Assembly: GCA_043811375.1 (NCBI GenBank)
Contig: JBDRNJ010000011.1
Coordinates: 1 to 57,828 of the forward strand
DNA length: 57,828 bases
DNA from: a bacterium
GTDB lineage: Bacteria; Zixibacteria; MSB-5A5; GN15; FEB-12
Direction: 5' to 3'
Below are positions 1 to 57,828 of the stretch, in pieces. The translations under genes and the position numbers were made by a program. Numbering within the stretch: the stretch's first letter is position 1; each line of letters begins with the position of its first letter. The notes under the pieces are model-generated. The model was not told where the DNA came from, did not search any database, and worked only from the letters and a program-made list of their open reading frames with translations.

Positions 1-2780
1 GCCGCCGAATCATCGGTAGCATAAAAAGTCACAAAATATGTCCCGGCATCGAAAAAGTCCGGCGTCCAGGTGAAAGTCCCGGTGCCGTTACCATTATCCG
101 TAAACCCGGCCGTACCCGGCAGAGTCGAAGTCGTCAAGACCGGCGTACTCTCAATGTCTGAGGCCGAAACACCAAACGTCAGCAGCACGTCCTCAGTGCC
201 CGACTGAGTCCCTATTGCAGCCAGCACCGGTAACTGATTACCGGCATCGGCGATATCGATCTGTACTATCTCAGAGTCAACCGCCGCCGAATCATCGGTA
301 GCGTAAAACGTCACATAATATGTCCCGGCATCGAAAAAGCCCGGCGTCCAGTTAAAGGTTCCGGTGCCGTCACCATTGTCGGTGAACCCGGCCGTGCCCG
401 GCAGAGTCGAAGTCGTCAATACCGGCGTGCTTTCAATATCTGAGGCCGAAATGCCAAACGTCAGCAGTACGTCCTCACTGCCGCTCTGTGTCCCGATTGT
501 CGCCAGCACCGGCAGTTGATTACCGGCATCGGCGATATCGATCTGTACTATCTCAGAGTCAACCGCCGCCGAGTCATCGGTAGCGTAGAAAGTTACATAA
601 TAGGTCCCGGCATAGAAAAAGCCCGGCGTCCAGTTAAAGGTCCCGGTGCCGTCACCATTGTCAGTGAAACCGGCCGTGCCCGGAAGAATCGAGGTCGTCA
701 AGGCAGGCGTGCTCTCGGCATCACTGGCCGTCACCCCAAATGTCAACAGCACGTCCTCAGTACCAGACTGAGTGCCTATTGCTGCAAGCACCGGCGCCTG
801 GTTACCGGCCTCAGCGATATCAATCTGCACAATCTCAGAGTCAACCGCCGCCGAATCATCGGTAGCGTAGAACTTCACATAATATGTCCCGGCATCGAAA
901 AAGCCCGGCGTCCAGTTAAAGGTCCCGGTGCCGTCGCCATTATCGGTGAAACCGGCCGTACCCGGCAGGGTCGACGTCGTCAATACCGGCGTACTCTCAA
1001 TGTCTGAGGCCGAAACGCCAAACGTCAGCAGCACGTCCTCAGTACCGCTCTGTGTCCCGATCGACACCAGCACCGGCTGCTGGTTACCGGCATCGGCAAT
1101 ATCGATCTGTACTATCTCACTGTCAACAGCCGCCGAATCATCGGTAGCGTAGAAACTCACATAGTATGTCCCGGCATCGAAGAAGCCCGGCGTCCAGGTG
1201 AAAGTTCCGGTGCCGTCGCCATTGTCGGTAAACCCGGCAGTGCCCGGCAGAATCGAAGTCGTCAAGGCAGGTGTGCTCTCGGCATCACTGGCCGAAACGC
1301 CAAACGTCAGCAGCACGTCCTCACTGCCGCTCTGTGTCCCAATCGACGCCAGCACCGGCAGTTGATTACCGGCATCGGCGATATCGATCTGCACTATCTC
1401 ACTGTCAACCGCCGCTGAATCATCGGTAGCGTAGAAAGTTACAAAGTATGTCCCGGCATCGAAAAAGCCCGGCGTCCAGTTAAAGGTCCCGGTGCCGTCG
1501 CCATTATCCGTAAACCCGGCCGTGCCCGGTAGAGTCGAGGTCGTCAAGGCAGGCGTGCTCTCGGCATCGGTTGCCGACACACCAAATGTCAACAGCACGT
1601 CCTCAGTACCAGACTGAGTGCCTATTGCAGTCAGCACCGGCGCCTGGTTACCGGCCTCAGCGATATCGATCTGCACGATCTCACTGTCAACCGCCGCCGA
1701 ATCATCGGTAGCGTAGAAAGTCACAAAATATGCGCCGGCATCGTTGAACGAAGGCGTCCAGCTAAAGTCACCGGTGCCGTCACCATTGTCTGTAAACCCG
1801 GCTGTGCCCGGCAGAGTTGTGGTCGTTAAAGTCGGCGTGCTCTCACCATCGGTAGCCGACACGCCAAATGTCAACAAGACATTCTCGGCCCCTGACTGCG
1901 TTCCAATCGACACCAGCACCGGCGCCTGGTTGCCGGCCTCAAGTATAGTGATTGTGATCAGCTCGGAATCGACAGCCATAGAATCGTCAGCAGCATAGAA
2001 CATGACCGGGAAACTTCCGGAGCTCGTGTAGCTCGTGGACCAGTCAAATGTCCCCGTACCGTCACCGTGGTCCGTAAAGATAGCTATCCCCGGAAGCACT
2101 GAGGTTATCAGCGTTGGTATGTTTTCCGCGTCAGTTGCGGAAATACCAAATATGAGTTGAAAGCCTTCAGTGGTACTCCTATTCCCGATTGTCGCCAGCA
2201 CCGGCAACTGGTTACCGGCATCGGCGATATCAATCTGGACTATCTCACTGTCAACCGCCGCCGAATCATCGGTCGCGTAGAAGATCACATAATGCGTACC
2301 ACCATCGATGAATGAAGGCGTCCAGTTAAAGGTTCCGGTGCCGTCACCATTGTCGGTGAACCCGGCTGTGCCTGGTAAAGTCGAAGTCGTCAAGACCGGC
2401 GTACTCTCAATGTCTGAGGCCGATACCCCAAACGTCAGCAAGACATTCTCGGTCCCTGGCTGCGTTCCGATCGGATTAAGCACTGGTAAACCGTTGATGT
2501 CGTTAACAGTGATAACGACAATCTCCGAATCGACATCGGCAGTAACAGCGTCATTGGCATAAAAAGTAACGTTGTAAACTCCCGCCTGGAAATGTGTGGG
2601 CGTCCAGTCAAACGTGCCGGTACCGTCATGAGCATCTGTAAACGTTGCCCCAGTTGGCAGAGTTGAAGTCGTCAGGCTTGGTATCGTCAGATCTGCATCA
2701 CTGGCGGATACCCCAAAGTTGAGAACCTGTCCCTCGTTTATATTCTGAGGACCAATAGGATCGAGCGCCGGTGCGGCTGC
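1..2780. repeat. Intragenic tandem array of about ten 282-bp units
   Basis: The motif gccgccgaatcatcggtagc or close variants recurs at 1, 283, 565, 847, 1129, 1411, 1693, 1975 and 2257, an exact 282-bp period. Confidence 0.97.
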
Positions 2781-2849
2781 CTGCGCTCCTGCGGCAGCAA
2801 CCAGAATGACCAGAGTCAAAACACCGGCTATGAATTTCATTCTCAGCAT
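1..2849 (-). CDS. Giant secreted tandem Ig/cadherin-like (tandem-95-type) repeat protein, probable adhesin; 3' end beyond window
   Basis: Absent from the ORF track because there is no stop in the window. ATG at 2849 follows GGAGG. Signal peptide MLRMKFIAGVLTLVILVAAAGAQA, then about 10 repeats of 94 aa (NQxPVLxxIGTQSGxEDVLLTFGVSASDxESTPxLTTSTLPGTAGFTDNGDGTGTFxWTPxFFDAGTYxVTFYATDDSAAVDSEIVQIDIA). Frame is open to position 1. Confidence 0.92.
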   Translation of the reverse strand, partial: MLRMKFIAGVLTLVILVAAAGAQAAAPALDPIGPQNINEGQVLNFGVSASDADLTIPSLTTSTLPTGATFTDAHDGTGTFDWTPTHFQAGVYNVTFYANDAVTADVDSEIVVITVNDINGLPVLNPIGTQPGTENVLLTFGVSASDIESTPVLTTSTLPGTAGFTDNGDGTGTFNWTPSFIDGGTHYVIFYATDDSAAVDSEIVQIDIADAGNQLPVLATIGNRSTTEGFQLIFGISATDAENIPTLITSVLPGIAIFTDHGDGTGTFDWSTSYTSSGSFPVMFYAADDSMAVDSELITITILEAGNQAPVLVSIGTQSGAENVLLTFGVSATDGESTPTLTTTTLPGTAGFTDNGDGTGDFSWTPSFNDAGAYFVTFYATDDSAAVDSEIVQIDIAEAGNQAPVLTAIGTQSGTEDVLLTFGVSATDAESTPALTTSTLPGTAGFTDNGDGTGTFNWTPGFFDAGTYFVTFYATDDSAAVDSEIVQIDIADAGNQLPVLASIGTQSGSEDVLLTFGVSASDAESTPALTTSILPGTAGFTDNGDGTGTFTWTPGFFDAGTYYVSFYATDDSAAVDSEIVQIDIADAGNQQPVLVSIGTQSGTEDVLLTFGVSASDIESTPVLTTSTLPGTAGFTDNGDGTGTFNWTPGFFDAGTYYVKFYATDDSAAVDSEIVQIDIAEAGNQAPVLAAIGTQSGTEDVLLTFGVTASDAESTPALTTSILPGTAGFTDNGDGTGTFNWTPGFFYAGTYYVTFYATDDSAAVDSEIVQIDIADAGNQLPVLATIGTQSGSEDVLLTFGISASDIESTPVLTTSTLPGTAGFTDNGDGTGTFNWTPGFFDAGTYYVTFYATDDSAAVDSEIVQIDIADAGNQLPVLAAIGTQSGTEDVLLTFGVSASDIESTPVLTTSTLPGTAGFTDNGNGTGTFTWTPDFFDAGTYFVTFYATDDSA

Positions 2850-2867
2850 ATTTCCCTATCCTCCACG

Positions 2868-5525
2868 CTACTTCAGCAGGAGCATTTTTTTGGATGAACT
2901 TTCCTGGCCAACCCTCAGCCGGTATAGATAAATTCCGGTGGCCACCTGGCGACCGGAACCGTTGGTGGCATCCCAATCCACCTGGTATTGTCCTGGCGTG
3001 AGCTTCTTGTCCAGCAGTGTCCTGACACACTGGCCCAGGATATTAAAGATATCCAGCCTCACTTGCTGTGTCAGCGACCCATCCGAGGCCGCCCCCAGTG
3101 AGAACTCGATAGTGGTAATCGGATTGAAAGGATTCGGGTAATTCTGCTGCAGAGCAAACGAGGTCGGCAGCAACGGCTCAATACCATCTGTTCTGACCGG
3201 CCTGGCGGCAGGAGTGGACAGCAGAGCACGCGTTAATCGCACCCGCGACTGATCACCTGATTCAACTACTGTAAAGGCCCTGACCGGAACACTAAGCAAC
3301 TCGGCTTCACCTTCCTGAATCATGTCTTGCGTCCTTAAGGGACTCTTGAAATAGAGCAGGGCGGTGAACCTCCCCCGGCCATTATCCGTGGAACTCAGCA
3401 CCATGCGATCGACCTCGCTGCTCAGAATCGGATTGCCCAGAATCATCGTGTTCGGGTCGTACCTGATCTCCAATTGCACACCGGCGATCCGGGTGGGAAG
3501 TTCGGACTTGACTACCAGGAACTCCACCATACCGGTCTGCAGATCCGGATACTCAAGTTCCACGGTGGCGAAACCACCCTCGAAGAATTCACCGGCTGCC
3601 GGTGAAAGCGGGATACCAAATATGAGGTTAATTATCCCCACCAGGTCGAACACATTAATAGTGCTGTCAATAATCACGTCTCCGGCTGCAAACTGCCGGG
3701 GAGTAAGAGTATAGTTGCCCAGAATAGTACCCACCACGTTCACCGCGTCGGCCACGTCCACCCGTTTGTCGAGGTTGACATCACCGGCACGATCCACCTG
3801 GATTATTCCCGAGTCGGTCACCAGCGGCAGAGACGGATAATCGGGATCGGGGTTGACAGACTCCCAGCCGTCCTCAAGCAGGACAGTATAGTCGCCCGGT
3901 ATAGCAGTGGTGTCGATTGTCATTACGGCATACAAAATCGCCGTGCTGGCGGTATCGGTAACAATCGGTTCGTTGGCAACACCAAACGCCACCACCTTAA
4001 TACGGCCCGGTGTCTGACCGATGTTGTCATAAATAACATAGTTCTCTGTCCGCGGGGTTGTTATAAAGGAATCAACCTCGAAATAATCATAGTCAAAAAC
4101 GAAATCAAACTGCACACCGTAGACGGTTTGAGAGGTAACCAGGTTAATGGGAAACAACACTGACCGCGCTCCCGGCAGGCCCCCCACCGGCGACTGGCCC
4201 TCGGCCGAGGTGGTGAACAACCGGTCAAACGGTATTTCATTCACCGTGATCGAAAGTGACAACTGCCGTGTACCCCCGACCTTTCCGTCATCCGCCAGGA
4301 AGGTCGCCTGGTAAACTCCCACCTGTGAATAGTCAGGCGTAAAACTGAAATTCCCACTCACCGAACCAACACCTACTACCGGGTTGGTCGGACCGAAAGA
4401 GGCATTGCCCGGCAGCGAAGTGCCCGTCAACGTAATATTATCATTGTCGGCATCTGTTGACGTTACCTGCAGAGCCAGCGTTTGCCCCTGGTCGATCTCA
4501 TAGCTGGTCTGTGTCGGCTGCGTAAACACCGGTCGGCTATTGGACCCGGCCGGGATGACCGTAATGGTCACACTGGCATAGGAGTGGCCGTCGGCGTTTT
4601 CCGCGTCCATAGTGTAGATGGTCGTTGTCGTTGGGCTCACCGACTGCGCCCCGCTGGAGGAGACGGCACCCAAACCGGATATCGTCACTCCCAGCGTCGC
4701 GTTCGTGACCTCCCAGGAAAGCGTAGTGGCATCACCCTCGTCTATTGTCGTCTCGGTTGCCGTAAAGGAATTGATCACCGGCAGGTCGAGTCCCGCCTGG
4801 AAACTGATCACGCCGTTTACCTCCTGCAATCGGTGTAAAGGCGCCCCGGTGGAATCGTAGTACTGCGAGAATATACAGCCTATCGTATCTGGAGGAATCG
4901 AGTCATTCGCCTTCGCTGCCCGGTAGAATGAAATGGTCGTACTGGTGCCTGTCGCAGCCCCGGGGTCAATGTCGAAGGGAATGAAAAAGACAGCGCCGGT
5001 GTCGGCAAGTATGGAATGCTCCGGTTCGAAGAAACCCACTGGATAGACTACTAATTTGACCCGCTTCCGGCCTGCCGGCGGATCGAAATCCACTTCATCC
5101 ACCACCCGCGGGATACCCTTGGCCTGGTTGAACCGACTATTGAAAGTGAACAAGTAGTCGGTAACGATTAACGTATCGATGACGGTGTCCGATGTATCGC
5201 ACACTATAGTATCGCCTTCGGGTCTAACCGAATCGTGACACTCTATAAAAAGAGCCGTATCGATGGTCGAGTCGACCGACAGAAACTGAGGATTGATCAG
5301 GGCGGAGTCGAATTCCAGATAGATCTGCAAACCGGCAATATCATACTCATTTGTGATCGAGATCGGAACTACCACCGTTTCCCCCGGCAGTCCCGAGGTG
5401 CCGACAACGAACGCCGTGTCCGTGCTGAACTTGTCAAACTCGTTACAGGATCCCTGCGCCCGGGAAATCCCGGTTAACATCAAAAACATTACCAGACTAA
5501 TTCCGGCTACTCTCGTCAATCTCAT
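2868..5525 (-). CDS. Secreted scaffoldin-like protein: cohesin, Ig, cadherin-like, cohesin, dockerin, cohesin-like, FlgD-Ig/T9SS type A C-terminal domain
   Basis: ATG 5525 with GGAGG; signal peptide. Cohesin-like motifs GLPGETVVVPISITNEYDIAGLQIYLEFD and VYGVQFDFVFD. Dockerin GDVNLDKRVDVADAV...GDVIIDSTINVFDLV. C-terminus FALQQNYPNPFNPITTI...GIYLYRL...KKMLLLK. Confidence 0.88.
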   Translation of the reverse strand: MRLTRVAGISLVMFLMLTGISRAQGSCNEFDKFSTDTAFVVGTSGLPGETVVVPISITNEYDIAGLQIYLEFDSALINPQFLSVDSTIDTALFIECHDSVRPEGDTIVCDTSDTVIDTLIVTDYLFTFNSRFNQAKGIPRVVDEVDFDPPAGRKRVKLVVYPVGFFEPEHSILADTGAVFFIPFDIDPGAATGTSTTISFYRAAKANDSIPPDTIGCIFSQYYDSTGAPLHRLQEVNGVISFQAGLDLPVINSFTATETTIDEGDATTLSWEVTNATLGVTISGLGAVSSSGAQSVSPTTTTIYTMDAENADGHSYASVTITVIPAGSNSRPVFTQPTQTSYEIDQGQTLALQVTSTDADNDNITLTGTSLPGNASFGPTNPVVGVGSVSGNFSFTPDYSQVGVYQATFLADDGKVGGTRQLSLSITVNEIPFDRLFTTSAEGQSPVGGLPGARSVLFPINLVTSQTVYGVQFDFVFDYDYFEVDSFITTPRTENYVIYDNIGQTPGRIKVVAFGVANEPIVTDTASTAILYAVMTIDTTAIPGDYTVLLEDGWESVNPDPDYPSLPLVTDSGIIQVDRAGDVNLDKRVDVADAVNVVGTILGNYTLTPRQFAAGDVIIDSTINVFDLVGIINLIFGIPLSPAAGEFFEGGFATVELEYPDLQTGMVEFLVVKSELPTRIAGVQLEIRYDPNTMILGNPILSSEVDRMVLSSTDNGRGRFTALLYFKSPLRTQDMIQEGEAELLSVPVRAFTVVESGDQSRVRLTRALLSTPAARPVRTDGIEPLLPTSFALQQNYPNPFNPITTIEFSLGAASDGSLTQQVRLDIFNILGQCVRTLLDKKLTPGQYQVDWDATNGSGRQVATGIYLYRLRVGQESSSKKMLLLK

Positions 5526-6202
5526 CAGAACCTCCAAAAAGGCCGAATGTTATGTTTTATCAACAAACCCCGGCGCTCTAAAAATGGCGCCAGGTCATTA
5601 TTTCACATCAAGTTCCTGATCGAGCCAAGCGGTTGAACAGATATCGTCCCATCTACAAGTGTGGACCGATCAGTATCATAAACTACTCCAAAGTACATCA
5701 ATGAACCAAATCTCTCTTTATAACACATGGTTCTCGACAACTATCTTCCGAGCAATAACCAGACCGGAAGAAAACTTTCCGTTCCTGTTGTTTCGCCTGC
5801 CCCCTCAAAGACAGACTTCAGACAAAACTCCTATAGCCAGAGCCGCCAAGTCCGTTTAGTGGCAAGTGTCGCAATGGCTTACCGGTTGTCACCAACCGCT
5901 GTTAATTCCCTTAACAAAGGTGACGATCAAACCTCCGTGACAAGCCATGATTCGAAGTAACTTTGATATGCATCCGGTTTCCCCACCGAGCTATTGCACC
6001 TGACTGCATTACTGCAAATCTGTGCACAATCGCTTGCTCGGCCGAAACCGCCTCCCCAGACAAAAAAATAACGGCCCCCGCAAAGTTTTGTTGCTGTATT
6101 GCCCTAACTTGTGAGGCCATCTTATTTAATCTCTAAAACCGTATATCTGTCAGTTTCTTCTTTCCTTAACAATTATCCTAAATCTTTCCTCCTTAGTTCT
6201 AA

Positions 6203-6232
6203 AACCCCCGGAGAGGGATTAACCTCTCCGGA
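6203..6232 (-). terminator. Probable intrinsic terminator of the 860-aa gene
   Basis: Stem ccggagagg/cctctccgg just past the stop, followed by a short T-run on the minus strand. Confidence 0.55.
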
Positions 6233-6256
6233 GATAGATGTCAGTCATAGACTGAC

Positions 6257-8839
6257 TTACTTCAGCAGAACCATCTTCTTGGTGGCTGAGAATTCACCGG
6301 CATTCAACTTGTAGAAGTAGATACCGGAGGCCATATCAGAAGCATTCCACTCAACCGAAACCGTACCGGCTTCGGAAGTACCGCTGAACTCAGTGACAAC
6401 CTGACCAGTCACGTTGTAAATGGTCAGATCGTACTCACCGGCAACCGGCAGAGTGAAGCTGACGGTTGTCGTCGGGTTAAACGGGTTAGGATAGTTCTGG
6501 TTCAAAGCATAGTCATGAGGAACCTCAGTCGCCTTGACAACTGAACCCTCATAGCTGCCCAGTTCAATGCTGACTACATCGCCACCCGCACTGATGAACT
6601 CGCCACTGAAGCCGTTACCGGCCAGCGAGTAAACCAGGGCGCGAGTTACGTTCTCGTCGGCATCATAGGCATACTTCATTTCCATCTGGTCAGCCAGCAG
6701 AGTCGGGGTAGCATTGCCCTCGATCACCACCAGGGCAGCGCCCATCTCGGCATCGACAGTAACAACACCCTTGTTAACCACATAAGTGGCTTCCACCGGG
6801 GCCAGCTTGGAATACGGAATAGCGTCGCCAGCAACCACTCTGATCAGGTAGACCAGGTCACCAACCGTCAGCGCCAAACCGTCGGCGTTGCAGTCGGTAG
6901 CCGCGATCTGACCCTGGATGTTGATGTGGAAGGCAGCAAAGCCATAGATGAAGTAGTTGGTGAACACAACCGCGTCAGCGATTTCATGGCCGATGCCATT
7001 GAGGTTGATATCACCGCGAGCGTCGATCGAGTCGGCGCAGACGATGTCAACACCACCGCTGATGAAGTTAATGAACTGGACCGGAGCCGGTTTGTCCACA
7101 CCGCCGCCGATAAGGCACGGCTGCTGGACACCGGTGTAGGTCGGGTAACCAGTGTACATGTCACTGATTTCACCTACCAGGTCAAAGCCATAGACATAGC
7201 GCGAGACAAACAGCGTATCACCAGATACGGAGGAGATAGTGTTGTCGCCACAATCCGTCCAGAACCAGTTAATCGGAGCGAACTGGCACTCGAACAGACG
7301 GTTGTCAGTGACCAGGAAGTCGATGGTGAACAGAGCAAACGGCTTGAGCATCATGAAACAACAGGGATGGAAAGCGCCGTTGTTCAGCTCGGCCATGCCG
7401 ATCACCTTAACGATACCACCCCAGAAGAAGTGGGGCTCGTATGACGGCCAGAACCATGTACGGAAGTTGAAATACTCCCAGCCACAACCCTGGTACATGC
7501 ACAGATCAAACAGAGGACCGGCGATCACGGTCTGGAAGTTCAGAGCCGAACGATCATAGGCCAACAGGAGGTCGAAACCACCCATGTCCTCAGAACCCAA
7601 ATTCAGAGTCACATCGACATACTCGTGCTGTCCCTGAATTGCATAGTGGGTCTTCTCAATCTGGATCTCATACGGCTCGGTGATGAGCACAACGAAATCC
7701 TTCGTGCAGCCACAGGTCGTGTCGCAACCATCGGTCACACCAATGGTGAAGACGTAGGTTTCGCCACCATCGCCGACGGGATAGACACCAGTCGCGGTCT
7801 GGAAGCAAAGCTTACCGGTGGTCGGGCTGATACTGTAAGTACCAACCGGAGCATGCGGCTGAATATCCTGAATGATGAACCAGAACGGGTCACCATCGGG
7901 ATCAACGCCGGTAAAGGTGTGGCAAGCCTCGTTGCCCATACCAACGTCGTTTGACAAACCGCAGTTGCCGTAGGTCGGCGCTTTGTTGGTGGAGATCAGC
8001 GAGACGGTACAGGTAGTTGTCTGACCGGAACCGGTCAGGTCCGTAGCGCCAATCACCAGGGTCGCCGGTGGGTCGCAGAGACCTACCGTACCACTCCATG
8101 TACCGGTGGAGCTGTTGATGCTGCCGGGACCGGAAACAACCGTGTATGTAACGGTACTGCCTTCAGGATCCACGGCGTTGAAGGTATACGTACCCACAGC
8201 CGCGTGATCAATAGACAGATTGGAAACGCAGTTGGTGAATGCCGGCGGGTTGTCCGGCATACTGTAGACAGTGTAGCAGTAGGGGCCACCCCAGCCGGGG
8301 GCATAGTTCATGTTGGGAAAACCCGCTTTGACGGTCGCCCACCACCAGGAACCACCCGGAGGATAGAAGGCCGAGTCGATGCACAGGACTACGTCGCTGT
8401 CATCACAACCGGTCGTTAGCGTGTAAGCATCACCTATGGTGCCATCAGTTATTCCACCCCCTACCGAATAACCACCGTAGCCGATCGTGTCGGCGCCGGT
8501 ACCGGTAATGCTGAAGGGGTTGAAAAAGAAGTTACCACCGGGTAAACGGCCCAACCAACCGAACGCTGCTACGGTGTCCCAGGTGAGGGCATAGAAGGGG
8601 CCGGCATCGGTTCTGCTTACCTCATAACCATTACTGAAAGCACCGACCATGTAACCATCACCAGGGGTGTAAGTGAGTTCGAAGGTGAAGGTGTAGGCTA
8701 CGCCCATTCTAATGCTGTCGGGTCCAAGGCCGGTCGCGGGGGAGATGCCACTCAAGTTGATTTCAGCAGCACCTTGAGCAAGCCCAAACGAAAAAACCAT
8801 CAGAGCTGTTAAAGCAAGAAACATAAAATACCGCTTCAT
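6257..8839 (-). CDS. Secreted protein with Ig/cadherin-like modules, cohesin, dockerin and T9SS type A C-terminal domain
   Basis: AGGAG SD; signal peptide. Cohesin-like QGQHEYVDVTLNLGSEDMGGFDLLLAYD. Dockerin RGDINLNGIGHEIADAV...TDCNADGLALTVGDLVYL. C-terminus LNQNYPNPFNPTTTV...SGIYFYKL...KKMVLLK. Confidence 0.9.
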   Translation of the reverse strand: MKRYFMFLALTALMVFSFGLAQGAAEINLSGISPATGLGPDSIRMGVAYTFTFELTYTPGDGYMVGAFSNGYEVSRTDAGPFYALTWDTVAAFGWLGRLPGGNFFFNPFSITGTGADTIGYGGYSVGGGITDGTIGDAYTLTTGCDDSDVVLCIDSAFYPPGGSWWWATVKAGFPNMNYAPGWGGPYCYTVYSMPDNPPAFTNCVSNLSIDHAAVGTYTFNAVDPEGSTVTYTVVSGPGSINSSTGTWSGTVGLCDPPATLVIGATDLTGSGQTTTCTVSLISTNKAPTYGNCGLSNDVGMGNEACHTFTGVDPDGDPFWFIIQDIQPHAPVGTYSISPTTGKLCFQTATGVYPVGDGGETYVFTIGVTDGCDTTCGCTKDFVVLITEPYEIQIEKTHYAIQGQHEYVDVTLNLGSEDMGGFDLLLAYDRSALNFQTVIAGPLFDLCMYQGCGWEYFNFRTWFWPSYEPHFFWGGIVKVIGMAELNNGAFHPCCFMMLKPFALFTIDFLVTDNRLFECQFAPINWFWTDCGDNTISSVSGDTLFVSRYVYGFDLVGEISDMYTGYPTYTGVQQPCLIGGGVDKPAPVQFINFISGGVDIVCADSIDARGDINLNGIGHEIADAVVFTNYFIYGFAAFHINIQGQIAATDCNADGLALTVGDLVYLIRVVAGDAIPYSKLAPVEATYVVNKGVVTVDAEMGAALVVIEGNATPTLLADQMEMKYAYDADENVTRALVYSLAGNGFSGEFISAGGDVVSIELGSYEGSVVKATEVPHDYALNQNYPNPFNPTTTVSFTLPVAGEYDLTIYNVTGQVVTEFSGTSEAGTVSVEWNASDMASGIYFYKLNAGEFSATKKMVLLK

Positions 8840-9135
8840 TTCTTACTCCTAAATTACTTCGTTTGCAATTAACACATAAACCGTCATATTTATTCTTCCT
8901 TCTTTTCCCCTCGGGTCCCGTCTTGAATCAACCTCGGATGAGAGCCACCAGATCCTGGGCGCATTCGCTACGGGCACAAAAGAATAAACTGACTGTTCTT
9001 TCATTTGAGCGCGTGTCAAAAATACCTCTTTTAAGCGTCCTCCTTCCAACTAATTGGGTTGATAGGTTGTGTCGCGTCACAAGGACACGACAGTTCTCTT
9101 TATTTTGGTTTCTTTTTTCTCAGACTCAAGTCACC

Positions 9136-10230
9136 TCAGCATCCGCATGGTGCCGAACCACCCTGGAACAGAAAGGCCACCAGGTAAGTCAGGTCACCGA
9201 CATTGGGCATCGGGTCAACGTCGCAATCCATATCTGCCGCCGCCACCGGTACCGGTGCTGCTCCGCCCTGGAACAGGTAAGCCACCAGGAACGTCAGGTC
9301 GCCCACATCAACACTCCAGGTCCCATCCACATCGCCGCAGAGATACGACTCCTGTACCGTCAGGGAGCCGTTTTCCAGCGTCACCACATTGGTATCCACG
9401 TAGACAACCTCTTCCATCACCTCTTCGGTAGAATCACACCCCCCCGGCGGCGGCAACGATACCCGTATCCAATTCAGGCAGACATCGCCCGCCCAGGCAG
9501 TACATATCCAGCAGTTGGTGTCGGGGACGGTGTCGGTTTTGAGGCCTATCGAAGACCCGTCCGGGCGAGAAAAGTTGTAGTGGTCAAGGAAGTTATAAAC
9601 AATCATCATCTGGGACGTACGATCCTCAATAGAATCAGGAATCGTAAAAACATCAGCCAGAATCTTTACCAGCGTACCGCCCATCTGCGGCGCAATCCCG
9701 GCCACAAAAGGCGTATCCGCAGTGTTGGCTATTCCGGCAATATTGAGGTCGATCCCGTAACCGGATATCGAACGCGCCTGCATGTACTGCCAACCCGATG
9801 TCAGGCACCCGGTAGTGTCGAAGTTACCGATAACAATGTCGAACGTATCAACCTGATACCAATCCCAGAGGGTGTCTCCCATGGTATCTATCTCCGGCAC
9901 CATATGGGAATCTACGCAGTCAGGGCCAACCCATTCCAGACACTCCCACCAGGTGGTGTCAATGAAAATGCCGCTGTCGGTCTGGAATTCCATGATGTCG
10001 TCCCGGTCAAGCTGTATCCACAGATTAAAACCGGCTACTGTGTCCTGGTAGTTATTCATATAAATAGGTATCGCTGTGTTCTGGGCACCTGATGAAGTCG
10101 TGGTGTCAAACACTTTCACCCAAAGTACCGGCGCTTGCGCTTGTGTCGTCGGACCGGCAAACAAAATCACCAATCCAGCCGCCACAATGATCGAAAAAGC
10201 ACCTCGGAGAGACTTGCTTCGAAAGGACAT
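9136..10230 (-). CDS. Secreted cohesin-like plus C-terminal dockerin protein (adaptor-like)
   Basis: ATG 10230 with GGAGG; signal peptide. Cohesin-like AIPIYMNNYQDTVAGFNLWIQLD. Terminal CGDVDGTWSVDVGDLTFLVAYLFQGG...NVGDLTYLVAFLFQGGSAPCGC. Confidence 0.88.
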   Translation of the reverse strand: MSFRSKSLRGAFSIIVAAGLVILFAGPTTQAQAPVLWVKVFDTTTSSGAQNTAIPIYMNNYQDTVAGFNLWIQLDRDDIMEFQTDSGIFIDTTWWECLEWVGPDCVDSHMVPEIDTMGDTLWDWYQVDTFDIVIGNFDTTGCLTSGWQYMQARSISGYGIDLNIAGIANTADTPFVAGIAPQMGGTLVKILADVFTIPDSIEDRTSQMMIVYNFLDHYNFSRPDGSSIGLKTDTVPDTNCWICTAWAGDVCLNWIRVSLPPPGGCDSTEEVMEEVVYVDTNVVTLENGSLTVQESYLCGDVDGTWSVDVGDLTFLVAYLFQGGAAPVPVAAADMDCDVDPMPNVGDLTYLVAFLFQGGSAPCGC

Positions 10231-10567
10231 TACTTCCTCCTTGATCTTGGATCGTTCTTGTTGTTTCCGTCGTTCCTTAGCCAAGATTCAATAAGAAGTT
10301 CCCTGAAAACGGCTCACCTTCATCACACTCAGAGACTGAACTCTCGTCAGGTTCTCAGGACCGCTGGGCTGACCCTTATCGGGTCAAACCACACTCAGCC
10401 CTTTTGTAACTTAACCGACTTGTACCCTTCGAGAAGACAGTTCAGTCAACTCAAAACAGAAGTACCTTGTAGTTCATATTCGAAAGATTACCGCTCGCTC
10501 ATGGAGCTGACAATCTCCAAGCTGTTGTTAGCCTGATGGTGATTCACTCACCTATCATCCGAGCTCT

Positions 10568-10596
10568 AATATAAGGCTAAGGGCATATCTTGTCAA
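10568..10596 (-). promoter_or_regulatory. sigma70-type promoter for the cohesin/dockerin gene cluster
   Basis: TTGACA-N17-TATATT on the minus strand, about 330 nt upstream of ATG 10230. Confidence 0.65.
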
Positions 10597-11421
10597 CAGG
10601 AAAAATCAATTCAATTTCTTTTTTCCTGTTTTCCTTTGTCTATAGTGTCTTTCTCAAATACACTCATGGCCGTTTTTCCAGGCGAAAAAAGGCCACTACC
10701 TCCTTTCTCAGGCTGTATTATCCAAATTCCCGGCACTGAAATATCAGCTTAACATTACAGAACCGGCGCTTTATATAGTATCGTCGGCTCCCGGGAGTAC
10801 CCATAAAGTGGGACTTGTTGAAAAACTCGAGATAAAACGAAGCAACAGATAGTTATCGTGACACGTCAAACAGGCGTGACTGGTCACTTCCACCGGACTT
10901 CCGCACATCTGACCGGAGTTGGACCACAATTAGTCCAAAATTGCCCAGCCGCCGGCTGTATTTCGCAACACAATGCAGAACAGTTGGTTACCATGCTCCC
11001 GCCGTCTGTTTAATCAGCGCCGACCCTCCAACAGACACTTTGCGGCACAATAACATATTGTGTTGCAATAAGATAACTGATGTCGCCGTTCGGTTAGGGT
11101 TTGGTTTACCTCTGGTACGGTGTATTCTGACTGAGGATCGTCCATAATTGATGATTCCCGCATTTGCGGGCTTGTTGATAAACCTACGATGTGTATTATC
11201 GAGAACCTGCTTAGGCGGACGTGGTGATCTCAATTCTCTGCAGGATACCGAGTTGTAGATTGTCACATCGCTTCAGCCGGCGGGCCTCCGCTCCCGGCAA
11301 TGAATTTTTCAACACTCCTTTGCAGGGTAGTTCATCAGGTCTTTTTTGTATTGACATACTGTTCTGGTAGCCTTTTATACCATCTAATCAGTTGTAAAAC
11401 CCTGGCAAGGACCCGCATATA

Positions 11422-12336
11422 ATGGCCCGTATTTCAAGACAGACCAAAGAGATAATCAAGACTGTCATAGTCCTGTTGATAGTAGCGGCACTGGTGGTGG
11501 TATTTGTCATCTACCCTCTTAACCGAGTCAGGGTCTCGATGGGTCGTGTTGATATGGACAGTTACAATCCGGATTCCCTGCCCGCTAATGATGCCGGCGC
11601 CTGGATAGAAGCCGGCCTCAATCCCGACACTTTCCATGTGGAATCCGACGGCCTGACCACCATTGCCTGTCTTTTTGTCAAAACAGGAGTTGATAGCGCC
11701 GGTCTGGCGGGGGGGACAGTTTTCCTGATCCATAACGACGGCGCTGATCGCGACGAGATGTTGCCTCTTGCACGGACTTTTCTGGACTCGGGCTGGGCGG
11801 TGACCGCTTTCGATCAGCGTGCCGCCGGCAGATCAAGTAACCTCTATCGCGGTGATGGTCAGTATGAGGCTTCCGATATCGTAGAAGTCATCAGACACCT
11901 CGACCTTCGCGGGCAGATTGTGCATCCGTTGATCGTGGTCGGATTCGGTGTCGGCGCCGACGCTGCTCTTCTGGCTGCGTTTGATGAAAAACGGGTCGAC
12001 GGCGTGGTGGCCGTCAACCCTTACCTTACAACCGGTCGAATGCTGAACAAGCTGAAAGAGCGGTACGATATGTACGGGTTCCCATTCTTCCGCACCATGA
12101 TGTGGTGGTGGTACGGTATCCGGTCCAGCTACGCCGCCTCTTATCGCGGGATCGACGATATAAAAGCAGTGAGCTGTCAGACACTGCTTCTGACACGCCC
12201 TGAGGTTTCGGCAGACGATGAAGTGGTACGGCTCAGAGAAATATCATCGCCGGAATCGCTTGAAACGGGGACAATTCCCACTGACGACACCGAACTCCAC
12301 GATCTGATTCTGCGCTTCGCCTCCGGCACCAGGTAA
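11422..12336 (+). CDS. Membrane-anchored alpha/beta hydrolase fold protein (degenerate active site)
   Basis: N-terminal TM helix; GWAVTAFDQRAAGRS; nucleophile elbow reads GFGVG. Confidence 0.8.
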   Translation: MARISRQTKEIIKTVIVLLIVAALVVVFVIYPLNRVRVSMGRVDMDSYNPDSLPANDAGAWIEAGLNPDTFHVESDGLTTIACLFVKTGVDSAGLAGGTVFLIHNDGADRDEMLPLARTFLDSGWAVTAFDQRAAGRSSNLYRGDGQYEASDIVEVIRHLDLRGQIVHPLIVVGFGVGADAALLAAFDEKRVDGVVAVNPYLTTGRMLNKLKERYDMYGFPFFRTMMWWWYGIRSSYAASYRGIDDIKAVSCQTLLLTRPEVSADDEVVRLREISSPESLETGTIPTDDTELHDLILRFASGTR

Positions 12337-12394
12337 CGATCGGCTGTACAACCGGCCACCGGGCACTAATACCGGGTGGCCGGACCAAAGGCTA

Positions 12395-13205
12395 TTAATC
12401 TCCGCTCAGAATGATGGGCAGGCTGCCGGCATCGTTCCCGATGATAATCACCTTGCTGTTGGGTGACTCGGAAATCTTCAGCGTTGCTTCAATACCCTTC
12501 CATTTTAACAGGGATGGTGTTATGCCGGCGCTGACAATCTTCTGGAAGTCGGCAATCCCCTGGGCTTCAATCCGTTTGCGTTCCGCCTCCCGCTTCTCCT
12601 TCTCAATCGTGAACTGCATCCGCTGGGCTTCCTGGTCCGCGGTCAGCTTCAAATTGATCGCCTTGGAGATTTCCGGAGGAATCAGCACATCACGGATAAG
12701 AACGTTCTCAATATTGATAAACTTATCCGCCATTGCTGACTGTAATCCCTCCATCACTGCGCTGGCGATTTCCTCGCGCTTGGTGGAATAGATCTCCTCC
12801 GGTTTGTAGCGACCGGCCACCGTACGTGCAATTTCCCGAATCGTCGGTGCGATGGCGACGCCATAGTAGTTGCGGCCGATGGTTACCTGCAGGGAATCAA
12901 GCTTGGGAGCCAGGGGCCGGTAGAGAATCGAAACCTCCAGCTTGATAGTGGCTCCATCGGAGGACAGAACCGTCAGGGCTTCCTTGTTCTCCTGAAGCTG
13001 GGTCTTGTAGACAAATATCGAATTCCAGGGCAGGTGCCAGGTGAACCCTTCCTGGTAAATCTTACCGAACTCGGTGCCGTCGCCAAACTTGTAGTAGAAA
13101 ACCCCCCGGTGCCCCGAGGGAACCTGCGTCCCGCAGCCCACCATCCCCAGGTGCCAGCAGTGCGATTACTACCAGCGGCAGTTTCTGAAAACGCCTCTGC
13201 TTCAT
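12395..13205 (-). pseudogene. SPFH/band-7/prohibitin family lipoprotein, frameshifted in the signal peptide (or sequencing error)
   Basis: The SPFH body 12395..13144 is intact (EGFTWHLPWN, LSSDGATI, AERKRIEAQGIADFQ). The ATG with a strong AAGGAGG SD at 13205 is 61 nt upstream, so out of frame. Removing one base near 13150 gives MKQRRFQKLPLVVIALLALGMVGC with a lipobox. Confidence 0.75.
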
Positions 13206-13273
13206 TGTACCTCCTTGTTCTGTGTTAGCAATGTCGTGAAGGAATTACTCGTGGTGTTGAATGATATTCAACA

Positions 13274-13328
13274 AAAAAGGTGCCGGCCACTCTTATTCCC
13301 GACTGGATCATCCACCGGGCACTCCGGC
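13274..13328 (-). terminator. Possible intrinsic terminator downstream of the lipoprotein gene
   Basis: GC-rich imperfect inverted repeat ending GGCCGGCACCTTTTTT on the minus strand. Confidence 0.4.
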
Positions 13329-13362
13329 TATACGTTTACTGCGGTATCCGATACGGCACACA

Positions 13363-14346
13363 CTAGCCATGCGAATAGACCGCCATACTGTCGGACCCGG
13401 TTCCGCCCGGGATACGCACCCGCCAGAACTCCCGCAGAAAGACCAGGTTCCACAATCTCGGATTGTTGGTTGGTGTCTTGAGAGTGTCAAGGTAATGGCT
13501 GCTGTCAGACCACCTGTGCGCCACGCTGTTGCCCCAACCGGCGTCGGTCGCCGCCGACATGAGTTGATAATATGAGCGGTTAGCCACATCCCGCGTCTTG
13601 ATCACCAATCGGTCGCCATCACCGATATTGGCGATGTCTGACAACTTGACGTACCGGTAATTGGTTTCACCTGGAATTTTTGCCGGAACAATTGAGTCTA
13701 TACGGTAGTTAGTGGAATCTTGGTTATAGGTCTTGAACGTATCGTTGTAATGGATTATGTATCGAAACGTTTCATACGGAAAGCCAACCGTGTCACCAGG
13801 GAAGGACAAACCGCCCTCAGCAGTAACCGTCACTCTCATAGTGTTTTTTGGAGAACCGGGATTGTATCCATATAGTTTCCAGCCTGCATATGGTTGAGTA
13901 TCATCCCCTATCTTCCGGAAATAGGCATAACGTGTAACCAGACAAGCCTCTTTAGTTTCGCTAGTGTCGGTTGGACACGTCCGGATAGTCCGTGTATAGA
14001 AGATGTCATCTATGACTACCTCCGCATCTCTTTTCAACCCGACATCTCCGAAATCTTTGAAGATACTATGATGATCCATGGTGAGTTCCATACTCCTGAT
14101 GATAGAATCGATGACAATGCGGTAGTAGCAAATGTCATCAAGTGGAATGGAGAATGAATTACTTGTAAAAAGATCGGAGGTGCGGAACAGATCACGCCCT
14201 TCTTCCGTCTCGGCCAGATAGCGCATTAACTCATCTTCGTCGATAAGGATCGGGATTTCCTGCTCCTTACCACAGACACATACAAGTCCCAGAACCACAA
14301 GCAGCAGCAACAAGAATCGTTGTCTTCTCTTAATTACATATTTCAT
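13363..14346 (-). CDS. Hypothetical lipoprotein; TAG stop may be premature (frame continues to 13336)
   Basis: Basic N-terminus, hydrophobic stretch and VCVCG lipobox-like motif. After TAG the frame reads CVPYRIPQ-TAA. Confidence 0.75.
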   Translation of the reverse strand: MKYVIKRRQRFLLLLLVVLGLVCVCGKEQEIPILIDEDELMRYLAETEEGRDLFRTSDLFTSNSFSIPLDDICYYRIVIDSIIRSMELTMDHHSIFKDFGDVGLKRDAEVVIDDIFYTRTIRTCPTDTSETKEACLVTRYAYFRKIGDDTQPYAGWKLYGYNPGSPKNTMRVTVTAEGGLSFPGDTVGFPYETFRYIIHYNDTFKTYNQDSTNYRIDSIVPAKIPGETNYRYVKLSDIANIGDGDRLVIKTRDVANRSYYQLMSAATDAGWGNSVAHRWSDSSHYLDTLKTPTNNPRLWNLVFLREFWRVRIPGGTGSDSMAVYSHG

Positions 14347-14369
14347 GTCATTGCTTTACGGCACGAACA

Positions 14370-16412
14370 TCACCGTCGGCGCCGATCCTTTTCTATCTTC
14401 TTTTTCATCTCGTTTACCTCGTCGCGGATAATCATGGCCGTCTCGAAATCCAGATTCTCAGCGGCCTTTTTCATCGCTTTCATCATGAAGGTCAACTGAT
14501 CCTCGCGGCCCATGCGAACGAAATTGCTGGGCTTATCAAAGGTTTTCTCCTCGACCGTTTTACTGTCGGCAAACTGTGTCGAGCGCAGGATTTCCTCGCG
14601 TGTCTTATAGATGGTTTCAGGGTTGATGTTGTGTTTCTCGTTGTAAGCCCGTTGCTTGGTTCGACGCCGTTCGGTTTCCTCGATAGCCTTGCGCATGGAG
14701 TTGGTGATCTTGTCGGCGTACAGTATTACCAGGCCGTTCTTGTTGCGAGCGGCCCGGCCGGCCGTTTGAATGAGCGAACTCGCCGAACGCAGGAAACCTT
14801 CCTTGTCGGCGTCAAGTATCGCCACCAGTGATACTTCCGGCAGATCCAGCCCTTCCCGCAGCAGGTTGACTCCCACCAGAACATCGAACTCCGCCAGCCG
14901 CAGGTCGCGAATGATACCGGTACGGTCGATTGTAGCGATCTCACTGTGCAGGTAGCGCACACGTATCGCCGCCTTTTTCATATATTCCGTCAGGTCCTCC
15001 GCCATTCGCTTGGTCAGCGTCGTCACCAGCACCCGTTCCCCTTTAGCCTGTCGCTGCCGGGCCTGCTGAAGCAGATCGTCAACCTGGGTGGCCAGTGGCT
15101 TGACCGTAATCTCGGGATCGAGCAGGCCGGTGGGGCGAATCACCTGGTCAACCACCACTCCCTCGGTCCGGGTCAGTTCATACTCCGCCGGTGTTGCCGA
15201 AACATAGATGGTCCGGTTCATCAGGTTTTCGAACTCCTCGAAAAACAACGGACGGTTGTCCAGCGCCGACGGCAGCCGGAACCCGTGCGCTACCAGTGTC
15301 TCCTTGCGACTGCGGTCACCGGCAAACATGCCCCGCACCTGCGGGATCGTCTGATGTGATTCATCGATGATCGTTATGAAATCACGAGGAAAAAAATCAA
15401 TCAGGGTAAACGGCCTCTCGCCCGGCCGACGGTCGGTCAGATGCCGGGAGTAGTTCTCGATTCCGGTACAGTAACCCAACTCGTTGAGCATCTCCAGGTC
15501 GTAATGCGTACGAGAATCCAGCCGCTGAGCCTCCAGCAGCTTGTCTTCGGTACGAAAGGTCTGAAGCCGCTCTGTCAGCTCCTCTTTAATTGACACCAGC
15601 GCTTTTTCCAACTGTGGTCGTGAAGTCACAAAGTGCTTGGCCGGGTATATCGCCAGTCGCTCTTTTTCGGCGATAATCTCACCGGTCAGGGGATTGATCT
15701 GTCTGATCCGCTCCACATCATCACCGAAGAACTCTATTCTGAAGGCGCTGTCATGATAGGCCGGTATTAACTCAATAGTGTCTCCCCGCACCCGGAAATT
15801 GCCCCGCGAGAAGTCGATATCATTGCGGTTGTAATGAATATCTATCAGTTTCCTTATAACGGCATCCCGCTCATACTGCGCGCCCGTCTTCAGAAGCAGA
15901 AACTGCCGCTTGTACTCTTCCGGTGAACCAAGACCGTAAATGCATGACACCGATGCCACGATTATGACATCCTCCCGCTCCAGCAGCGATGCCGTCGCCC
16001 GCAGACGCAGCCGGTCAATGTCTTCATTGACCGAGGTGTCTTTCTCGATGTATGTGTCGGTCGTCGGCAGGTACGCTTCGGGTTGGTAATAGTCATAATA
16101 GCTGACAAAAAACTCCACCGCATTGTCGGGGAAAAAGGCTTTCAGTTCACCGTATAACTGGGCGGCCAGAGTCTTGTTGTGTGATATCACCAGCACCGGG
16201 CGACCGTAACGGGCGATGACGTTGGCCACCGTAAAAGTCTTACCCGATCCGGTGACACCCAATAGAGTTTGATGTTTACGACCGGCCTTCAATCCATCCA
16301 GCAGCTCCTCGATTGCCTGCGGCTGGTCCCCTTTGGGAACCATGTCGGACCGCAACTTAAAGGGGGCGTGCGGATTCTTGCTTTCTTTGTGCGTCTGTGT
16401 TGCCATAGTCAT
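14370..16412 (-). CDS. uvrB: Excinuclease ABC subunit B
   Basis: [29 protein letters not shown] beta-hairpin, [18 protein letters not shown]-terminal UVR motif. Confidence 0.99.
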
Positions 16413-16618
16413 GTCTTATAAACGCCGACACCGGTAATATATTCAATTGAAACAATCCGACAATGGTGTTTGTCCCGACAAAACCGGCTATTATCCGGCC
16501 CCGGCGTGATTTTGTCGCACCTGAATTGAAGATAATGGAGGAGGCCCTCATCGTCTATTGGCAGGTTTTCGGATTTAACGAGGCTTCGCACAGCAAGCTG
16601 TGTCGCAATTAGTCAGAG

Positions 16619-16675
16619 GTGTGACCGCGATCTCTGATCGCGGGAGTATACTGCGATCACAGATCGCAGCCACAC
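16619..16675. repeat. Nested imperfect inverted repeat (hairpin of hairpins)
   Basis: gtgtgaccgcgatctctgatcgcgg-N7-ctgcgatcacagatcgcagccacac; each arm contains gcgatc-N3-gatcgc. Confidence 0.7.
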
Positions 16676-16699
16676 ATGCCAAGAGAGATTACTGCTACC

Positions 16700-18865
16700 T
16701 CAATAACAGGGTGGCCCAGCGTTGCCAAACAGGAAATTCATGTAGTAAACGACATCGGCAATGTTGATGATACCGTCGCAGTTGGCATCGGCGCGACCGG
16801 CGCCTCCGTCCGGCGGCTCCCCACCATAAGCCACGAACTGTATCAGTAGATTCAAATCAACCACGTTTGTCTCGTCATCCTGGGTGTAATCGCCGGCGAC
16901 ATAACTATCTGAGCAATTGTATTTCAGCAGCACCGTTCCAAATCCGGCAAGTCCGCCGACATCATGCCCACCGGCAATAAAGAAGTACAGGCTGTCTTCA
17001 GCGAGACCGGTCGGTATCCAGGAGTACGACCAGCCGTCAGCCCCGACAAAATCCGCTCCAAGAAGTTGGCGGGAAACATCCCAGGGCCAACCCAGTATTG
17101 ACAATAGCAGGTCAACCCGTTGCCAGGTACCGTTGTAGAGCAGTTCGCCGGTGCTCAATCCGGCACGCATCGGCATAGTCACCATGCTGCCGGTACGCGG
17201 ATCGGACACCCGCACCATGTAGCTGCCGTCCGGCTGCTCCCAGCCGGTAAAACCGTCGACCGCCAGCCAGATTCCGGGGGTCCCTCCCAGCGCCAGAACT
17301 ACCACTCGCTGCTCATCCTCGACCCACCGGCGCAACAGGAAATAGTCGGGATTGCGGTGGAAATCGAACAGGAGCTGACTGCCGTGTGCGGCAGCATACC
17401 CCTGCAATGCCTGCAGTAGGTTCTCATCGTAGGTTCCCAGATTCTCCCGCATGCGGGCTCGTGTTGCCAGCCGTTCTGCGACTGTGTCCACCGATAAAAT
17501 ATCGTAACCCTCTCTCATTACCTGCTCAAAACCACGGTCGAACCAGACCCTGACAGCTATGGCCGCTGCCACCGGTCCGCTGTAGTAATCACCGAACTCA
17601 CCGCCCGCGACAGGATTGCCGTCGTCGGGATTACCGTTATCATCGCCCAGCGTGAACTGGTTCAGTGTCACCATGCCGGTCGAGTAACCGGTCCGGGCGT
17701 CATGCCGGGAAATATCTACGTAGTTTAGATCCTCATCGCTGCTGCTCATCAACAACTCCAGCGGCGAACAGAAATCCGATCCGTTGGATGGAGAAGTAAT
17801 GGTCGGCACCGGTGGTGTCGGTTCCAGGTAGACTACGGCACTGTCGGATGAACTGCGGCCGAGCGTATCGAAAGCGGTTGCGCGAACAGTATAGACACCT
17901 TCCGACAATGACGAAAAATCCCAATCGAGACTGAATCCATCTCCGACATCGGAGTTGTTCAAACCATCCCGTAACGGTCGATAACCATCATAGTCGCGAC
18001 CGGCCTCGGTGTAAGCGCCCCCACTGGAATATTCGAATGAAACGTAGTCGATTATGTCCGAGCCCGAGGTGTCCCACACCCAAAAACCGGCTGACCCCAA
18101 CAGTGTATCATTTGACGTCGGCGCCAGAATTGTCAGGGCCGGCTCCGGCTGCTCGCCGCCACTGCCGCCGGTGATACCCACTGCGTAAAGCAACATCCGG
18201 CCCGGAAACGTGAAGTATTCGTTCTGATCACTGTTGAGGTCGATGAAGCCAATGGTGGAATCCCAGATGTTGTATGACGTGCACAGCACCGGGAAGGAAT
18301 CAGTGATAACGGCCGCACCGATCTCCGGAGCCAGGGAATTGCCGATATAAATTCCGGCAAAGAACGGCCCGGTGACGGCATAGGGTGTATCCAGCGGTAT
18401 CCATATTTCGTAAAGACCCTGAGCCGGTACCATTGTTTGCCACTCCGAGGAGATCGCCAGCAGTACACCGGGAACCGGACAGCCGGGAGTTGAGTTATCA
18501 GCGGCCTCAATATCAGCCGACACGTACAGCGGCGTTGCCGTCTCAAAATACATCTGAATGGCAATTTCCGTAACCATGAACGGATACGGGGCCGTACAGG
18601 TGGCAGCCGGGTCCAGGTATTCCTTGTACAGTTCAGCGCCGAAAACCCAGCCGTCGATTTTCCATACCGCACCGCTGTCGTGGCGCACCAGGCAAGTGTC
18701 AGCCGTAGCCAGAGACGGCCTGATCCGGATTTCTCCCGACAGTCCATCACCGATTCTCACCACTCGCGCCTCTTTCTTCCCGGCGGCGTCGATCGGCGAC
18801 GCCAACAGCATCATCATCAGACACCCGGCCATAGCCAGCAGATGCGGCATTGATATTCTCCTCAT
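16700..18865 (-). CDS. Secreted multidomain protein: beta-sandwich, Ig-like, C39/papain-like (probably inactive), C-terminal dockerin
   Basis: Signal peptide; Ig-like LSEGVYTVRATAFD; YYSGPVAAAIAV and GIWLAVDG resemble C39 Cys and His motifs; terminal GDYTQDDETNVVDL...DANCDGIINIADVVYYMNFLFGNAGPPCY. Start uncertain (18850-18874). Confidence 0.82.
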   Translation of the reverse strand: MRRISMPHLLAMAGCLMMMLLASPIDAAGKKEARVVRIGDGLSGEIRIRPSLATADTCLVRHDSGAVWKIDGWVFGAELYKEYLDPAATCTAPYPFMVTEIAIQMYFETATPLYVSADIEAADNSTPGCPVPGVLLAISSEWQTMVPAQGLYEIWIPLDTPYAVTGPFFAGIYIGNSLAPEIGAAVITDSFPVLCTSYNIWDSTIGFIDLNSDQNEYFTFPGRMLLYAVGITGGSGGEQPEPALTILAPTSNDTLLGSAGFWVWDTSGSDIIDYVSFEYSSGGAYTEAGRDYDGYRPLRDGLNNSDVGDGFSLDWDFSSLSEGVYTVRATAFDTLGRSSSDSAVVYLEPTPPVPTITSPSNGSDFCSPLELLMSSSDEDLNYVDISRHDARTGYSTGMVTLNQFTLGDDNGNPDDGNPVAGGEFGDYYSGPVAAAIAVRVWFDRGFEQVMREGYDILSVDTVAERLATRARMRENLGTYDENLLQALQGYAAAHGSQLLFDFHRNPDYFLLRRWVEDEQRVVVLALGGTPGIWLAVDGFTGWEQPDGSYMVRVSDPRTGSMVTMPMRAGLSTGELLYNGTWQRVDLLLSILGWPWDVSRQLLGADFVGADGWSYSWIPTGLAEDSLYFFIAGGHDVGGLAGFGTVLLKYNCSDSYVAGDYTQDDETNVVDLNLLIQFVAYGGEPPDGGAGRADANCDGIINIADVVYYMNFLFGNAGPPCY

Positions 18866-18892
18866 TCTGTTCAATTTTTGCCTCTCTCTTGA

Positions 18893-18919
18893 TTATCGAG
18901 CGTTTTCGCTTATACTTGA
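18893..18919 (-). promoter_or_regulatory. sigma28 (FliA)-like promoter
   Basis: TCAAG-N14-CTCGATAA upstream of the 724-aa dockerin gene. Confidence 0.4.
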
Positions 18920-18957
18920 CGGAAAAAAACTTCGTGGAAACCCTCTAACGACCGGAT

Positions 18958-19860
18958 ATGACCGAAACAAACAACACTATGATCACGGCCGGGGCAGCTA
19001 AACGCAAGCCATCCTGGCTGAGAGTGAAAGCTCTTTGGGGGCCTGATCATAATCAACTCAACCGCCTGTTGAAACGCCATCGCGTCGACACCGTCTGCCG
19101 GGCGGCCAATTGCCCCAACCGAGGGGAATGCTTCGGCCGCGGTACGGCTACTTTTCTCATTCTGGGTCCGGTCTGCACGCGTGCCTGTCGCTTCTGCGAC
19201 ATCAAACCGGGGATTCCCCTACCACCCGATCCTGACGAACCCCGACGGGTCGCCGCTGCTGCCGGTGAGTTGAAACTGACGCACATTGTCGTCACATCCG
19301 TTACTCGCGATGATCTGGCCGATGGCGGTGCTGCCCGGTTTGCTCAAGTTACCGGATTGCTTCGACAGACTCTCCCGGCGGCAACGGTCGAGCTCCTGAC
19401 TCCTGATTTCGCCGGTTCCACCCGATCCTTCAGACTTCTCCTGGATTGTACTCCCGATGTTTTCAACCACAACGTGGAAACAGTTCCCCGCCTGTACTCA
19501 CAGGTCAGACCACAGGCCGATTACCGCCGGTCGCTGGACCTGTTGGGCTGGATGCAGGAGAATTCGACAGCTATTACAAAATCCGGCATTATGGTCGGCC
19601 TGGGAGAATCGCTGACGGAATTGAAAGTCGTCTTTGCCGACCTGGCCGCCCGGGGCGTGGCAATTCTCACTATCGGCCAGTATCTGGCTCCCTCCCGACA
19701 ACATCTGCCCGTCCACCGCTACCTGCCACCGGAGGAGTTCGATATGCTGGCCGACGAAGCCCGGCAAGCCGGTATCCCCACCGTTATCTCTGCTCCCCTC
19801 GTCCGATCCTCCTACCGAGCCGAAAGGGCTCTGGCCGGCCGACTTGGCCGGCACTGCTGA
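18958..19860 (+). CDS. lipA: Lipoyl synthase
   Basis: RKPSWL, CRAANCPNRGEC, CTRACRFC radical SAM motif, FNHNVETVPRL, PLVRSSYRA. Confidence 0.98.
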   Translation: MTETNNTMITAGAAKRKPSWLRVKALWGPDHNQLNRLLKRHRVDTVCRAANCPNRGECFGRGTATFLILGPVCTRACRFCDIKPGIPLPPDPDEPRRVAAAAGELKLTHIVVTSVTRDDLADGGAARFAQVTGLLRQTLPAATVELLTPDFAGSTRSFRLLLDCTPDVFNHNVETVPRLYSQVRPQADYRRSLDLLGWMQENSTAITKSGIMVGLGESLTELKVVFADLAARGVAILTIGQYLAPSRQHLPVHRYLPPEEFDMLADEARQAGIPTVISAPLVRSSYRAERALAGRLGRHC

Positions 19861-20056
19861 TTAAGCACCGGACCGTCGACTCCCGGTTTAGCTCAACAAT
19901 ACTGTTACGATTACCAAACTCCGAGAAATCCCTTCTATCACTCCCGGTATAACCGGCCCGGTTCGATCAATATTAGAACAGAAGTCGATTGGACAGTGGT
20001 CTGTTGTCACGGGTATCCGATAGATGCATAAGAGAACCATGTAAGACAGGACGGTC

Positions 20057-21571
20057 ATGAAAGACAACGGGAAAACGAATATCCTGGTGGTCGACGATGA
20101 GAAGTACATCTGTGATATCATCGTTGAGACGCTGGAATCAGAGAACTACGAGGTCGTGGCCATTACCGATCCCCGGCACGCCCTGGCCTATGTACATGAC
20201 CGGCCGGTCGATCTGGTACTGACCGATCTGCTGATGGGGGAATATTCCGGGGAACAGGTACTGGAGACTACCCTGGACAACCACTCCGACGCCATCGTCA
20301 TTCTGATGACCGCCCACCCCACCGTCGAGACAGCCATCTCCGTGCTGAAAAAAGGCGCCTACGATTTTCTGGTTAAACCGTTTAAGCTGGAGTTGTTGAA
20401 AGCCACTATCAATCGCGGCCTCAGACACCAGCGGCTGGTGCGGGAAAACCTCTCCCTCAAAGACCAGGTAGAGTTTCTCAAAATCGCCAACGCCTCCCAG
20501 TCCGGCCTGGAGATTGACAGCTTCCTGCAAATGGTCATTAACGCCTGTAAGAAAGAGATGTCAGCGGTGGCGGTGGGTTTGATTGAAACTGATCTTAAAA
20601 CCAGAGAACCGATCCGGAAAATCTGTGTCAGTGACGACGACCGACACCGGGAAGCGGTACTCAATGAAACAACATTACAGCAGTTTGCCTACACCAAGAG
20701 CACCAAACCGGTCGTGCAAATGGAATCAACCTCCAGCGACGATCAGATCGGCGTGAGGACCTTCATTTCCCAGCCGATCTTTGTAAGACGCCGGTTGCAG
20801 GGTGTATTCAACCTGCTGATCTTATCGCGCTTTGATTTCGTTACGCCGGGTCGACTGGACGTTTTGACTATCCTGACCAACTCGGCCGGCTCGGCAATTG
20901 CCAACCATCGTCTTTACCAGGACCTGCAGGCATCGTACCTGCAGGCTATCCGAGGTCTGGCCAACGCTATCGAAGCTCGCGATAAATGTACTGCCGGTCA
21001 CACCGACCGGGTCTCCCGGCTGGCCAGCCTGGTGGCTCGTCACCTGGGCTGGGACCAGCCCAGTATCAACCATCTTGCTATGGGGTGCTCACTGCACGAC
21101 ATGGGCAAGATCGGAGTGCCCGATTCCGTCCTGAACAAAGCCGGACAACTCACCGACGATGAGCGTGAACTGATGAACAGACACCCACAAATGGGCCTGA
21201 AAATCATACGCGGCATCGACCTGTTCAAACCGGCTATACCCTACATCATCGCCCACCACGAGCGCTACGACGGCACCGGTTACCCTGATAGATTGAAAGG
21301 TGAGGAGATTCCGATTGAAGGTCGGCTGCTGGCCGTGCTGGATGCTTTCGACGCTATCATGGCCAACCGTCCCTATCGTAAAGGAGCCAACCTGAGAACG
21401 GCCGTTGCTGAACTCATTGCGTACAAGGGGGTTCAGTTCGACCCGGATATCGTCGAAGCCTTCCTGGAAACTCTGGTGACAACGCCGATCGATTTCGATC
21501 AGATGTATGGTCGTGACGAGGACACTAGCTTCATCAACGAACTTCTGGTTAACGAAAAGGTATCGGTGTAA
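20057..21571 (+). CDS. Response regulator with REC, GAF-like and HD-GYP phosphodiesterase domains
   Basis: VVDDE, LTDLLM, KPF receiver motifs; LHDMGKIG; HHERYDGTGYP; RPYR. Confidence 0.95.
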   Translation: MKDNGKTNILVVDDEKYICDIIVETLESENYEVVAITDPRHALAYVHDRPVDLVLTDLLMGEYSGEQVLETTLDNHSDAIVILMTAHPTVETAISVLKKGAYDFLVKPFKLELLKATINRGLRHQRLVRENLSLKDQVEFLKIANASQSGLEIDSFLQMVINACKKEMSAVAVGLIETDLKTREPIRKICVSDDDRHREAVLNETTLQQFAYTKSTKPVVQMESTSSDDQIGVRTFISQPIFVRRRLQGVFNLLILSRFDFVTPGRLDVLTILTNSAGSAIANHRLYQDLQASYLQAIRGLANAIEARDKCTAGHTDRVSRLASLVARHLGWDQPSINHLAMGCSLHDMGKIGVPDSVLNKAGQLTDDERELMNRHPQMGLKIIRGIDLFKPAIPYIIAHHERYDGTGYPDRLKGEEIPIEGRLLAVLDAFDAIMANRPYRKGANLRTAVAELIAYKGVQFDPDIVEAFLETLVTTPIDFDQMYGRDEDTSFINELLVNEKVSV

Positions 21572-22718
21572 ACGATACTACTAAGATCATCAGCGATATT
21601 ACACCCATTACAACAGCGGCTGGGGGCAGTTCTTGTCCGTCCTGAAGTGTGGGTGGATGTCTCATCCCAAAAACAAGACCAAAACCGGCAAAGACCCACC
21701 ACATCACCGACTGAAAACCGAGTACCAGCAGGGCCGCCACGGCCAGCCGCGCCAGCCAGTGCTGCCATCGCCGACCCAGCCCGTAGACAATGTGCCCCCC
21801 GTCCAACTGACCGATTGGCAGCAGGTTTATGGCCGTGATCAGTATCCCCACCCAGCCGGCAAAAGCGGCCTCACTCAGTCGGTAATACAGACCCTCCGCT
21901 GCCGGACCGACTATCGTCAGAGTTGCCGCGCGCATCAGCAACGATTCTCCTTCCAATGAAAAACCGAACTCTTTCAGACCGAGTATTTCCGGCGTAACGA
22001 TTGACGAACCCGACAAACCCCACACCAGCCAGCCAATCGCCACCAGCCAACCGGCGATCGGTCCCGCCGCGCCTACCTCGATCAGATCGCGCCGGTTCCA
22101 GAAGGGCGATTTCGATTTGATAACAGCACCGAAAGTCCCGATAATATTTGGCGCCGGAATAAAATAAGGCCAGGAAGTGACGATTCCCCGGCGGTGTCCG
22201 GCAACATAATGCCCCATCTCGTGTACAAATAGAATCGAGATCAACGCTAATGTAAAAACCAACCCGGCCCCGCCGGCCAGGTCCTGCATTGTCGCCGTCA
22301 GCGTTGGTAATACCGCGTCGGCCACCAGCCGTAATTCGTCCAGAAACGACAGCGGCGGCACCACCAAATCCCGGTAGAGCCTGTACATGGTCGGCGGCAG
22401 GTTGCGCAGAAAAACCGGCACAAAGTAAACGGAGAACAACGTCAGCACAAACAGGACAATATTCACGGTCGGAATCCGCAGCCGTCGCCTCGGATCGATT
22501 TGCAACAGCAGCACCTGCTCCCGCTCGGTCAGCGTAAAGCTGTACCCGGCCGTTTTCAGTCGTTCCCGGATCATCCGCACCGACCGGCGGCGCTCAAAGC
22601 GGTAGTTCAGGCTGAACAGCAGCCCCTCCTGCTGCCGGTATACGGCCCCTATCTCAAACAGGTCCGTCAGCAGCGCCGAAACATCGGCTGTTTTTTTGTC
22701 CGTTACGTCCGGGTCCAT
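21549..22718 (-). CDS. Site-2 protease (M50 family intramembrane metalloprotease)
   Basis: HEMGH, GAAGPIAG, NLLPIGQLDGGH; multiple TM helices. Confidence 0.95.
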   Translation of the reverse strand: MDPDVTDKKTADVSALLTDLFEIGAVYRQQEGLLFSLNYRFERRRSVRMIRERLKTAGYSFTLTEREQVLLLQIDPRRRLRIPTVNIVLFVLTLFSVYFVPVFLRNLPPTMYRLYRDLVVPPLSFLDELRLVADAVLPTLTATMQDLAGGAGLVFTLALISILFVHEMGHYVAGHRRGIVTSWPYFIPAPNIIGTFGAVIKSKSPFWNRRDLIEVGAAGPIAGWLVAIGWLVWGLSGSSIVTPEILGLKEFGFSLEGESLLMRAATLTIVGPAAEGLYYRLSEAAFAGWVGILITAINLLPIGQLDGGHIVYGLGRRWQHWLARLAVAALLVLGFQSVMWWVFAGFGLVFGMRHPPTLQDGQELPPAAVVMGVISLMILVVSFTPIPFR

Positions 22719-22755
22719 GATATCATTATAACGCCCTTCAATCGGTGCCGGATAC

Positions 22756-22791
22756 AAAAAAAGAAGCGAGGAGCAAGCTCCTCGCTTCTTT
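22756..22791 (-). terminator. Intrinsic terminator of the 1690-aa gene
   Basis: Perfect stem aaagaagcgaggag-caag-ctcctcgcttcttt with a T-tract on the minus strand. Confidence 0.85.
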
Positions 22792-22820
22792 AGTTATACG
22801 AAACCGTCTTCTAATTCAGA

Positions 22821-25800
22821 TTAGAAGCACCAGGCTCCATCAGGACACGGTCCGCCACCGAAGTAATAGTCGATCAGACGGTTGACATCGAGCATGTCGA
22901 TGGTACCATCAATAACGACATCACCTAAGTGCATGAACGGGATCGGTCCCGGAGCGCCGGTATTGACAAAGTTAGCGAGATAAATGATATCACAGAGGTT
23001 ACCCACCGTGCCATCATTATTCACGTCACCACGCTCCCAGCCGCAGAACTTGTTGACCATGTGAGCCATACCGGCATACTCGGCACCATCGGAGGCATCA
23101 GCCAGACCGAACAGCGCAAAGTGTGCGATAGCGACCTCATAGTCACCATACGGTTCGAAGTCGTGAGAAGCGTATGTCATCATCGCTTCTTCGTCACCAT
23201 TGTGGATGTCAACGTTAATCACACCTTCCGAGAAATGACCCACACCATGAGACATATGGATGTAGCAGAAATCCCAGAAGATTCCCCAGCCCCAGAAACC
23301 GTGGCCGGGTGTTCCGGAAACACCCCACTCATCCCAGATGTTCAGGATCGGCACATTGTCGGCGGCAGTCTGACCAACAGAGATACAGCCGAACGGGATC
23401 TTAACCTGACCCCAGGCCTGATCGTTACCAGGTGTGTTGTGACTCCAGGTGGTAGAGATGTCGCGATCGATACCGAGCTCGTCGCCGCCGTTATCGCAGT
23501 CGAGAATCTCGCCGAGATACCAGCCGGTAACCGAGTCGTTATTCCTGTTATGGAACTCCATGATCTCAATAGTCACGTTGTCCAGTTCAGGAACGTCGCA
23601 AACACCAACCACCCGGCTCTCAACGTAGAGACCCATGGTGGAGTCATTGTCGAACCCGACACCGAAGTTATCCCAGGTTGCGTTGAATATCTGGACGGAA
23701 TCCAGGAAGCTCTTGCAAACCATATCACCGACAACAGGTGTGTAGGTAATACCGTCGGAGGTGATACCACCAACGCCACCCATGCAACCCAGCAGCGTAA
23801 CGCCGGACATGAGGTGTGGTTTACATTCGCCGTCACACCAGTTGGGATCCGGCTGCATCGACACAAAGGCGTCAGCTTCGCCACCACCGGTGGTCCAATC
23901 CTGCGTGTGTACGGCCATACGATGAGTACTGGTCGCATACACATAGGCGGCCTGGTAGTAGGAAGCGGCGTCGCCATCGATGTCAAAGCAGTGCGCATCC
24001 CAGTCACCGGTACCTATACGGCCGGTGTTGGTAACCCACTGGTAATCGGTGCAGCCCATGCCGAACCACAGTGTGGTGGTGTCGATCAAGCAACCACCAA
24101 CCAGACAGACATAGATACAGGGATCCATGGTGACGTTGTTGATGTAGAAGTCAGGATCGTTGGTCACCATCTGCATGTAGAAGCACTGCGGGCCACGGGA
24201 GATCTGGAGTTGATCAACCGTCAGGTCGAGATCGGCCGTGTCACCCGGGGCTATCGTCAACCCCACCGCGGGGAAGTCGATACTAACCACGAAAGGCGGC
24301 CAGGCCGTGGCAGCACTGTTGCTGCGCTCTTTGGTGAGATCCATTTCATCCCTGGAGATGATCAGGTTCTCATCAAGAACATTCTCGCTCGGACGGAGAT
24401 ACTTCGACAGATAGGCGTCACGGGCCAGATTGTCGGCGATCCGCGAAGCCTTCTCCATGAAGTCAACCCCTACCGTGTTCACCGAAGCAAACAGTGTCGG
24501 ACTCTGGATGTCACAGGCACAGGCCGCGGCATCCTGGTCGGCACAGATCGACAGGAATTGCAGGTCAGTACAACCGGTGTTGACAAAGACATCCGGTATC
24601 GAGACCGGCAGCAACGGGTTGGAACCAAACTCAACCGCAGTAGTCGGGTTGTAGGTCTGGATTTCCAGACGCGCCCGGTCACCCTGCTTGGTGAGGTCAA
24701 TCAGATTGCCCCAGTAGCAGGTGGCCAGCACGTGGACTTCGTCCGCCACGTCATGAACAACGGCTACGCCCTGGCCCATGTCGTACGGCCAGCCTATGCC
24801 ATTGTCAATCTTACGACGGAATGTCTCGGTCATATCGGAAGTTCTGATGAACTGCAGGAAGCCGTCATCATCGACAGCAACGATGAAGTCAGGTTCCGGC
24901 TCAGGTTCACAAGTCGCAGCGGCATCGTGAGCGTAGTAGCGTCCGCCACCGGGGCCGTCGCACACACCCTCAATGGCGCCACTGTTCTTGTTGAACTTGA
25001 TCATGTTACCACCGGCCGGCGGGGTGCCCCAGCGGGTCGTGGTCGGCAGGTAAACATGGCTGATATCCATGATCGGCGTCTGATAGTACGCGCGGTTGGA
25101 AAGCACCGCGTAGTTCAGACTGCCGTCACTCGCGTTAATGCTGTAGAACAGACCATCGGTCGGATGGTCGGCCTCGGCACGCGAGGGGGTATAGATTTTG
25201 CCATTGTCGTACATGATACCACCGGCGAAACCTTCGTTGGCTATGGGGTAACCGTTGGTATGAGTAAAGACGTTAACACCCTGGAGGCCGCCCGCTGGAG
25301 GTGGGCCGGACAGTTGCCAGTTGATAACGCCTGTGGCGGCGTCTATCGAGTAGACATCACCCTCAGGACCACCGGTACCAATGTAGGTGCAGAAGAACAG
25401 GTCGGTGCCGTCGGTAGTACCGGAAACATTCACCGAGTACGTCAGGGGTACGGGGTTATTAGTGCCCCAGCCGAAGTACAGCGAACCGTTAGCAGCCTCG
25501 ACGGCAACCACGTTACCGTCATCAGTGCCCCAGTAGAGCACATCCATACCACCGATATTAAGAATGACGGTACGACCCCAGCGGTTCAGTCCGAACAGGC
25601 CGGCCGTACCTACGGTGGAAATGTCGCGGCTCCAGATGAGGGCGCCGGTGTACAGATCGTAGGCAACGAATGACTGCTGGTCACCACCGCCAACAAACAA
25701 CACCGGATCAGTAATACCAGCAATCATGGCTACCGTCGGCGTGCAGCGCAGTGCGCCACCCAGCGGGAAGCCCGAAAGGGTGTACACGATGCTGGCCGTC

Positions 25801-27893
25801 GGAGGGGAAGCCGGATTAAGATCGAACACTATATAGTGATCGGTGAAGGCTTGGACCACCTTGTCATAAGCGACAATCGGTCCGCACCAGCTGATACCCT
25901 GTGCCGGATCTTCGTAGTTCCAGTACATGGTCAGGTCGCACCAGGCATCACTGATAGCGTTCATCGAGTGACCGGTACGAGCGTAGTCACGCTGGTAGGT
26001 CGGCCAGTCTTCGCTCGGGACGCACACCATACCGCCGTACGGAATGCAGCACTGGCGCTCTTCGACTATGGCATTCGCGTCGCAGGGAATGCCCCAGTAG
26101 GTGCACATTGTCGACCAGGCGCCCCAGTACTCAGCCCAGGAGTCTACGCAACTGCCGCCGCCGGCGTCGGACAGGGTCCGGATACCGTCGGTGGAGTCAG
26201 TACCGTGTGACTCGATAGCCACCCAGTAGTCACCCGAAGTGAGGACATTGAGAGGCCCAAAGTCGACACTCATCATGCTCGGGAAGAGCACATACGGGTT
26301 ACCGGTGCCCGGTCCGATAAGGATTCCGGCCATTTTGGTGCCCGGAAGACCACCGGCATCGGTGTAAACCTGGACCTCGGAAGTGGTCGTGTAGGCAGTC
26401 GGGGTACCGTTGTCATACAGTGCCCAGGCGACTTCGTGCACCTGGCACTCTTCGCCCTGGGCAGTGAACTTCTGAGCATGGGCCCAGTCGCCATAGGCAT
26501 CCGGCAGACGCCAGAAGTAGTCGAGGCTAACATAGCACCAATCCCAGTAGCAGTCCTTGAACGGGTCTTTGCAGAGGTTGGCATAGAACAGGAAGTTACA
26601 GTCCAGACCCCAGCCGGTCAGCATGTCGACCCATGTGCCGCCGCCCCAGTCGGAAGCGGAACGGCCGACACCGTCGGTACCGTCGGATGACAGACAGGCT
26701 TCATAGTCGCCGCTGCCAAGGATTGCCGACGATGAGAAAGCAACGTGGAAATCGTTGCCGCTCAGGTTGGCGCCCGGCATACCGGCCGGTATCATCACCA
26801 GGCCGAAATTAAACGTCGTATAGGCCGGGTAGAAAGCGTAACCACCGCCGGGGATCGTCGTCTGGGCAAGCTGAGTGCCCGGCAAACCGGTGCCGTCATC
26901 GTCATAGACAGTCATGATGACGTCGTCGTTACCGCACAGGCCGGTAGCGTCGTCATAGACACCCACGTCGATAACCTGCAGGGTCTCAGCCTGAGTTACG
27001 CTCATGCGCATCGAGTATGCCACATCACCCCAAACCGGGTGCGGGGCACGCCACAAATACGCTAAATTGGTAGGATAACCCTGCCAATAGCAATCGGAAT
27101 AAGGGATCTCGCTACAACAGCGCTCGGCCAGAATGAAGAAGGACACATCGATGAGCCAGTCATTCAGCATCGTTCCCCACATGCCGCCCCAGTTTTCACT
27201 GGCGCGCTCTTCCAGAGAGGAAGAGCCGGTGGCATCGTCGGAAATGATGGCCAGCACATCGGTGCCGGCGCCGCTGTTGTCCAGAATCGTCCACCCAAGA
27301 TGGTACTCATCGCCGTCCGAGAACACCCACCAGAGACCGGACGCATTGCCGGCGGGAGTGAAATCGGCGGAGACGTATGCGATGCCACTGGTCGGGAGAG
27401 AGGCGTTGAGGATATCCACTGAATCCAACTTGTTGTTGGGGAATCCAAAGCCGTCATCATCCCAGAGGTAGCAGCGCAAATCGGGGGCACCGACCATCGC
27501 CGTGCCGTACATCAGGTAGTGGCCGACCATCAGCGTGCAGTCGTAGCCCGCATCGGACGTAAACCGCATGTTGAACAGGTCGTCACCGTAGGCATCGGGG
27601 ATGGGCCAGAAGTAGTAGGGAACTCCGTTGGTGTAGTCCTGAACGTCGCAGAAGTAGGCTTGAGGGGTAGAAGGCGCCGTTAAGCCACTCGGTAGTACCT
27701 TGAGTGCTGATTCTGGTTTCTTAAAGGAAGGTTGGGCCGGTCGGGCATCGGCGATATTTACGTACCGCTCATTGTTCTGATCGATCTTGATGACCGGATT
27801 CAACTCACCCTTAGTAACATCTGAAGTAGCTGTACCGCTAAAGGCCAATACCAGGCCAATAACGAATACTGCGCTTATCAGTCTTCTTAACAT
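22821..27893 (-). CDS. Large secreted Cys-rich protein: three beta-sandwich repeats, PQQ-type beta-propeller, Ig-like, C-terminal dockerin
   Basis: AAGGAGG SD; signal peptide. Repeats YFWPIPDAYGD, YLWRAPHPVWGD and YFWRLPDAYGD. EDWPTYQRDYARTG and AYDLYTGALIWS, SIDAATGVINWQ are propeller motifs. Terminal RGDVNNDGTVGNLCDI...GDVVIDGTIDMLDV...FGGGPCP. Confidence 0.9.
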   Translation of the reverse strand: MLRRLISAVFVIGLVLAFSGTATSDVTKGELNPVIKIDQNNERYVNIADARPAQPSFKKPESALKVLPSGLTAPSTPQAYFCDVQDYTNGVPYYFWPIPDAYGDDLFNMRFTSDAGYDCTLMVGHYLMYGTAMVGAPDLRCYLWDDDGFGFPNNKLDSVDILNASLPTSGIAYVSADFTPAGNASGLWWVFSDGDEYHLGWTILDNSGAGTDVLAIISDDATGSSSLEERASENWGGMWGTMLNDWLIDVSFFILAERCCSEIPYSDCYWQGYPTNLAYLWRAPHPVWGDVAYSMRMSVTQAETLQVIDVGVYDDATGLCGNDDVIMTVYDDDGTGLPGTQLAQTTIPGGGYAFYPAYTTFNFGLVMIPAGMPGANLSGNDFHVAFSSSAILGSGDYEACLSSDGTDGVGRSASDWGGGTWVDMLTGWGLDCNFLFYANLCKDPFKDCYWDWCYVSLDYFWRLPDAYGDWAHAQKFTAQGEECQVHEVAWALYDNGTPTAYTTTSEVQVYTDAGGLPGTKMAGILIGPGTGNPYVLFPSMMSVDFGPLNVLTSGDYWVAIESHGTDSTDGIRTLSDAGGGSCVDSWAEYWGAWSTMCTYWGIPCDANAIVEERQCCIPYGGMVCVPSEDWPTYQRDYARTGHSMNAISDAWCDLTMYWNYEDPAQGISWCGPIVAYDKVVQAFTDHYIVFDLNPASPPTASIVYTLSGFPLGGALRCTPTVAMIAGITDPVLFVGGGDQQSFVAYDLYTGALIWSRDISTVGTAGLFGLNRWGRTVILNIGGMDVLYWGTDDGNVVAVEAANGSLYFGWGTNNPVPLTYSVNVSGTTDGTDLFFCTYIGTGGPEGDVYSIDAATGVINWQLSGPPPAGGLQGVNVFTHTNGYPIANEGFAGGIMYDNGKIYTPSRAEADHPTDGLFYSINASDGSLNYAVLSNRAYYQTPIMDISHVYLPTTTRWGTPPAGGNMIKFNKNSGAIEGVCDGPGGGRYYAHDAAATCEPEPEPDFIVAVDDDGFLQFIRTSDMTETFRRKIDNGIGWPYDMGQGVAVVHDVADEVHVLATCYWGNLIDLTKQGDRARLEIQTYNPTTAVEFGSNPLLPVSIPDVFVNTGCTDLQFLSICADQDAAACACDIQSPTLFASVNTVGVDFMEKASRIADNLARDAYLSKYLRPSENVLDENLIISRDEMDLTKERSNSAATAWPPFVVSIDFPAVGLTIAPGDTADLDLTVDQLQISRGPQCFYMQMVTNDPDFYINNVTMDPCIYVCLVGGCLIDTTTLWFGMGCTDYQWVTNTGRIGTGDWDAHCFDIDGDAASYYQAAYVYATSTHRMAVHTQDWTTGGGEADAFVSMQPDPNWCDGECKPHLMSGVTLLGCMGGVGGITSDGITYTPVVGDMVCKSFLDSVQIFNATWDNFGVGFDNDSTMGLYVESRVVGVCDVPELDNVTIEIMEFHNRNNDSVTGWYLGEILDCDNGGDELGIDRDISTTWSHNTPGNDQAWGQVKIPFGCISVGQTAADNVPILNIWDEWGVSGTPGHGFWGWGIFWDFCYIHMSHGVGHFSEGVINVDIHNGDEEAMMTYASHDFEPYGDYEVAIAHFALFGLADASDGAEYAGMAHMVNKFCGWERGDVNNDGTVGNLCDIIYLANFVNTGAPGPIPFMHLGDVVIDGTIDMLDVNRLIDYYFGGGPCPDGAWCF

Positions 27894-28449
27894 TAAAATT
27901 CCTCCTTAAAAAAGGAAAGAGTGTTGCACTGTCTTAACCAAAGTCGGCAATCTGCCGGACTAACCTTAGCGGTTGTCATAAGGCAGCAGCCAGTATCCAT
28001 GGGATTAATGTCTAGGGAAAAATCGGATACATAACTTTTAGCCATCAAGTGCATAAGATTCCTCTTCTTTTTGGAGTCGGAGCCGTCAGGCTCCTGTTGT
28101 GTCAAAAAGTGTTCGTTTTAACGCTCTTAAACCTTTCGGTTTGAAATCTATAGTTGACACCTCCTGTAAGCTGACCAGACATAGCCAGCGGTCGGTAAAG
28201 AGTTCTCAGTAGTACTAACGATTCTACTGCGGGAAGTATTACAGACACTAAACCATACAATGAGGGGAAGCTGTCACCTTCAGCCTATTTCAGAAATATC
28301 CATCCAACCGAAATCGGACGAATCATCTTTGATACGCCCTAAGGCAACATCTTTAGCATTATACAGTCTTTAAGAGGTACCTGTGTCGTTACGTCTTCAA
28401 TCACTTGTGGCTCTCGGACCAAAGCGCAACTAAACACACGCTCAAGACT

Positions 28450-28478
28450 AAGTTAAACGATTTACCCGGATTTGTCAA
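28450..28478 (-). promoter_or_regulatory. sigma70-type promoter for the 1690-aa gene
   Basis: TTGACA-N17-TAACTT on the minus strand, about 550 nt upstream of the ATG. Confidence 0.55.
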
Positions 28479-28520
28479 GACAAAAGTGGGAAATATTTGC
28501 CTTATTTACCTGTTATTTCT

Positions 28521-28675
28521 GTGGGCGTCAGATGTCCACATCTGCCCCATTGATCAGCCTGAATTGGCAGTCTAGTAGGTCGGAACCCCTGTGGTCCCGT
28601 CAGTTTGGCAGGTCTCTGCGAGACCTGCCCTACAAGCAAAAAGATGGCAGGTTTCAAGGAGACCTGCCCTACAAG
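28521..28675. repeat. Cluster of REP-like palindromes (GTAG type)
   Basis: Two tandem copies of ggcaggtYtc-N3-gagacctgccctac (28607-28633, 28646-28672; minus strand GTAG plus hairpin), GTAGgtcggaacc...ggtcccgtc at 28575, and a cagatgtccacatctg palindrome near 28529. Confidence 0.75.
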
Positions 28676-28790
28676 AATAAAAGCCACTTGTGGCTCGGCT
28701 GGTCGCTTTCACTTTATTCCACGGCTTTCGCCTATCCGGCAGGAAGACCTTGACATGGCGGTCTCAATACAGGTTTTTGAAGTAATTGCC

Positions 28791-31202
28791 ATGCGCCTTA
28801 TATCACTACAAATGGAGAACTTCAGGGTTTTCCGAAAGGTCAATCTGACCTTCCCCGACAGCGTCATAGGCATAATCGGTCCCAATGGTGCCGGGAAATC
28901 ATCGATTGTCGAGGCTATTTCGTGGGCTCTTTACGGAACCCAGGTAACCCGTTCGGGAAAAGATGAGATCAAGTCGGTTTTCGCCGGTCCCTTCGAATCC
29001 TGCCAGGTAACCCTTGAGTTTGCTGTCAACGGCCAGAACTATCGTGTTATCAGGCGTTTAGCAGGCAAAATCGAGCGGCCCGAGGTCGAACTGTACCGGG
29101 GAGAAACATCAGAATCGGTGGGTGTAAACGAAACCCGTCAATATGTCGGAGAACTTTTTGGTCTCGATTGGAGGGGGTTTCTCACCTCTTTTCTGGCTCG
29201 CCAGCAGGAACTCAATGCTCTGTCGGATCTCCAGCCGGCCCGGCGTCGGGATCAACTGGCCGGTATGATGGGAATCGAGCGGCTCGACAGAGCCTTTCGG
29301 GATGTTAAGAGAGATTGTCGGATAGACAAGGACCAAACCGCCTTTCTGGAAAGGCAATTGGCTGATTCCGGCGCGGTGCAACTGCGCCTGGGCGAACTCT
29401 CCAGCCTGATACCTCAACTTTCACAACGGGTTAACATGTCTAAGAGCCTGCAGACTCAGGCCCGAAAAGAATTTCAGAAGGAATCTGAATCCTTTCTCAA
29501 AATTCAGCAGACTCAGTCACAGTGGTTGCAACTAACGGCACGAATTGAAGCCCAGGAGAGTTCGATTACCGACCTCGCGAAGCAACTATCTGAAAATCAA
29601 CAAGATAGGATTGAGTTGATATCAAAAAAAGAAGAAATGGCCTCTCTTCAAATCCGCCTGGCCGAGCTTCCCGCTACCAGAAAGCGGATGGAAGCTATGG
29701 AAGTGGCCCGAAACCGTGTTGAACTTCGCCGTACATTAATGGAGCAAAAAGCTGACTTAACCGGTCAAATTATTCACCTTGAGACCAGCCTGAGCCAATG
29801 CAAAAAGACTCTTGCAGATTATCAGTTACAATTAAGTACGATACCGGATGATACTGAAAGTTCATTATCTGCACATCAGGAGCGACTGGAACAGACCCGC
29901 CATAACTACTCAACTCTGCGCAGCAGGAAGTTATCGCTGGAGCACGAGAGGGGCAAGATTACCGATCAGTTACAGTCAATCACCCAACTTGGCCCGGAGT
30001 CGGTTTGCGATCTCTGTCAGCGCCCTCTGGGCGACAGTCTGCCACATATGAAAGACCACCTGGCACAGGAACTACATCGTCTCGATTCTGCTATTTCCTC
30101 TCTCATCGACAAGCTAACAGCCAGTGAGGAGGAGGGTAAGCAATCAGGCCGGACCTGTCAAAAATTGGAGGAAGCTGTCCGGAAAAAGCAGGAGCTTACA
30201 ATACGTCACCAGACCTGCCAAACCGAACTGTCAGATTTGAAGCAGAGACAAAAACAACTGATCACTCGGCTGGCAAATGTTGAAGAACAGTTAACTCCGT
30301 TTAAGACAGTCTCTTATGATCAGCAGGAGTATGACAGAATATCCGAACTCTTAAAGCAGCTTGAGATTGCCCGGGAACAACAGATCAGGCTCAGCGGCGA
30401 GGTATCTCGTTTGCCGACTGTCGAGAATACCATCAAGCAGCAGGAGCAGCGTCTGGCCTCGGCTCGGGAGCACGTTATGTCATTGAAGGACAGTATGATA
30501 CAACTTGCTTTTAAGCCGGAGGAATTTGAAATTGCCCACCAACGATTTGAGACTGAACGGCAGCACCTGGAATCGGCCCGAGACGATCTTTTTGCAGCGG
30601 AGAAAGAGATGGAAGTTGCCGGGAAGGAGCTTCAGGAAAAGACTGAACAAATGAAGCGTTTTGAGAAGGTGACCGCCGAACTGGAAGAAACTCGGAGCAG
30701 CCATTATCATCGTGAGAAACTGGCGGATTTGCTGGCAGAGTTCCGCAAACATTTGATCGGTCAGATCAGACCCACGCTGGCATCACTTTCCAGCCGGCTG
30801 ATGGCAGAAATGACCGACTGGAAATACACCATGCTGGAACTTGACGAGAAATACAACCTGCGCGTAATGGATGCCGGCAAGTACTACGGCGTGGAACGGT
30901 TCTCAGGCGGTGAAAAGGATCTGGCCAATCTCTGCCTGAGACTGGCGATATCGCTGGCCTTGACCGAGTCGGCCGGTCTGAACCGATCATTCATTATATT
31001 GGATGAAGTATTCGGTTCCCAGGACAATGACCGCAAGGATCTGATTATCAGAGCCCTGACCAACCTCAAAAACCGTTTCCCTCAGATCCTGTTGATTACC
31101 CATATCGAGGATATCAAGGATCGGGTGGAGCAGTTAATCGAAATCAATCCCGGCCGCGCCGGTCATTCAGAGGTACGGATCAATGGCGAACTTATCTCCT
31201 GA
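28791..31202 (+). CDS. sbcC: SbcC/Rad50-like SMC-family ATPase
   Basis: MRLISLQMENFR start; Walker A GPNGAGKS; Q-loop; coiled coils with central CDLC zinc hook; signature FSGGEK; Walker B ILDE; ITH. Confidence 0.9.
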   Translation: MRLISLQMENFRVFRKVNLTFPDSVIGIIGPNGAGKSSIVEAISWALYGTQVTRSGKDEIKSVFAGPFESCQVTLEFAVNGQNYRVIRRLAGKIERPEVELYRGETSESVGVNETRQYVGELFGLDWRGFLTSFLARQQELNALSDLQPARRRDQLAGMMGIERLDRAFRDVKRDCRIDKDQTAFLERQLADSGAVQLRLGELSSLIPQLSQRVNMSKSLQTQARKEFQKESESFLKIQQTQSQWLQLTARIEAQESSITDLAKQLSENQQDRIELISKKEEMASLQIRLAELPATRKRMEAMEVARNRVELRRTLMEQKADLTGQIIHLETSLSQCKKTLADYQLQLSTIPDDTESSLSAHQERLEQTRHNYSTLRSRKLSLEHERGKITDQLQSITQLGPESVCDLCQRPLGDSLPHMKDHLAQELHRLDSAISSLIDKLTASEEEGKQSGRTCQKLEEAVRKKQELTIRHQTCQTELSDLKQRQKQLITRLANVEEQLTPFKTVSYDQQEYDRISELLKQLEIAREQQIRLSGEVSRLPTVENTIKQQEQRLASAREHVMSLKDSMIQLAFKPEEFEIAHQRFETERQHLESARDDLFAAEKEMEVAGKELQEKTEQMKRFEKVTAELEETRSSHYHREKLADLLAEFRKHLIGQIRPTLASLSSRLMAEMTDWKYTMLELDEKYNLRVMDAGKYYGVERFSGGEKDLANLCLRLAISLALTESAGLNRSFIILDEVFGSQDNDRKDLIIRALTNLKNRFPQILLITHIEDIKDRVEQLIEINPGRAGHSEVRINGELIS

Positions 31203-31854
31203 TAAGCGACGGCGTCTCAGAACAGCCGTCAGGTGGCTGTTGCTGCTGTTGTTGGTGGTGGTGATTGTCGCTTTCCGGTTTGCCGAAGAAATCGGCTTTG
31301 ACCGTCGGCCCTCTGATCGCTTCGTGGTGGCGAAAATCGAGGACGGCGATACTGTCGAACTGCTCGGCGGTGACCGCCTGCGATTGCTGTCTGTCGACAC
31401 ACCGGAAAAGGGCCAGCCGCTCTATGACGAGGCCTGCCGCTTCCTGTCTGATCTGACCCTGGGCCAACAGGCACGTATCGAGTTTGCCGGTCGGCGACGC
31501 GACAAATACGGGCGGCTGCTGGGTTACCTGTATATTGACAGCTTATTCATTAATAAGGCTATCCTCGACAGCGGGCTGGGCTATCTGTACTTGTTTAAGG
31601 ATACCGAATTGAATCGTCCCGAGACGAAAGAACTGCTTACGGCCCAGCGCAACGCCATGCAAAAAGGTGTCGGTCTGTGGGCTATCGAGCGTTCACCGGA
31701 AGATTACTATGTTGCCCGTGCCGGCTCTTTTCGTTTTCACCGTCCCGGTTGTCGGTCGCTGCGCGACCTCAAGCCCGACCGCTATCACACTTATGTCTCC
31801 CGCAACGACGCCCTGAGGGAAGGCCTCTCCCCCTGCCGTCGCTGCCGCCCGTAG
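31183..31854 (+). CDS. Membrane-anchored thermonuclease (SNase) with C-terminal Ada-type zinc-binding domain
   Basis: TM helix; EDGDT, RLLSVDTPE, RDKYGRLLGY; FHRPGC...PCRRCRP. Confidence 0.92.
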   Translation: MANLSPDKRRRLRTAVRWLLLLLLVVVIVAFRFAEEIGFDRRPSDRFVVAKIEDGDTVELLGGDRLRLLSVDTPEKGQPLYDEACRFLSDLTLGQQARIEFAGRRRDKYGRLLGYLYIDSLFINKAILDSGLGYLYLFKDTELNRPETKELLTAQRNAMQKGVGLWAIERSPEDYYVARAGSFRFHRPGCRSLRDLKPDRYHTYVSRNDALREGLSPCRRCRP

Positions 31855-32020
31855 GGGGTGAAAACACCGCTTTCCTCCGTCAAGTACACAAAGAGTAGCT
31901 GTGATAAAAGTCAGCCTTATTAAAAAAGGTTCTCTCGTAATATTGTGAAGCAAAACGTCGTGACACCCATGTCGGTCGATGCATTCATCTATTAGGAAGT
32001 ATTGAAAAACATAACAAACT

Positions 32021-32148
32021 TCATGATGAGGAACGAAGCGACGTGGCTATCTCGTTAGGTGCGCGGCGTATGTCCACATGCACCGCGATCTGCGGCAGAT
32101 GTGGACATCTGCCGGTCACAACCCGCCTTCGGCGGGTTCGCGATGACA
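32021..32148. repeat. Composite degenerate palindromic element (GTCATTGCGAG...CTCGCAATGAC-like ends with internal hairpins)
   Basis: tcatgatgaggaacgaagcgacgtggctatctc ... ttcgcgatgaca. Inside are two atgtccacat-core palindromes (one matching the reverse complement of 28521-28548) and aacccgccttcggcgggtt. Confidence 0.6.
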
Positions 32149-32247
32149 CACTGACAGATAGTTATGGAGTTAGCTTGAGTTTGTGAATAATGCGGGCTAT
32201 CTTTCCCAACATTACCATAATCGCCACTCCGATTATAAGGGTAGAAC

Positions 32248-33024
32248 ATGATCAACAATCCCGTCATCGACGCCATGCTCCGGCGCAAGTCGATTCGCAA
32301 GTATACCGAACAGACACCCTCGGATGAGACCATCGAAGCGGTCGTTCGAGCGGGACAACAGGCGCCGTTTGCCGCTCAGTTGTACAGTGTGCTGCTGTCG
32401 CGACGACGTGATAAGCACCCCTTCAAGGCGCCGCTGTTGTTTACCATCTGTGTCGACTTTCACAAGCTGGAGAAAATCATGGCCCGGCGCAACTGGCAGA
32501 TGGTCACCAACAACCTGACCATGATGCTGTTCGGTATTCAGGATGCCACCCTGGTGGCCCAGAACATGGTCATGGCCGCCGAGAGTGTCGGTATGGGCTC
32601 CTGCTTTCTGGGGATGTTTCCTAAGATGATCGAAAAGATCGTCAATGAATACAAGCTGCCCCCACGAGTCTTTCCCCTCGTGCGGCTGACGATGGGGTAC
32701 CCTGCTGAAAATCCGCCGCCTCGCCCCCGGTATCCTCTCGACTACGTTCTGTTTGAAGATCGATACGGTGATCTCGACGACGATACGATCAAGAAGGCCA
32801 TGGCCGCGATGGACGACGGTTACCTGGCTCAGGACTATTATCGCGCAGCAAATTACATCATCCCCCTTGAAAGCGGTCGACAGGAAGCCCATACGTTTAC
32901 CAACTACAGTTGGACGGAGCACATCTCACGCAAGTGGGGTCAGTGGGATGCCTCGCCGGATGAAATGCTGAAACAATTCGAGAAGTGCGGTATCGCAATC
33001 CCCGGTAGCGACCAGCCGGGTTGA
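32248..33024 (+). CDS. Nitroreductase / flavin reductase family protein (NfsA-like)
   Basis: RRKSIRKY, QAP, DATLVAQNMVMAAESVGMGSCFLG, MGYP, RPRYP. Confidence 0.93.
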   Translation: MINNPVIDAMLRRKSIRKYTEQTPSDETIEAVVRAGQQAPFAAQLYSVLLSRRRDKHPFKAPLLFTICVDFHKLEKIMARRNWQMVTNNLTMMLFGIQDATLVAQNMVMAAESVGMGSCFLGMFPKMIEKIVNEYKLPPRVFPLVRLTMGYPAENPPPRPRYPLDYVLFEDRYGDLDDDTIKKAMAAMDDGYLAQDYYRAANYIIPLESGRQEAHTFTNYSWTEHISRKWGQWDASPDEMLKQFEKCGIAIPGSDQPG

Positions 33025-33083
33025 TCAATAGGCGCGATCGCCCCGCCTGAGAACGGGCACCGGTCTGCCCCAGGACCGATTGG

Positions 33084-34022
33084 CTACTGCAACCCCTGCA
33101 GCCAGGTGGCCATCAGATGGTCATAGGCGGTGGAATCGTAGCCGATGATACCGACCAGTTTGCTGCGCACCAAACCGGCCAAGATCCGGCCATGCTGAGG
33201 ATCATTGAAGGCCAGTGAATAATCTTCATAGGCCAGTGTAACCGGCGCCAGGTCAACCGCACCGACAGTTTCAGCATATTTTTTCAACTCCAGGAATTTT
33301 TGGCCACTGTCATCCATACCCAGAAACAGCACGGCCGTGTCGCTGCCGGAAACATACACCGAACTGTAAAACTGGTCCAGACCGCTGATATCCAGGAAAT
33401 CGTGCGAGTAGAAGCGCTCAGAAAGCGGGACGCGGTCACGCATGGGGAAAAGCATGAAAAAAGTGGGTTTTGACGCCGCCGACGGAACCAGGTTATCGAT
33501 CTCTCGCCCGAGCAGAAACCGGGCCGCCAGATGCGCGCTGTCCTGTTCAGATACAGTGAGAGTCACCACCATGTCACCGTGCGTAAAGTAACACCGGGCA
33601 CCGTCCGTAAAAGACTCAACGCCCAGGCTGTCGGAGCCGACACCAATCGGGCGCAGACCGGAGTAGAATCCGTAGGCGTCTTCCGGCGAGGCAAACTGGG
33701 CTACCTCGGCGGAGACGGTTAAATCCTGAACCTGATAATCCGCCTCGGCTAAACCGACCAGATTGCAGGCCAGGTAGGCTGCCGCTTTCTCGCCCAGTAT
33801 CGAGTCGGCTTCGGTGGGCAGGATCTTGTTCGGTGATCCCAGACGTTTGATGTCCGGAGTCTCGATATCATGCGGCAGGCAACCGGCTGCATAAAACGTC
33901 TGAGTGTCCACATTTGTCTCTGTACTTATTACGTCAGATTGAGGTTGTTTCTTATCGCTGCAGGACAGAACACACAGCAGCAGACATAAAATACCCGGCA
34001 GGATTGAGAGATTTTTCTTCAT
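33084..34022 (-). CDS. Putative lipoprotein (DUF6599-like)
   Basis: ATGA overlap with the upstream gene; MKKNLSILPGILCLLLCVLSC lipobox; QFASPEDAYGFYS motif. Confidence 0.75.
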   Translation of the reverse strand: MKKNLSILPGILCLLLCVLSCSDKKQPQSDVISTETNVDTQTFYAAGCLPHDIETPDIKRLGSPNKILPTEADSILGEKAAAYLACNLVGLAEADYQVQDLTVSAEVAQFASPEDAYGFYSGLRPIGVGSDSLGVESFTDGARCYFTHGDMVVTLTVSEQDSAHLAARFLLGREIDNLVPSAASKPTFFMLFPMRDRVPLSERFYSHDFLDISGLDQFYSSVYVSGSDTAVLFLGMDDSGQKFLELKKYAETVGAVDLAPVTLAYEDYSLAFNDPQHGRILAGLVRSKLVGIIGYDSTAYDHLMATWLQGLQ

Positions 34023-34891
34023 AGCACATACAACACCAAGCTTGAGGTTACCAACCACAGAAACACCGTAACCATAATGGGGATATCACTGATCAACACC
34101 CGTGTCGGTGAACCGCCCTTTTCTTCTCTATGAATCAGGTAGAGGTAGCGGAACAACCCGTACACGACAAAGGGAATAGTGACAAACAGATTTTCAGTAC
34201 CCAGTTTCAATGACACTTCCGTCGAGAAGCTGTACAGCATGTACATTACCAGTACCGAGGGTGTCACCACCGCTACCAACTGGTCCAACAGGTAGGGGGA
34301 ATACTGACTTAAAATTCGGCGATGTTTCTCTGCATTTTCTTCCAGTGAAACCAGTTCGTGACGCCGCTTGCCGAATCCGAGAAACATGGCCAGCAGCAGC
34401 GTGTTGATGAGCATCCATTTGGAGGCCGGGACATCGATCGCAAAAGCACCGGCGTAGGCACGCACCACGAAGCTGGCAGCCACACCCATGACGTCAACAA
34501 TTACAATGTTCTTAAGCCAGACAGTGTAAAGCAGATTCAGAATTAGAAATACTACCGCCACCCAAAAAAAGTCGACACTTACCAGCCAGGCGCCGGCCAG
34601 GCCGGCTGCTCCCAGGACTGCGATCATCACCACCGCCAGACCGGGTGATACTTGTCCCGATGCAATCGGCCGATTTTTCTTGATCGGGTGCCGGCGATCG
34701 ATCCGGCGATCAATAAGATCATTGAACGTATAGACTGCCGATGACAGGAGACAGAACATGCCGATGGCCAGCAGAGCCAACCGTACCCTGGTCGGGTCCG
34801 TCAGTTCACCGGCAAAGATGAGCGCCAGCAGGATGATACCGTTCTTCAACCATTGCCTGGGTCGCGCCAGTCTGAGAAGCAGTAAAAGCAT
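34019..34891 (-). CDS. Decaprenyl-phosphate phosphoribosyltransferase (UbiA family)
   Basis: RPRQWLKN, YTFNDLIDRRIDRRHPIKKNRPIASG, KRRHE, YGLFRY. Confidence 0.93.
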   Translation of the reverse strand: MLLLLLRLARPRQWLKNGIILLALIFAGELTDPTRVRLALLAIGMFCLLSSAVYTFNDLIDRRIDRRHPIKKNRPIASGQVSPGLAVVMIAVLGAAGLAGAWLVSVDFFWVAVVFLILNLLYTVWLKNIVIVDVMGVAASFVVRAYAGAFAIDVPASKWMLINTLLLAMFLGFGKRRHELVSLEENAEKHRRILSQYSPYLLDQLVAVVTPSVLVMYMLYSFSTEVSLKLGTENLFVTIPFVVYGLFRYLYLIHREEKGGSPTRVLISDIPIMVTVFLWLVTSSLVLYVL

Positions 34892-34896
34892 GAGGT

Positions 34897-34925
34897 ATGA
34901 TAAGCTACCGCTTTATTGCGTTCAA
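34897..34925 (-). promoter_or_regulatory. sigma70 promoter giving a probable leaderless transcript
   Basis: TTGAAC-N17-TATCAT, 5 nt from the ATG; no SD. Confidence 0.5.
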
Positions 34926-34928
34926 GGT

Positions 34929-35570
34929 CTAATTGTCCATCGACAGAGCCGCTTGAAGCCCGGGATAGGCAGCTTCGATAAAATCCATTGCAGAAGCGGT
35001 GGCTTCATCAACGGTCCGCCCCTTAAGCGGTAGCGTCAGGCGCACCATGGCTGCATCGGTGGCCCGACACAGCAGCGAGTTTTTCATCATCTGCCACTTG
35101 AGGCTGAATTCGTTGCAGGTGACCGTTCCCCTGGTTTCAAACCAGTAGAACATCAGGTGTTTCTCACCGCGATGGCTTATCAGCGCCCGGTTTACTTCCC
35201 GGGCATCTCCACCGGCCGCCGGCAATACGAAAGGCTGCTGCCATTCAATTGTCCAACCGCCGCCCGGCAGACAATGCCGGGGTGAATGAATCTGACGACC
35301 GTACTTCTGGGATGAGAAATAGGCGACATACAACCACAACTCTGATTGATCAGCGGCCCGGTAGAGCTTCAGGCAGGAAGCATCGGCATTTAAGATATTT
35401 TCGGAGCCATCAACGAATTGCTCTTTCACGCTCACGTAGTCACCGATCTTGTCCGGGATGACCGACAGGTCGGCCGCCCGGGAAGGCTCAACGGCGCCGA
35501 ACCGCAACCAGTTACCCATTAAACCGGCGATAATCACCAGTGCCGTTGATAGCGCCAGGGCTGTTTTCAT
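34929..35570 (-). CDS. epsI: Exosortase-associated EpsI family protein
   Basis: LYVAYFSSQ, IHSPRHCLPGGGW, FYWF, DAAMVRL; directly follows the exosortase. Confidence 0.9.
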   Translation of the reverse strand: MKTALALSTALVIIAGLMGNWLRFGAVEPSRAADLSVIPDKIGDYVSVKEQFVDGSENILNADASCLKLYRAADQSELWLYVAYFSSQKYGRQIHSPRHCLPGGGWTIEWQQPFVLPAAGGDAREVNRALISHRGEKHLMFYWFETRGTVTCNEFSLKWQMMKNSLLCRATDAAMVRLTLPLKGRTVDEATASAMDFIEAAYPGLQAALSMDN

Positions 35571-36433
35571 TGCCGGATTCTCCTGAGAATCACACTGCCG
35601 GCGTGCAGCATCATAAAGGCAAAGAGAAACACGCTCAGCCCCAACAGCGTATGCAGCGGCTCGGCCGTTATGTCGACTGCCTGAATATGTACCAGCAACG
35701 ACGTCAACACTACCCTGAAGATATTACCGGCCATTGCGATCGGCACCATCGCAATGAACAGGATAGCCTGTGCCACACGTCCCCTTTGGGTCAAACGGGC
35801 ATAGAGCGCACCCAGAGCCAGTAGCGCCAGCAGCGACCTGATCCCGGAACAGGCCGCAGCCACTTCCAGCGACTGACCGGCCAGATGAATGATGTTCCCC
35901 TGCCGGACGACTTCAATACCCATAACGTCCAGCACCGCTACCGTCAGCGTGGTGACGCCGGCCTGCATGGGAAACGCCAGAGTGTAATAGATCACATACG
36001 GGAGTGGAATCATGAAAATTAAATAGAATATTTCAAACCACGCCGCCCTGGCCACAGTTCGTCCCAGCAAGTACCACACCAGACCGAAGAGGGTCACAAC
36101 GAATGACAATCGCAGCGTGTAGTACTCGGCCGCGGAGTTGGCCAGCACAAACAACACCAGCCCGGCAATCATTACCGGCAGACCAGGTAAATCGATACGA
36201 ATATTTAGTGATTTCAAAAAATCCCGTCGGCGCCACAGCAGGAGCACTGAGATCACCGGAATCAGAAAGCCATGGGAATAGTTGGCATCGTTGTACCAGT
36301 CCGTCACCAGATCATAAAAAGCCGGTGCGAAGGTCAGAAACAGCGCTGCCAGCGGTACGCCCACCAGCGGCAGCCGATTCCACGGTCGGTTTACCGGCAG
36401 GTGGGCAGCGTTCGTTCCGTTATTCATCAGCAT
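35567..36433 (-). CDS. xrt: Exosortase (EpsH family transpeptidase)
   Basis: W..DANYSHGFLIP, FMIPLP, RQGNII, LEVAAACSGIRS (catalytic Cys), NIFR, LHTLLG. Confidence 0.95.
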   Translation of the reverse strand: MLMNNGTNAAHLPVNRPWNRLPLVGVPLAALFLTFAPAFYDLVTDWYNDANYSHGFLIPVISVLLLWRRRDFLKSLNIRIDLPGLPVMIAGLVLFVLANSAAEYYTLRLSFVVTLFGLVWYLLGRTVARAAWFEIFYLIFMIPLPYVIYYTLAFPMQAGVTTLTVAVLDVMGIEVVRQGNIIHLAGQSLEVAAACSGIRSLLALLALGALYARLTQRGRVAQAILFIAMVPIAMAGNIFRVVLTSLLVHIQAVDITAEPLHTLLGLSVFLFAFMMLHAGSVILRRIRQ

Positions 36434-36469
36434 GGCTCCATAAATGCCTCATGACAATCCTAATATGCA

Positions 36470-36496
36470 TAATCGGCAGCGAAGAGCCATGATTGA
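36470..36496 (-). promoter_or_regulatory. sigma28 (FliA)-like promoter of the exosortase operon
   Basis: TCAA-N15-GCCGATTA, about 37 nt upstream of the ATG. Confidence 0.5.
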
Positions 36497-36566
36497 ACCA
36501 GGCGAAGTCGAAGAAAATCGGTTGGAAACGGTTTTACTCGGTGCTTTTTTTGCGTATAATGATCAC

Positions 36567-37511
36567 ATGAAATATCACCGCCGTCAGAAGGAACCGCGCG
36601 CACACTACTATTTGCTGGTAAACGCCGGAGTGGCCAACCACGATCGGCAACTGGTAGAGAAGCTGGCGGAAGCAATAAAGAGTCGTGGCTATGCCTACAC
36701 CATCTTCCAATCAGATTCCCCGGAGGAGCTTCTCCAACGAGCCCGATTGGCCTGTGGTTTGAGAAAATCAAGCCGTCGAACACCGGACTATATGCTGCGT
36801 CGCGGAAAAGTCACCGCCCTGATAGCCTGCGGCGGCGACGGAACCTTCAATCTGGTAGCCCGGGTAGCACTGGCCGCCAACCTGCCTATGGGGGCTCTGC
36901 CAACCGGTCGGCACTGTAACATCGTCCGATCTCTGTACGGTTCCGTCGATGCCATGACGGTCATAAGCAAACTGTTGCGCCGGGAGCAACGGAATGTGGA
37001 CACCGCTACCGTCTCCGGTCGGCTGATGGTGGGTTCCCTGGGAATCGGACTGATACCTGCTATGGCACATCTGTTACACGATGCGAAAACTCCTCGCTGG
37101 GGGTTCCGTTGGTCACGGTTAGGCTCCCGAGCCGCCGCGACTGTCCGTATCAGGAAGTTCTCTATCACTATCGACAGCTTCAGCTTTGAGGTACGTCCGA
37201 CCATTCTGAATGTCAACCTGCTGCCGTACAGCGTCGGGCTGCCGCTCAGCCCAACCTCAGTCCCGGACGACGGTTACGCAGAAGTTATCTTCGATTCCGG
37301 CGATAACGGCTGCGATATTCCCACCTTCGTCAAACTGATCCACAAACGCAAGTACGTCTACAGCAGTAATATCAAACTGTACCGCGGTCAGACAATCATG
37401 ATTCAATCGGTCAGGGACCAGACAATCTACCTCGATGGAGAACTCGTCACCCCTCCCACACCGATCCTCGAGTTGGAAATGGGTACCAGGCAACTGCAAG
37501 TATACTGTTGA
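36567..37511 (+). CDS. Diacylglycerol/lipid kinase family protein
   Basis: CGGDGTFN, LPTGRHCN, DDG, YLDGE. Start chosen at ATG 36567, 6 nt after TATAAT. Confidence 0.88.
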   Translation: MKYHRRQKEPRAHYYLLVNAGVANHDRQLVEKLAEAIKSRGYAYTIFQSDSPEELLQRARLACGLRKSSRRTPDYMLRRGKVTALIACGGDGTFNLVARVALAANLPMGALPTGRHCNIVRSLYGSVDAMTVISKLLRREQRNVDTATVSGRLMVGSLGIGLIPAMAHLLHDAKTPRWGFRWSRLGSRAAATVRIRKFSITIDSFSFEVRPTILNVNLLPYSVGLPLSPTSVPDDGYAEVIFDSGDNGCDIPTFVKLIHKRKYVYSSNIKLYRGQTIMIQSVRDQTIYLDGELVTPPTPILELEMGTRQLQVYC

Positions 37512-37517
37512 CCGCTC

Positions 37518-38147
37518 ATGGTGAAGCTGGTGATGATCCTGGGGCTACTGATGCTGGCGGCACCAATTATGGCCGACAGCACCGACGTCGATACATCAGA
37601 AACAGCCGCCGATTCCCTGCCGGAGATAAACGACATAATCGTTGACACGCTCCCGTACCGACCGGGTCAGAAACTGGCGTTCTATCGACCGGTCACCGAC
37701 ACACTGGACCTGGAACGTTGCCTGTCTCAAAATCCTACTGCGGCACTATTCAAATCGGCGCTACTGCCCGGCTGGGGACAGGTGGGTAACCGGCGCTATA
37801 TCAAGGCTTTATTTTTCGCCGGGCTGGATGCCTGGATGGTGGGCGGGGCCATCCACTACGGCCGGCAGGCAGCCGGGTTCTACCGCCGGTACGAGAGTGA
37901 AGACGCCTCAACCAGCCAGGGTTTGAATAACCGCAACGAACTGTACGCGCTTTATGAAGACCACAAGAACGACCGCAATAAGATGACCTGGTTCGCGGTG
38001 ATTGTCACGTTTGTAGCCATGTTTGACGCCTATGTTGACGCTCACCTGTCGGGGTTCCCGGTTATCGATGAAAGCGACCGGCTCGGTGTCCGGATGGAAC
38101 AGACCGGCGCCGGGGAGATACAGGCGATAGTGACGTTGCGGTTTTAG
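37518..38147 (+). CDS. Secreted/membrane protein of DUF5683 type
   Basis: Signal peptide; NPTAALFKSALLPGWGQVGNRRYIKA; DAYVDAHL. Confidence 0.8.
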   Translation: MVKLVMILGLLMLAAPIMADSTDVDTSETAADSLPEINDIIVDTLPYRPGQKLAFYRPVTDTLDLERCLSQNPTAALFKSALLPGWGQVGNRRYIKALFFAGLDAWMVGGAIHYGRQAAGFYRRYESEDASTSQGLNNRNELYALYEDHKNDRNKMTWFAVIVTFVAMFDAYVDAHLSGFPVIDESDRLGVRMEQTGAGEIQAIVTLRF

Positions 38148-39586
38148 TCGGTAAGGACAAAGCTCTTGATATCCAGCCCGTGATGGGCCGGATCAACGGC
38201 ACGCACTATGCGACGAGCGGAGTGCTCCGGCAACGACAGATCGACCCATTCCGGCGCCTGTAAAAGTCCCTGCTTGTTGCCGACCACTTTCAAGTACGGG
38301 CGCGACTTGTCGACGTCATTGTTGGTCAGCACCAGCGCAATCTCGTCGGTCGTCAACAGAACCAGGGTTCCGGCCGGGTAGATACCGATGACATCATTGA
38401 AAATCTTCAGAAGGAAAGGATCAAATTTCACCTTCATCTGGTAGCTCATCTTCTCCAGCACTTTGTCCGGAGAGATGGGACTTCTCAGGTAGACGCGACC
38501 GGCCGTGAGAGCATCAAAGGTATCAACAATGGATATAATCCTGGAGAAAACATTGAGGGACTGTTTCTGGCGATGCCGGATCGGGTAACCGGTATGATCG
38601 GCGTTGATATGATGTTCGAACGCCACCCGGGAGGCCCGCGCCGTGTGGGTTTCCAGTCTCAGGTTCCTCAGGATCGTCTTGGCGCCCAGCAACGGGTGCC
38701 GTTGCATCTGGATCCAATCGTCTTCATCGTATGACTCAGGCTTCCGGATCAGATCGGCCGGCAGCTTCACTTTGCCGATATCATGGAAAAGAGCCGCAAA
38801 TCCGAGTTGTGACAGGCGAGCACGGTCAAGGCTCAGCCTGACACCCATAGTCAGAGCATACACGCTCACGTTGGTCGAGTGAGCGTAGGTGTAGTCATCG
38901 AAATTCTTGATAGCCGCCAACTCCAGAAGCGATTGTTCATCCTTGGCGATATGGTCAATCAGTGAACGAATAACCCGCTTGGTCTTGGAAACGTCGATAT
39001 CGCGACCCAGAGTGACGCTGGCCATGTTTTCCTCAACTGTGGTCATGGCCCGGAAAAAGGTTGCCCGCGCGGCCACGCGAAACTGTCGGCGGATCTGTTT
39101 GGCAACTATCGGCTGTTCAGCCCTTACCTCACGCACCGAAAGGAAACTCACCGTGGGACGCCGGTAGCTCTTGAGGGCTTCCGACAACCTCTCCACGTTC
39201 TCCCCGGTGGGCTTGATGCCGGCAACGAAGGTAAATAACTCTTCGACTTCCCGGACCGAAATATCAGCCTGGAACTTGATTCCCGCCAGACCGACCGTTT
39301 CCCATTCACGGATGATCGCTGCGGCACCCGACACGCCCTGGTCATCAAACCGGACCAGGCGATGATTGATGAAGTAACGCCCGTCGACAACCTTGATCGC
39401 AACCTGATCGGCATCTACGAATTGACCTTGCAACTGCTCGTGGAAATTGACGCATTGCCGCTTGAAGGCCGGGTTGTTGCTGTCGATGATACGAGCGTTT
39501 TTATACAGAATGAAAAAGAGATTGACGAGTTTCTCTTCCGTCTTGCCGGCCACAGCCCGCATTTCCTGTAGATCAGTAGTAGACAT
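38144..39586 (-). CDS. HD-GYP domain protein with uncharacterised N-terminal domain
   Basis: YTYAHSTNV, FHDIGK, HHINADHTGYP, DTFDALT, GIYPAGTLV; TGATG coupling to the HEAT gene. Confidence 0.92.
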   Translation of the reverse strand: MSTTDLQEMRAVAGKTEEKLVNLFFILYKNARIIDSNNPAFKRQCVNFHEQLQGQFVDADQVAIKVVDGRYFINHRLVRFDDQGVSGAAAIIREWETVGLAGIKFQADISVREVEELFTFVAGIKPTGENVERLSEALKSYRRPTVSFLSVREVRAEQPIVAKQIRRQFRVAARATFFRAMTTVEENMASVTLGRDIDVSKTKRVIRSLIDHIAKDEQSLLELAAIKNFDDYTYAHSTNVSVYALTMGVRLSLDRARLSQLGFAALFHDIGKVKLPADLIRKPESYDEDDWIQMQRHPLLGAKTILRNLRLETHTARASRVAFEHHINADHTGYPIRHRQKQSLNVFSRIISIVDTFDALTAGRVYLRSPISPDKVLEKMSYQMKVKFDPFLLKIFNDVIGIYPAGTLVLLTTDEIALVLTNNDVDKSRPYLKVVGNKQGLLQAPEWVDLSLPEHSARRIVRAVDPAHHGLDIKSFVLTD

Positions 39587-41499
39587 CAATCTCCTGTCAG
39601 CATTATTTCCCGGCGACGTTGCAAAGTAGCGACAGCCTGACGCCGGATATCGGGACGCCAGCTCGAGGACAGCCTGACCAGCAGCTTCTCAGCACGGTCA
39701 CTGTGGTTGTGGGCCAGCGCTTCAAACGAGATCCGCCGATAAAAGACCAGGGTTGAATTGCGCCAGAAATTGTACTTCTCAATCAACTGAACCAGGTAGC
39801 TGACAGCGACCTCCCCTCCCAGCTCCGAGAAGGCTCGCAGCAACATTCTCTGCTCGTCTGCCTCAAGGTCGGCAAACCTTTCATCGTTGATGATACCGGC
39901 GATGGTTTCGAAAGCTGCCTGCCCACCGTGAGCCAGGATGGCCTCGATTGAATGCTGACGTATTTCCCTTTCGGAATCCGACACACCCGACACCAGTATT
40001 GGCAGCGCCTTGTCGTTATCGGAATCCTTCAGAGCCGTCACTATCTCAAGGCGGACTCGCGGTTCCTTGTTGTCCATGGCATCAGCGAGATATTTCAGGG
40101 AACGATCATCTCCTATACGTGCCAGAATCGAGGCTGAGTTTCGTACCACGTACCAGCGTTTGTCATAGATTCCCCGGGCCACTATATCGGGCTGGCGCCG
40201 GCCCTTCTCAGTCAGGTAATCGCAGAGAGTCTCGCGATGCCGGCGATGCTCAAAAGTTCCCAACAGGTCGGTAATGGCGTTGAGTGCCTGCCAGCCGAAG
40301 TTGTCCAGGTACTGTCTGAGTTCGTGGGTGCCGATATTGGGATGGTCATTTAAGGCCGAGGAAAGCACCTTGAGACGATCCCGGCTGCCGGCTGTGATAC
40401 AGGCATCTTTCAAACGTTCGGACCACAGTGGTTTGTCGTCGCGAATCCTGCCCTCCAGGTCACCCAGATACTTCAGCAGATGGCTTGCTTCAATCAAGCG
40501 TCCGTCTCGCAGGAATTCACTGAGTGTTTTTTCGCAGATTGTAACCGTCTCGTAGAAACCATCCAGTTCAACCTCCTGGTGGAGCAACTCCTTGAGCAAT
40601 ACGATCGTGGACTCATAGGTGTCAAACCCGGCATCATCGTCAACCAGTTGCGCTATCCGCGTCTCTTCTTCGTCGGAAAGTTTGAACTCCTCGTTGAGGA
40701 TCATGCCGGCGTCAGGCGTTGTCGGTCCTTGCGTGACCAGGCTGTCGAGACCCATGGCGCCGGCGGCCGCCAATAGTTCCGGCGAAGCGGCTTCACCACC
40801 AGACTCGATTGAGTCGTCCGGTGCTGCGGGATACATCGGCTCCCCGGATTGCTGCAAGCCGGCTCCATCGGAGCGCGCAGTTTCAATCCGCGTGGAGTCA
40901 CCGGAACCGTCGTCAGCAGCCGCATCGACCTCCGAAATAAAAATCGACTGGTAAGATTGCATATCATCGGTGCCGAACTGGGTACCGCCCTCGGTTCGCG
41001 ATTCATGTGATTCAAGATATTCCCGGACGTTGAAACTATTATCGTATTCCAGAAAAGCGCTGTCTTCAAGCGTGGTGAATACGAATCCGCTGACCGACTG
41101 CTCCCAGATGGCTGAGACCAGGTCGCAGGATTCGGATGAATTCATGTGGATCCGAATTGCCTCCAGCAGTTTGTAGACATCCTCGCCGGCCAGTTCTTCC
41201 GTGAATGTAAAATCGGTGATGCCGGCCTCGAAGAAAATACCCGCCAGATTTTCCTCCCGGGAGCGATCCTTGTATACGGTCTCGTTTTCAACCGCCAGAG
41301 AATCCTTCAGTACCGACACTCGTATCCGCCCATACTGCTGCACCAGATCAACCAGCTTATCGGTCAGCGATTGCCGCATTGACTGTGGCAGCGGGTTGTC
41401 CGGGGGGTACATCGAGACCACCTTAATGACCTTAAGCAGGTCCTTAAGGATCATGCCAACATCGCGTCGGCGGTCGTCTTGTGAGGCAGTATCAGGCAT
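39586..41499 (-). CDS. HEAT repeat protein with N-terminal domain and acidic linker
   Basis: DKRWYVVRNSASILARIG, EPRVRLEIVTAL, DSEREIR HEAT motifs. Confidence 0.9.
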   Translation of the reverse strand: MPDTASQDDRRRDVGMILKDLLKVIKVVSMYPPDNPLPQSMRQSLTDKLVDLVQQYGRIRVSVLKDSLAVENETVYKDRSREENLAGIFFEAGITDFTFTEELAGEDVYKLLEAIRIHMNSSESCDLVSAIWEQSVSGFVFTTLEDSAFLEYDNSFNVREYLESHESRTEGGTQFGTDDMQSYQSIFISEVDAAADDGSGDSTRIETARSDGAGLQQSGEPMYPAAPDDSIESGGEAASPELLAAAGAMGLDSLVTQGPTTPDAGMILNEEFKLSDEEETRIAQLVDDDAGFDTYESTIVLLKELLHQEVELDGFYETVTICEKTLSEFLRDGRLIEASHLLKYLGDLEGRIRDDKPLWSERLKDACITAGSRDRLKVLSSALNDHPNIGTHELRQYLDNFGWQALNAITDLLGTFEHRRHRETLCDYLTEKGRRQPDIVARGIYDKRWYVVRNSASILARIGDDRSLKYLADAMDNKEPRVRLEIVTALKDSDNDKALPILVSGVSDSEREIRQHSIEAILAHGGQAAFETIAGIINDERFADLEADEQRMLLRAFSELGGEVAVSYLVQLIEKYNFWRNSTLVFYRRISFEALAHNHSDRAEKLLVRLSSSWRPDIRRQAVATLQRRREIMLTGD

Positions 41500-41525
41500 A
41501 GTAAAATCTAAGTTATTCTATTCAT

Positions 41526-41552
41526 TTATCGGCAATTGCGGCTGTCGGTTAA
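41526..41552 (-). promoter_or_regulatory. sigma28 (FliA)-like promoter of the HEAT/HD-GYP operon
   Basis: TTAA-N15-GCCGATAA (perfect -10 element), about 27 nt upstream of the ATG. Confidence 0.55.
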
Positions 41553-41670
41553 TCCCCCGGCAGCGCCAATATCCGGCCACCGAGAGTTGTTGGACATGAT
41601 ACGACCGGATTCCGGGCTAACGGTGATTGAGTCGGATACCATTCGAGACTCAGTCGCCGCCGACATCATC

Positions 41671-41699
41671 TTGACTGATACTGAGGTTCTGGCTATATA
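41671..41699 (+). promoter_or_regulatory. sigma70 promoter, probable leaderless transcript
   Basis: TTGACT-N17-TATATA, 6 nt before ATG 41706. Confidence 0.5.
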
Positions 41700-41705
41700 G
41701 GCACG

Positions 41706-42917
41706 ATGATGGCTGACCGTGAACCAGCAGCCTCCAAAAGCAGGCTGAACGAGTACTTCCCCCCGGTGGCAATTACCGTTGGTGTTCTGGTGCTGTCTTT
41801 CTTCCTGCACTGGAAGTGGTGCGGAACCTATATGAATCTGGCCGAAGAATCATGGCAACGCATGGTGGAAGCGCATCTATCATGGTATCCTTTTAAAATC
41901 CGTTATTTCACCACGTATGCCATGCTCCTGCTGAATCGGGTATTTACTTTGCCGCTTCGAGAATCGTTTTTCCTGATTCAGTTCCCGTTACTGTTGGTGC
42001 TGGGCCCGGTCTTCTACAACTATCAGCGGATTCTTGGATTCACAATTCGACAGGCCTGGGTGGGAGTATTTCTGGTATTGAGTTCCTACCCGGTCCTGCT
42101 GGCATTTTCCGAACCGACACACACCTGGGATGATGTTTGGACCTACCTGTTGGTTACTCTGGCGCTGGCACTGGTTCTGCGATCACGGATTACCGCTGCC
42201 ACAGTGATTTTCACCCTGGCCTGCTTTGCCCGGGAGCAATCGTTGATCTTCTATCTCCTGCTGGTAATGACGGCATTCTGGTCACCGTCCGAAATGCCAC
42301 GGCGCAATCGGTTGTTGTGGCTGTTGATGCCACTGGTGTTGTATGGGCTTTTCCGGGTTATCGTCTGGCAGGACATGGACCCGGCCCGATTCAGCCTGAT
42401 ATACCACAACTTCGAGTTCAGCCTGCGAACCAGCGACACGCTCTTTTCGTTATTCATATCCTTCGGTTTTATCTGGGTGGCGTCACTGACGGCGCTGGTG
42501 AGACTGGCGCGAAAAAATCGAACAGCAGCCGAGCGCTTCCTCTTCTGGGGTACACTTATCTCGTTGCCGGCCAATCTGGTGATCGCATTATTCTTCTCCC
42601 TGACCCGCGAAACCAGGATCCTCTTCCCGCCGTTCATTTGCCTGGTACCGCTGGCAGTGAGCGAGTTATGGCTCCTTCTCGACGATCTGAGACATCGGTG
42701 TGGCGCCTTCAGAAGAGTGACCCAGGTAGTCACCTTTAGCGTGCTGATCGGTGCCGGCATTTATCTGGGTCGGATCGTGTTCCCGTCTTTTGAGTACCGG
42801 GCCTGCCCCAACTTTGCCCAACTCTGGGCCGGTATTCATTTTGGGCTGATTCTCAACCTGATAGCTCTATACCTGATGCGTCTGATTACAGGTAGCCGGG
42901 CGACGGCCGATTCATAA
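41706..42917 (+). CDS. Polytopic membrane protein, possibly GT-C fold glycosyltransferase
   Basis: About 10 hydrophobic segments; PF..R, WDD, ARE and E.R motifs typical of GT-C-like hypothetical proteins (inference). Confidence 0.65.
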   Translation: MMADREPAASKSRLNEYFPPVAITVGVLVLSFFLHWKWCGTYMNLAEESWQRMVEAHLSWYPFKIRYFTTYAMLLLNRVFTLPLRESFFLIQFPLLLVLGPVFYNYQRILGFTIRQAWVGVFLVLSSYPVLLAFSEPTHTWDDVWTYLLVTLALALVLRSRITAATVIFTLACFAREQSLIFYLLLVMTAFWSPSEMPRRNRLLWLLMPLVLYGLFRVIVWQDMDPARFSLIYHNFEFSLRTSDTLFSLFISFGFIWVASLTALVRLARKNRTAAERFLFWGTLISLPANLVIALFFSLTRETRILFPPFICLVPLAVSELWLLLDDLRHRCGAFRRVTQVVTFSVLIGAGIYLGRIVFPSFEYRACPNFAQLWAGIHFGLILNLIALYLMRLITGSRATADS

Positions 42918-43868
42918 ATCACTCAACTTCATAGCCGGATGGCGCAGGAGTTGCCGGCTGGCGGTATAGGGATCGCTGCGCCCCTCACAGATATCGGAAA
43001 CGATCTGATCAAGATCGGCCACCTGCCGTAATCGCAGCAGCAGTTGTCGGTTAACGTGCTCTTCAAGCAGAGCCTTCAGCCTCTTTTCAGTCTGGCTGCG
43101 GCGGTGACTGATAAAACGGCCGTCACTGCGAGCCGATGCAACGTGCTTCTCGATCGCCGCGATAAGGCTTTCAATATTCTTGCCGTTGACGGCCTCGGTG
43201 GCCAGCACCACCACATCATCCGACCGGTCCCCCCGGCGGCGAGCGTCGATCGCCTGTTCCAACTCCAGAACAACCCGGTCGGCACCCGGCCGGTCGGCCT
43301 TATTAACGCAGAAAATGTCGGCAATTTCCATCAGACCGGCTTTCATCGTCTGAACCGCATCACCTGATTCGGGAACCACCACCACCACCACGGTGTCACA
43401 GGCGTCCACAACATCCAGCTCCATCTGGCCGACACCAACGGTTTCTATCAGGGTGACGTCAAAACCGAAGGCATCATAGATGACCGCCACATTACCGGTG
43501 GATGCCGCCAGTCCGCCGGTGGCACCACGGGTCGCCATAGATCGGAAATAGAAAGATCCGTCCGAGGGGAAATCGTTCATCCGTACCCGATCGCCCAACA
43601 GGGCGCCCCCGGTGAAGGGCGACGTGGGATCGACGGCAATAATGCCCACTTTTCGTTCGGCCTGTAAATACAGATGCGTCAGAGCATTAACCAGCGTCGA
43701 TTTGCCGGCGCCCGGCGGGCCGGTGATACCGATACGCAACGAACGACCGGCCCGGGGATAAAGACCTCCCAGCAGATCCTGGTAGCCATCCTGCTGGTCT
43801 TCCACCCATGAAACAACTCTGGCCAGGGCTCGCACGTCCCCCAGGCGGAATCTCCGCAGCAGTTCCAT
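42912..43868 (-). CDS. meaB: Methylmalonyl-CoA mutase-associated GTPase MeaB/ArgK
   Basis: GITGPPGAGKST, AVDPTSPFTGGALLGDRVRM, ETVGVGQ, NKAD. Confidence 0.96.
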   Translation of the reverse strand: MELLRRFRLGDVRALARVVSWVEDQQDGYQDLLGGLYPRAGRSLRIGITGPPGAGKSTLVNALTHLYLQAERKVGIIAVDPTSPFTGGALLGDRVRMNDFPSDGSFYFRSMATRGATGGLAASTGNVAVIYDAFGFDVTLIETVGVGQMELDVVDACDTVVVVVVPESGDAVQTMKAGLMEIADIFCVNKADRPGADRVVLELEQAIDARRRGDRSDDVVVLATEAVNGKNIESLIAAIEKHVASARSDGRFISHRRSQTEKRLKALLEEHVNRQLLLRLRQVADLDQIVSDICEGRSDPYTASRQLLRHPAMKLSDL

Positions 43869-43874
43869 TACATC

Positions 43875-45620
43875 TCACATGGCCGGCGCCGTACCGGCCG
43901 TTAAGCGAATATCCTTGAGGCGTATTTGCTTACGCGTTACGTCATTGTAGGTATTGTATTCCACCACGTACACGATATCAACAAGACAACCCCTGGATGA
44001 AATCATGCGAACCATATCACCGAACCCAAAACCGATTACGTCGAAAGTTGCGTCCCCCTTACGAACCCGCATCTTCAGATGATTGTTACCCACCGTGTAT
44101 GGTTGTCCCGCCACCTCGCAATTGCGTGTTATGAAAAGGGGACGCATGTTCTGCGGGCCAAAAGGAGAGAACGATTCCAGCGCCTGCATGAAAGTGTCGT
44201 CGATATCGGTCAGTTCGATCTGCGAATCGATGTGCAGTTTGGGCGTGATGTCTTCGTTGTTCAAAAGACGGTTGGAGACTTCCACGAACTTCTTGCGAAA
44301 TTCCGGAATGTTGTCTTTCTGGATGGAAAGACCGGCGGCATATTTGTGACCGCCATACCGGATCAGCAGATGTTCGCATTCCTTAAGCGCCTCACAAAGA
44401 TGGAACCCCGGGATGGAGCGTGCCGAGCCCTTGCCTTCACCTTTCTCGTCCACCGAAATCATGACCGTCGGTAAGTGGTATCGTTCGACCAGGCGACTGG
44501 CCACAATACCGATTACCCCGGCGTGCCAACCCTCTTCAGCCAACACGATAGCGCGATCACCATCCAGGTCAACTATCTGCTCCATTTGTACCAGCGCCTG
44601 TTTAAGAGTCATTTCATCAATCGCCTTGCGGCGCCTGTTCTCTGAATCCAGCTTGCGGGCAATCTCCGCCGCCACCCGCTCGTCCCGGGTGGACAGCAGC
44701 CGGATCGCCTGACGGGCGTCACCGAGCCTCCCCAGGGCATTTATCCGCGGCGCCAGAATGAAAACCACCTGGCCGGTACTGATCTCTTTGCCCAGCAGGC
44801 CGGACACAAAAGTCAGCGACTTCAGACCCGGCTTCGTCGTCCGCGCGATTTGTCTGATGCCGAATTTGGTCAGAATCCGGTTTTCTCCCACCAGGGGCAC
44901 GATATCGGCAGCAGTGCCCAGAGACACCAGGTCCAGATGTTCCTCCAGTTCCCCCTCGTCCTGGTTGAGCGACTGATAAAGCGCCTGGGCTAACTTGAAA
45001 GCCACACCCACTCCCGACAATTCGCTGGCGTAGTTGCAGCCAACCTGCTTGGGGTTGATGATTGCTTTTGCCTTGGGAGTCTGAATACCAGGCTCATGGT
45101 GATCCGTTACCACCACGTCGATCCCTATGCTGGCCGCGTAATCGACCTGTTCCACCGCGGTAATGCCGGTATCGACCGTCACAATCAGGCTGGCACCTTT
45201 TGCCTTGGCTTCATCGATGCCTTTTTTCGACAGACCGTAGCCTTCCACCAGCCGGTTCGGCAGATAGAAATCAACCTGGGCGCCCAGCTTGTTGAACACC
45301 ATGTACAGCAGGGCCGTAGCCGTGATACCATCGACGTCATAGTCACCATAGATGACTATTCGTTCATTGTCGAAGAAGGCTTGCGTCAGGCGATCGATGC
45401 CCTCTCTCATACCGGTCATTTCAAACGGATTGATCAGGTCCGACAATTTGGGATTGAGAAAAGCATCGATATCAGCGGCGGTCGTCAGAGATCGGTTAAT
45501 GAGGATTTTAACGACTTTGTCCGGCAGGTCGGTTTCACTCATCAACCGTGCCACCAGATCGTGTTCCGGATCAGGAGCCACCACCCATTTCAGATGTGGC
45601 AGCCCTTGCGACGGACCCAT
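43875..45620 (-). CDS. recJ: ssDNA-specific exonuclease RecJ
   Basis: YGDYDVDG, EGYG, TDHH, PRINALGR, GSARS, YGGHKYAAG, PFG; ATG 45620 with GGAGG. Confidence 0.98.
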   Translation of the reverse strand: MGPSQGLPHLKWVVAPDPEHDLVARLMSETDLPDKVVKILINRSLTTAADIDAFLNPKLSDLINPFEMTGMREGIDRLTQAFFDNERIVIYGDYDVDGITATALLYMVFNKLGAQVDFYLPNRLVEGYGLSKKGIDEAKAKGASLIVTVDTGITAVEQVDYAASIGIDVVVTDHHEPGIQTPKAKAIINPKQVGCNYASELSGVGVAFKLAQALYQSLNQDEGELEEHLDLVSLGTAADIVPLVGENRILTKFGIRQIARTTKPGLKSLTFVSGLLGKEISTGQVVFILAPRINALGRLGDARQAIRLLSTRDERVAAEIARKLDSENRRRKAIDEMTLKQALVQMEQIVDLDGDRAIVLAEEGWHAGVIGIVASRLVERYHLPTVMISVDEKGEGKGSARSIPGFHLCEALKECEHLLIRYGGHKYAAGLSIQKDNIPEFRKKFVEVSNRLLNNEDITPKLHIDSQIELTDIDDTFMQALESFSPFGPQNMRPLFITRNCEVAGQPYTVGNNHLKMRVRKGDATFDVIGFGFGDMVRMISSRGCLVDIVYVVEYNTYNDVTRKQIRLKDIRLTAGTAPAM

Positions 45621-45646
45621 AAAAGCCTCCGTATCTCGAAGGCTTG

Positions 45647-46009
45647 ACAAGCAGAAAATAAGCCGAGTTCTGTAAGCTCCCGGAGGAGCCTGCAGCCATC
45701 TATCTTGACGGCCGGTTGCCCGACCGTTCCGTGCGGCCTACCCGGGAATGATAAACGGAGCGAATCAACTCCTCTTCCCCTATTTGGCCTTGCTCCAGGC
45801 GGGGTTTACCCACCGGCGGCATTGCTGTCACCGGCCGTGGTCTCTTACACCACGATTTCACCCTTACCTCACAGGGAGGCGGTATTGTTTCTGCGGCACT
45901 TTCCGTCGGATCACTCCGCCCCGGAGTTACCGGGCGCCTTGATTCTGTGGAGCTCGGACTTTCCTCACTTCAAATTTTCATCTAAAGCGCGACTGCTTCT
46001 CCTACTTGT
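45647..46009 (-). ncRNA. rnpB: RNase P RNA (bacterial class A)
   Basis: GAGGAAAGUCCGAGCUC near the 5' end and ACAGAACUCGGCUUA near the 3' end; P1 pairing CAAGUAG/CUGCUUG. Confidence 0.97.
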
Positions 46010-46066
46010 GCAAGCTTTCCAAATATATGTTATAAACTACAAATATCGTTTTTCCTGTCGCCGATG

Positions 46067-47533
46067 TCAACTGATCCGCCGGTAGTTGGGCGCCTCATGG
46101 GTAATCGGCACCGAGTGCGGATGTGACTCCGTGACTCCGGCCGAAGTAATCCTGATCATCTGCGATTTCCGTCTCAACTCGGACAGGTCGGCAGCGCCGC
46201 ACAGACCCATACCGGAGCGCACCCCACCCACCAGTTGAAAGACAGTGTCAGATAGCGGTCCCTTGAAGGGCACCCGGCCTTCAACACCCTCGGGGACCAG
46301 TTTGGCCAGTTCCTCCTGGTGTTCCTGAAAATAGCGGTCCCGGCTGCCTTCCTTCATGGCGCTGACGGACCCCATGCCGCGATAAACCTTATACGATCGG
46401 CCTTCAAACAGCACTGTTTCGCCGGGTGATTCATCGACTCCGGCAAACAGTGATCCGATCATGACCGCCTGTGCACCGCAGGAGAGTGATTTGGTTATAT
46501 CTCCGGAATAGCGAATGCCGCCATCGGCAACAACCGGCGTGTCGGATTTCTCGGCTGCCGCCACCACATCCATGATAGCCGTTACCTGCGGCACACCGGC
46601 CCCGGTAATAACCCGGGTGGTGCAGATGGAACCCGGTCCGACACCGACTTTAATGCAATCGGCGCCGGCATCAATCAGGGCGCCGGCACCATCGGCGGTG
46701 GCTACGTTGCCGGCCATAACCGGTATATTGCTGAATTTCTTTTTGAGCCATTTGACCGATTGCAGAACCCCCTGGCTGTGTCCATGAGAACTGTCCACCG
46801 CCAGCAGATCAACTCCGGCATCCACCAGGCGCTCCGCCCGCGCCGACAGGTCATCGCCGACACCCACCGCCGCCGCCACTCGCAAGCGACCACGGTCGTC
46901 CTTGCTGGCTCCGGGGTACTGAATTTTCTTCATGATGTCCTTGACAGTAATCATCCCCTTGAGCATGAAATCGTCATCAACCATAAGCAACTTCTCAATA
47001 CGGTGACGGTGCAGTATTTCCTGAGCCTCCTCAAGAGTAGTGCCCTCTTTGACCGTCACCAAATTCTTCGAGGTCATCACCTCGGAAATCGGCCGCTGGT
47101 GATCTTTGTGAAAGCGCAGATCGCGATTGGTGAGTATTCCCACCAACTTCCTCTGCCGGGTGATAGGTATGCCTGAAATCGAGAATCGGGACATGACTTC
47201 CAGCGCATCACCAATCGTCTTATCGGGCGGCAGAGTAATAGGATCGACAATCATGCCGGACTCCGAACGCTTGACCTTGTCTACCTCTTCCGCCTGCTTG
47301 CGGGGGCTCATATTCTTGTGAATGACGCCAATACCGCCCTGCCGCGCCAGTGCAATAGCCAGACGCGATTCCGTCACCGTATCCATGGCGGACGAGATAA
47401 TCGGGATGTTAAGTGTAATACCGGGAGCTATGATCGTGGCGATATCAACGTTGCACGGCAACACCTGTGAATGGGCCGGCAGTAAAAGTACGTCATCAAA
47501 CGTCAATCCGGTCTTCTCGAGTATCTTGGCCAT
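46067..47533 (-). CDS. guaB: IMP dehydrogenase
   Basis: [19 protein letters not shown] pair, [20 protein letters not shown]. Alternative start at 47548. Confidence 0.99.
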
Positions 47534-47576
47534 CTCACCTGTCTCCATCCTGGTGACTTTGTTGGTTCTCCCTGAA

Positions 47577-48293
47577 TTAGTCCGATACGTCCATGTCCCA
47601 GTACAACATCCGGCCGCAGGCGTCGCAGGTATGGATCTTATCTGCCCGCCTGATTTCCTGCACCCTCTGGGGTGTCAAAGCATTGTGACAGGAGCTGCAG
47701 GAACGCATCCTGACCGATACCACCACGGCACCCCCTTTGCCCCGTCGTACCCGTTCGTAAACGGCCAGAGTCGAACGTGGAATGGAAGCACTGATAGTGT
47801 TGCGTTCAGCTTCTTTGCCGGCGACCTTGTCGCCAATTGAGCCCAGCTTCTCTTTGAGAATCTGCAGTTGCCGGTTGTCGGTTTCTTCCGTCTGCTGAAG
47901 CTGCTTTTTCAGTTCAGGTATCTCCTCCTCCAGGACGGAAACCTGTTCCATCGTTTGCAGCAACTCGGTTTCCTTTTCCGAAATGACCGATTTCACAGCA
48001 TCGATCTCGGCAACCAGGGCATCATACTCCTTGTTGGTCTTGATAGTCATCATCTGCTTCTGGAACTTTTCCAGTTCAGCCTCCCTGGTGGAGACTTCCA
48101 ATTCCAGGTTCCGGCGACGCACCCTGTCCTCTTCCAATGATGTCTGGGCGTTCTCGAGCTTCTCCTTAACCTCCCTGAGTTCATTGTTGAGGTTATCCAT
48201 CATATCCGGCAAATACTCCTTGGATCGTTCCAACTCACCAAGGTCGTAGTCGATCACCTGAAGTTTGAGAAGCTGCTCGAGATCGTTTAGCAT
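47577..48293 (-). CDS. Coiled-coil C4-type zinc ribbon domain protein (CT398/HP0958-like)
   Basis: ATG 48293 with [29 protein letters not shown]...CDACGRMLY. Confidence 0.92.
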
Positions 48294-48485
48294 CGAGACC
48301 TCCTTCTGATCCATCTTGGAACCAACACTCATAGGCTCTCCAAACGAAAAGCGCATCCGGCGGGATACCCGGCCGGATGCGCTGTTAGGTCGATTTCTGG
48401 GGCGCTGTCCTGTTCTCCCATAGTGGGCAGGACCGGGCGCCCATGAAAGGAATTGTATTTGTTACAGCCCATATATCAAATAACA

Positions 48486-48559
48486 TGGGCAATACTGGAT
48501 TTGAACCAGTGACCTCTCGGATGTGAACCGAACGCTCTAACCAACTGAGCTAATTGCCC
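48486..48559 (-). tRNA. tRNA-Val(CAC), CCA not encoded
   Basis: GGGCAATTAGCTCAGTTGGTTAGAGCG-TTCGG-TT[CAC]AT-CCGAG-AGGTCACTGGTTCAAATCCAGTATTGCCCA. Confidence 0.96.
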
Positions 48560-48580
48560 TTCTTTAGTTCCTCGTATCTA

Positions 48581-48654
48581 TGGGCCCTGCAGGACTCGAA
48601 CCTGCGACCCGCTGATTATGAGTCAGCTGCTCTAACCAACTGAGCTAAGGGCCC
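48581..48654 (-). tRNA. tRNA with CAT anticodon, most likely tRNA-Ile2 (lysidine), CCA not encoded
   Basis: GGGCCCTTAGCTCAGTTGGTTAGAGCA-GCTGA-CT[CAT]AA-TCAGC-GGGTCGCAGGTTCGAGTCCTGCAGGGCCCA; resembles Ile2 rather than initiator or elongator Met. Confidence 0.92.
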
Positions 48655-48676
48655 GTTTGGTTCAGCATAGACCAGT

Positions 48677-48705
48677 ATAATAGTTCGACAGAACGAAACT
48701 GTCAA
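48677..48705 (-). promoter_or_regulatory. sigma70 promoter of the tRNA pair
   Basis: TTGACA-N17-TATTAT. Confidence 0.75.
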
Positions 48706-48976
48706 GTCAAATAATATAATCATATTTGTCACCGCTTTGTTCCCGCCGACATCAATCGACTGAGTACCCGGGTGCCTCACTACCATATATCGGCTGGTGA
48801 GGGGCAGCATGACACCCAAAACACAGCATCGATTCTGTGTCCGGTGGAAATTCAGGCATCGGCGCACCCCAGAGGTCGGCACCATCGACTTTGCATAAAA
48901 TCGAGTTACTTCTTGATACACAACAGTTTGCCTGTTCATGGTTGAGCTTTGCCAACAGGATATTCGCTCAAAACCA

Positions 48977-49004
48977 TTGACATTCCTGCGCTTATACGTA
49001 TCTT
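48977..49004 (+). promoter_or_regulatory. sigma70 promoter of the deacetylase-dockerin gene
   Basis: TTGACA-N16-TATCTT. Confidence 0.55.
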
Positions 49005-49151
49005 TTCAGATGACGGTTGGAAATACCGATTACTGCAGGATGGTGGTCGGAGACCATTGCGACGATCCTACCGTCATACTGTCGTCAAGTTACGATCGGT
49101 CATGAATTCACTATGTCGGTCTGCGATTCGAGATTTGCCCGATTGCTGCAA

Positions 49152-50567
49152 ATGAAAAAGCTGATCCTGACAGCCCTGTTGATAACGATTGTCGCTTCCG
49201 TTGCGATAGCTGAAGATTACGACCGCTCGGCCGGTAACGTTGTCTACGTGGTTCACGCTGTCGATACCGAATCGGATTCCCTGGATGAGTTTTCCTTCAA
49301 CCAGGAGTTGTTACTGGCGAACTATAATTCGGGGGGGATCATCTCCACCGTCTTTGATTCGACCTGGCGCAACGCCCATGTCGACAGTTATGGCCGACCG
49401 ACCCGAATTACCTGGTTCCTGATGACTCACGAGGCGCACTGCCGGAGCACTCAAGGATGCAACGCCATTCCGGAAGTGATGTTGGGTAATTTTGCCGATC
49501 AGATCGACCGGTGGGGCGATGAAATCGGCTGGCACTACCACCACTCCGATTGGGTGAACAACGAGTGGCAGAGTCTGAATACTTTCGACGGCACCATCTA
49601 TCGCCAGCAACCCGATACCGAACTGGCGGTCGATCAGTTGGCCATGTGGGTGCTGGAAAACGGCTTTTTCCCGGAAAGTTTCCGCGCCGGCTGGACATGG
49701 GAAAATACTGATTTTTCCAACTGGCTGGAACGACTGATTGTTTACGACTTCAGCAACTACTGGTCCAACGTTCCCGCCGGTAAGAACCAGTGGGATCCTT
49801 ATCACCCTTCAGCCGAAGATTATCGCGCTGAGGGTACTATGCGGCGCTGGATAGCCAAGTGCAAACCCGGGGGATTAACGCAAGCAGACGTCGACGATGC
49901 TTTCCAACTGGCGCAGACGGAAGGCCGGGCAGTGCTGAGCTTCTACAGCCATAGCTACTTCGCTCCCACCATTCACTCCGACCAGGGAGTGGTTGAAGGC
50001 TGGTTGCAAAATGCCAGCCAACTCTATGGAGTACCCTTCCGTTATGTCGGCGCCAAAGAAGCGATGCAACTCTGGGCGGGTGAAACCGACATCATACCAC
50101 CGGAAATAACCACCTTGATTATTAACCGCATCCTGCACGTTGAGACCAACGAGGACTTACAGGGGCCGCCGTTTCTTGCCCTCAGGCATGCTGACGGCAG
50201 TCACAGCGGACATTTTATGTCGCCGACCGGACAATACCAGTGGGATTACATTCTCAGTGACTCAACGGTGACCATTGCGGCAGTAGCGCTAACCGACCTG
50301 GCCGGCAATCAGAATACCTCCGAGGAACTGACCTACTTTGATATGTGTACTGTTCCCAATCCCGAGTGCGGTGACGTGGACGGCAATGGCTGGAGCAAAC
50401 TTCCCGATGACCTCGTCTTCCTGGTGGCCTACCTGTTCCAGGGCGGACATGCGCCCTGTGACCTCAACACCGCCGACATGGACGGTTCCGGCGCGATCAA
50501 TGTCGGCGACCTGATGCGCCTGGTCGGCTACCTATTCATCGGCGGCCCGCCACCCGCCTGCCCGTAG
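49152..50567 (+). CDS. Secreted polysaccharide-deacetylase (CE4/NodB)-like protein with C-terminal dockerin
   Basis: Signal MKKLILTALLITIVASVAIA; VHAVDTE, DEIGWHYHH, SFRAGW, FYSH; terminal CGDVDGNG...DMDGSGAINVGDLMRLVGYLFIGGPPPACP. Confidence 0.82.
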   Translation: MKKLILTALLITIVASVAIAEDYDRSAGNVVYVVHAVDTESDSLDEFSFNQELLLANYNSGGIISTVFDSTWRNAHVDSYGRPTRITWFLMTHEAHCRSTQGCNAIPEVMLGNFADQIDRWGDEIGWHYHHSDWVNNEWQSLNTFDGTIYRQQPDTELAVDQLAMWVLENGFFPESFRAGWTWENTDFSNWLERLIVYDFSNYWSNVPAGKNQWDPYHPSAEDYRAEGTMRRWIAKCKPGGLTQADVDDAFQLAQTEGRAVLSFYSHSYFAPTIHSDQGVVEGWLQNASQLYGVPFRYVGAKEAMQLWAGETDIIPPEITTLIINRILHVETNEDLQGPPFLALRHADGSHSGHFMSPTGQYQWDYILSDSTVTIAAVALTDLAGNQNTSEELTYFDMCTVPNPECGDVDGNGWSKLPDDLVFLVAYLFQGGHAPCDLNTADMDGSGAINVGDLMRLVGYLFIGGPPPACP

Positions 50568-50596
50568 CAAATACGGGCCGATCTTACATCCACCAC

Positions 50597-52840
50597 TCAC
50601 TTCTGCGCATCGACGACGGCGATAGCGGCCATGTCGACTATTTCGTTGACTCCCAGCGTCGGATGCAGAACGTGTACCGGTTTGGACAGTCCCATCAGGA
50701 TCGGTCCCACCGCGTCCAGGCCGCCCATTCGCTGGGCCAGTTTGTAGGCGATGTTGCCGGAGTTGAGGTCGGGGAAGATAAAGACGTTGGCACTCTCCTT
50801 AAGCTGCGAGAAGGGGTAGCGCCGTTTCATGTAGTCCGGCATCAGGGCGGTGTCGGCCTGCATCTCACCGTCGACGACCAGGTCCGGCATTCTCTTCTTG
50901 ATGATTTCCGTGGCCCGCCCCACCTTCTTAGATTCGGGAGCCGGCGCCGATCCGAAATTGGAAAATGACAACATGGCTATTTTCGGCTCGATCCCGAACC
51001 GGCGAGACTCACGGGCGGCACAGATAGCTATCTCGGCCAGTTCTTCGGCAGTGGGGTTGATATTGACCGTGGTGTCGGCGAACATATAGACTTTGTCCTT
51101 GCGTATCATGGCAAACATGCCCGAAACCCGACTGATACCTTCCGCGAGGTCGATAATCTCCAGCGCCGGGCGTAGAGTTGTCGGGTAGTCGGCATTGACA
51201 CCGGACAAAACTGCGTCACAGTCCCCAGCATCGAGCATCATCACCCCGAAGTATGTACGGTCACGCAGCAGCCACTCTGCTTTTTCGGTAGTCATCCCTT
51301 TGCGCTTGCGTTTCTCAAAATAGCGACGGGCATACTCGCTGCGAACGGGCGAACTGATCGGGTCGAGAATCTCGATATCGTCCAGATTCACTTCGTACTG
51401 CCGGGCCGTTTCCCGCACAACTTCGGGTCGACCCAGGAGGATCGGTGTGGCGATTCCGTCATCACATACTATCCGTGCCGCCCGCAGAATGCGGCTGGAG
51501 TCACCTTCCGGGAAAACGATCTTCTTCGGGTTCCGCTTGGCCTTCTCGTTGATTACCGTCATCAGTTTCCGGCCGTGGCCGATACGTTCGGCCAGTTCTT
51601 TGCGATACTGCTCGATATCAACCGGGTGCTGAGCCACGCCGGTTTCCATAGCTGCGGCGGCTACTGCCGAGGTTTCGCAGATCAGGATGCGGTGGTCGAA
51701 AGGCTTGGGGATAAGATATTCGCGACCGAACTTGAAGTGGTCCACACCGTAGGCCTGCGCCACCGCATCGGGAACGTCCTGCTTGGCCAGGTCAGCCAGC
51801 GACCTGACGGCGGCTATTTTCATCTCCTCGTTGATGGCCGTGGCATGAACATCCAGCGCTCCTCGAAAGATAAAGGGGAAACCAAGCACGTTGTTGACCT
51901 GGTTGGGGAAGTCGCTGCGACCGGTGGCCATTATCACATCTTTGCGGGCATCAAGTGCGTCCGGATAAGTTATTTCCGGATCGGGATTGGCCATGGCGAA
52001 TATAATGGGATCCTTGGCCATTGATTTGACCATCTTCCTGGTGACCAGGTCCTTGACCGACACACCGACAAAAACATCAGCATCTTTCATGGCGTCGCCC
52101 AGCGTGTGGCAGTCGGTCTTACGTACGAATTCAGCCTTGTACTGGTTGAAACTGTCGCCGCGTCCTTCATACATGACACCCTTGGAGTCCACCATCATCA
52201 GGTTCTCGTGCCGCACGCCCAGCGAACAATAAAGTTTGGCGCAGGCAATGCCGGCCGCTCCGGCTCCTGAGAAGACCACGCGAATCTTGCTGATGTCCTT
52301 CTGAACGATCTCCAGCGCGTTCAGCAGGGCAGCCGCGGAGATGATGGCCGTGCCGTGCTGGTCATCATGGAAAACCGGGATGTTCATAGTCTTTTTGAGA
52401 GTCTGTTCAATGTAGAAACACTCCGGTGCCTTGATATCTTCGAGATTGATGCCACCAAAAGTCGGCTCCAGGAGTTGACAGCATTTGATGATCTCATCCG
52501 AATCCTGGGTGTCAAGCTCAATGTCAAAGACATCGATGTCGGCAAATCTCTTGAAAAGAACCCCCTTGCCTTCCATGACCGGTTTACCGGCCGCGGCGCC
52601 GATATTGCCTAACCCCAGCACCGCCGTACCGTTGGTGACCACTGCCACCAGGTTGCCCTTGGCGGTGTAACGGTAGACATCGGCCGGGTTGTTGTGAATT
52701 TCCATACACGGCTCAGCCACTCCGGGAGTGTAAGCCAGAGACAGATCAAGCTGTGTCCGGCATGGCTTGGTGGAAACCACTTCGATTTTCCCTCTTCGTC
52801 CACGGCTGTGGTAATCAAGGGCTTGCTGACGAGTAATCAT
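50597..52840 (-). CDS. maeB: NADP-dependent malic enzyme with phosphotransacetylase-like domain
   Basis: [47 protein letters not shown]. Confidence 0.98.
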
Positions 52841-52894
52841 TTTCCGACTCCTATTCCTGAGCCACTAAAGTGGCTGTATTTTTCACAGGCGCCG

Positions 52895-52922
52895 AATATA
52901 CTGCCCCCCCTTGGCCAGTCAA
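52895..52922 (-). promoter_or_regulatory. sigma70 promoter of maeB
   Basis: TTGACT-N16-TATATT. Confidence 0.6.
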
Positions 52923-53044
52923 GACGTTTTCGGGCAAAACCGGCTTTCCCGGTAACAGTAAGTATGCTGTAGATCGACTCCTGCTATCGGGATAACTGCC
53001 TGACTATTCCCACCGGGAACATCTCTTAATTTTGTGGTCAGCTC

Positions 53045-53073
53045 TTGACATCCGGCAGTGGGCAACTTATAAT
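53045..53073 (+). promoter_or_regulatory. Consensus sigma70 promoter of citrate synthase
   Basis: TTGACA-N17-TATAAT. Confidence 0.85.
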
Positions 53074-53084
53074 TTATTACTGCA

Positions 53085-53102
53085 ATGTGAAATGATTCAC
53101 AT
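53085..53102. promoter_or_regulatory. Rex- or CRP/FNR-like operator
   Basis: Palindrome ATGTGAA-ATGA-TTCACAT just downstream of the -10 element. Confidence 0.6.
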
Positions 53103-53161
53103 AGCAACTGGTAAAGAAAGCTTACTGTTACTGTAACAACCGGATAGAAGGAGTTAACAAA

Positions 53162-54442
53162 ATGGCCAAAACACTGAAAGAAACATTGGCCGACCTGATC
53201 CCGAAACTCCGCGAGGAGCGTGTTTCCCTCATGAAGGGACACGGCGACGTCAAGATTTCCGAAGTCACGGTCGCCCAGGCAATCGGCGGAATGCGCGGTG
53301 TCAAGGGGATGGTCTGTGATACCTCGGTGGTCGAACCGGACCAGGGTTTGATCATCCGTGGATATCCACTATTGAAACTGGTCGATAAGATTCCGGAAGA
53401 AATCTTCTGGCTGCTGATCACCGGCAAGCTGCCCACCGCCGACGAGCTCCAACTGTTCCAGAAGGAACTGAAGACTTACGGCGAAGTCCCCAAGTATGTC
53501 TGGCGCGTTCTCAAGGCAATGCCCAAGACGTCGCACCCGATGGCGATGCTGGACACTGCTATCCTGACCATGGAAAACGAATCAGCCTTCCGCAAGCGTT
53601 ACTCCGAAGGCATGACCAGGATGGAGTACTGGGAGCCGACCCTGGAAGACGCCATGCGCGTTATGGGCACCATCCATACTATCGCGGCCGGTGTCTACCG
53701 CATCAGGTACAAGAAAGGTGATCTGATCGAGCCTTCGAAGAAACTCGACTGGGCCGCAGATTTCGCCAGAATGCTCGGCCTGCCCTCAAAGAAGGGACAA
53801 ACGGCTGAGATGATGCGGCTCTACCTGACGCTGCACTGCGACCACGAGGGCGGCAATGTTTCGGCCAACACCTGCCACACTGTCGGCAGTGCCTTGTCCG
53901 ATGCTTTCTACGCCGTCTCCGCCGGCCTGAACGGTCTGGCCGGTCCCCTGCACGGTCTGGCCAACCAGGAGTGCCTGGGCTGGGTGCTGCAGACCATCGA
54001 GAAATTCGAAGGTGCTCCCAGCAAGGAACAGATTCGCGATTACGCCTGGGAAACTCTCAACAGCGGCAAGGTCATTCCGGGCTACGGTCACGCCGTGTTG
54101 CGTGTCACCGACCCGCGGTTTGTGGCTTTCCGCAACTTCGGCAAGAAGTACCTCACCAAGAATCCGGTCTTCCAGACAGTCGACCGCGTTTACGAAGTAG
54201 TACCGGAGGTGCTCAAAGAGCACGGCAAGGCCAAGAACCCGTGGCCGAATGTCGACGCCGGTTCCGGCGCCATCCTGTACAACTTCGGTCTCAAGGAGTT
54301 CGAGTACTACACGGTGTTGTTCTCGGTATCGCGTTCGATGGGTATGCTGTCACAGTTGGTGCTCAACCGCGCCCTGGGCACAGCCATCACCCGTCCCAAG
54401 TCGGTCAGCACCGAGTGGTTGAACAACCAGGTCAAATCGTAA
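53162..54442 (+). CDS. gltA: Citrate (Si)-synthase, eukaryote-like type
   Basis: GGMRGVKGMVCDTS, HCDHEGGNVSA, GLAGPLHGLANQE, PGYGHAVLRVTDPR, NPWPNVDA. Confidence 0.96.
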   Translation: MAKTLKETLADLIPKLREERVSLMKGHGDVKISEVTVAQAIGGMRGVKGMVCDTSVVEPDQGLIIRGYPLLKLVDKIPEEIFWLLITGKLPTADELQLFQKELKTYGEVPKYVWRVLKAMPKTSHPMAMLDTAILTMENESAFRKRYSEGMTRMEYWEPTLEDAMRVMGTIHTIAAGVYRIRYKKGDLIEPSKKLDWAADFARMLGLPSKKGQTAEMMRLYLTLHCDHEGGNVSANTCHTVGSALSDAFYAVSAGLNGLAGPLHGLANQECLGWVLQTIEKFEGAPSKEQIRDYAWETLNSGKVIPGYGHAVLRVTDPRFVAFRNFGKKYLTKNPVFQTVDRVYEVVPEVLKEHGKAKNPWPNVDAGSGAILYNFGLKEFEYYTVLFSVSRSMGMLSQLVLNRALGTAITRPKSVSTEWLNNQVKS

Positions 54443-54465
54443 ATCTGATTACGATATACCAACAC

Positions 54466-54497
54466 AAGACGGCCCCGACAAGGGGCCGTCTTTTTTT
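54466..54497 (+). terminator. Intrinsic terminator of citrate synthase
   Basis: aagacggcccc-gacaa-ggggccgtctt followed by a T-tract. Confidence 0.9.
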
Positions 54498-54552
54498 GTG
54501 GAATCTTGTAGATCAAACCATGCGGTTCCGAGCGACAGGCTGCATTTACAGA

Positions 54553-54581
54553 GCCGGGTGATCCGTAGATCACCCGACTAC
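54553..54581 (-). repeat. GTAG-type REP-like palindrome
   Basis: Minus strand GTAG-TCGGGTGATC-TACG-GATCACCCGG. Confidence 0.55.
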
Positions 54582-54622
54582 AGTTTCATGATAAAAAGGC
54601 GTCAGGTATAAGTGTCTTGTCA

Positions 54623-57487
54623 CTAACACACCGGCGATGGACCACCCTGAAAAAGATAGGTCACAAGGTAGGTTAAATCACCGACATCGATAGAGCCCGA
54701 CCCATCAACGTCGCAGGCCTCCAACACCGGCGGTACCGGTCCGCTCTGGAAAAGGTAGGCCACAAGATAGGTAAGGTCGCCGACATCCAGTGCCCCCCCG
54801 CCATCAACGTCCCCACAGATCCAGGTCTGACAAAACATCGAGACTACGCGGACATTATCGATATTCCAACCGCAGAAACGCAAGCCGCCGTCGGTGGGTC
54901 CCATTGTCCATCGCAGATATACCATCGGCTGGTTGTCGGCGTAGTCGGAAATATCGTACTCAATCTCCATCCACTCCAAATCGCCGATAATGGCCGGATT
55001 CTGCCACAGGGTGGTCCAATCGGTTCCGTTAGTACTAATCGAAACGGAGGCCTTATCGTAGACCGGTTGTTCGACTCCGAGCCAGCGGCAGAACCGAAGG
55101 CGCGTCTCAGTCGATCCGGAGCAGTCGATGGCCGAACTAGTGGCGTGCTGAGCTGACAGGCTGTTCTCGTAATCGCCCGCCAGGTTGTATCCGAGCACGC
55201 TGGATCCGAGACAGCCTTCGGTGGGATCCGGCACCGGGTAGTTCTGCTCCTGTCCGCCCTGACCCAGCGGTACACCTATATCCCAGAGACCCGTCATGGT
55301 CCAGCCGGCACTATCTTCCAATGAGTCCTCAAGGACCACCACCTCTTCGCTGACAGGTATTGCCGTCAACGGCTCGGTCGGCAGAGGGGCGTAACAGCGT
55401 CCGCCCCCTGATTCATTGAAACTCACGAAGTACTCGACAGTCTGGCCGCAATCCAACGGAGGCAGGACCGCCTGGTACTGCTCCTGTCGGAGTGATACCA
55501 GGGGTACAGCCGTAGAGTCGGAGCCATCGATCCGGTAGTGCAGCAGTCCGCTCCCGGTCAGCGGTGCGCCGTTGCCGATCCCTGTGACAGTAACATCGAA
55601 CGTCGTTTCAGTCTTTGGCTCGACTTCCGTGGGAGTACCATTGGGGAACATGATGGCCAGGCTGCGGACAGGCTTTATCCTCACTGCCGGGTCAGCGAAC
55701 AGGTTGGTTTCATAGTAGGTCCAGCGAATCGCGGGCTCGTTGATCCAACTGGCCAGATCGAAGCGGGCATCGAGCATGGCCATACCCAACTCCGGGCAGC
55801 CCTCGTCGGCACTGTTGATGGCATCCCAGAACTCGCGATTGAAAATGTGAACCGGATGCAGAGTAGAGCGCGAGCCCAGCCCGATTCTGGAGTTAGCCAC
55901 ACAGGCGAATCCCCCGGTAGACAGCTTGGTCGTGACATACTCGGCCCAGCATTCGTAGAAATCGAAGCGCCCCGCGTTGCAGCCCTCGGCATAGAGGAAA
56001 CAATAATCGGTATTGGTAAATTGCGATTTGACCATACCGGTGTCGGTACGCATGGCGTAGCCGATGTCGCTGTGACCGAGGTGATCGACGATATGCACAC
56101 CCGCGTTGATGCGAGCGATAAGCTCCGACGGCGGCCAGTAATTGTTCGGCAGGCTGGTCAGGTCATATAGTTTCTCGATGTTATACTGGTCGGCGGCGAA
56201 TCCGTAGGTGGTGAAGCCATGAGCGTCAGAACCGTTCACCATCTCGTCCATGGCATAACCACCGTATTCACCCAGCCCGCCAAACCCGAGGTCCTCACCC
56301 ACCAACAGGACTTTGGACAGGTAAGCATCGTTGCTCTCGAGGTAAGCGATGGTCTTGTTGATCAGATTGGCAACTTCAGAACTGTCTCCGGCTGACACGC
56401 GACCGAGCCCGATTTCCGGCAACAGGTCGATTTCTCCGCCACCCTCACCGTCGCCAGGTTCACCCCACCGGCTGTCCCCATCGTAGTTGAAGGTACCATC
56501 CAGGCAGGCAAAGTAGAAATCCCCGGGCATGTCATACGCAGTAATCGACCCGGAGGACAGAGTAACATCGACGTAGAGATCCAGGGCTGGAATAATGTCA
56601 TCGTCACCCCCGAGCAGGACCAGCCGGATACCGTTGGTGAGGTATTCATTGCGAATGTAATCACGAACCGAATGCGGATCGTTAGCGCCTATCTGGTCCA
56701 GCGTATGGATCTCGGTCATAATGCCAGTGCTGTCGTGATAGTTCTTCAACGGCTGAAAAGCCGATGCCAGCGTCGAGGACGTGATGATCAACATGTCGTA
56801 GCTGCCCGTGCCAACCTTGCCGGCCGATCCGTAGCTGTTGATCAGGGAAGCATTGTCCACTCTTGCAGATAAAGCCTCAGCGTCGGTCGCAATCCCCCGC
56901 ACCGCCGGAAGGACGGACGTTGACATTGTAGTGACCGTCAGTTCTATCTTGGAGTAGTAGTGCAATTCCCCCGTGGAGGGGATGTACTCCACCGGAACCA
57001 GGTCAATCAGCGCGATACGATAACCATGGAACACCTGCTCCGAAACCAGCCTACTTGTCTGGTCGGGCAACGGCTGGTTTGTGGCGTAGACCTCCTCATT
57101 GACATAGAGCGGAGGTACCTGGTCTGGCGGCGTCGACATGGGGAATGGCTGTTCGACCGGAGACAGGCGCAGACCACCGGCGACCAGATACTTCTGAGTA
57201 CGATCCACCGCCACCGACTTGAGGCGGTGACCATAGGGTAACAGCACACGAGCCCGCTTGGTGGGCAGGGCCGGGCCGCCGACAGCTCCGGAAGGGGGAC
57301 AGCCCGGCATGGTCACTTCTGAGAACTGCTGTCCGTCAATTTCGACCGTTTGCACCAAAGGGGCAGCAAAGTCGTAGGTGATTTCGATTTGCTCAGCGAA
57401 CGATTGAGCTGCGGTTGCCAGCATAAAAACAAGCAACACACATATCAGAGTGCCAGTGGTGCCCATGAATGAACGGCGTGGTGTCAT
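54623..57487 (-). CDS. Gingipain-like C25 cysteine peptidase with propeptide, beta-sandwich and C-terminal dockerin
   Basis: Signal peptide; propeptide GGPALP...VLLP; YDMLIIT, VLLGGD, GDFYFACLDG, LGRV; catalytic HLGH and EGCNAG; NLFADP; terminal CGDVDGGGALDVGDLTYLVAYLF...FQGGPSPVC. Confidence 0.95.
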   Translation of the reverse strand: MTPRRSFMGTTGTLICVLLVFMLATAAQSFAEQIEITYDFAAPLVQTVEIDGQQFSEVTMPGCPPSGAVGGPALPTKRARVLLPYGHRLKSVAVDRTQKYLVAGGLRLSPVEQPFPMSTPPDQVPPLYVNEEVYATNQPLPDQTSRLVSEQVFHGYRIALIDLVPVEYIPSTGELHYYSKIELTVTTMSTSVLPAVRGIATDAEALSARVDNASLINSYGSAGKVGTGSYDMLIITSSTLASAFQPLKNYHDSTGIMTEIHTLDQIGANDPHSVRDYIRNEYLTNGIRLVLLGGDDDIIPALDLYVDVTLSSGSITAYDMPGDFYFACLDGTFNYDGDSRWGEPGDGEGGGEIDLLPEIGLGRVSAGDSSEVANLINKTIAYLESNDAYLSKVLLVGEDLGFGGLGEYGGYAMDEMVNGSDAHGFTTYGFAADQYNIEKLYDLTSLPNNYWPPSELIARINAGVHIVDHLGHSDIGYAMRTDTGMVKSQFTNTDYCFLYAEGCNAGRFDFYECWAEYVTTKLSTGGFACVANSRIGLGSRSTLHPVHIFNREFWDAINSADEGCPELGMAMLDARFDLASWINEPAIRWTYYETNLFADPAVRIKPVRSLAIMFPNGTPTEVEPKTETTFDVTVTGIGNGAPLTGSGLLHYRIDGSDSTAVPLVSLRQEQYQAVLPPLDCGQTVEYFVSFNESGGGRCYAPLPTEPLTAIPVSEEVVVLEDSLEDSAGWTMTGLWDIGVPLGQGGQEQNYPVPDPTEGCLGSSVLGYNLAGDYENSLSAQHATSSAIDCSGSTETRLRFCRWLGVEQPVYDKASVSISTNGTDWTTLWQNPAIIGDLEWMEIEYDISDYADNQPMVYLRWTMGPTDGGLRFCGWNIDNVRVVSMFCQTWICGDVDGGGALDVGDLTYLVAYLFQSGPVPPVLEACDVDGSGSIDVGDLTYLVTYLFQGGPSPVC

Positions 57488-57643
57488 CTTTGCTCCTTCA
57501 GGGTTGACCGACGACTGGTCGGTGGCTCCGGACTGTCGGACGGCAAAATCCCTGACCGCGGCGTGAACCGCTTCTCACACAACAATCCGAGGTTTCCCCA
57601 TATAAGGGATCAAAAAACACAATTAACGTTTTTCGATACGTTA

Positions 57644-57672
57644 AAAATAACAAAATCTCCTCGAATTGTCAA
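57644..57672 (-). promoter_or_regulatory. sigma70 promoter of the C25 peptidase gene
   Basis: TTGACA-N17-TATTTT. Confidence 0.5.
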
Positions 57673-57828
57673 GACTTGCCTCGCTTCGGTAGTGCAAGGA
57701 TTATTGTGTAAATTGAGTTATGTGGTTTTCCCTGAGTCTTTGGTTCAGTTCAATTACCTGAGTGTATACTATCCTTTCACAGCTTTGTTCATCCCGAAAA
57801 GAGTCGATTAATCTGACTCTTCGTCGGA

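Follow-up and report, generated by a model that had tools for sequence, protein, structure and literature searches.

The closest described parallel to the system reported here is that of Candidatus Stygibacter (Cloacimonadota), in which a CTD-bearing cohesin scaffold is accompanied by enzymes with signal peptides and C-terminal dockerins, C25 and S8 peptidases among them; both complexes are proposals made from sequence alone (PMC8542988). The concept of a CTD-scaffoldin complex has already been put forward in silico. As far as the account in PMC8542988 goes, Ca. Stygibacter has a single scaffoldin of 3755 aa that bears tandem cohesins and CBM2/3, and its cargo includes GH18 and GH57, whereas here there are many small scaffolds or adaptors with one to three cohesins and no detected CBM or glycoside hydrolase family; the cargo numbers approximately 100 proteins, the code is genome-specific, and there are private dockerins as well as a conserved gene cluster.

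Clostridial and ruminococcal cellulosomes (types I, II and III; 4uyp, 4wkz, 6kge, 2ccl) have the same folds and symmetric dual-repeat dockerins, fall into several specificity classes, and use a recognition helix peculiar to each lineage as well as adaptors with one cohesin and one dockerin; their type I dockerins are described as dual-binding, with generally species-specific recognition (PMC12484212). A non-catalytic multi-cohesin scaffold with many dockerin proteins is found here too, as are, by sequence, species-specific recognition residues common to the cargo. In contrast to cellulosomes, the host is diderm and so has an outer membrane to cross, the anchor is a T9SS tail and the dockerins are Cys-flanked; no family of dockerin-borne cellulases or hemicellulases was detected in the 95 of 119 ORFs scanned, nor a CBM on scaffold A or scaffold B (Pfam). 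We rejected 'cellulosome' as a name for the system.

Substrates of the T9SS that PorU anchors share with this system the type A tails as well as SprA, PorV and PorU (PMC11611037, PMC9251779). Here, however, 102 of the 119 dockerin ORFs have a terminal dockerin and no tail, nine carry both, and 45 ORFs in the genome are tailed. Use outside cellulose breakdown, peptidases included, links the system to the cohesins and dockerins of Archaeoglobus (2xdh) and C. perfringens (2vo8); work by Peer in 2009 is said to deal with such non-cellulosomal modules. The 'planctosome' is a further non-cellulosomal case, as cited in PMC8542988. What sets the present system apart from these is its scale (approximately 120 proteins per genome), its phylum-wide occurrence and its coupling to the T9SS.

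Results

The window, the whole stretch of 57,828 nucleotides that was analysed, contains two scaffolds, an adaptor, four candidate cargo genes and part of a giant stalk gene (Table 1).

Table 1. Features of the window; dockerin modules are duplicated loop-helix repeats
Feature	Position	Strand	Dockerin	Other domains and remarks
Gene D, 5' part	3..2849	-		949 aa to contig edge; giant stalk of ~94-aa Ig-like repeats
Scaffold A	2868..5537	-	private, 3594-3794	single-copy T9SS-tailed cohesin scaffold; cohesin 4794-5429; two Ig domains; cohesin 3795-4226; third cohesin-fold domain 3168-3572; T9SS type A tail 2871-3152
Scaffold B	6257..8839	-	scaffold-class, 6809-7024	T9SS-tailed cohesin scaffold; putative tip cohesin, of a divergent class, 8264-8767; two Ig domains; base cohesin 7028-7678; small beta domain; T9SS type A tail 6260-6505
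Adaptor C	9136..10284	-	cargo-code, 9139-9345	one cohesin 9349-10134; no T9SS tail
Conserved single-copy protein	16700..18874	-	private, 16706-16903	DUF7451, Ig (Pfam); C39-like region
Conserved 1690-aa protein	22821..27893	-	private, 22827-23039	PQQ-type propeller (PF13360)
Cargo with polysaccharide-deacetylase-like fold	49017..50567	+	cargo-code, 50361-50561	
C25 gingipain-type peptidase cargo	54623..57487	-	cargo-code, 54626-54823	propeptide; MAM-like domain; no T9SS tail

The initial annotation had described two T9SS-tailed cohesin proteins; their tails and cohesin folds stand, but they hold five cohesin-fold domains, not two, the one at the tip of B being a putative one. The predicted models of A and B both have a pLDDT of 86.9. 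In them, the domains of A superpose on cohesins (VIA) with Z scores of 17.5 (rmsd 2.6, 162 aligned), 17.3 (1.9, 132) and 12.3 (2.4, 123), and the base domain of B with a Z of 16.1 (rmsd 2.1, 143 aligned), so all four are predicted to be nine-stranded cohesin beta-sandwiches rather than non-cohesin Ig folds; Foldseek with whole scaffolds returned multi-Ig chains only. For the tip of B, a paralogue modelled in the Atlas (pLDDT 0.62) gave TM values of 0.58-0.67, and eight of the ten matches listed were cohesin-bearing clusters; the domain is absent from the solved-structure matches listed for the whole B model, and hhalign found no profile link between it and the other cohesins. Both tails exceed the TIGR04183 cut-off of 23 (29.8 and 54.1 bits for A and B), that of A resembles PorU's C-terminal domain (Z 10.8), and both N-termini are hydrophobic. 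Of 81 genomes, 71 have A in one copy, 79 have the base-cohesin class of B and 47 match the tip-cohesin profile. The idea that the tip cohesin is order-specific was rejected because tip motifs were seen in other orders too in an alignment of 45 B orthologues. A third protein, said to consist of cohesin plus dockerin only, is indeed so built: hhalign shows the cohesin of adaptor C to be a homologue of A's first cohesin (probability 94-95%), and the dockerin of C has a code identity of 0.91/0.91.

The four proteins previously listed as cargo all end in dockerins, but two do not belong to a shared cargo class. The dockerins of the single-copy protein (orthologues in 30 of 31 genomes; code identity 0.36/0.27) and of the 1690-aa protein (25 of 31 genomes; dockerin conserved in 14 orthologues) are private, conserved and off the general code, which makes a single common socket unlikely, and the four probably do not all use one. 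Their domain labels fared unevenly. The C25 label is firm (PF01364, 167 bits; PF08126), with a His motif at residue 468 and a Cys motif at residue 500 that together we take to be the dyad, and a code identity of 1.0/0.91. The PQQ label holds through a match that is weak, yet above the Pfam cut-off. For the CE4 label it is the predicted fold that speaks (Atlas TM 0.68 to a PF01522 cluster); there was no Pfam or PDB match, and the code identity is 0.64/0.73. The C39-like region has no family match in profile searches; at what are presumably the catalytic positions, Ser replaces Cys in the window, and among 14 orthologues Cys is found in three and His in none. An active C39 protease was rejected at this site since the catalytic residues are missing, and the domain is probably not an active protease.

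All seven dockerin modules reported in the initial annotation were borne out, each with the duplicated calcium loop-helix repeat. Pfam Dockerin_1 (PF00404) matched four of the seven proteins at E<=0.01, one of them above the gathering score. An in-house profile found 126 domains in 119 ORFs genome-wide and none in reversed proteins, which rules out a chance or low-complexity origin of the motif; it was seeded with the seven window modules, so that its matches to them are circular. The fold comparison was made with the module of B within the B model, the cargo modules being compared by sequence, and gave a superposition on the type I dockerin 2ccl_B (Z 10.3, rmsd 1.6, 62 aligned). A profile built from 77 cargo dockerins matched 14 solved sequences at E<=0.01, cellulosomal dockerin chains among them. 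The reversed-control census, the superposition and the solved chains together support the dockerin identity independently.

A seven-gene system, as first described, is too small, given the approximately 120 proteins found genome-wide. The genome has 39 ORFs with cohesin-type domains, 47 domains in all; 12 of these ORFs are tailed and 16 end in a dockerin; Pfam matches only seven cohesins, so most sockets escape annotation. A signal-like hydrophobic stretch was found in 79 of 83 tail-less proteins, compared with 6 of 83 internal control stretches. The domain scan covered 95 of the 119 dockerin ORFs, leaving out 24 (17 of them under 250 aa), and detected a peptidase domain in 21 of the 95; most others are propellers, beta-helices, Ig stalks or unknown. 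The complex had been called protease- and esterase-bearing, which is apt as regards peptidases but not as a description of its main content. No glycoside hydrolase had been recognised in the initial annotation, and no such family, cellulases included, was detected across the 95. Five beta-helix and five BNR dockerin proteins could still act on carbohydrates. Dockerin matches occur in 80 of 81 genomes, and the sole exception (G066) also lacks any match to the tip cohesin, the base cohesin, A or C. No sequencing run contained more than 0.14 of the words, and we claim no habitat.

Most cargo dockerins share one recognition helix, which differs from genome to genome. Identity of the cargo code is 0.63-0.80 within and 0.30-0.48 between genomes (four genomes), and the corresponding values for two unlinked genes, compared in 39 genomes, are 0.76 and 0.40. 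The two dockerin repeats are symmetric (0.83), and one code is common to about 94 cargo proteins of diverse kinds. The 12-residue helix occurs in 77 exact copies encoded by 73 DNA versions, with a codon identity of 0.44 against an expected 0.37, which points to selection; recent duplication was rejected on these grounds as the source of the shared code.

Covariation does not single out one cohesin as the partner of the cargo. Over all pairs the tip of B leads (partial r 0.32-0.40 in five subsets; 0.23 with the unlinked gene), and on independent pairs it is not significant (r 0.33, p 0.07, n=22; r 0.21, p 0.20, n=19). In the 19 independent pairs the C cohesin (0.45) and the first cohesin of A (0.40) both stand above it, and in the 22 the C cohesin reaches 0.52. 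By strand, the result was null (presumed binding-face strands 0.23, other strands 0.19). A predicted complex of the B tip cohesin and the C25 dockerin, with two calcium ions added, had ipSAE values of 0.11 and 0.16 (mark 0.32; controls not folded), which speak neither for nor against the pairing.

The gene cluster C-B-(A')-A-D is conserved across the phylum. C lies upstream of A on the same strand and within 13 kb in 46 of the 54 genomes that have both (hand count); the second scaffold, A', is present in 39 of 51 loci and was not found in the source genome by BLAST. Relatives carry the names Zixibacteria/GN15. The related-locus search was dominated by the T9SS tail pattern, with one full-length orthologue among 78 loci. 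Within the cluster Rfam gave no match and a promoter and terminator scan stayed at chance level. Gene D, which the initial annotation had left out, has repeats of the Pfam Big_9/Cadherin_5 kind. The rest of the gene probably lies at the end of contig C74, which has the same Ig repeat; there is no exact overlap between the window start and C74. The last module of this putative continuation resembles neither a dockerin nor a T9SS tail, and the continuation is followed by a 2222-aa Ig stalk with a terminal dockerin. D follows A in 11 of 11 related loci, its Ig array being dockerin-terminated in ten and T9SS-tailed in none.

Several components of the T9SS are in place: SprA is above cut-off in 81 of 81 genomes, and the source genome encodes PorU (653 bits) and eight PorV-family genes. 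Neither GldK nor GldM turned up in this genome, which is 95% complete, with weak controls (that for GldM matched nowhere). The source genome also has a second PilB/GspE-type cluster, and a second secretin cluster adjoins a C25-dockerin gene; secretins occur in all 81 genomes.

Discussion

Cohesin folds and the presence of SprA, PorU and PorV support a non-cellulosomal cohesin-dockerin system tied to the T9SS, as first suggested. It is probably a cell-surface docking system in which tailed cohesin scaffolds are joined by about 100 tail-less proteins with a genome-specific C-terminal dockerin. All parts would be exported by Sec, and the T9SS would then export and anchor the few scaffolds that have cohesin folds and tails; PorU cuts the T9SS tail and links the protein to LPS. 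Tail-less cargo would attach to these scaffolds by its dockerin in a calcium-dependent manner and so come to lie at the surface. Two tiers may be envisaged: variable N-terminal tip cohesins would recognise the cargo code, the framework would be held together by conserved base cohesins and by private dockerins (those of A, B, D and the proteins at 16700 and 22821), and cohesin-plus-dockerin adaptors such as C would branch or lengthen the array. Its purpose would be the display of proteases, adhesins and binding proteins and not the breakdown of cellulose.

How tail-less cargo crosses the outer membrane admits several answers. T9SS export is reviewed as requiring a folded C-terminal domain (PMC11611037, PMC9251779), and the literature consulted, mainly titles and abstracts, yielded no report of passenger export. 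Passage through SprA on a tailed cohesin carrier, the route we favour, falls a little short of an even chance, a secretin machine is a possible but less probable route, and some other path is unlikely. A bolder reading, which we regard as rather doubtful, is that of a second, non-covalent sorting code laid over the T9SS: by its genome-specific dockerin, tail-less cargo, stalks of up to 5900 residues included, would attach within the periplasm to the cohesins of tailed carriers, travel through SprA as a passenger and stay surface-bound, and the code would drift between species like a self-recognition lock that keeps secreted proteases and adhesins private.

Tail-less dockerin proteins might instead be tethered in the periplasm on lipoprotein cohesins, the tailed scaffolds forming a separate surface structure. 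Two likely lipoproteins with a tip-class cohesin exist (C10:48832 and C88:423, read by eye), no secretin in the 81 genomes reaches the GspD cut-off, and tail-less enzymes of Cytophaga are predicted to be periplasmic in the account of PMC11611037. Set against those two lipoproteins, however, are 12 tailed cohesin ORFs. Moreover, close paralogues exchange dockerin for tail: the dockerin-bearing C83:64488 and the tailed C88:11970 are 69% identical over 732 aa, and a further paralogue, C24:98180, is 66% identical over 752 aa. Adhesin-type domains are dockerin-ended too, as are tail-less Ig stalks of 2185-5949 aa in the related loci, which would be difficult to fit inside a periplasm. Periplasmic tethering is therefore improbable.

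The same tail swaps, the strictly C-terminal position of the dockerin, its near exclusion of the tail, the eight PorV-family genes and the secretin cluster adjoining a C25-dockerin gene would also suit a dockerin that serves chiefly to mark cargo for export, being recognised for a short time by a cohesin carrier, a PorV paralogue or a secretin machine before the cargo is released to the medium. This too we find quite improbable, since there are 47 cohesin-type domains, many of them on stalked and tailed proteins, and private dockerins kept across genomes imply stable, specific partners. A chiefly structural, S-layer-like lattice of head-to-tail cohesin-dockerin polymers with incidental enzymes, to which the 16 dockerin-ended cohesin ORFs, the high codon adaptation of B (rank 42 of 1608 ORFs) and its coverage by RNA contigs of a relative in one library (run X20 had no RNA contigs over 24 of 30 bins) might point, is very improbable beside some 94 diverse cargo proteins sharing one code under selection and peptidase domains in 21 of 95, but it may form the base tier of the docking system.

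If the docking system is as proposed, cellulosome parts, without the cellulases, would order the greater part of the surface proteome predicted for an entire uncultured phylum, which poses the question of how about 100 proteins pass the outer membrane without a T9SS tail. Export as passengers, if true, would alter the view that every T9SS substrate needs a tail of its own. For protein engineering, the dozens of genome-specific codes offer a natural collection of candidate orthogonal pairs, each of a cohesin and a Cys-flanked dockerin.

Census and folds of the dockerin-cohesin system

The contig that is the entire window belongs to a genome of 3.56 Mb that is 95% complete. The phylum Zixibacteria is placed near the FCB group; named homologues of scaffolds A and B are mostly from Zixibacteria or GN15, and the sole full-length orthologous locus in the genome collection is from Zixiibacteriota. 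All seven duplicated dockerin-like modules described in the initial annotation are present in the sequence; Pfam matched four of the seven proteins as dockerins. A profile seeded with these seven modules and run genome-wide to convergence found 126 dockerin domains spread over 119 ORFs, with no match among reversed proteins, while Pfam by itself gave 60 matches across the genome. A terminal dockerin with no T9SS sorting domain (tail) is found in 102 of the 119 ORFs; the genome has 45 tailed ORFs, nine of which combine tail and dockerin. The 47 cohesin-type domains lie in 39 ORFs (12 tailed, 16 dockerin-ended, seven neither and four at contig edges).

Scaffolds A and B were modelled with AlphaFold (mean pLDDT 86.9). 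Structure comparison of the models identified three cohesin-fold domains in A (Z 17.5, 17.3 and 12.3) and a tail resembling the PorU C-terminal domain, together with a cohesin (Z 16.1) and a dockerin (Z 10.3) in B, bearing out the claim of two T9SS-tailed proteins with cohesin-like domains. The domain of adaptor C is homologous to the first cohesin of A, in agreement with its description as cohesin plus dockerin. The N-terminal (tip) domain of B belongs to a divergent class that occurs 23 times in the genome; the Atlas model of a paralogue is cohesin-like (TM 0.58-0.67), and the modelling gives good but not final evidence that this domain has a cohesin fold.

Three further observations concern domain arrangement. 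Two likely lipoproteins, G000:C88:423-1556 and C10:48832-49497, read by eye, carry two and one tip-class cohesins, respectively, and are candidate membrane anchors or periplasmic carriers. A pair of overlapping ORFs at G000:C39:40222-42772, with a tip-class cohesin on each, is probably a single frameshifted gene. The protein at L003:17115-19283 combines a Peptidase_S74 chaperone domain with three divergent internal dockerins.

Cargo and export

Of the 119 dockerin ORFs, 95 were scanned with Pfam; the remainder were 17 shorter than 250 aa and seven others. By hand count, 21 of the 95 have a peptidase domain; the families on dockerin ORFs are S8, C25, C1, C10, M1, M4, M14, M28 and trypsin-like. 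Glycoside hydrolase families were found in none of the 95 by Pfam, as the initial annotation had it for the window; beta-helices and BNR repeats occur in five each. In a crude test that used no signal-peptide predictor, 79 of 83 tail-less proteins (at least 250 aa and away from contig edges) had an N-terminal hydrophobic stretch, versus six of 83 internal controls. Close paralogues bear dockerin or tail alternatively, with 69% identity over 732 aa.

SprA, PorU (653 bits) and PorV, among the export components named for a search, are all present; porU adjoins a PorV-family gene, and the genome has eight PorV-family places. GldK and GldM had no match in this 95% complete genome, in a search whose controls were weak. 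All 81 sampled genomes have SprA above its cut-off, and all have secretins. This genome has two secretins, one in a PilMNOPQ-type cluster and the other accompanied by separate PilB/GspE and PilC/GspF homologues; each scores higher as PilQ than as GspD, and no secretin among the 81 genomes reached the GspD cut-off. At L049:10241-13108, immediately after porU and ahead of an M6-like tailed protein, lies a PorV-family protein of 955 aa that has a long insert. Of the sampled genomes, only G066 (family f13; 94% complete) has SprA and gave no match for dockerin, cohesin, A or C.

A conserved gene cluster

In 71 of 81 genomes there is exactly one copy of scaffold A. Both A and C occur in 54 genomes, and in 46 of these, by hand count, C is encoded no more than 13 kb upstream of A and on the same strand. 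C, B and A are all present in 45 of 51 loci and a second scaffold, A', was scored in 39 of 51; these counts are biased, as 38 of the final 40 loci had been picked for C-A linkage, and in a few distant genomes a divergent B was scored as A'. This genome gave no A' match; most relatives have the gene where the window has a 719-base gap (5538-6256). In all 11 loci read further, the gene after A is a giant Ig-repeat gene. Its array is dockerin-ended in 10, forms a single ORF of 2185-5949 aa in five, and had no detected tail in any of the 11. The window holds the start of this gene, D, which probably continues on contig C74, first as a gene ending in another module and then as a 2222-aa dockerin-ended gene. 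Where D is split, its first half ends in an unnamed C-terminal module of ~340 aa (G000:C74:121388-122878; L158:17842-18873), with PKD and fn3-like parts and then a duplicated motif, 56-66% identical in four relatives.

In codon adaptation, measured against four reference genes, B takes rank 42 among 1608 long ORFs. Contigs of a relative ~85-90% identical, from one RNA library, span 7348-7991 and most of 8020-9018, with short pieces at 10271-10525. A DNA run from the same sample touched all 30 bins; the contigs may derive from DNA in the library, and we grade both lines of expression evidence as weak.

Features of the window
Feature	Position	Strand	Score
Giant Ig-repeat gene D (start)	3-2849	-	
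Scaffold A	2868-5537	-	
Scaffold B	6257-8839	-	
Adaptor C	9136-10284	-	
Exosortase EpsH + EpsI, adjoining UbiA-family decaprenyl-phosphate phosphoribosyltransferase-like gene	34019-36433	-	
RNase P class A RNA	45644-46008	-	282 bits
tRNA-Val + tRNA-Met	48486-48654		
Citrate synthase	53162-54442	+	eukaryote-type models 526 and 500 bits, common bacterial <=175

The ORF at 45705-46085, opposite the RNase P RNA, is probably its shadow. Judged from sequence, the EpsH/EpsI locus is a second protein-sorting system.

A genome-specific code and its candidate readers

In about 94 terminal dockerins of this genome, each of the two repeats carries the helix VGDLTYLVAYL. The helices of three related genomes are different, and code identity is 0.63-0.80 within versus 0.30-0.48 between genomes (for each genome, the 30 loci scoring best with the profile from this one; motif readable in 28, 8 and 27 dockerins). 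Code agreement between two unrelated, unlinked genes was 0.76 within a genome and 0.40 across genomes; in 28 of 39 genomes no other partner matched better than the one from the same genome, six of 45 genomes having given no sequence. The 12-residue helix has 77 exact copies in 73 DNA versions; selection therefore keeps the helices alike. We liken this code to the species-specific, symmetric recognition described for type I cellulosomal dockerins (PMC12484212). The dockerins of A, B, D and the proteins at 16700-18874 and 22821-27893 are off-code and conserved across genomes.

Covariation was measured over all pairs of 45 genomes with overall divergence removed. The code followed the B tip most closely (r 0.32-0.40 across five subsets), but within the family C's own cohesin gave 0.37-0.44; A's first cohesin, as divergent as the B tip, gave 0-0.11, and the B base cohesin a weaker 0.12-0.28. 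Over independent pairs the B tip fell to 0.33 (p 0.07), with C's cohesin at 0.52, and the signal was not enriched at the presumed binding face. When an unlinked gene supplied the code, the B tip led over all pairs (0.23); over 19 independent pairs the highest values were those of C's cohesin (0.45) and the first cohesin of A (0.40), and base cohesins were near zero. These correlations leave the N-terminal cohesins, with no choice made among them, as candidate partners of the cargo code.

Implications

In P. gingivalis, PorU cleaves the tails and substrates become attached to A-LPS (PMC11611037). T9SS export requires a folded C-terminal domain (PMC9251779). Anchored scaffolds would display tip cohesins that capture cargo, while private (off-code) dockerin-cohesin pairs would build the framework and adaptors would branch it. 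For Ca. Stygibacter, a scaffoldin anchored by a CTD has been proposed, together with C25 and S8 peptidases and glycoside hydrolases that bear dockerin tags (PMC8542988); the paper also cites a 'planctosome'. Our literature search, with most subscription papers outside its scope, found no paper on Zixibacteria with dockerin or with T9SS, one with a single mention each of Zixibacteria and cellulosome, and, in further listings, nothing closer than the Ca. Stygibacter proposal. The cohesin-dockerin/T9SS system is real and phylum-wide.
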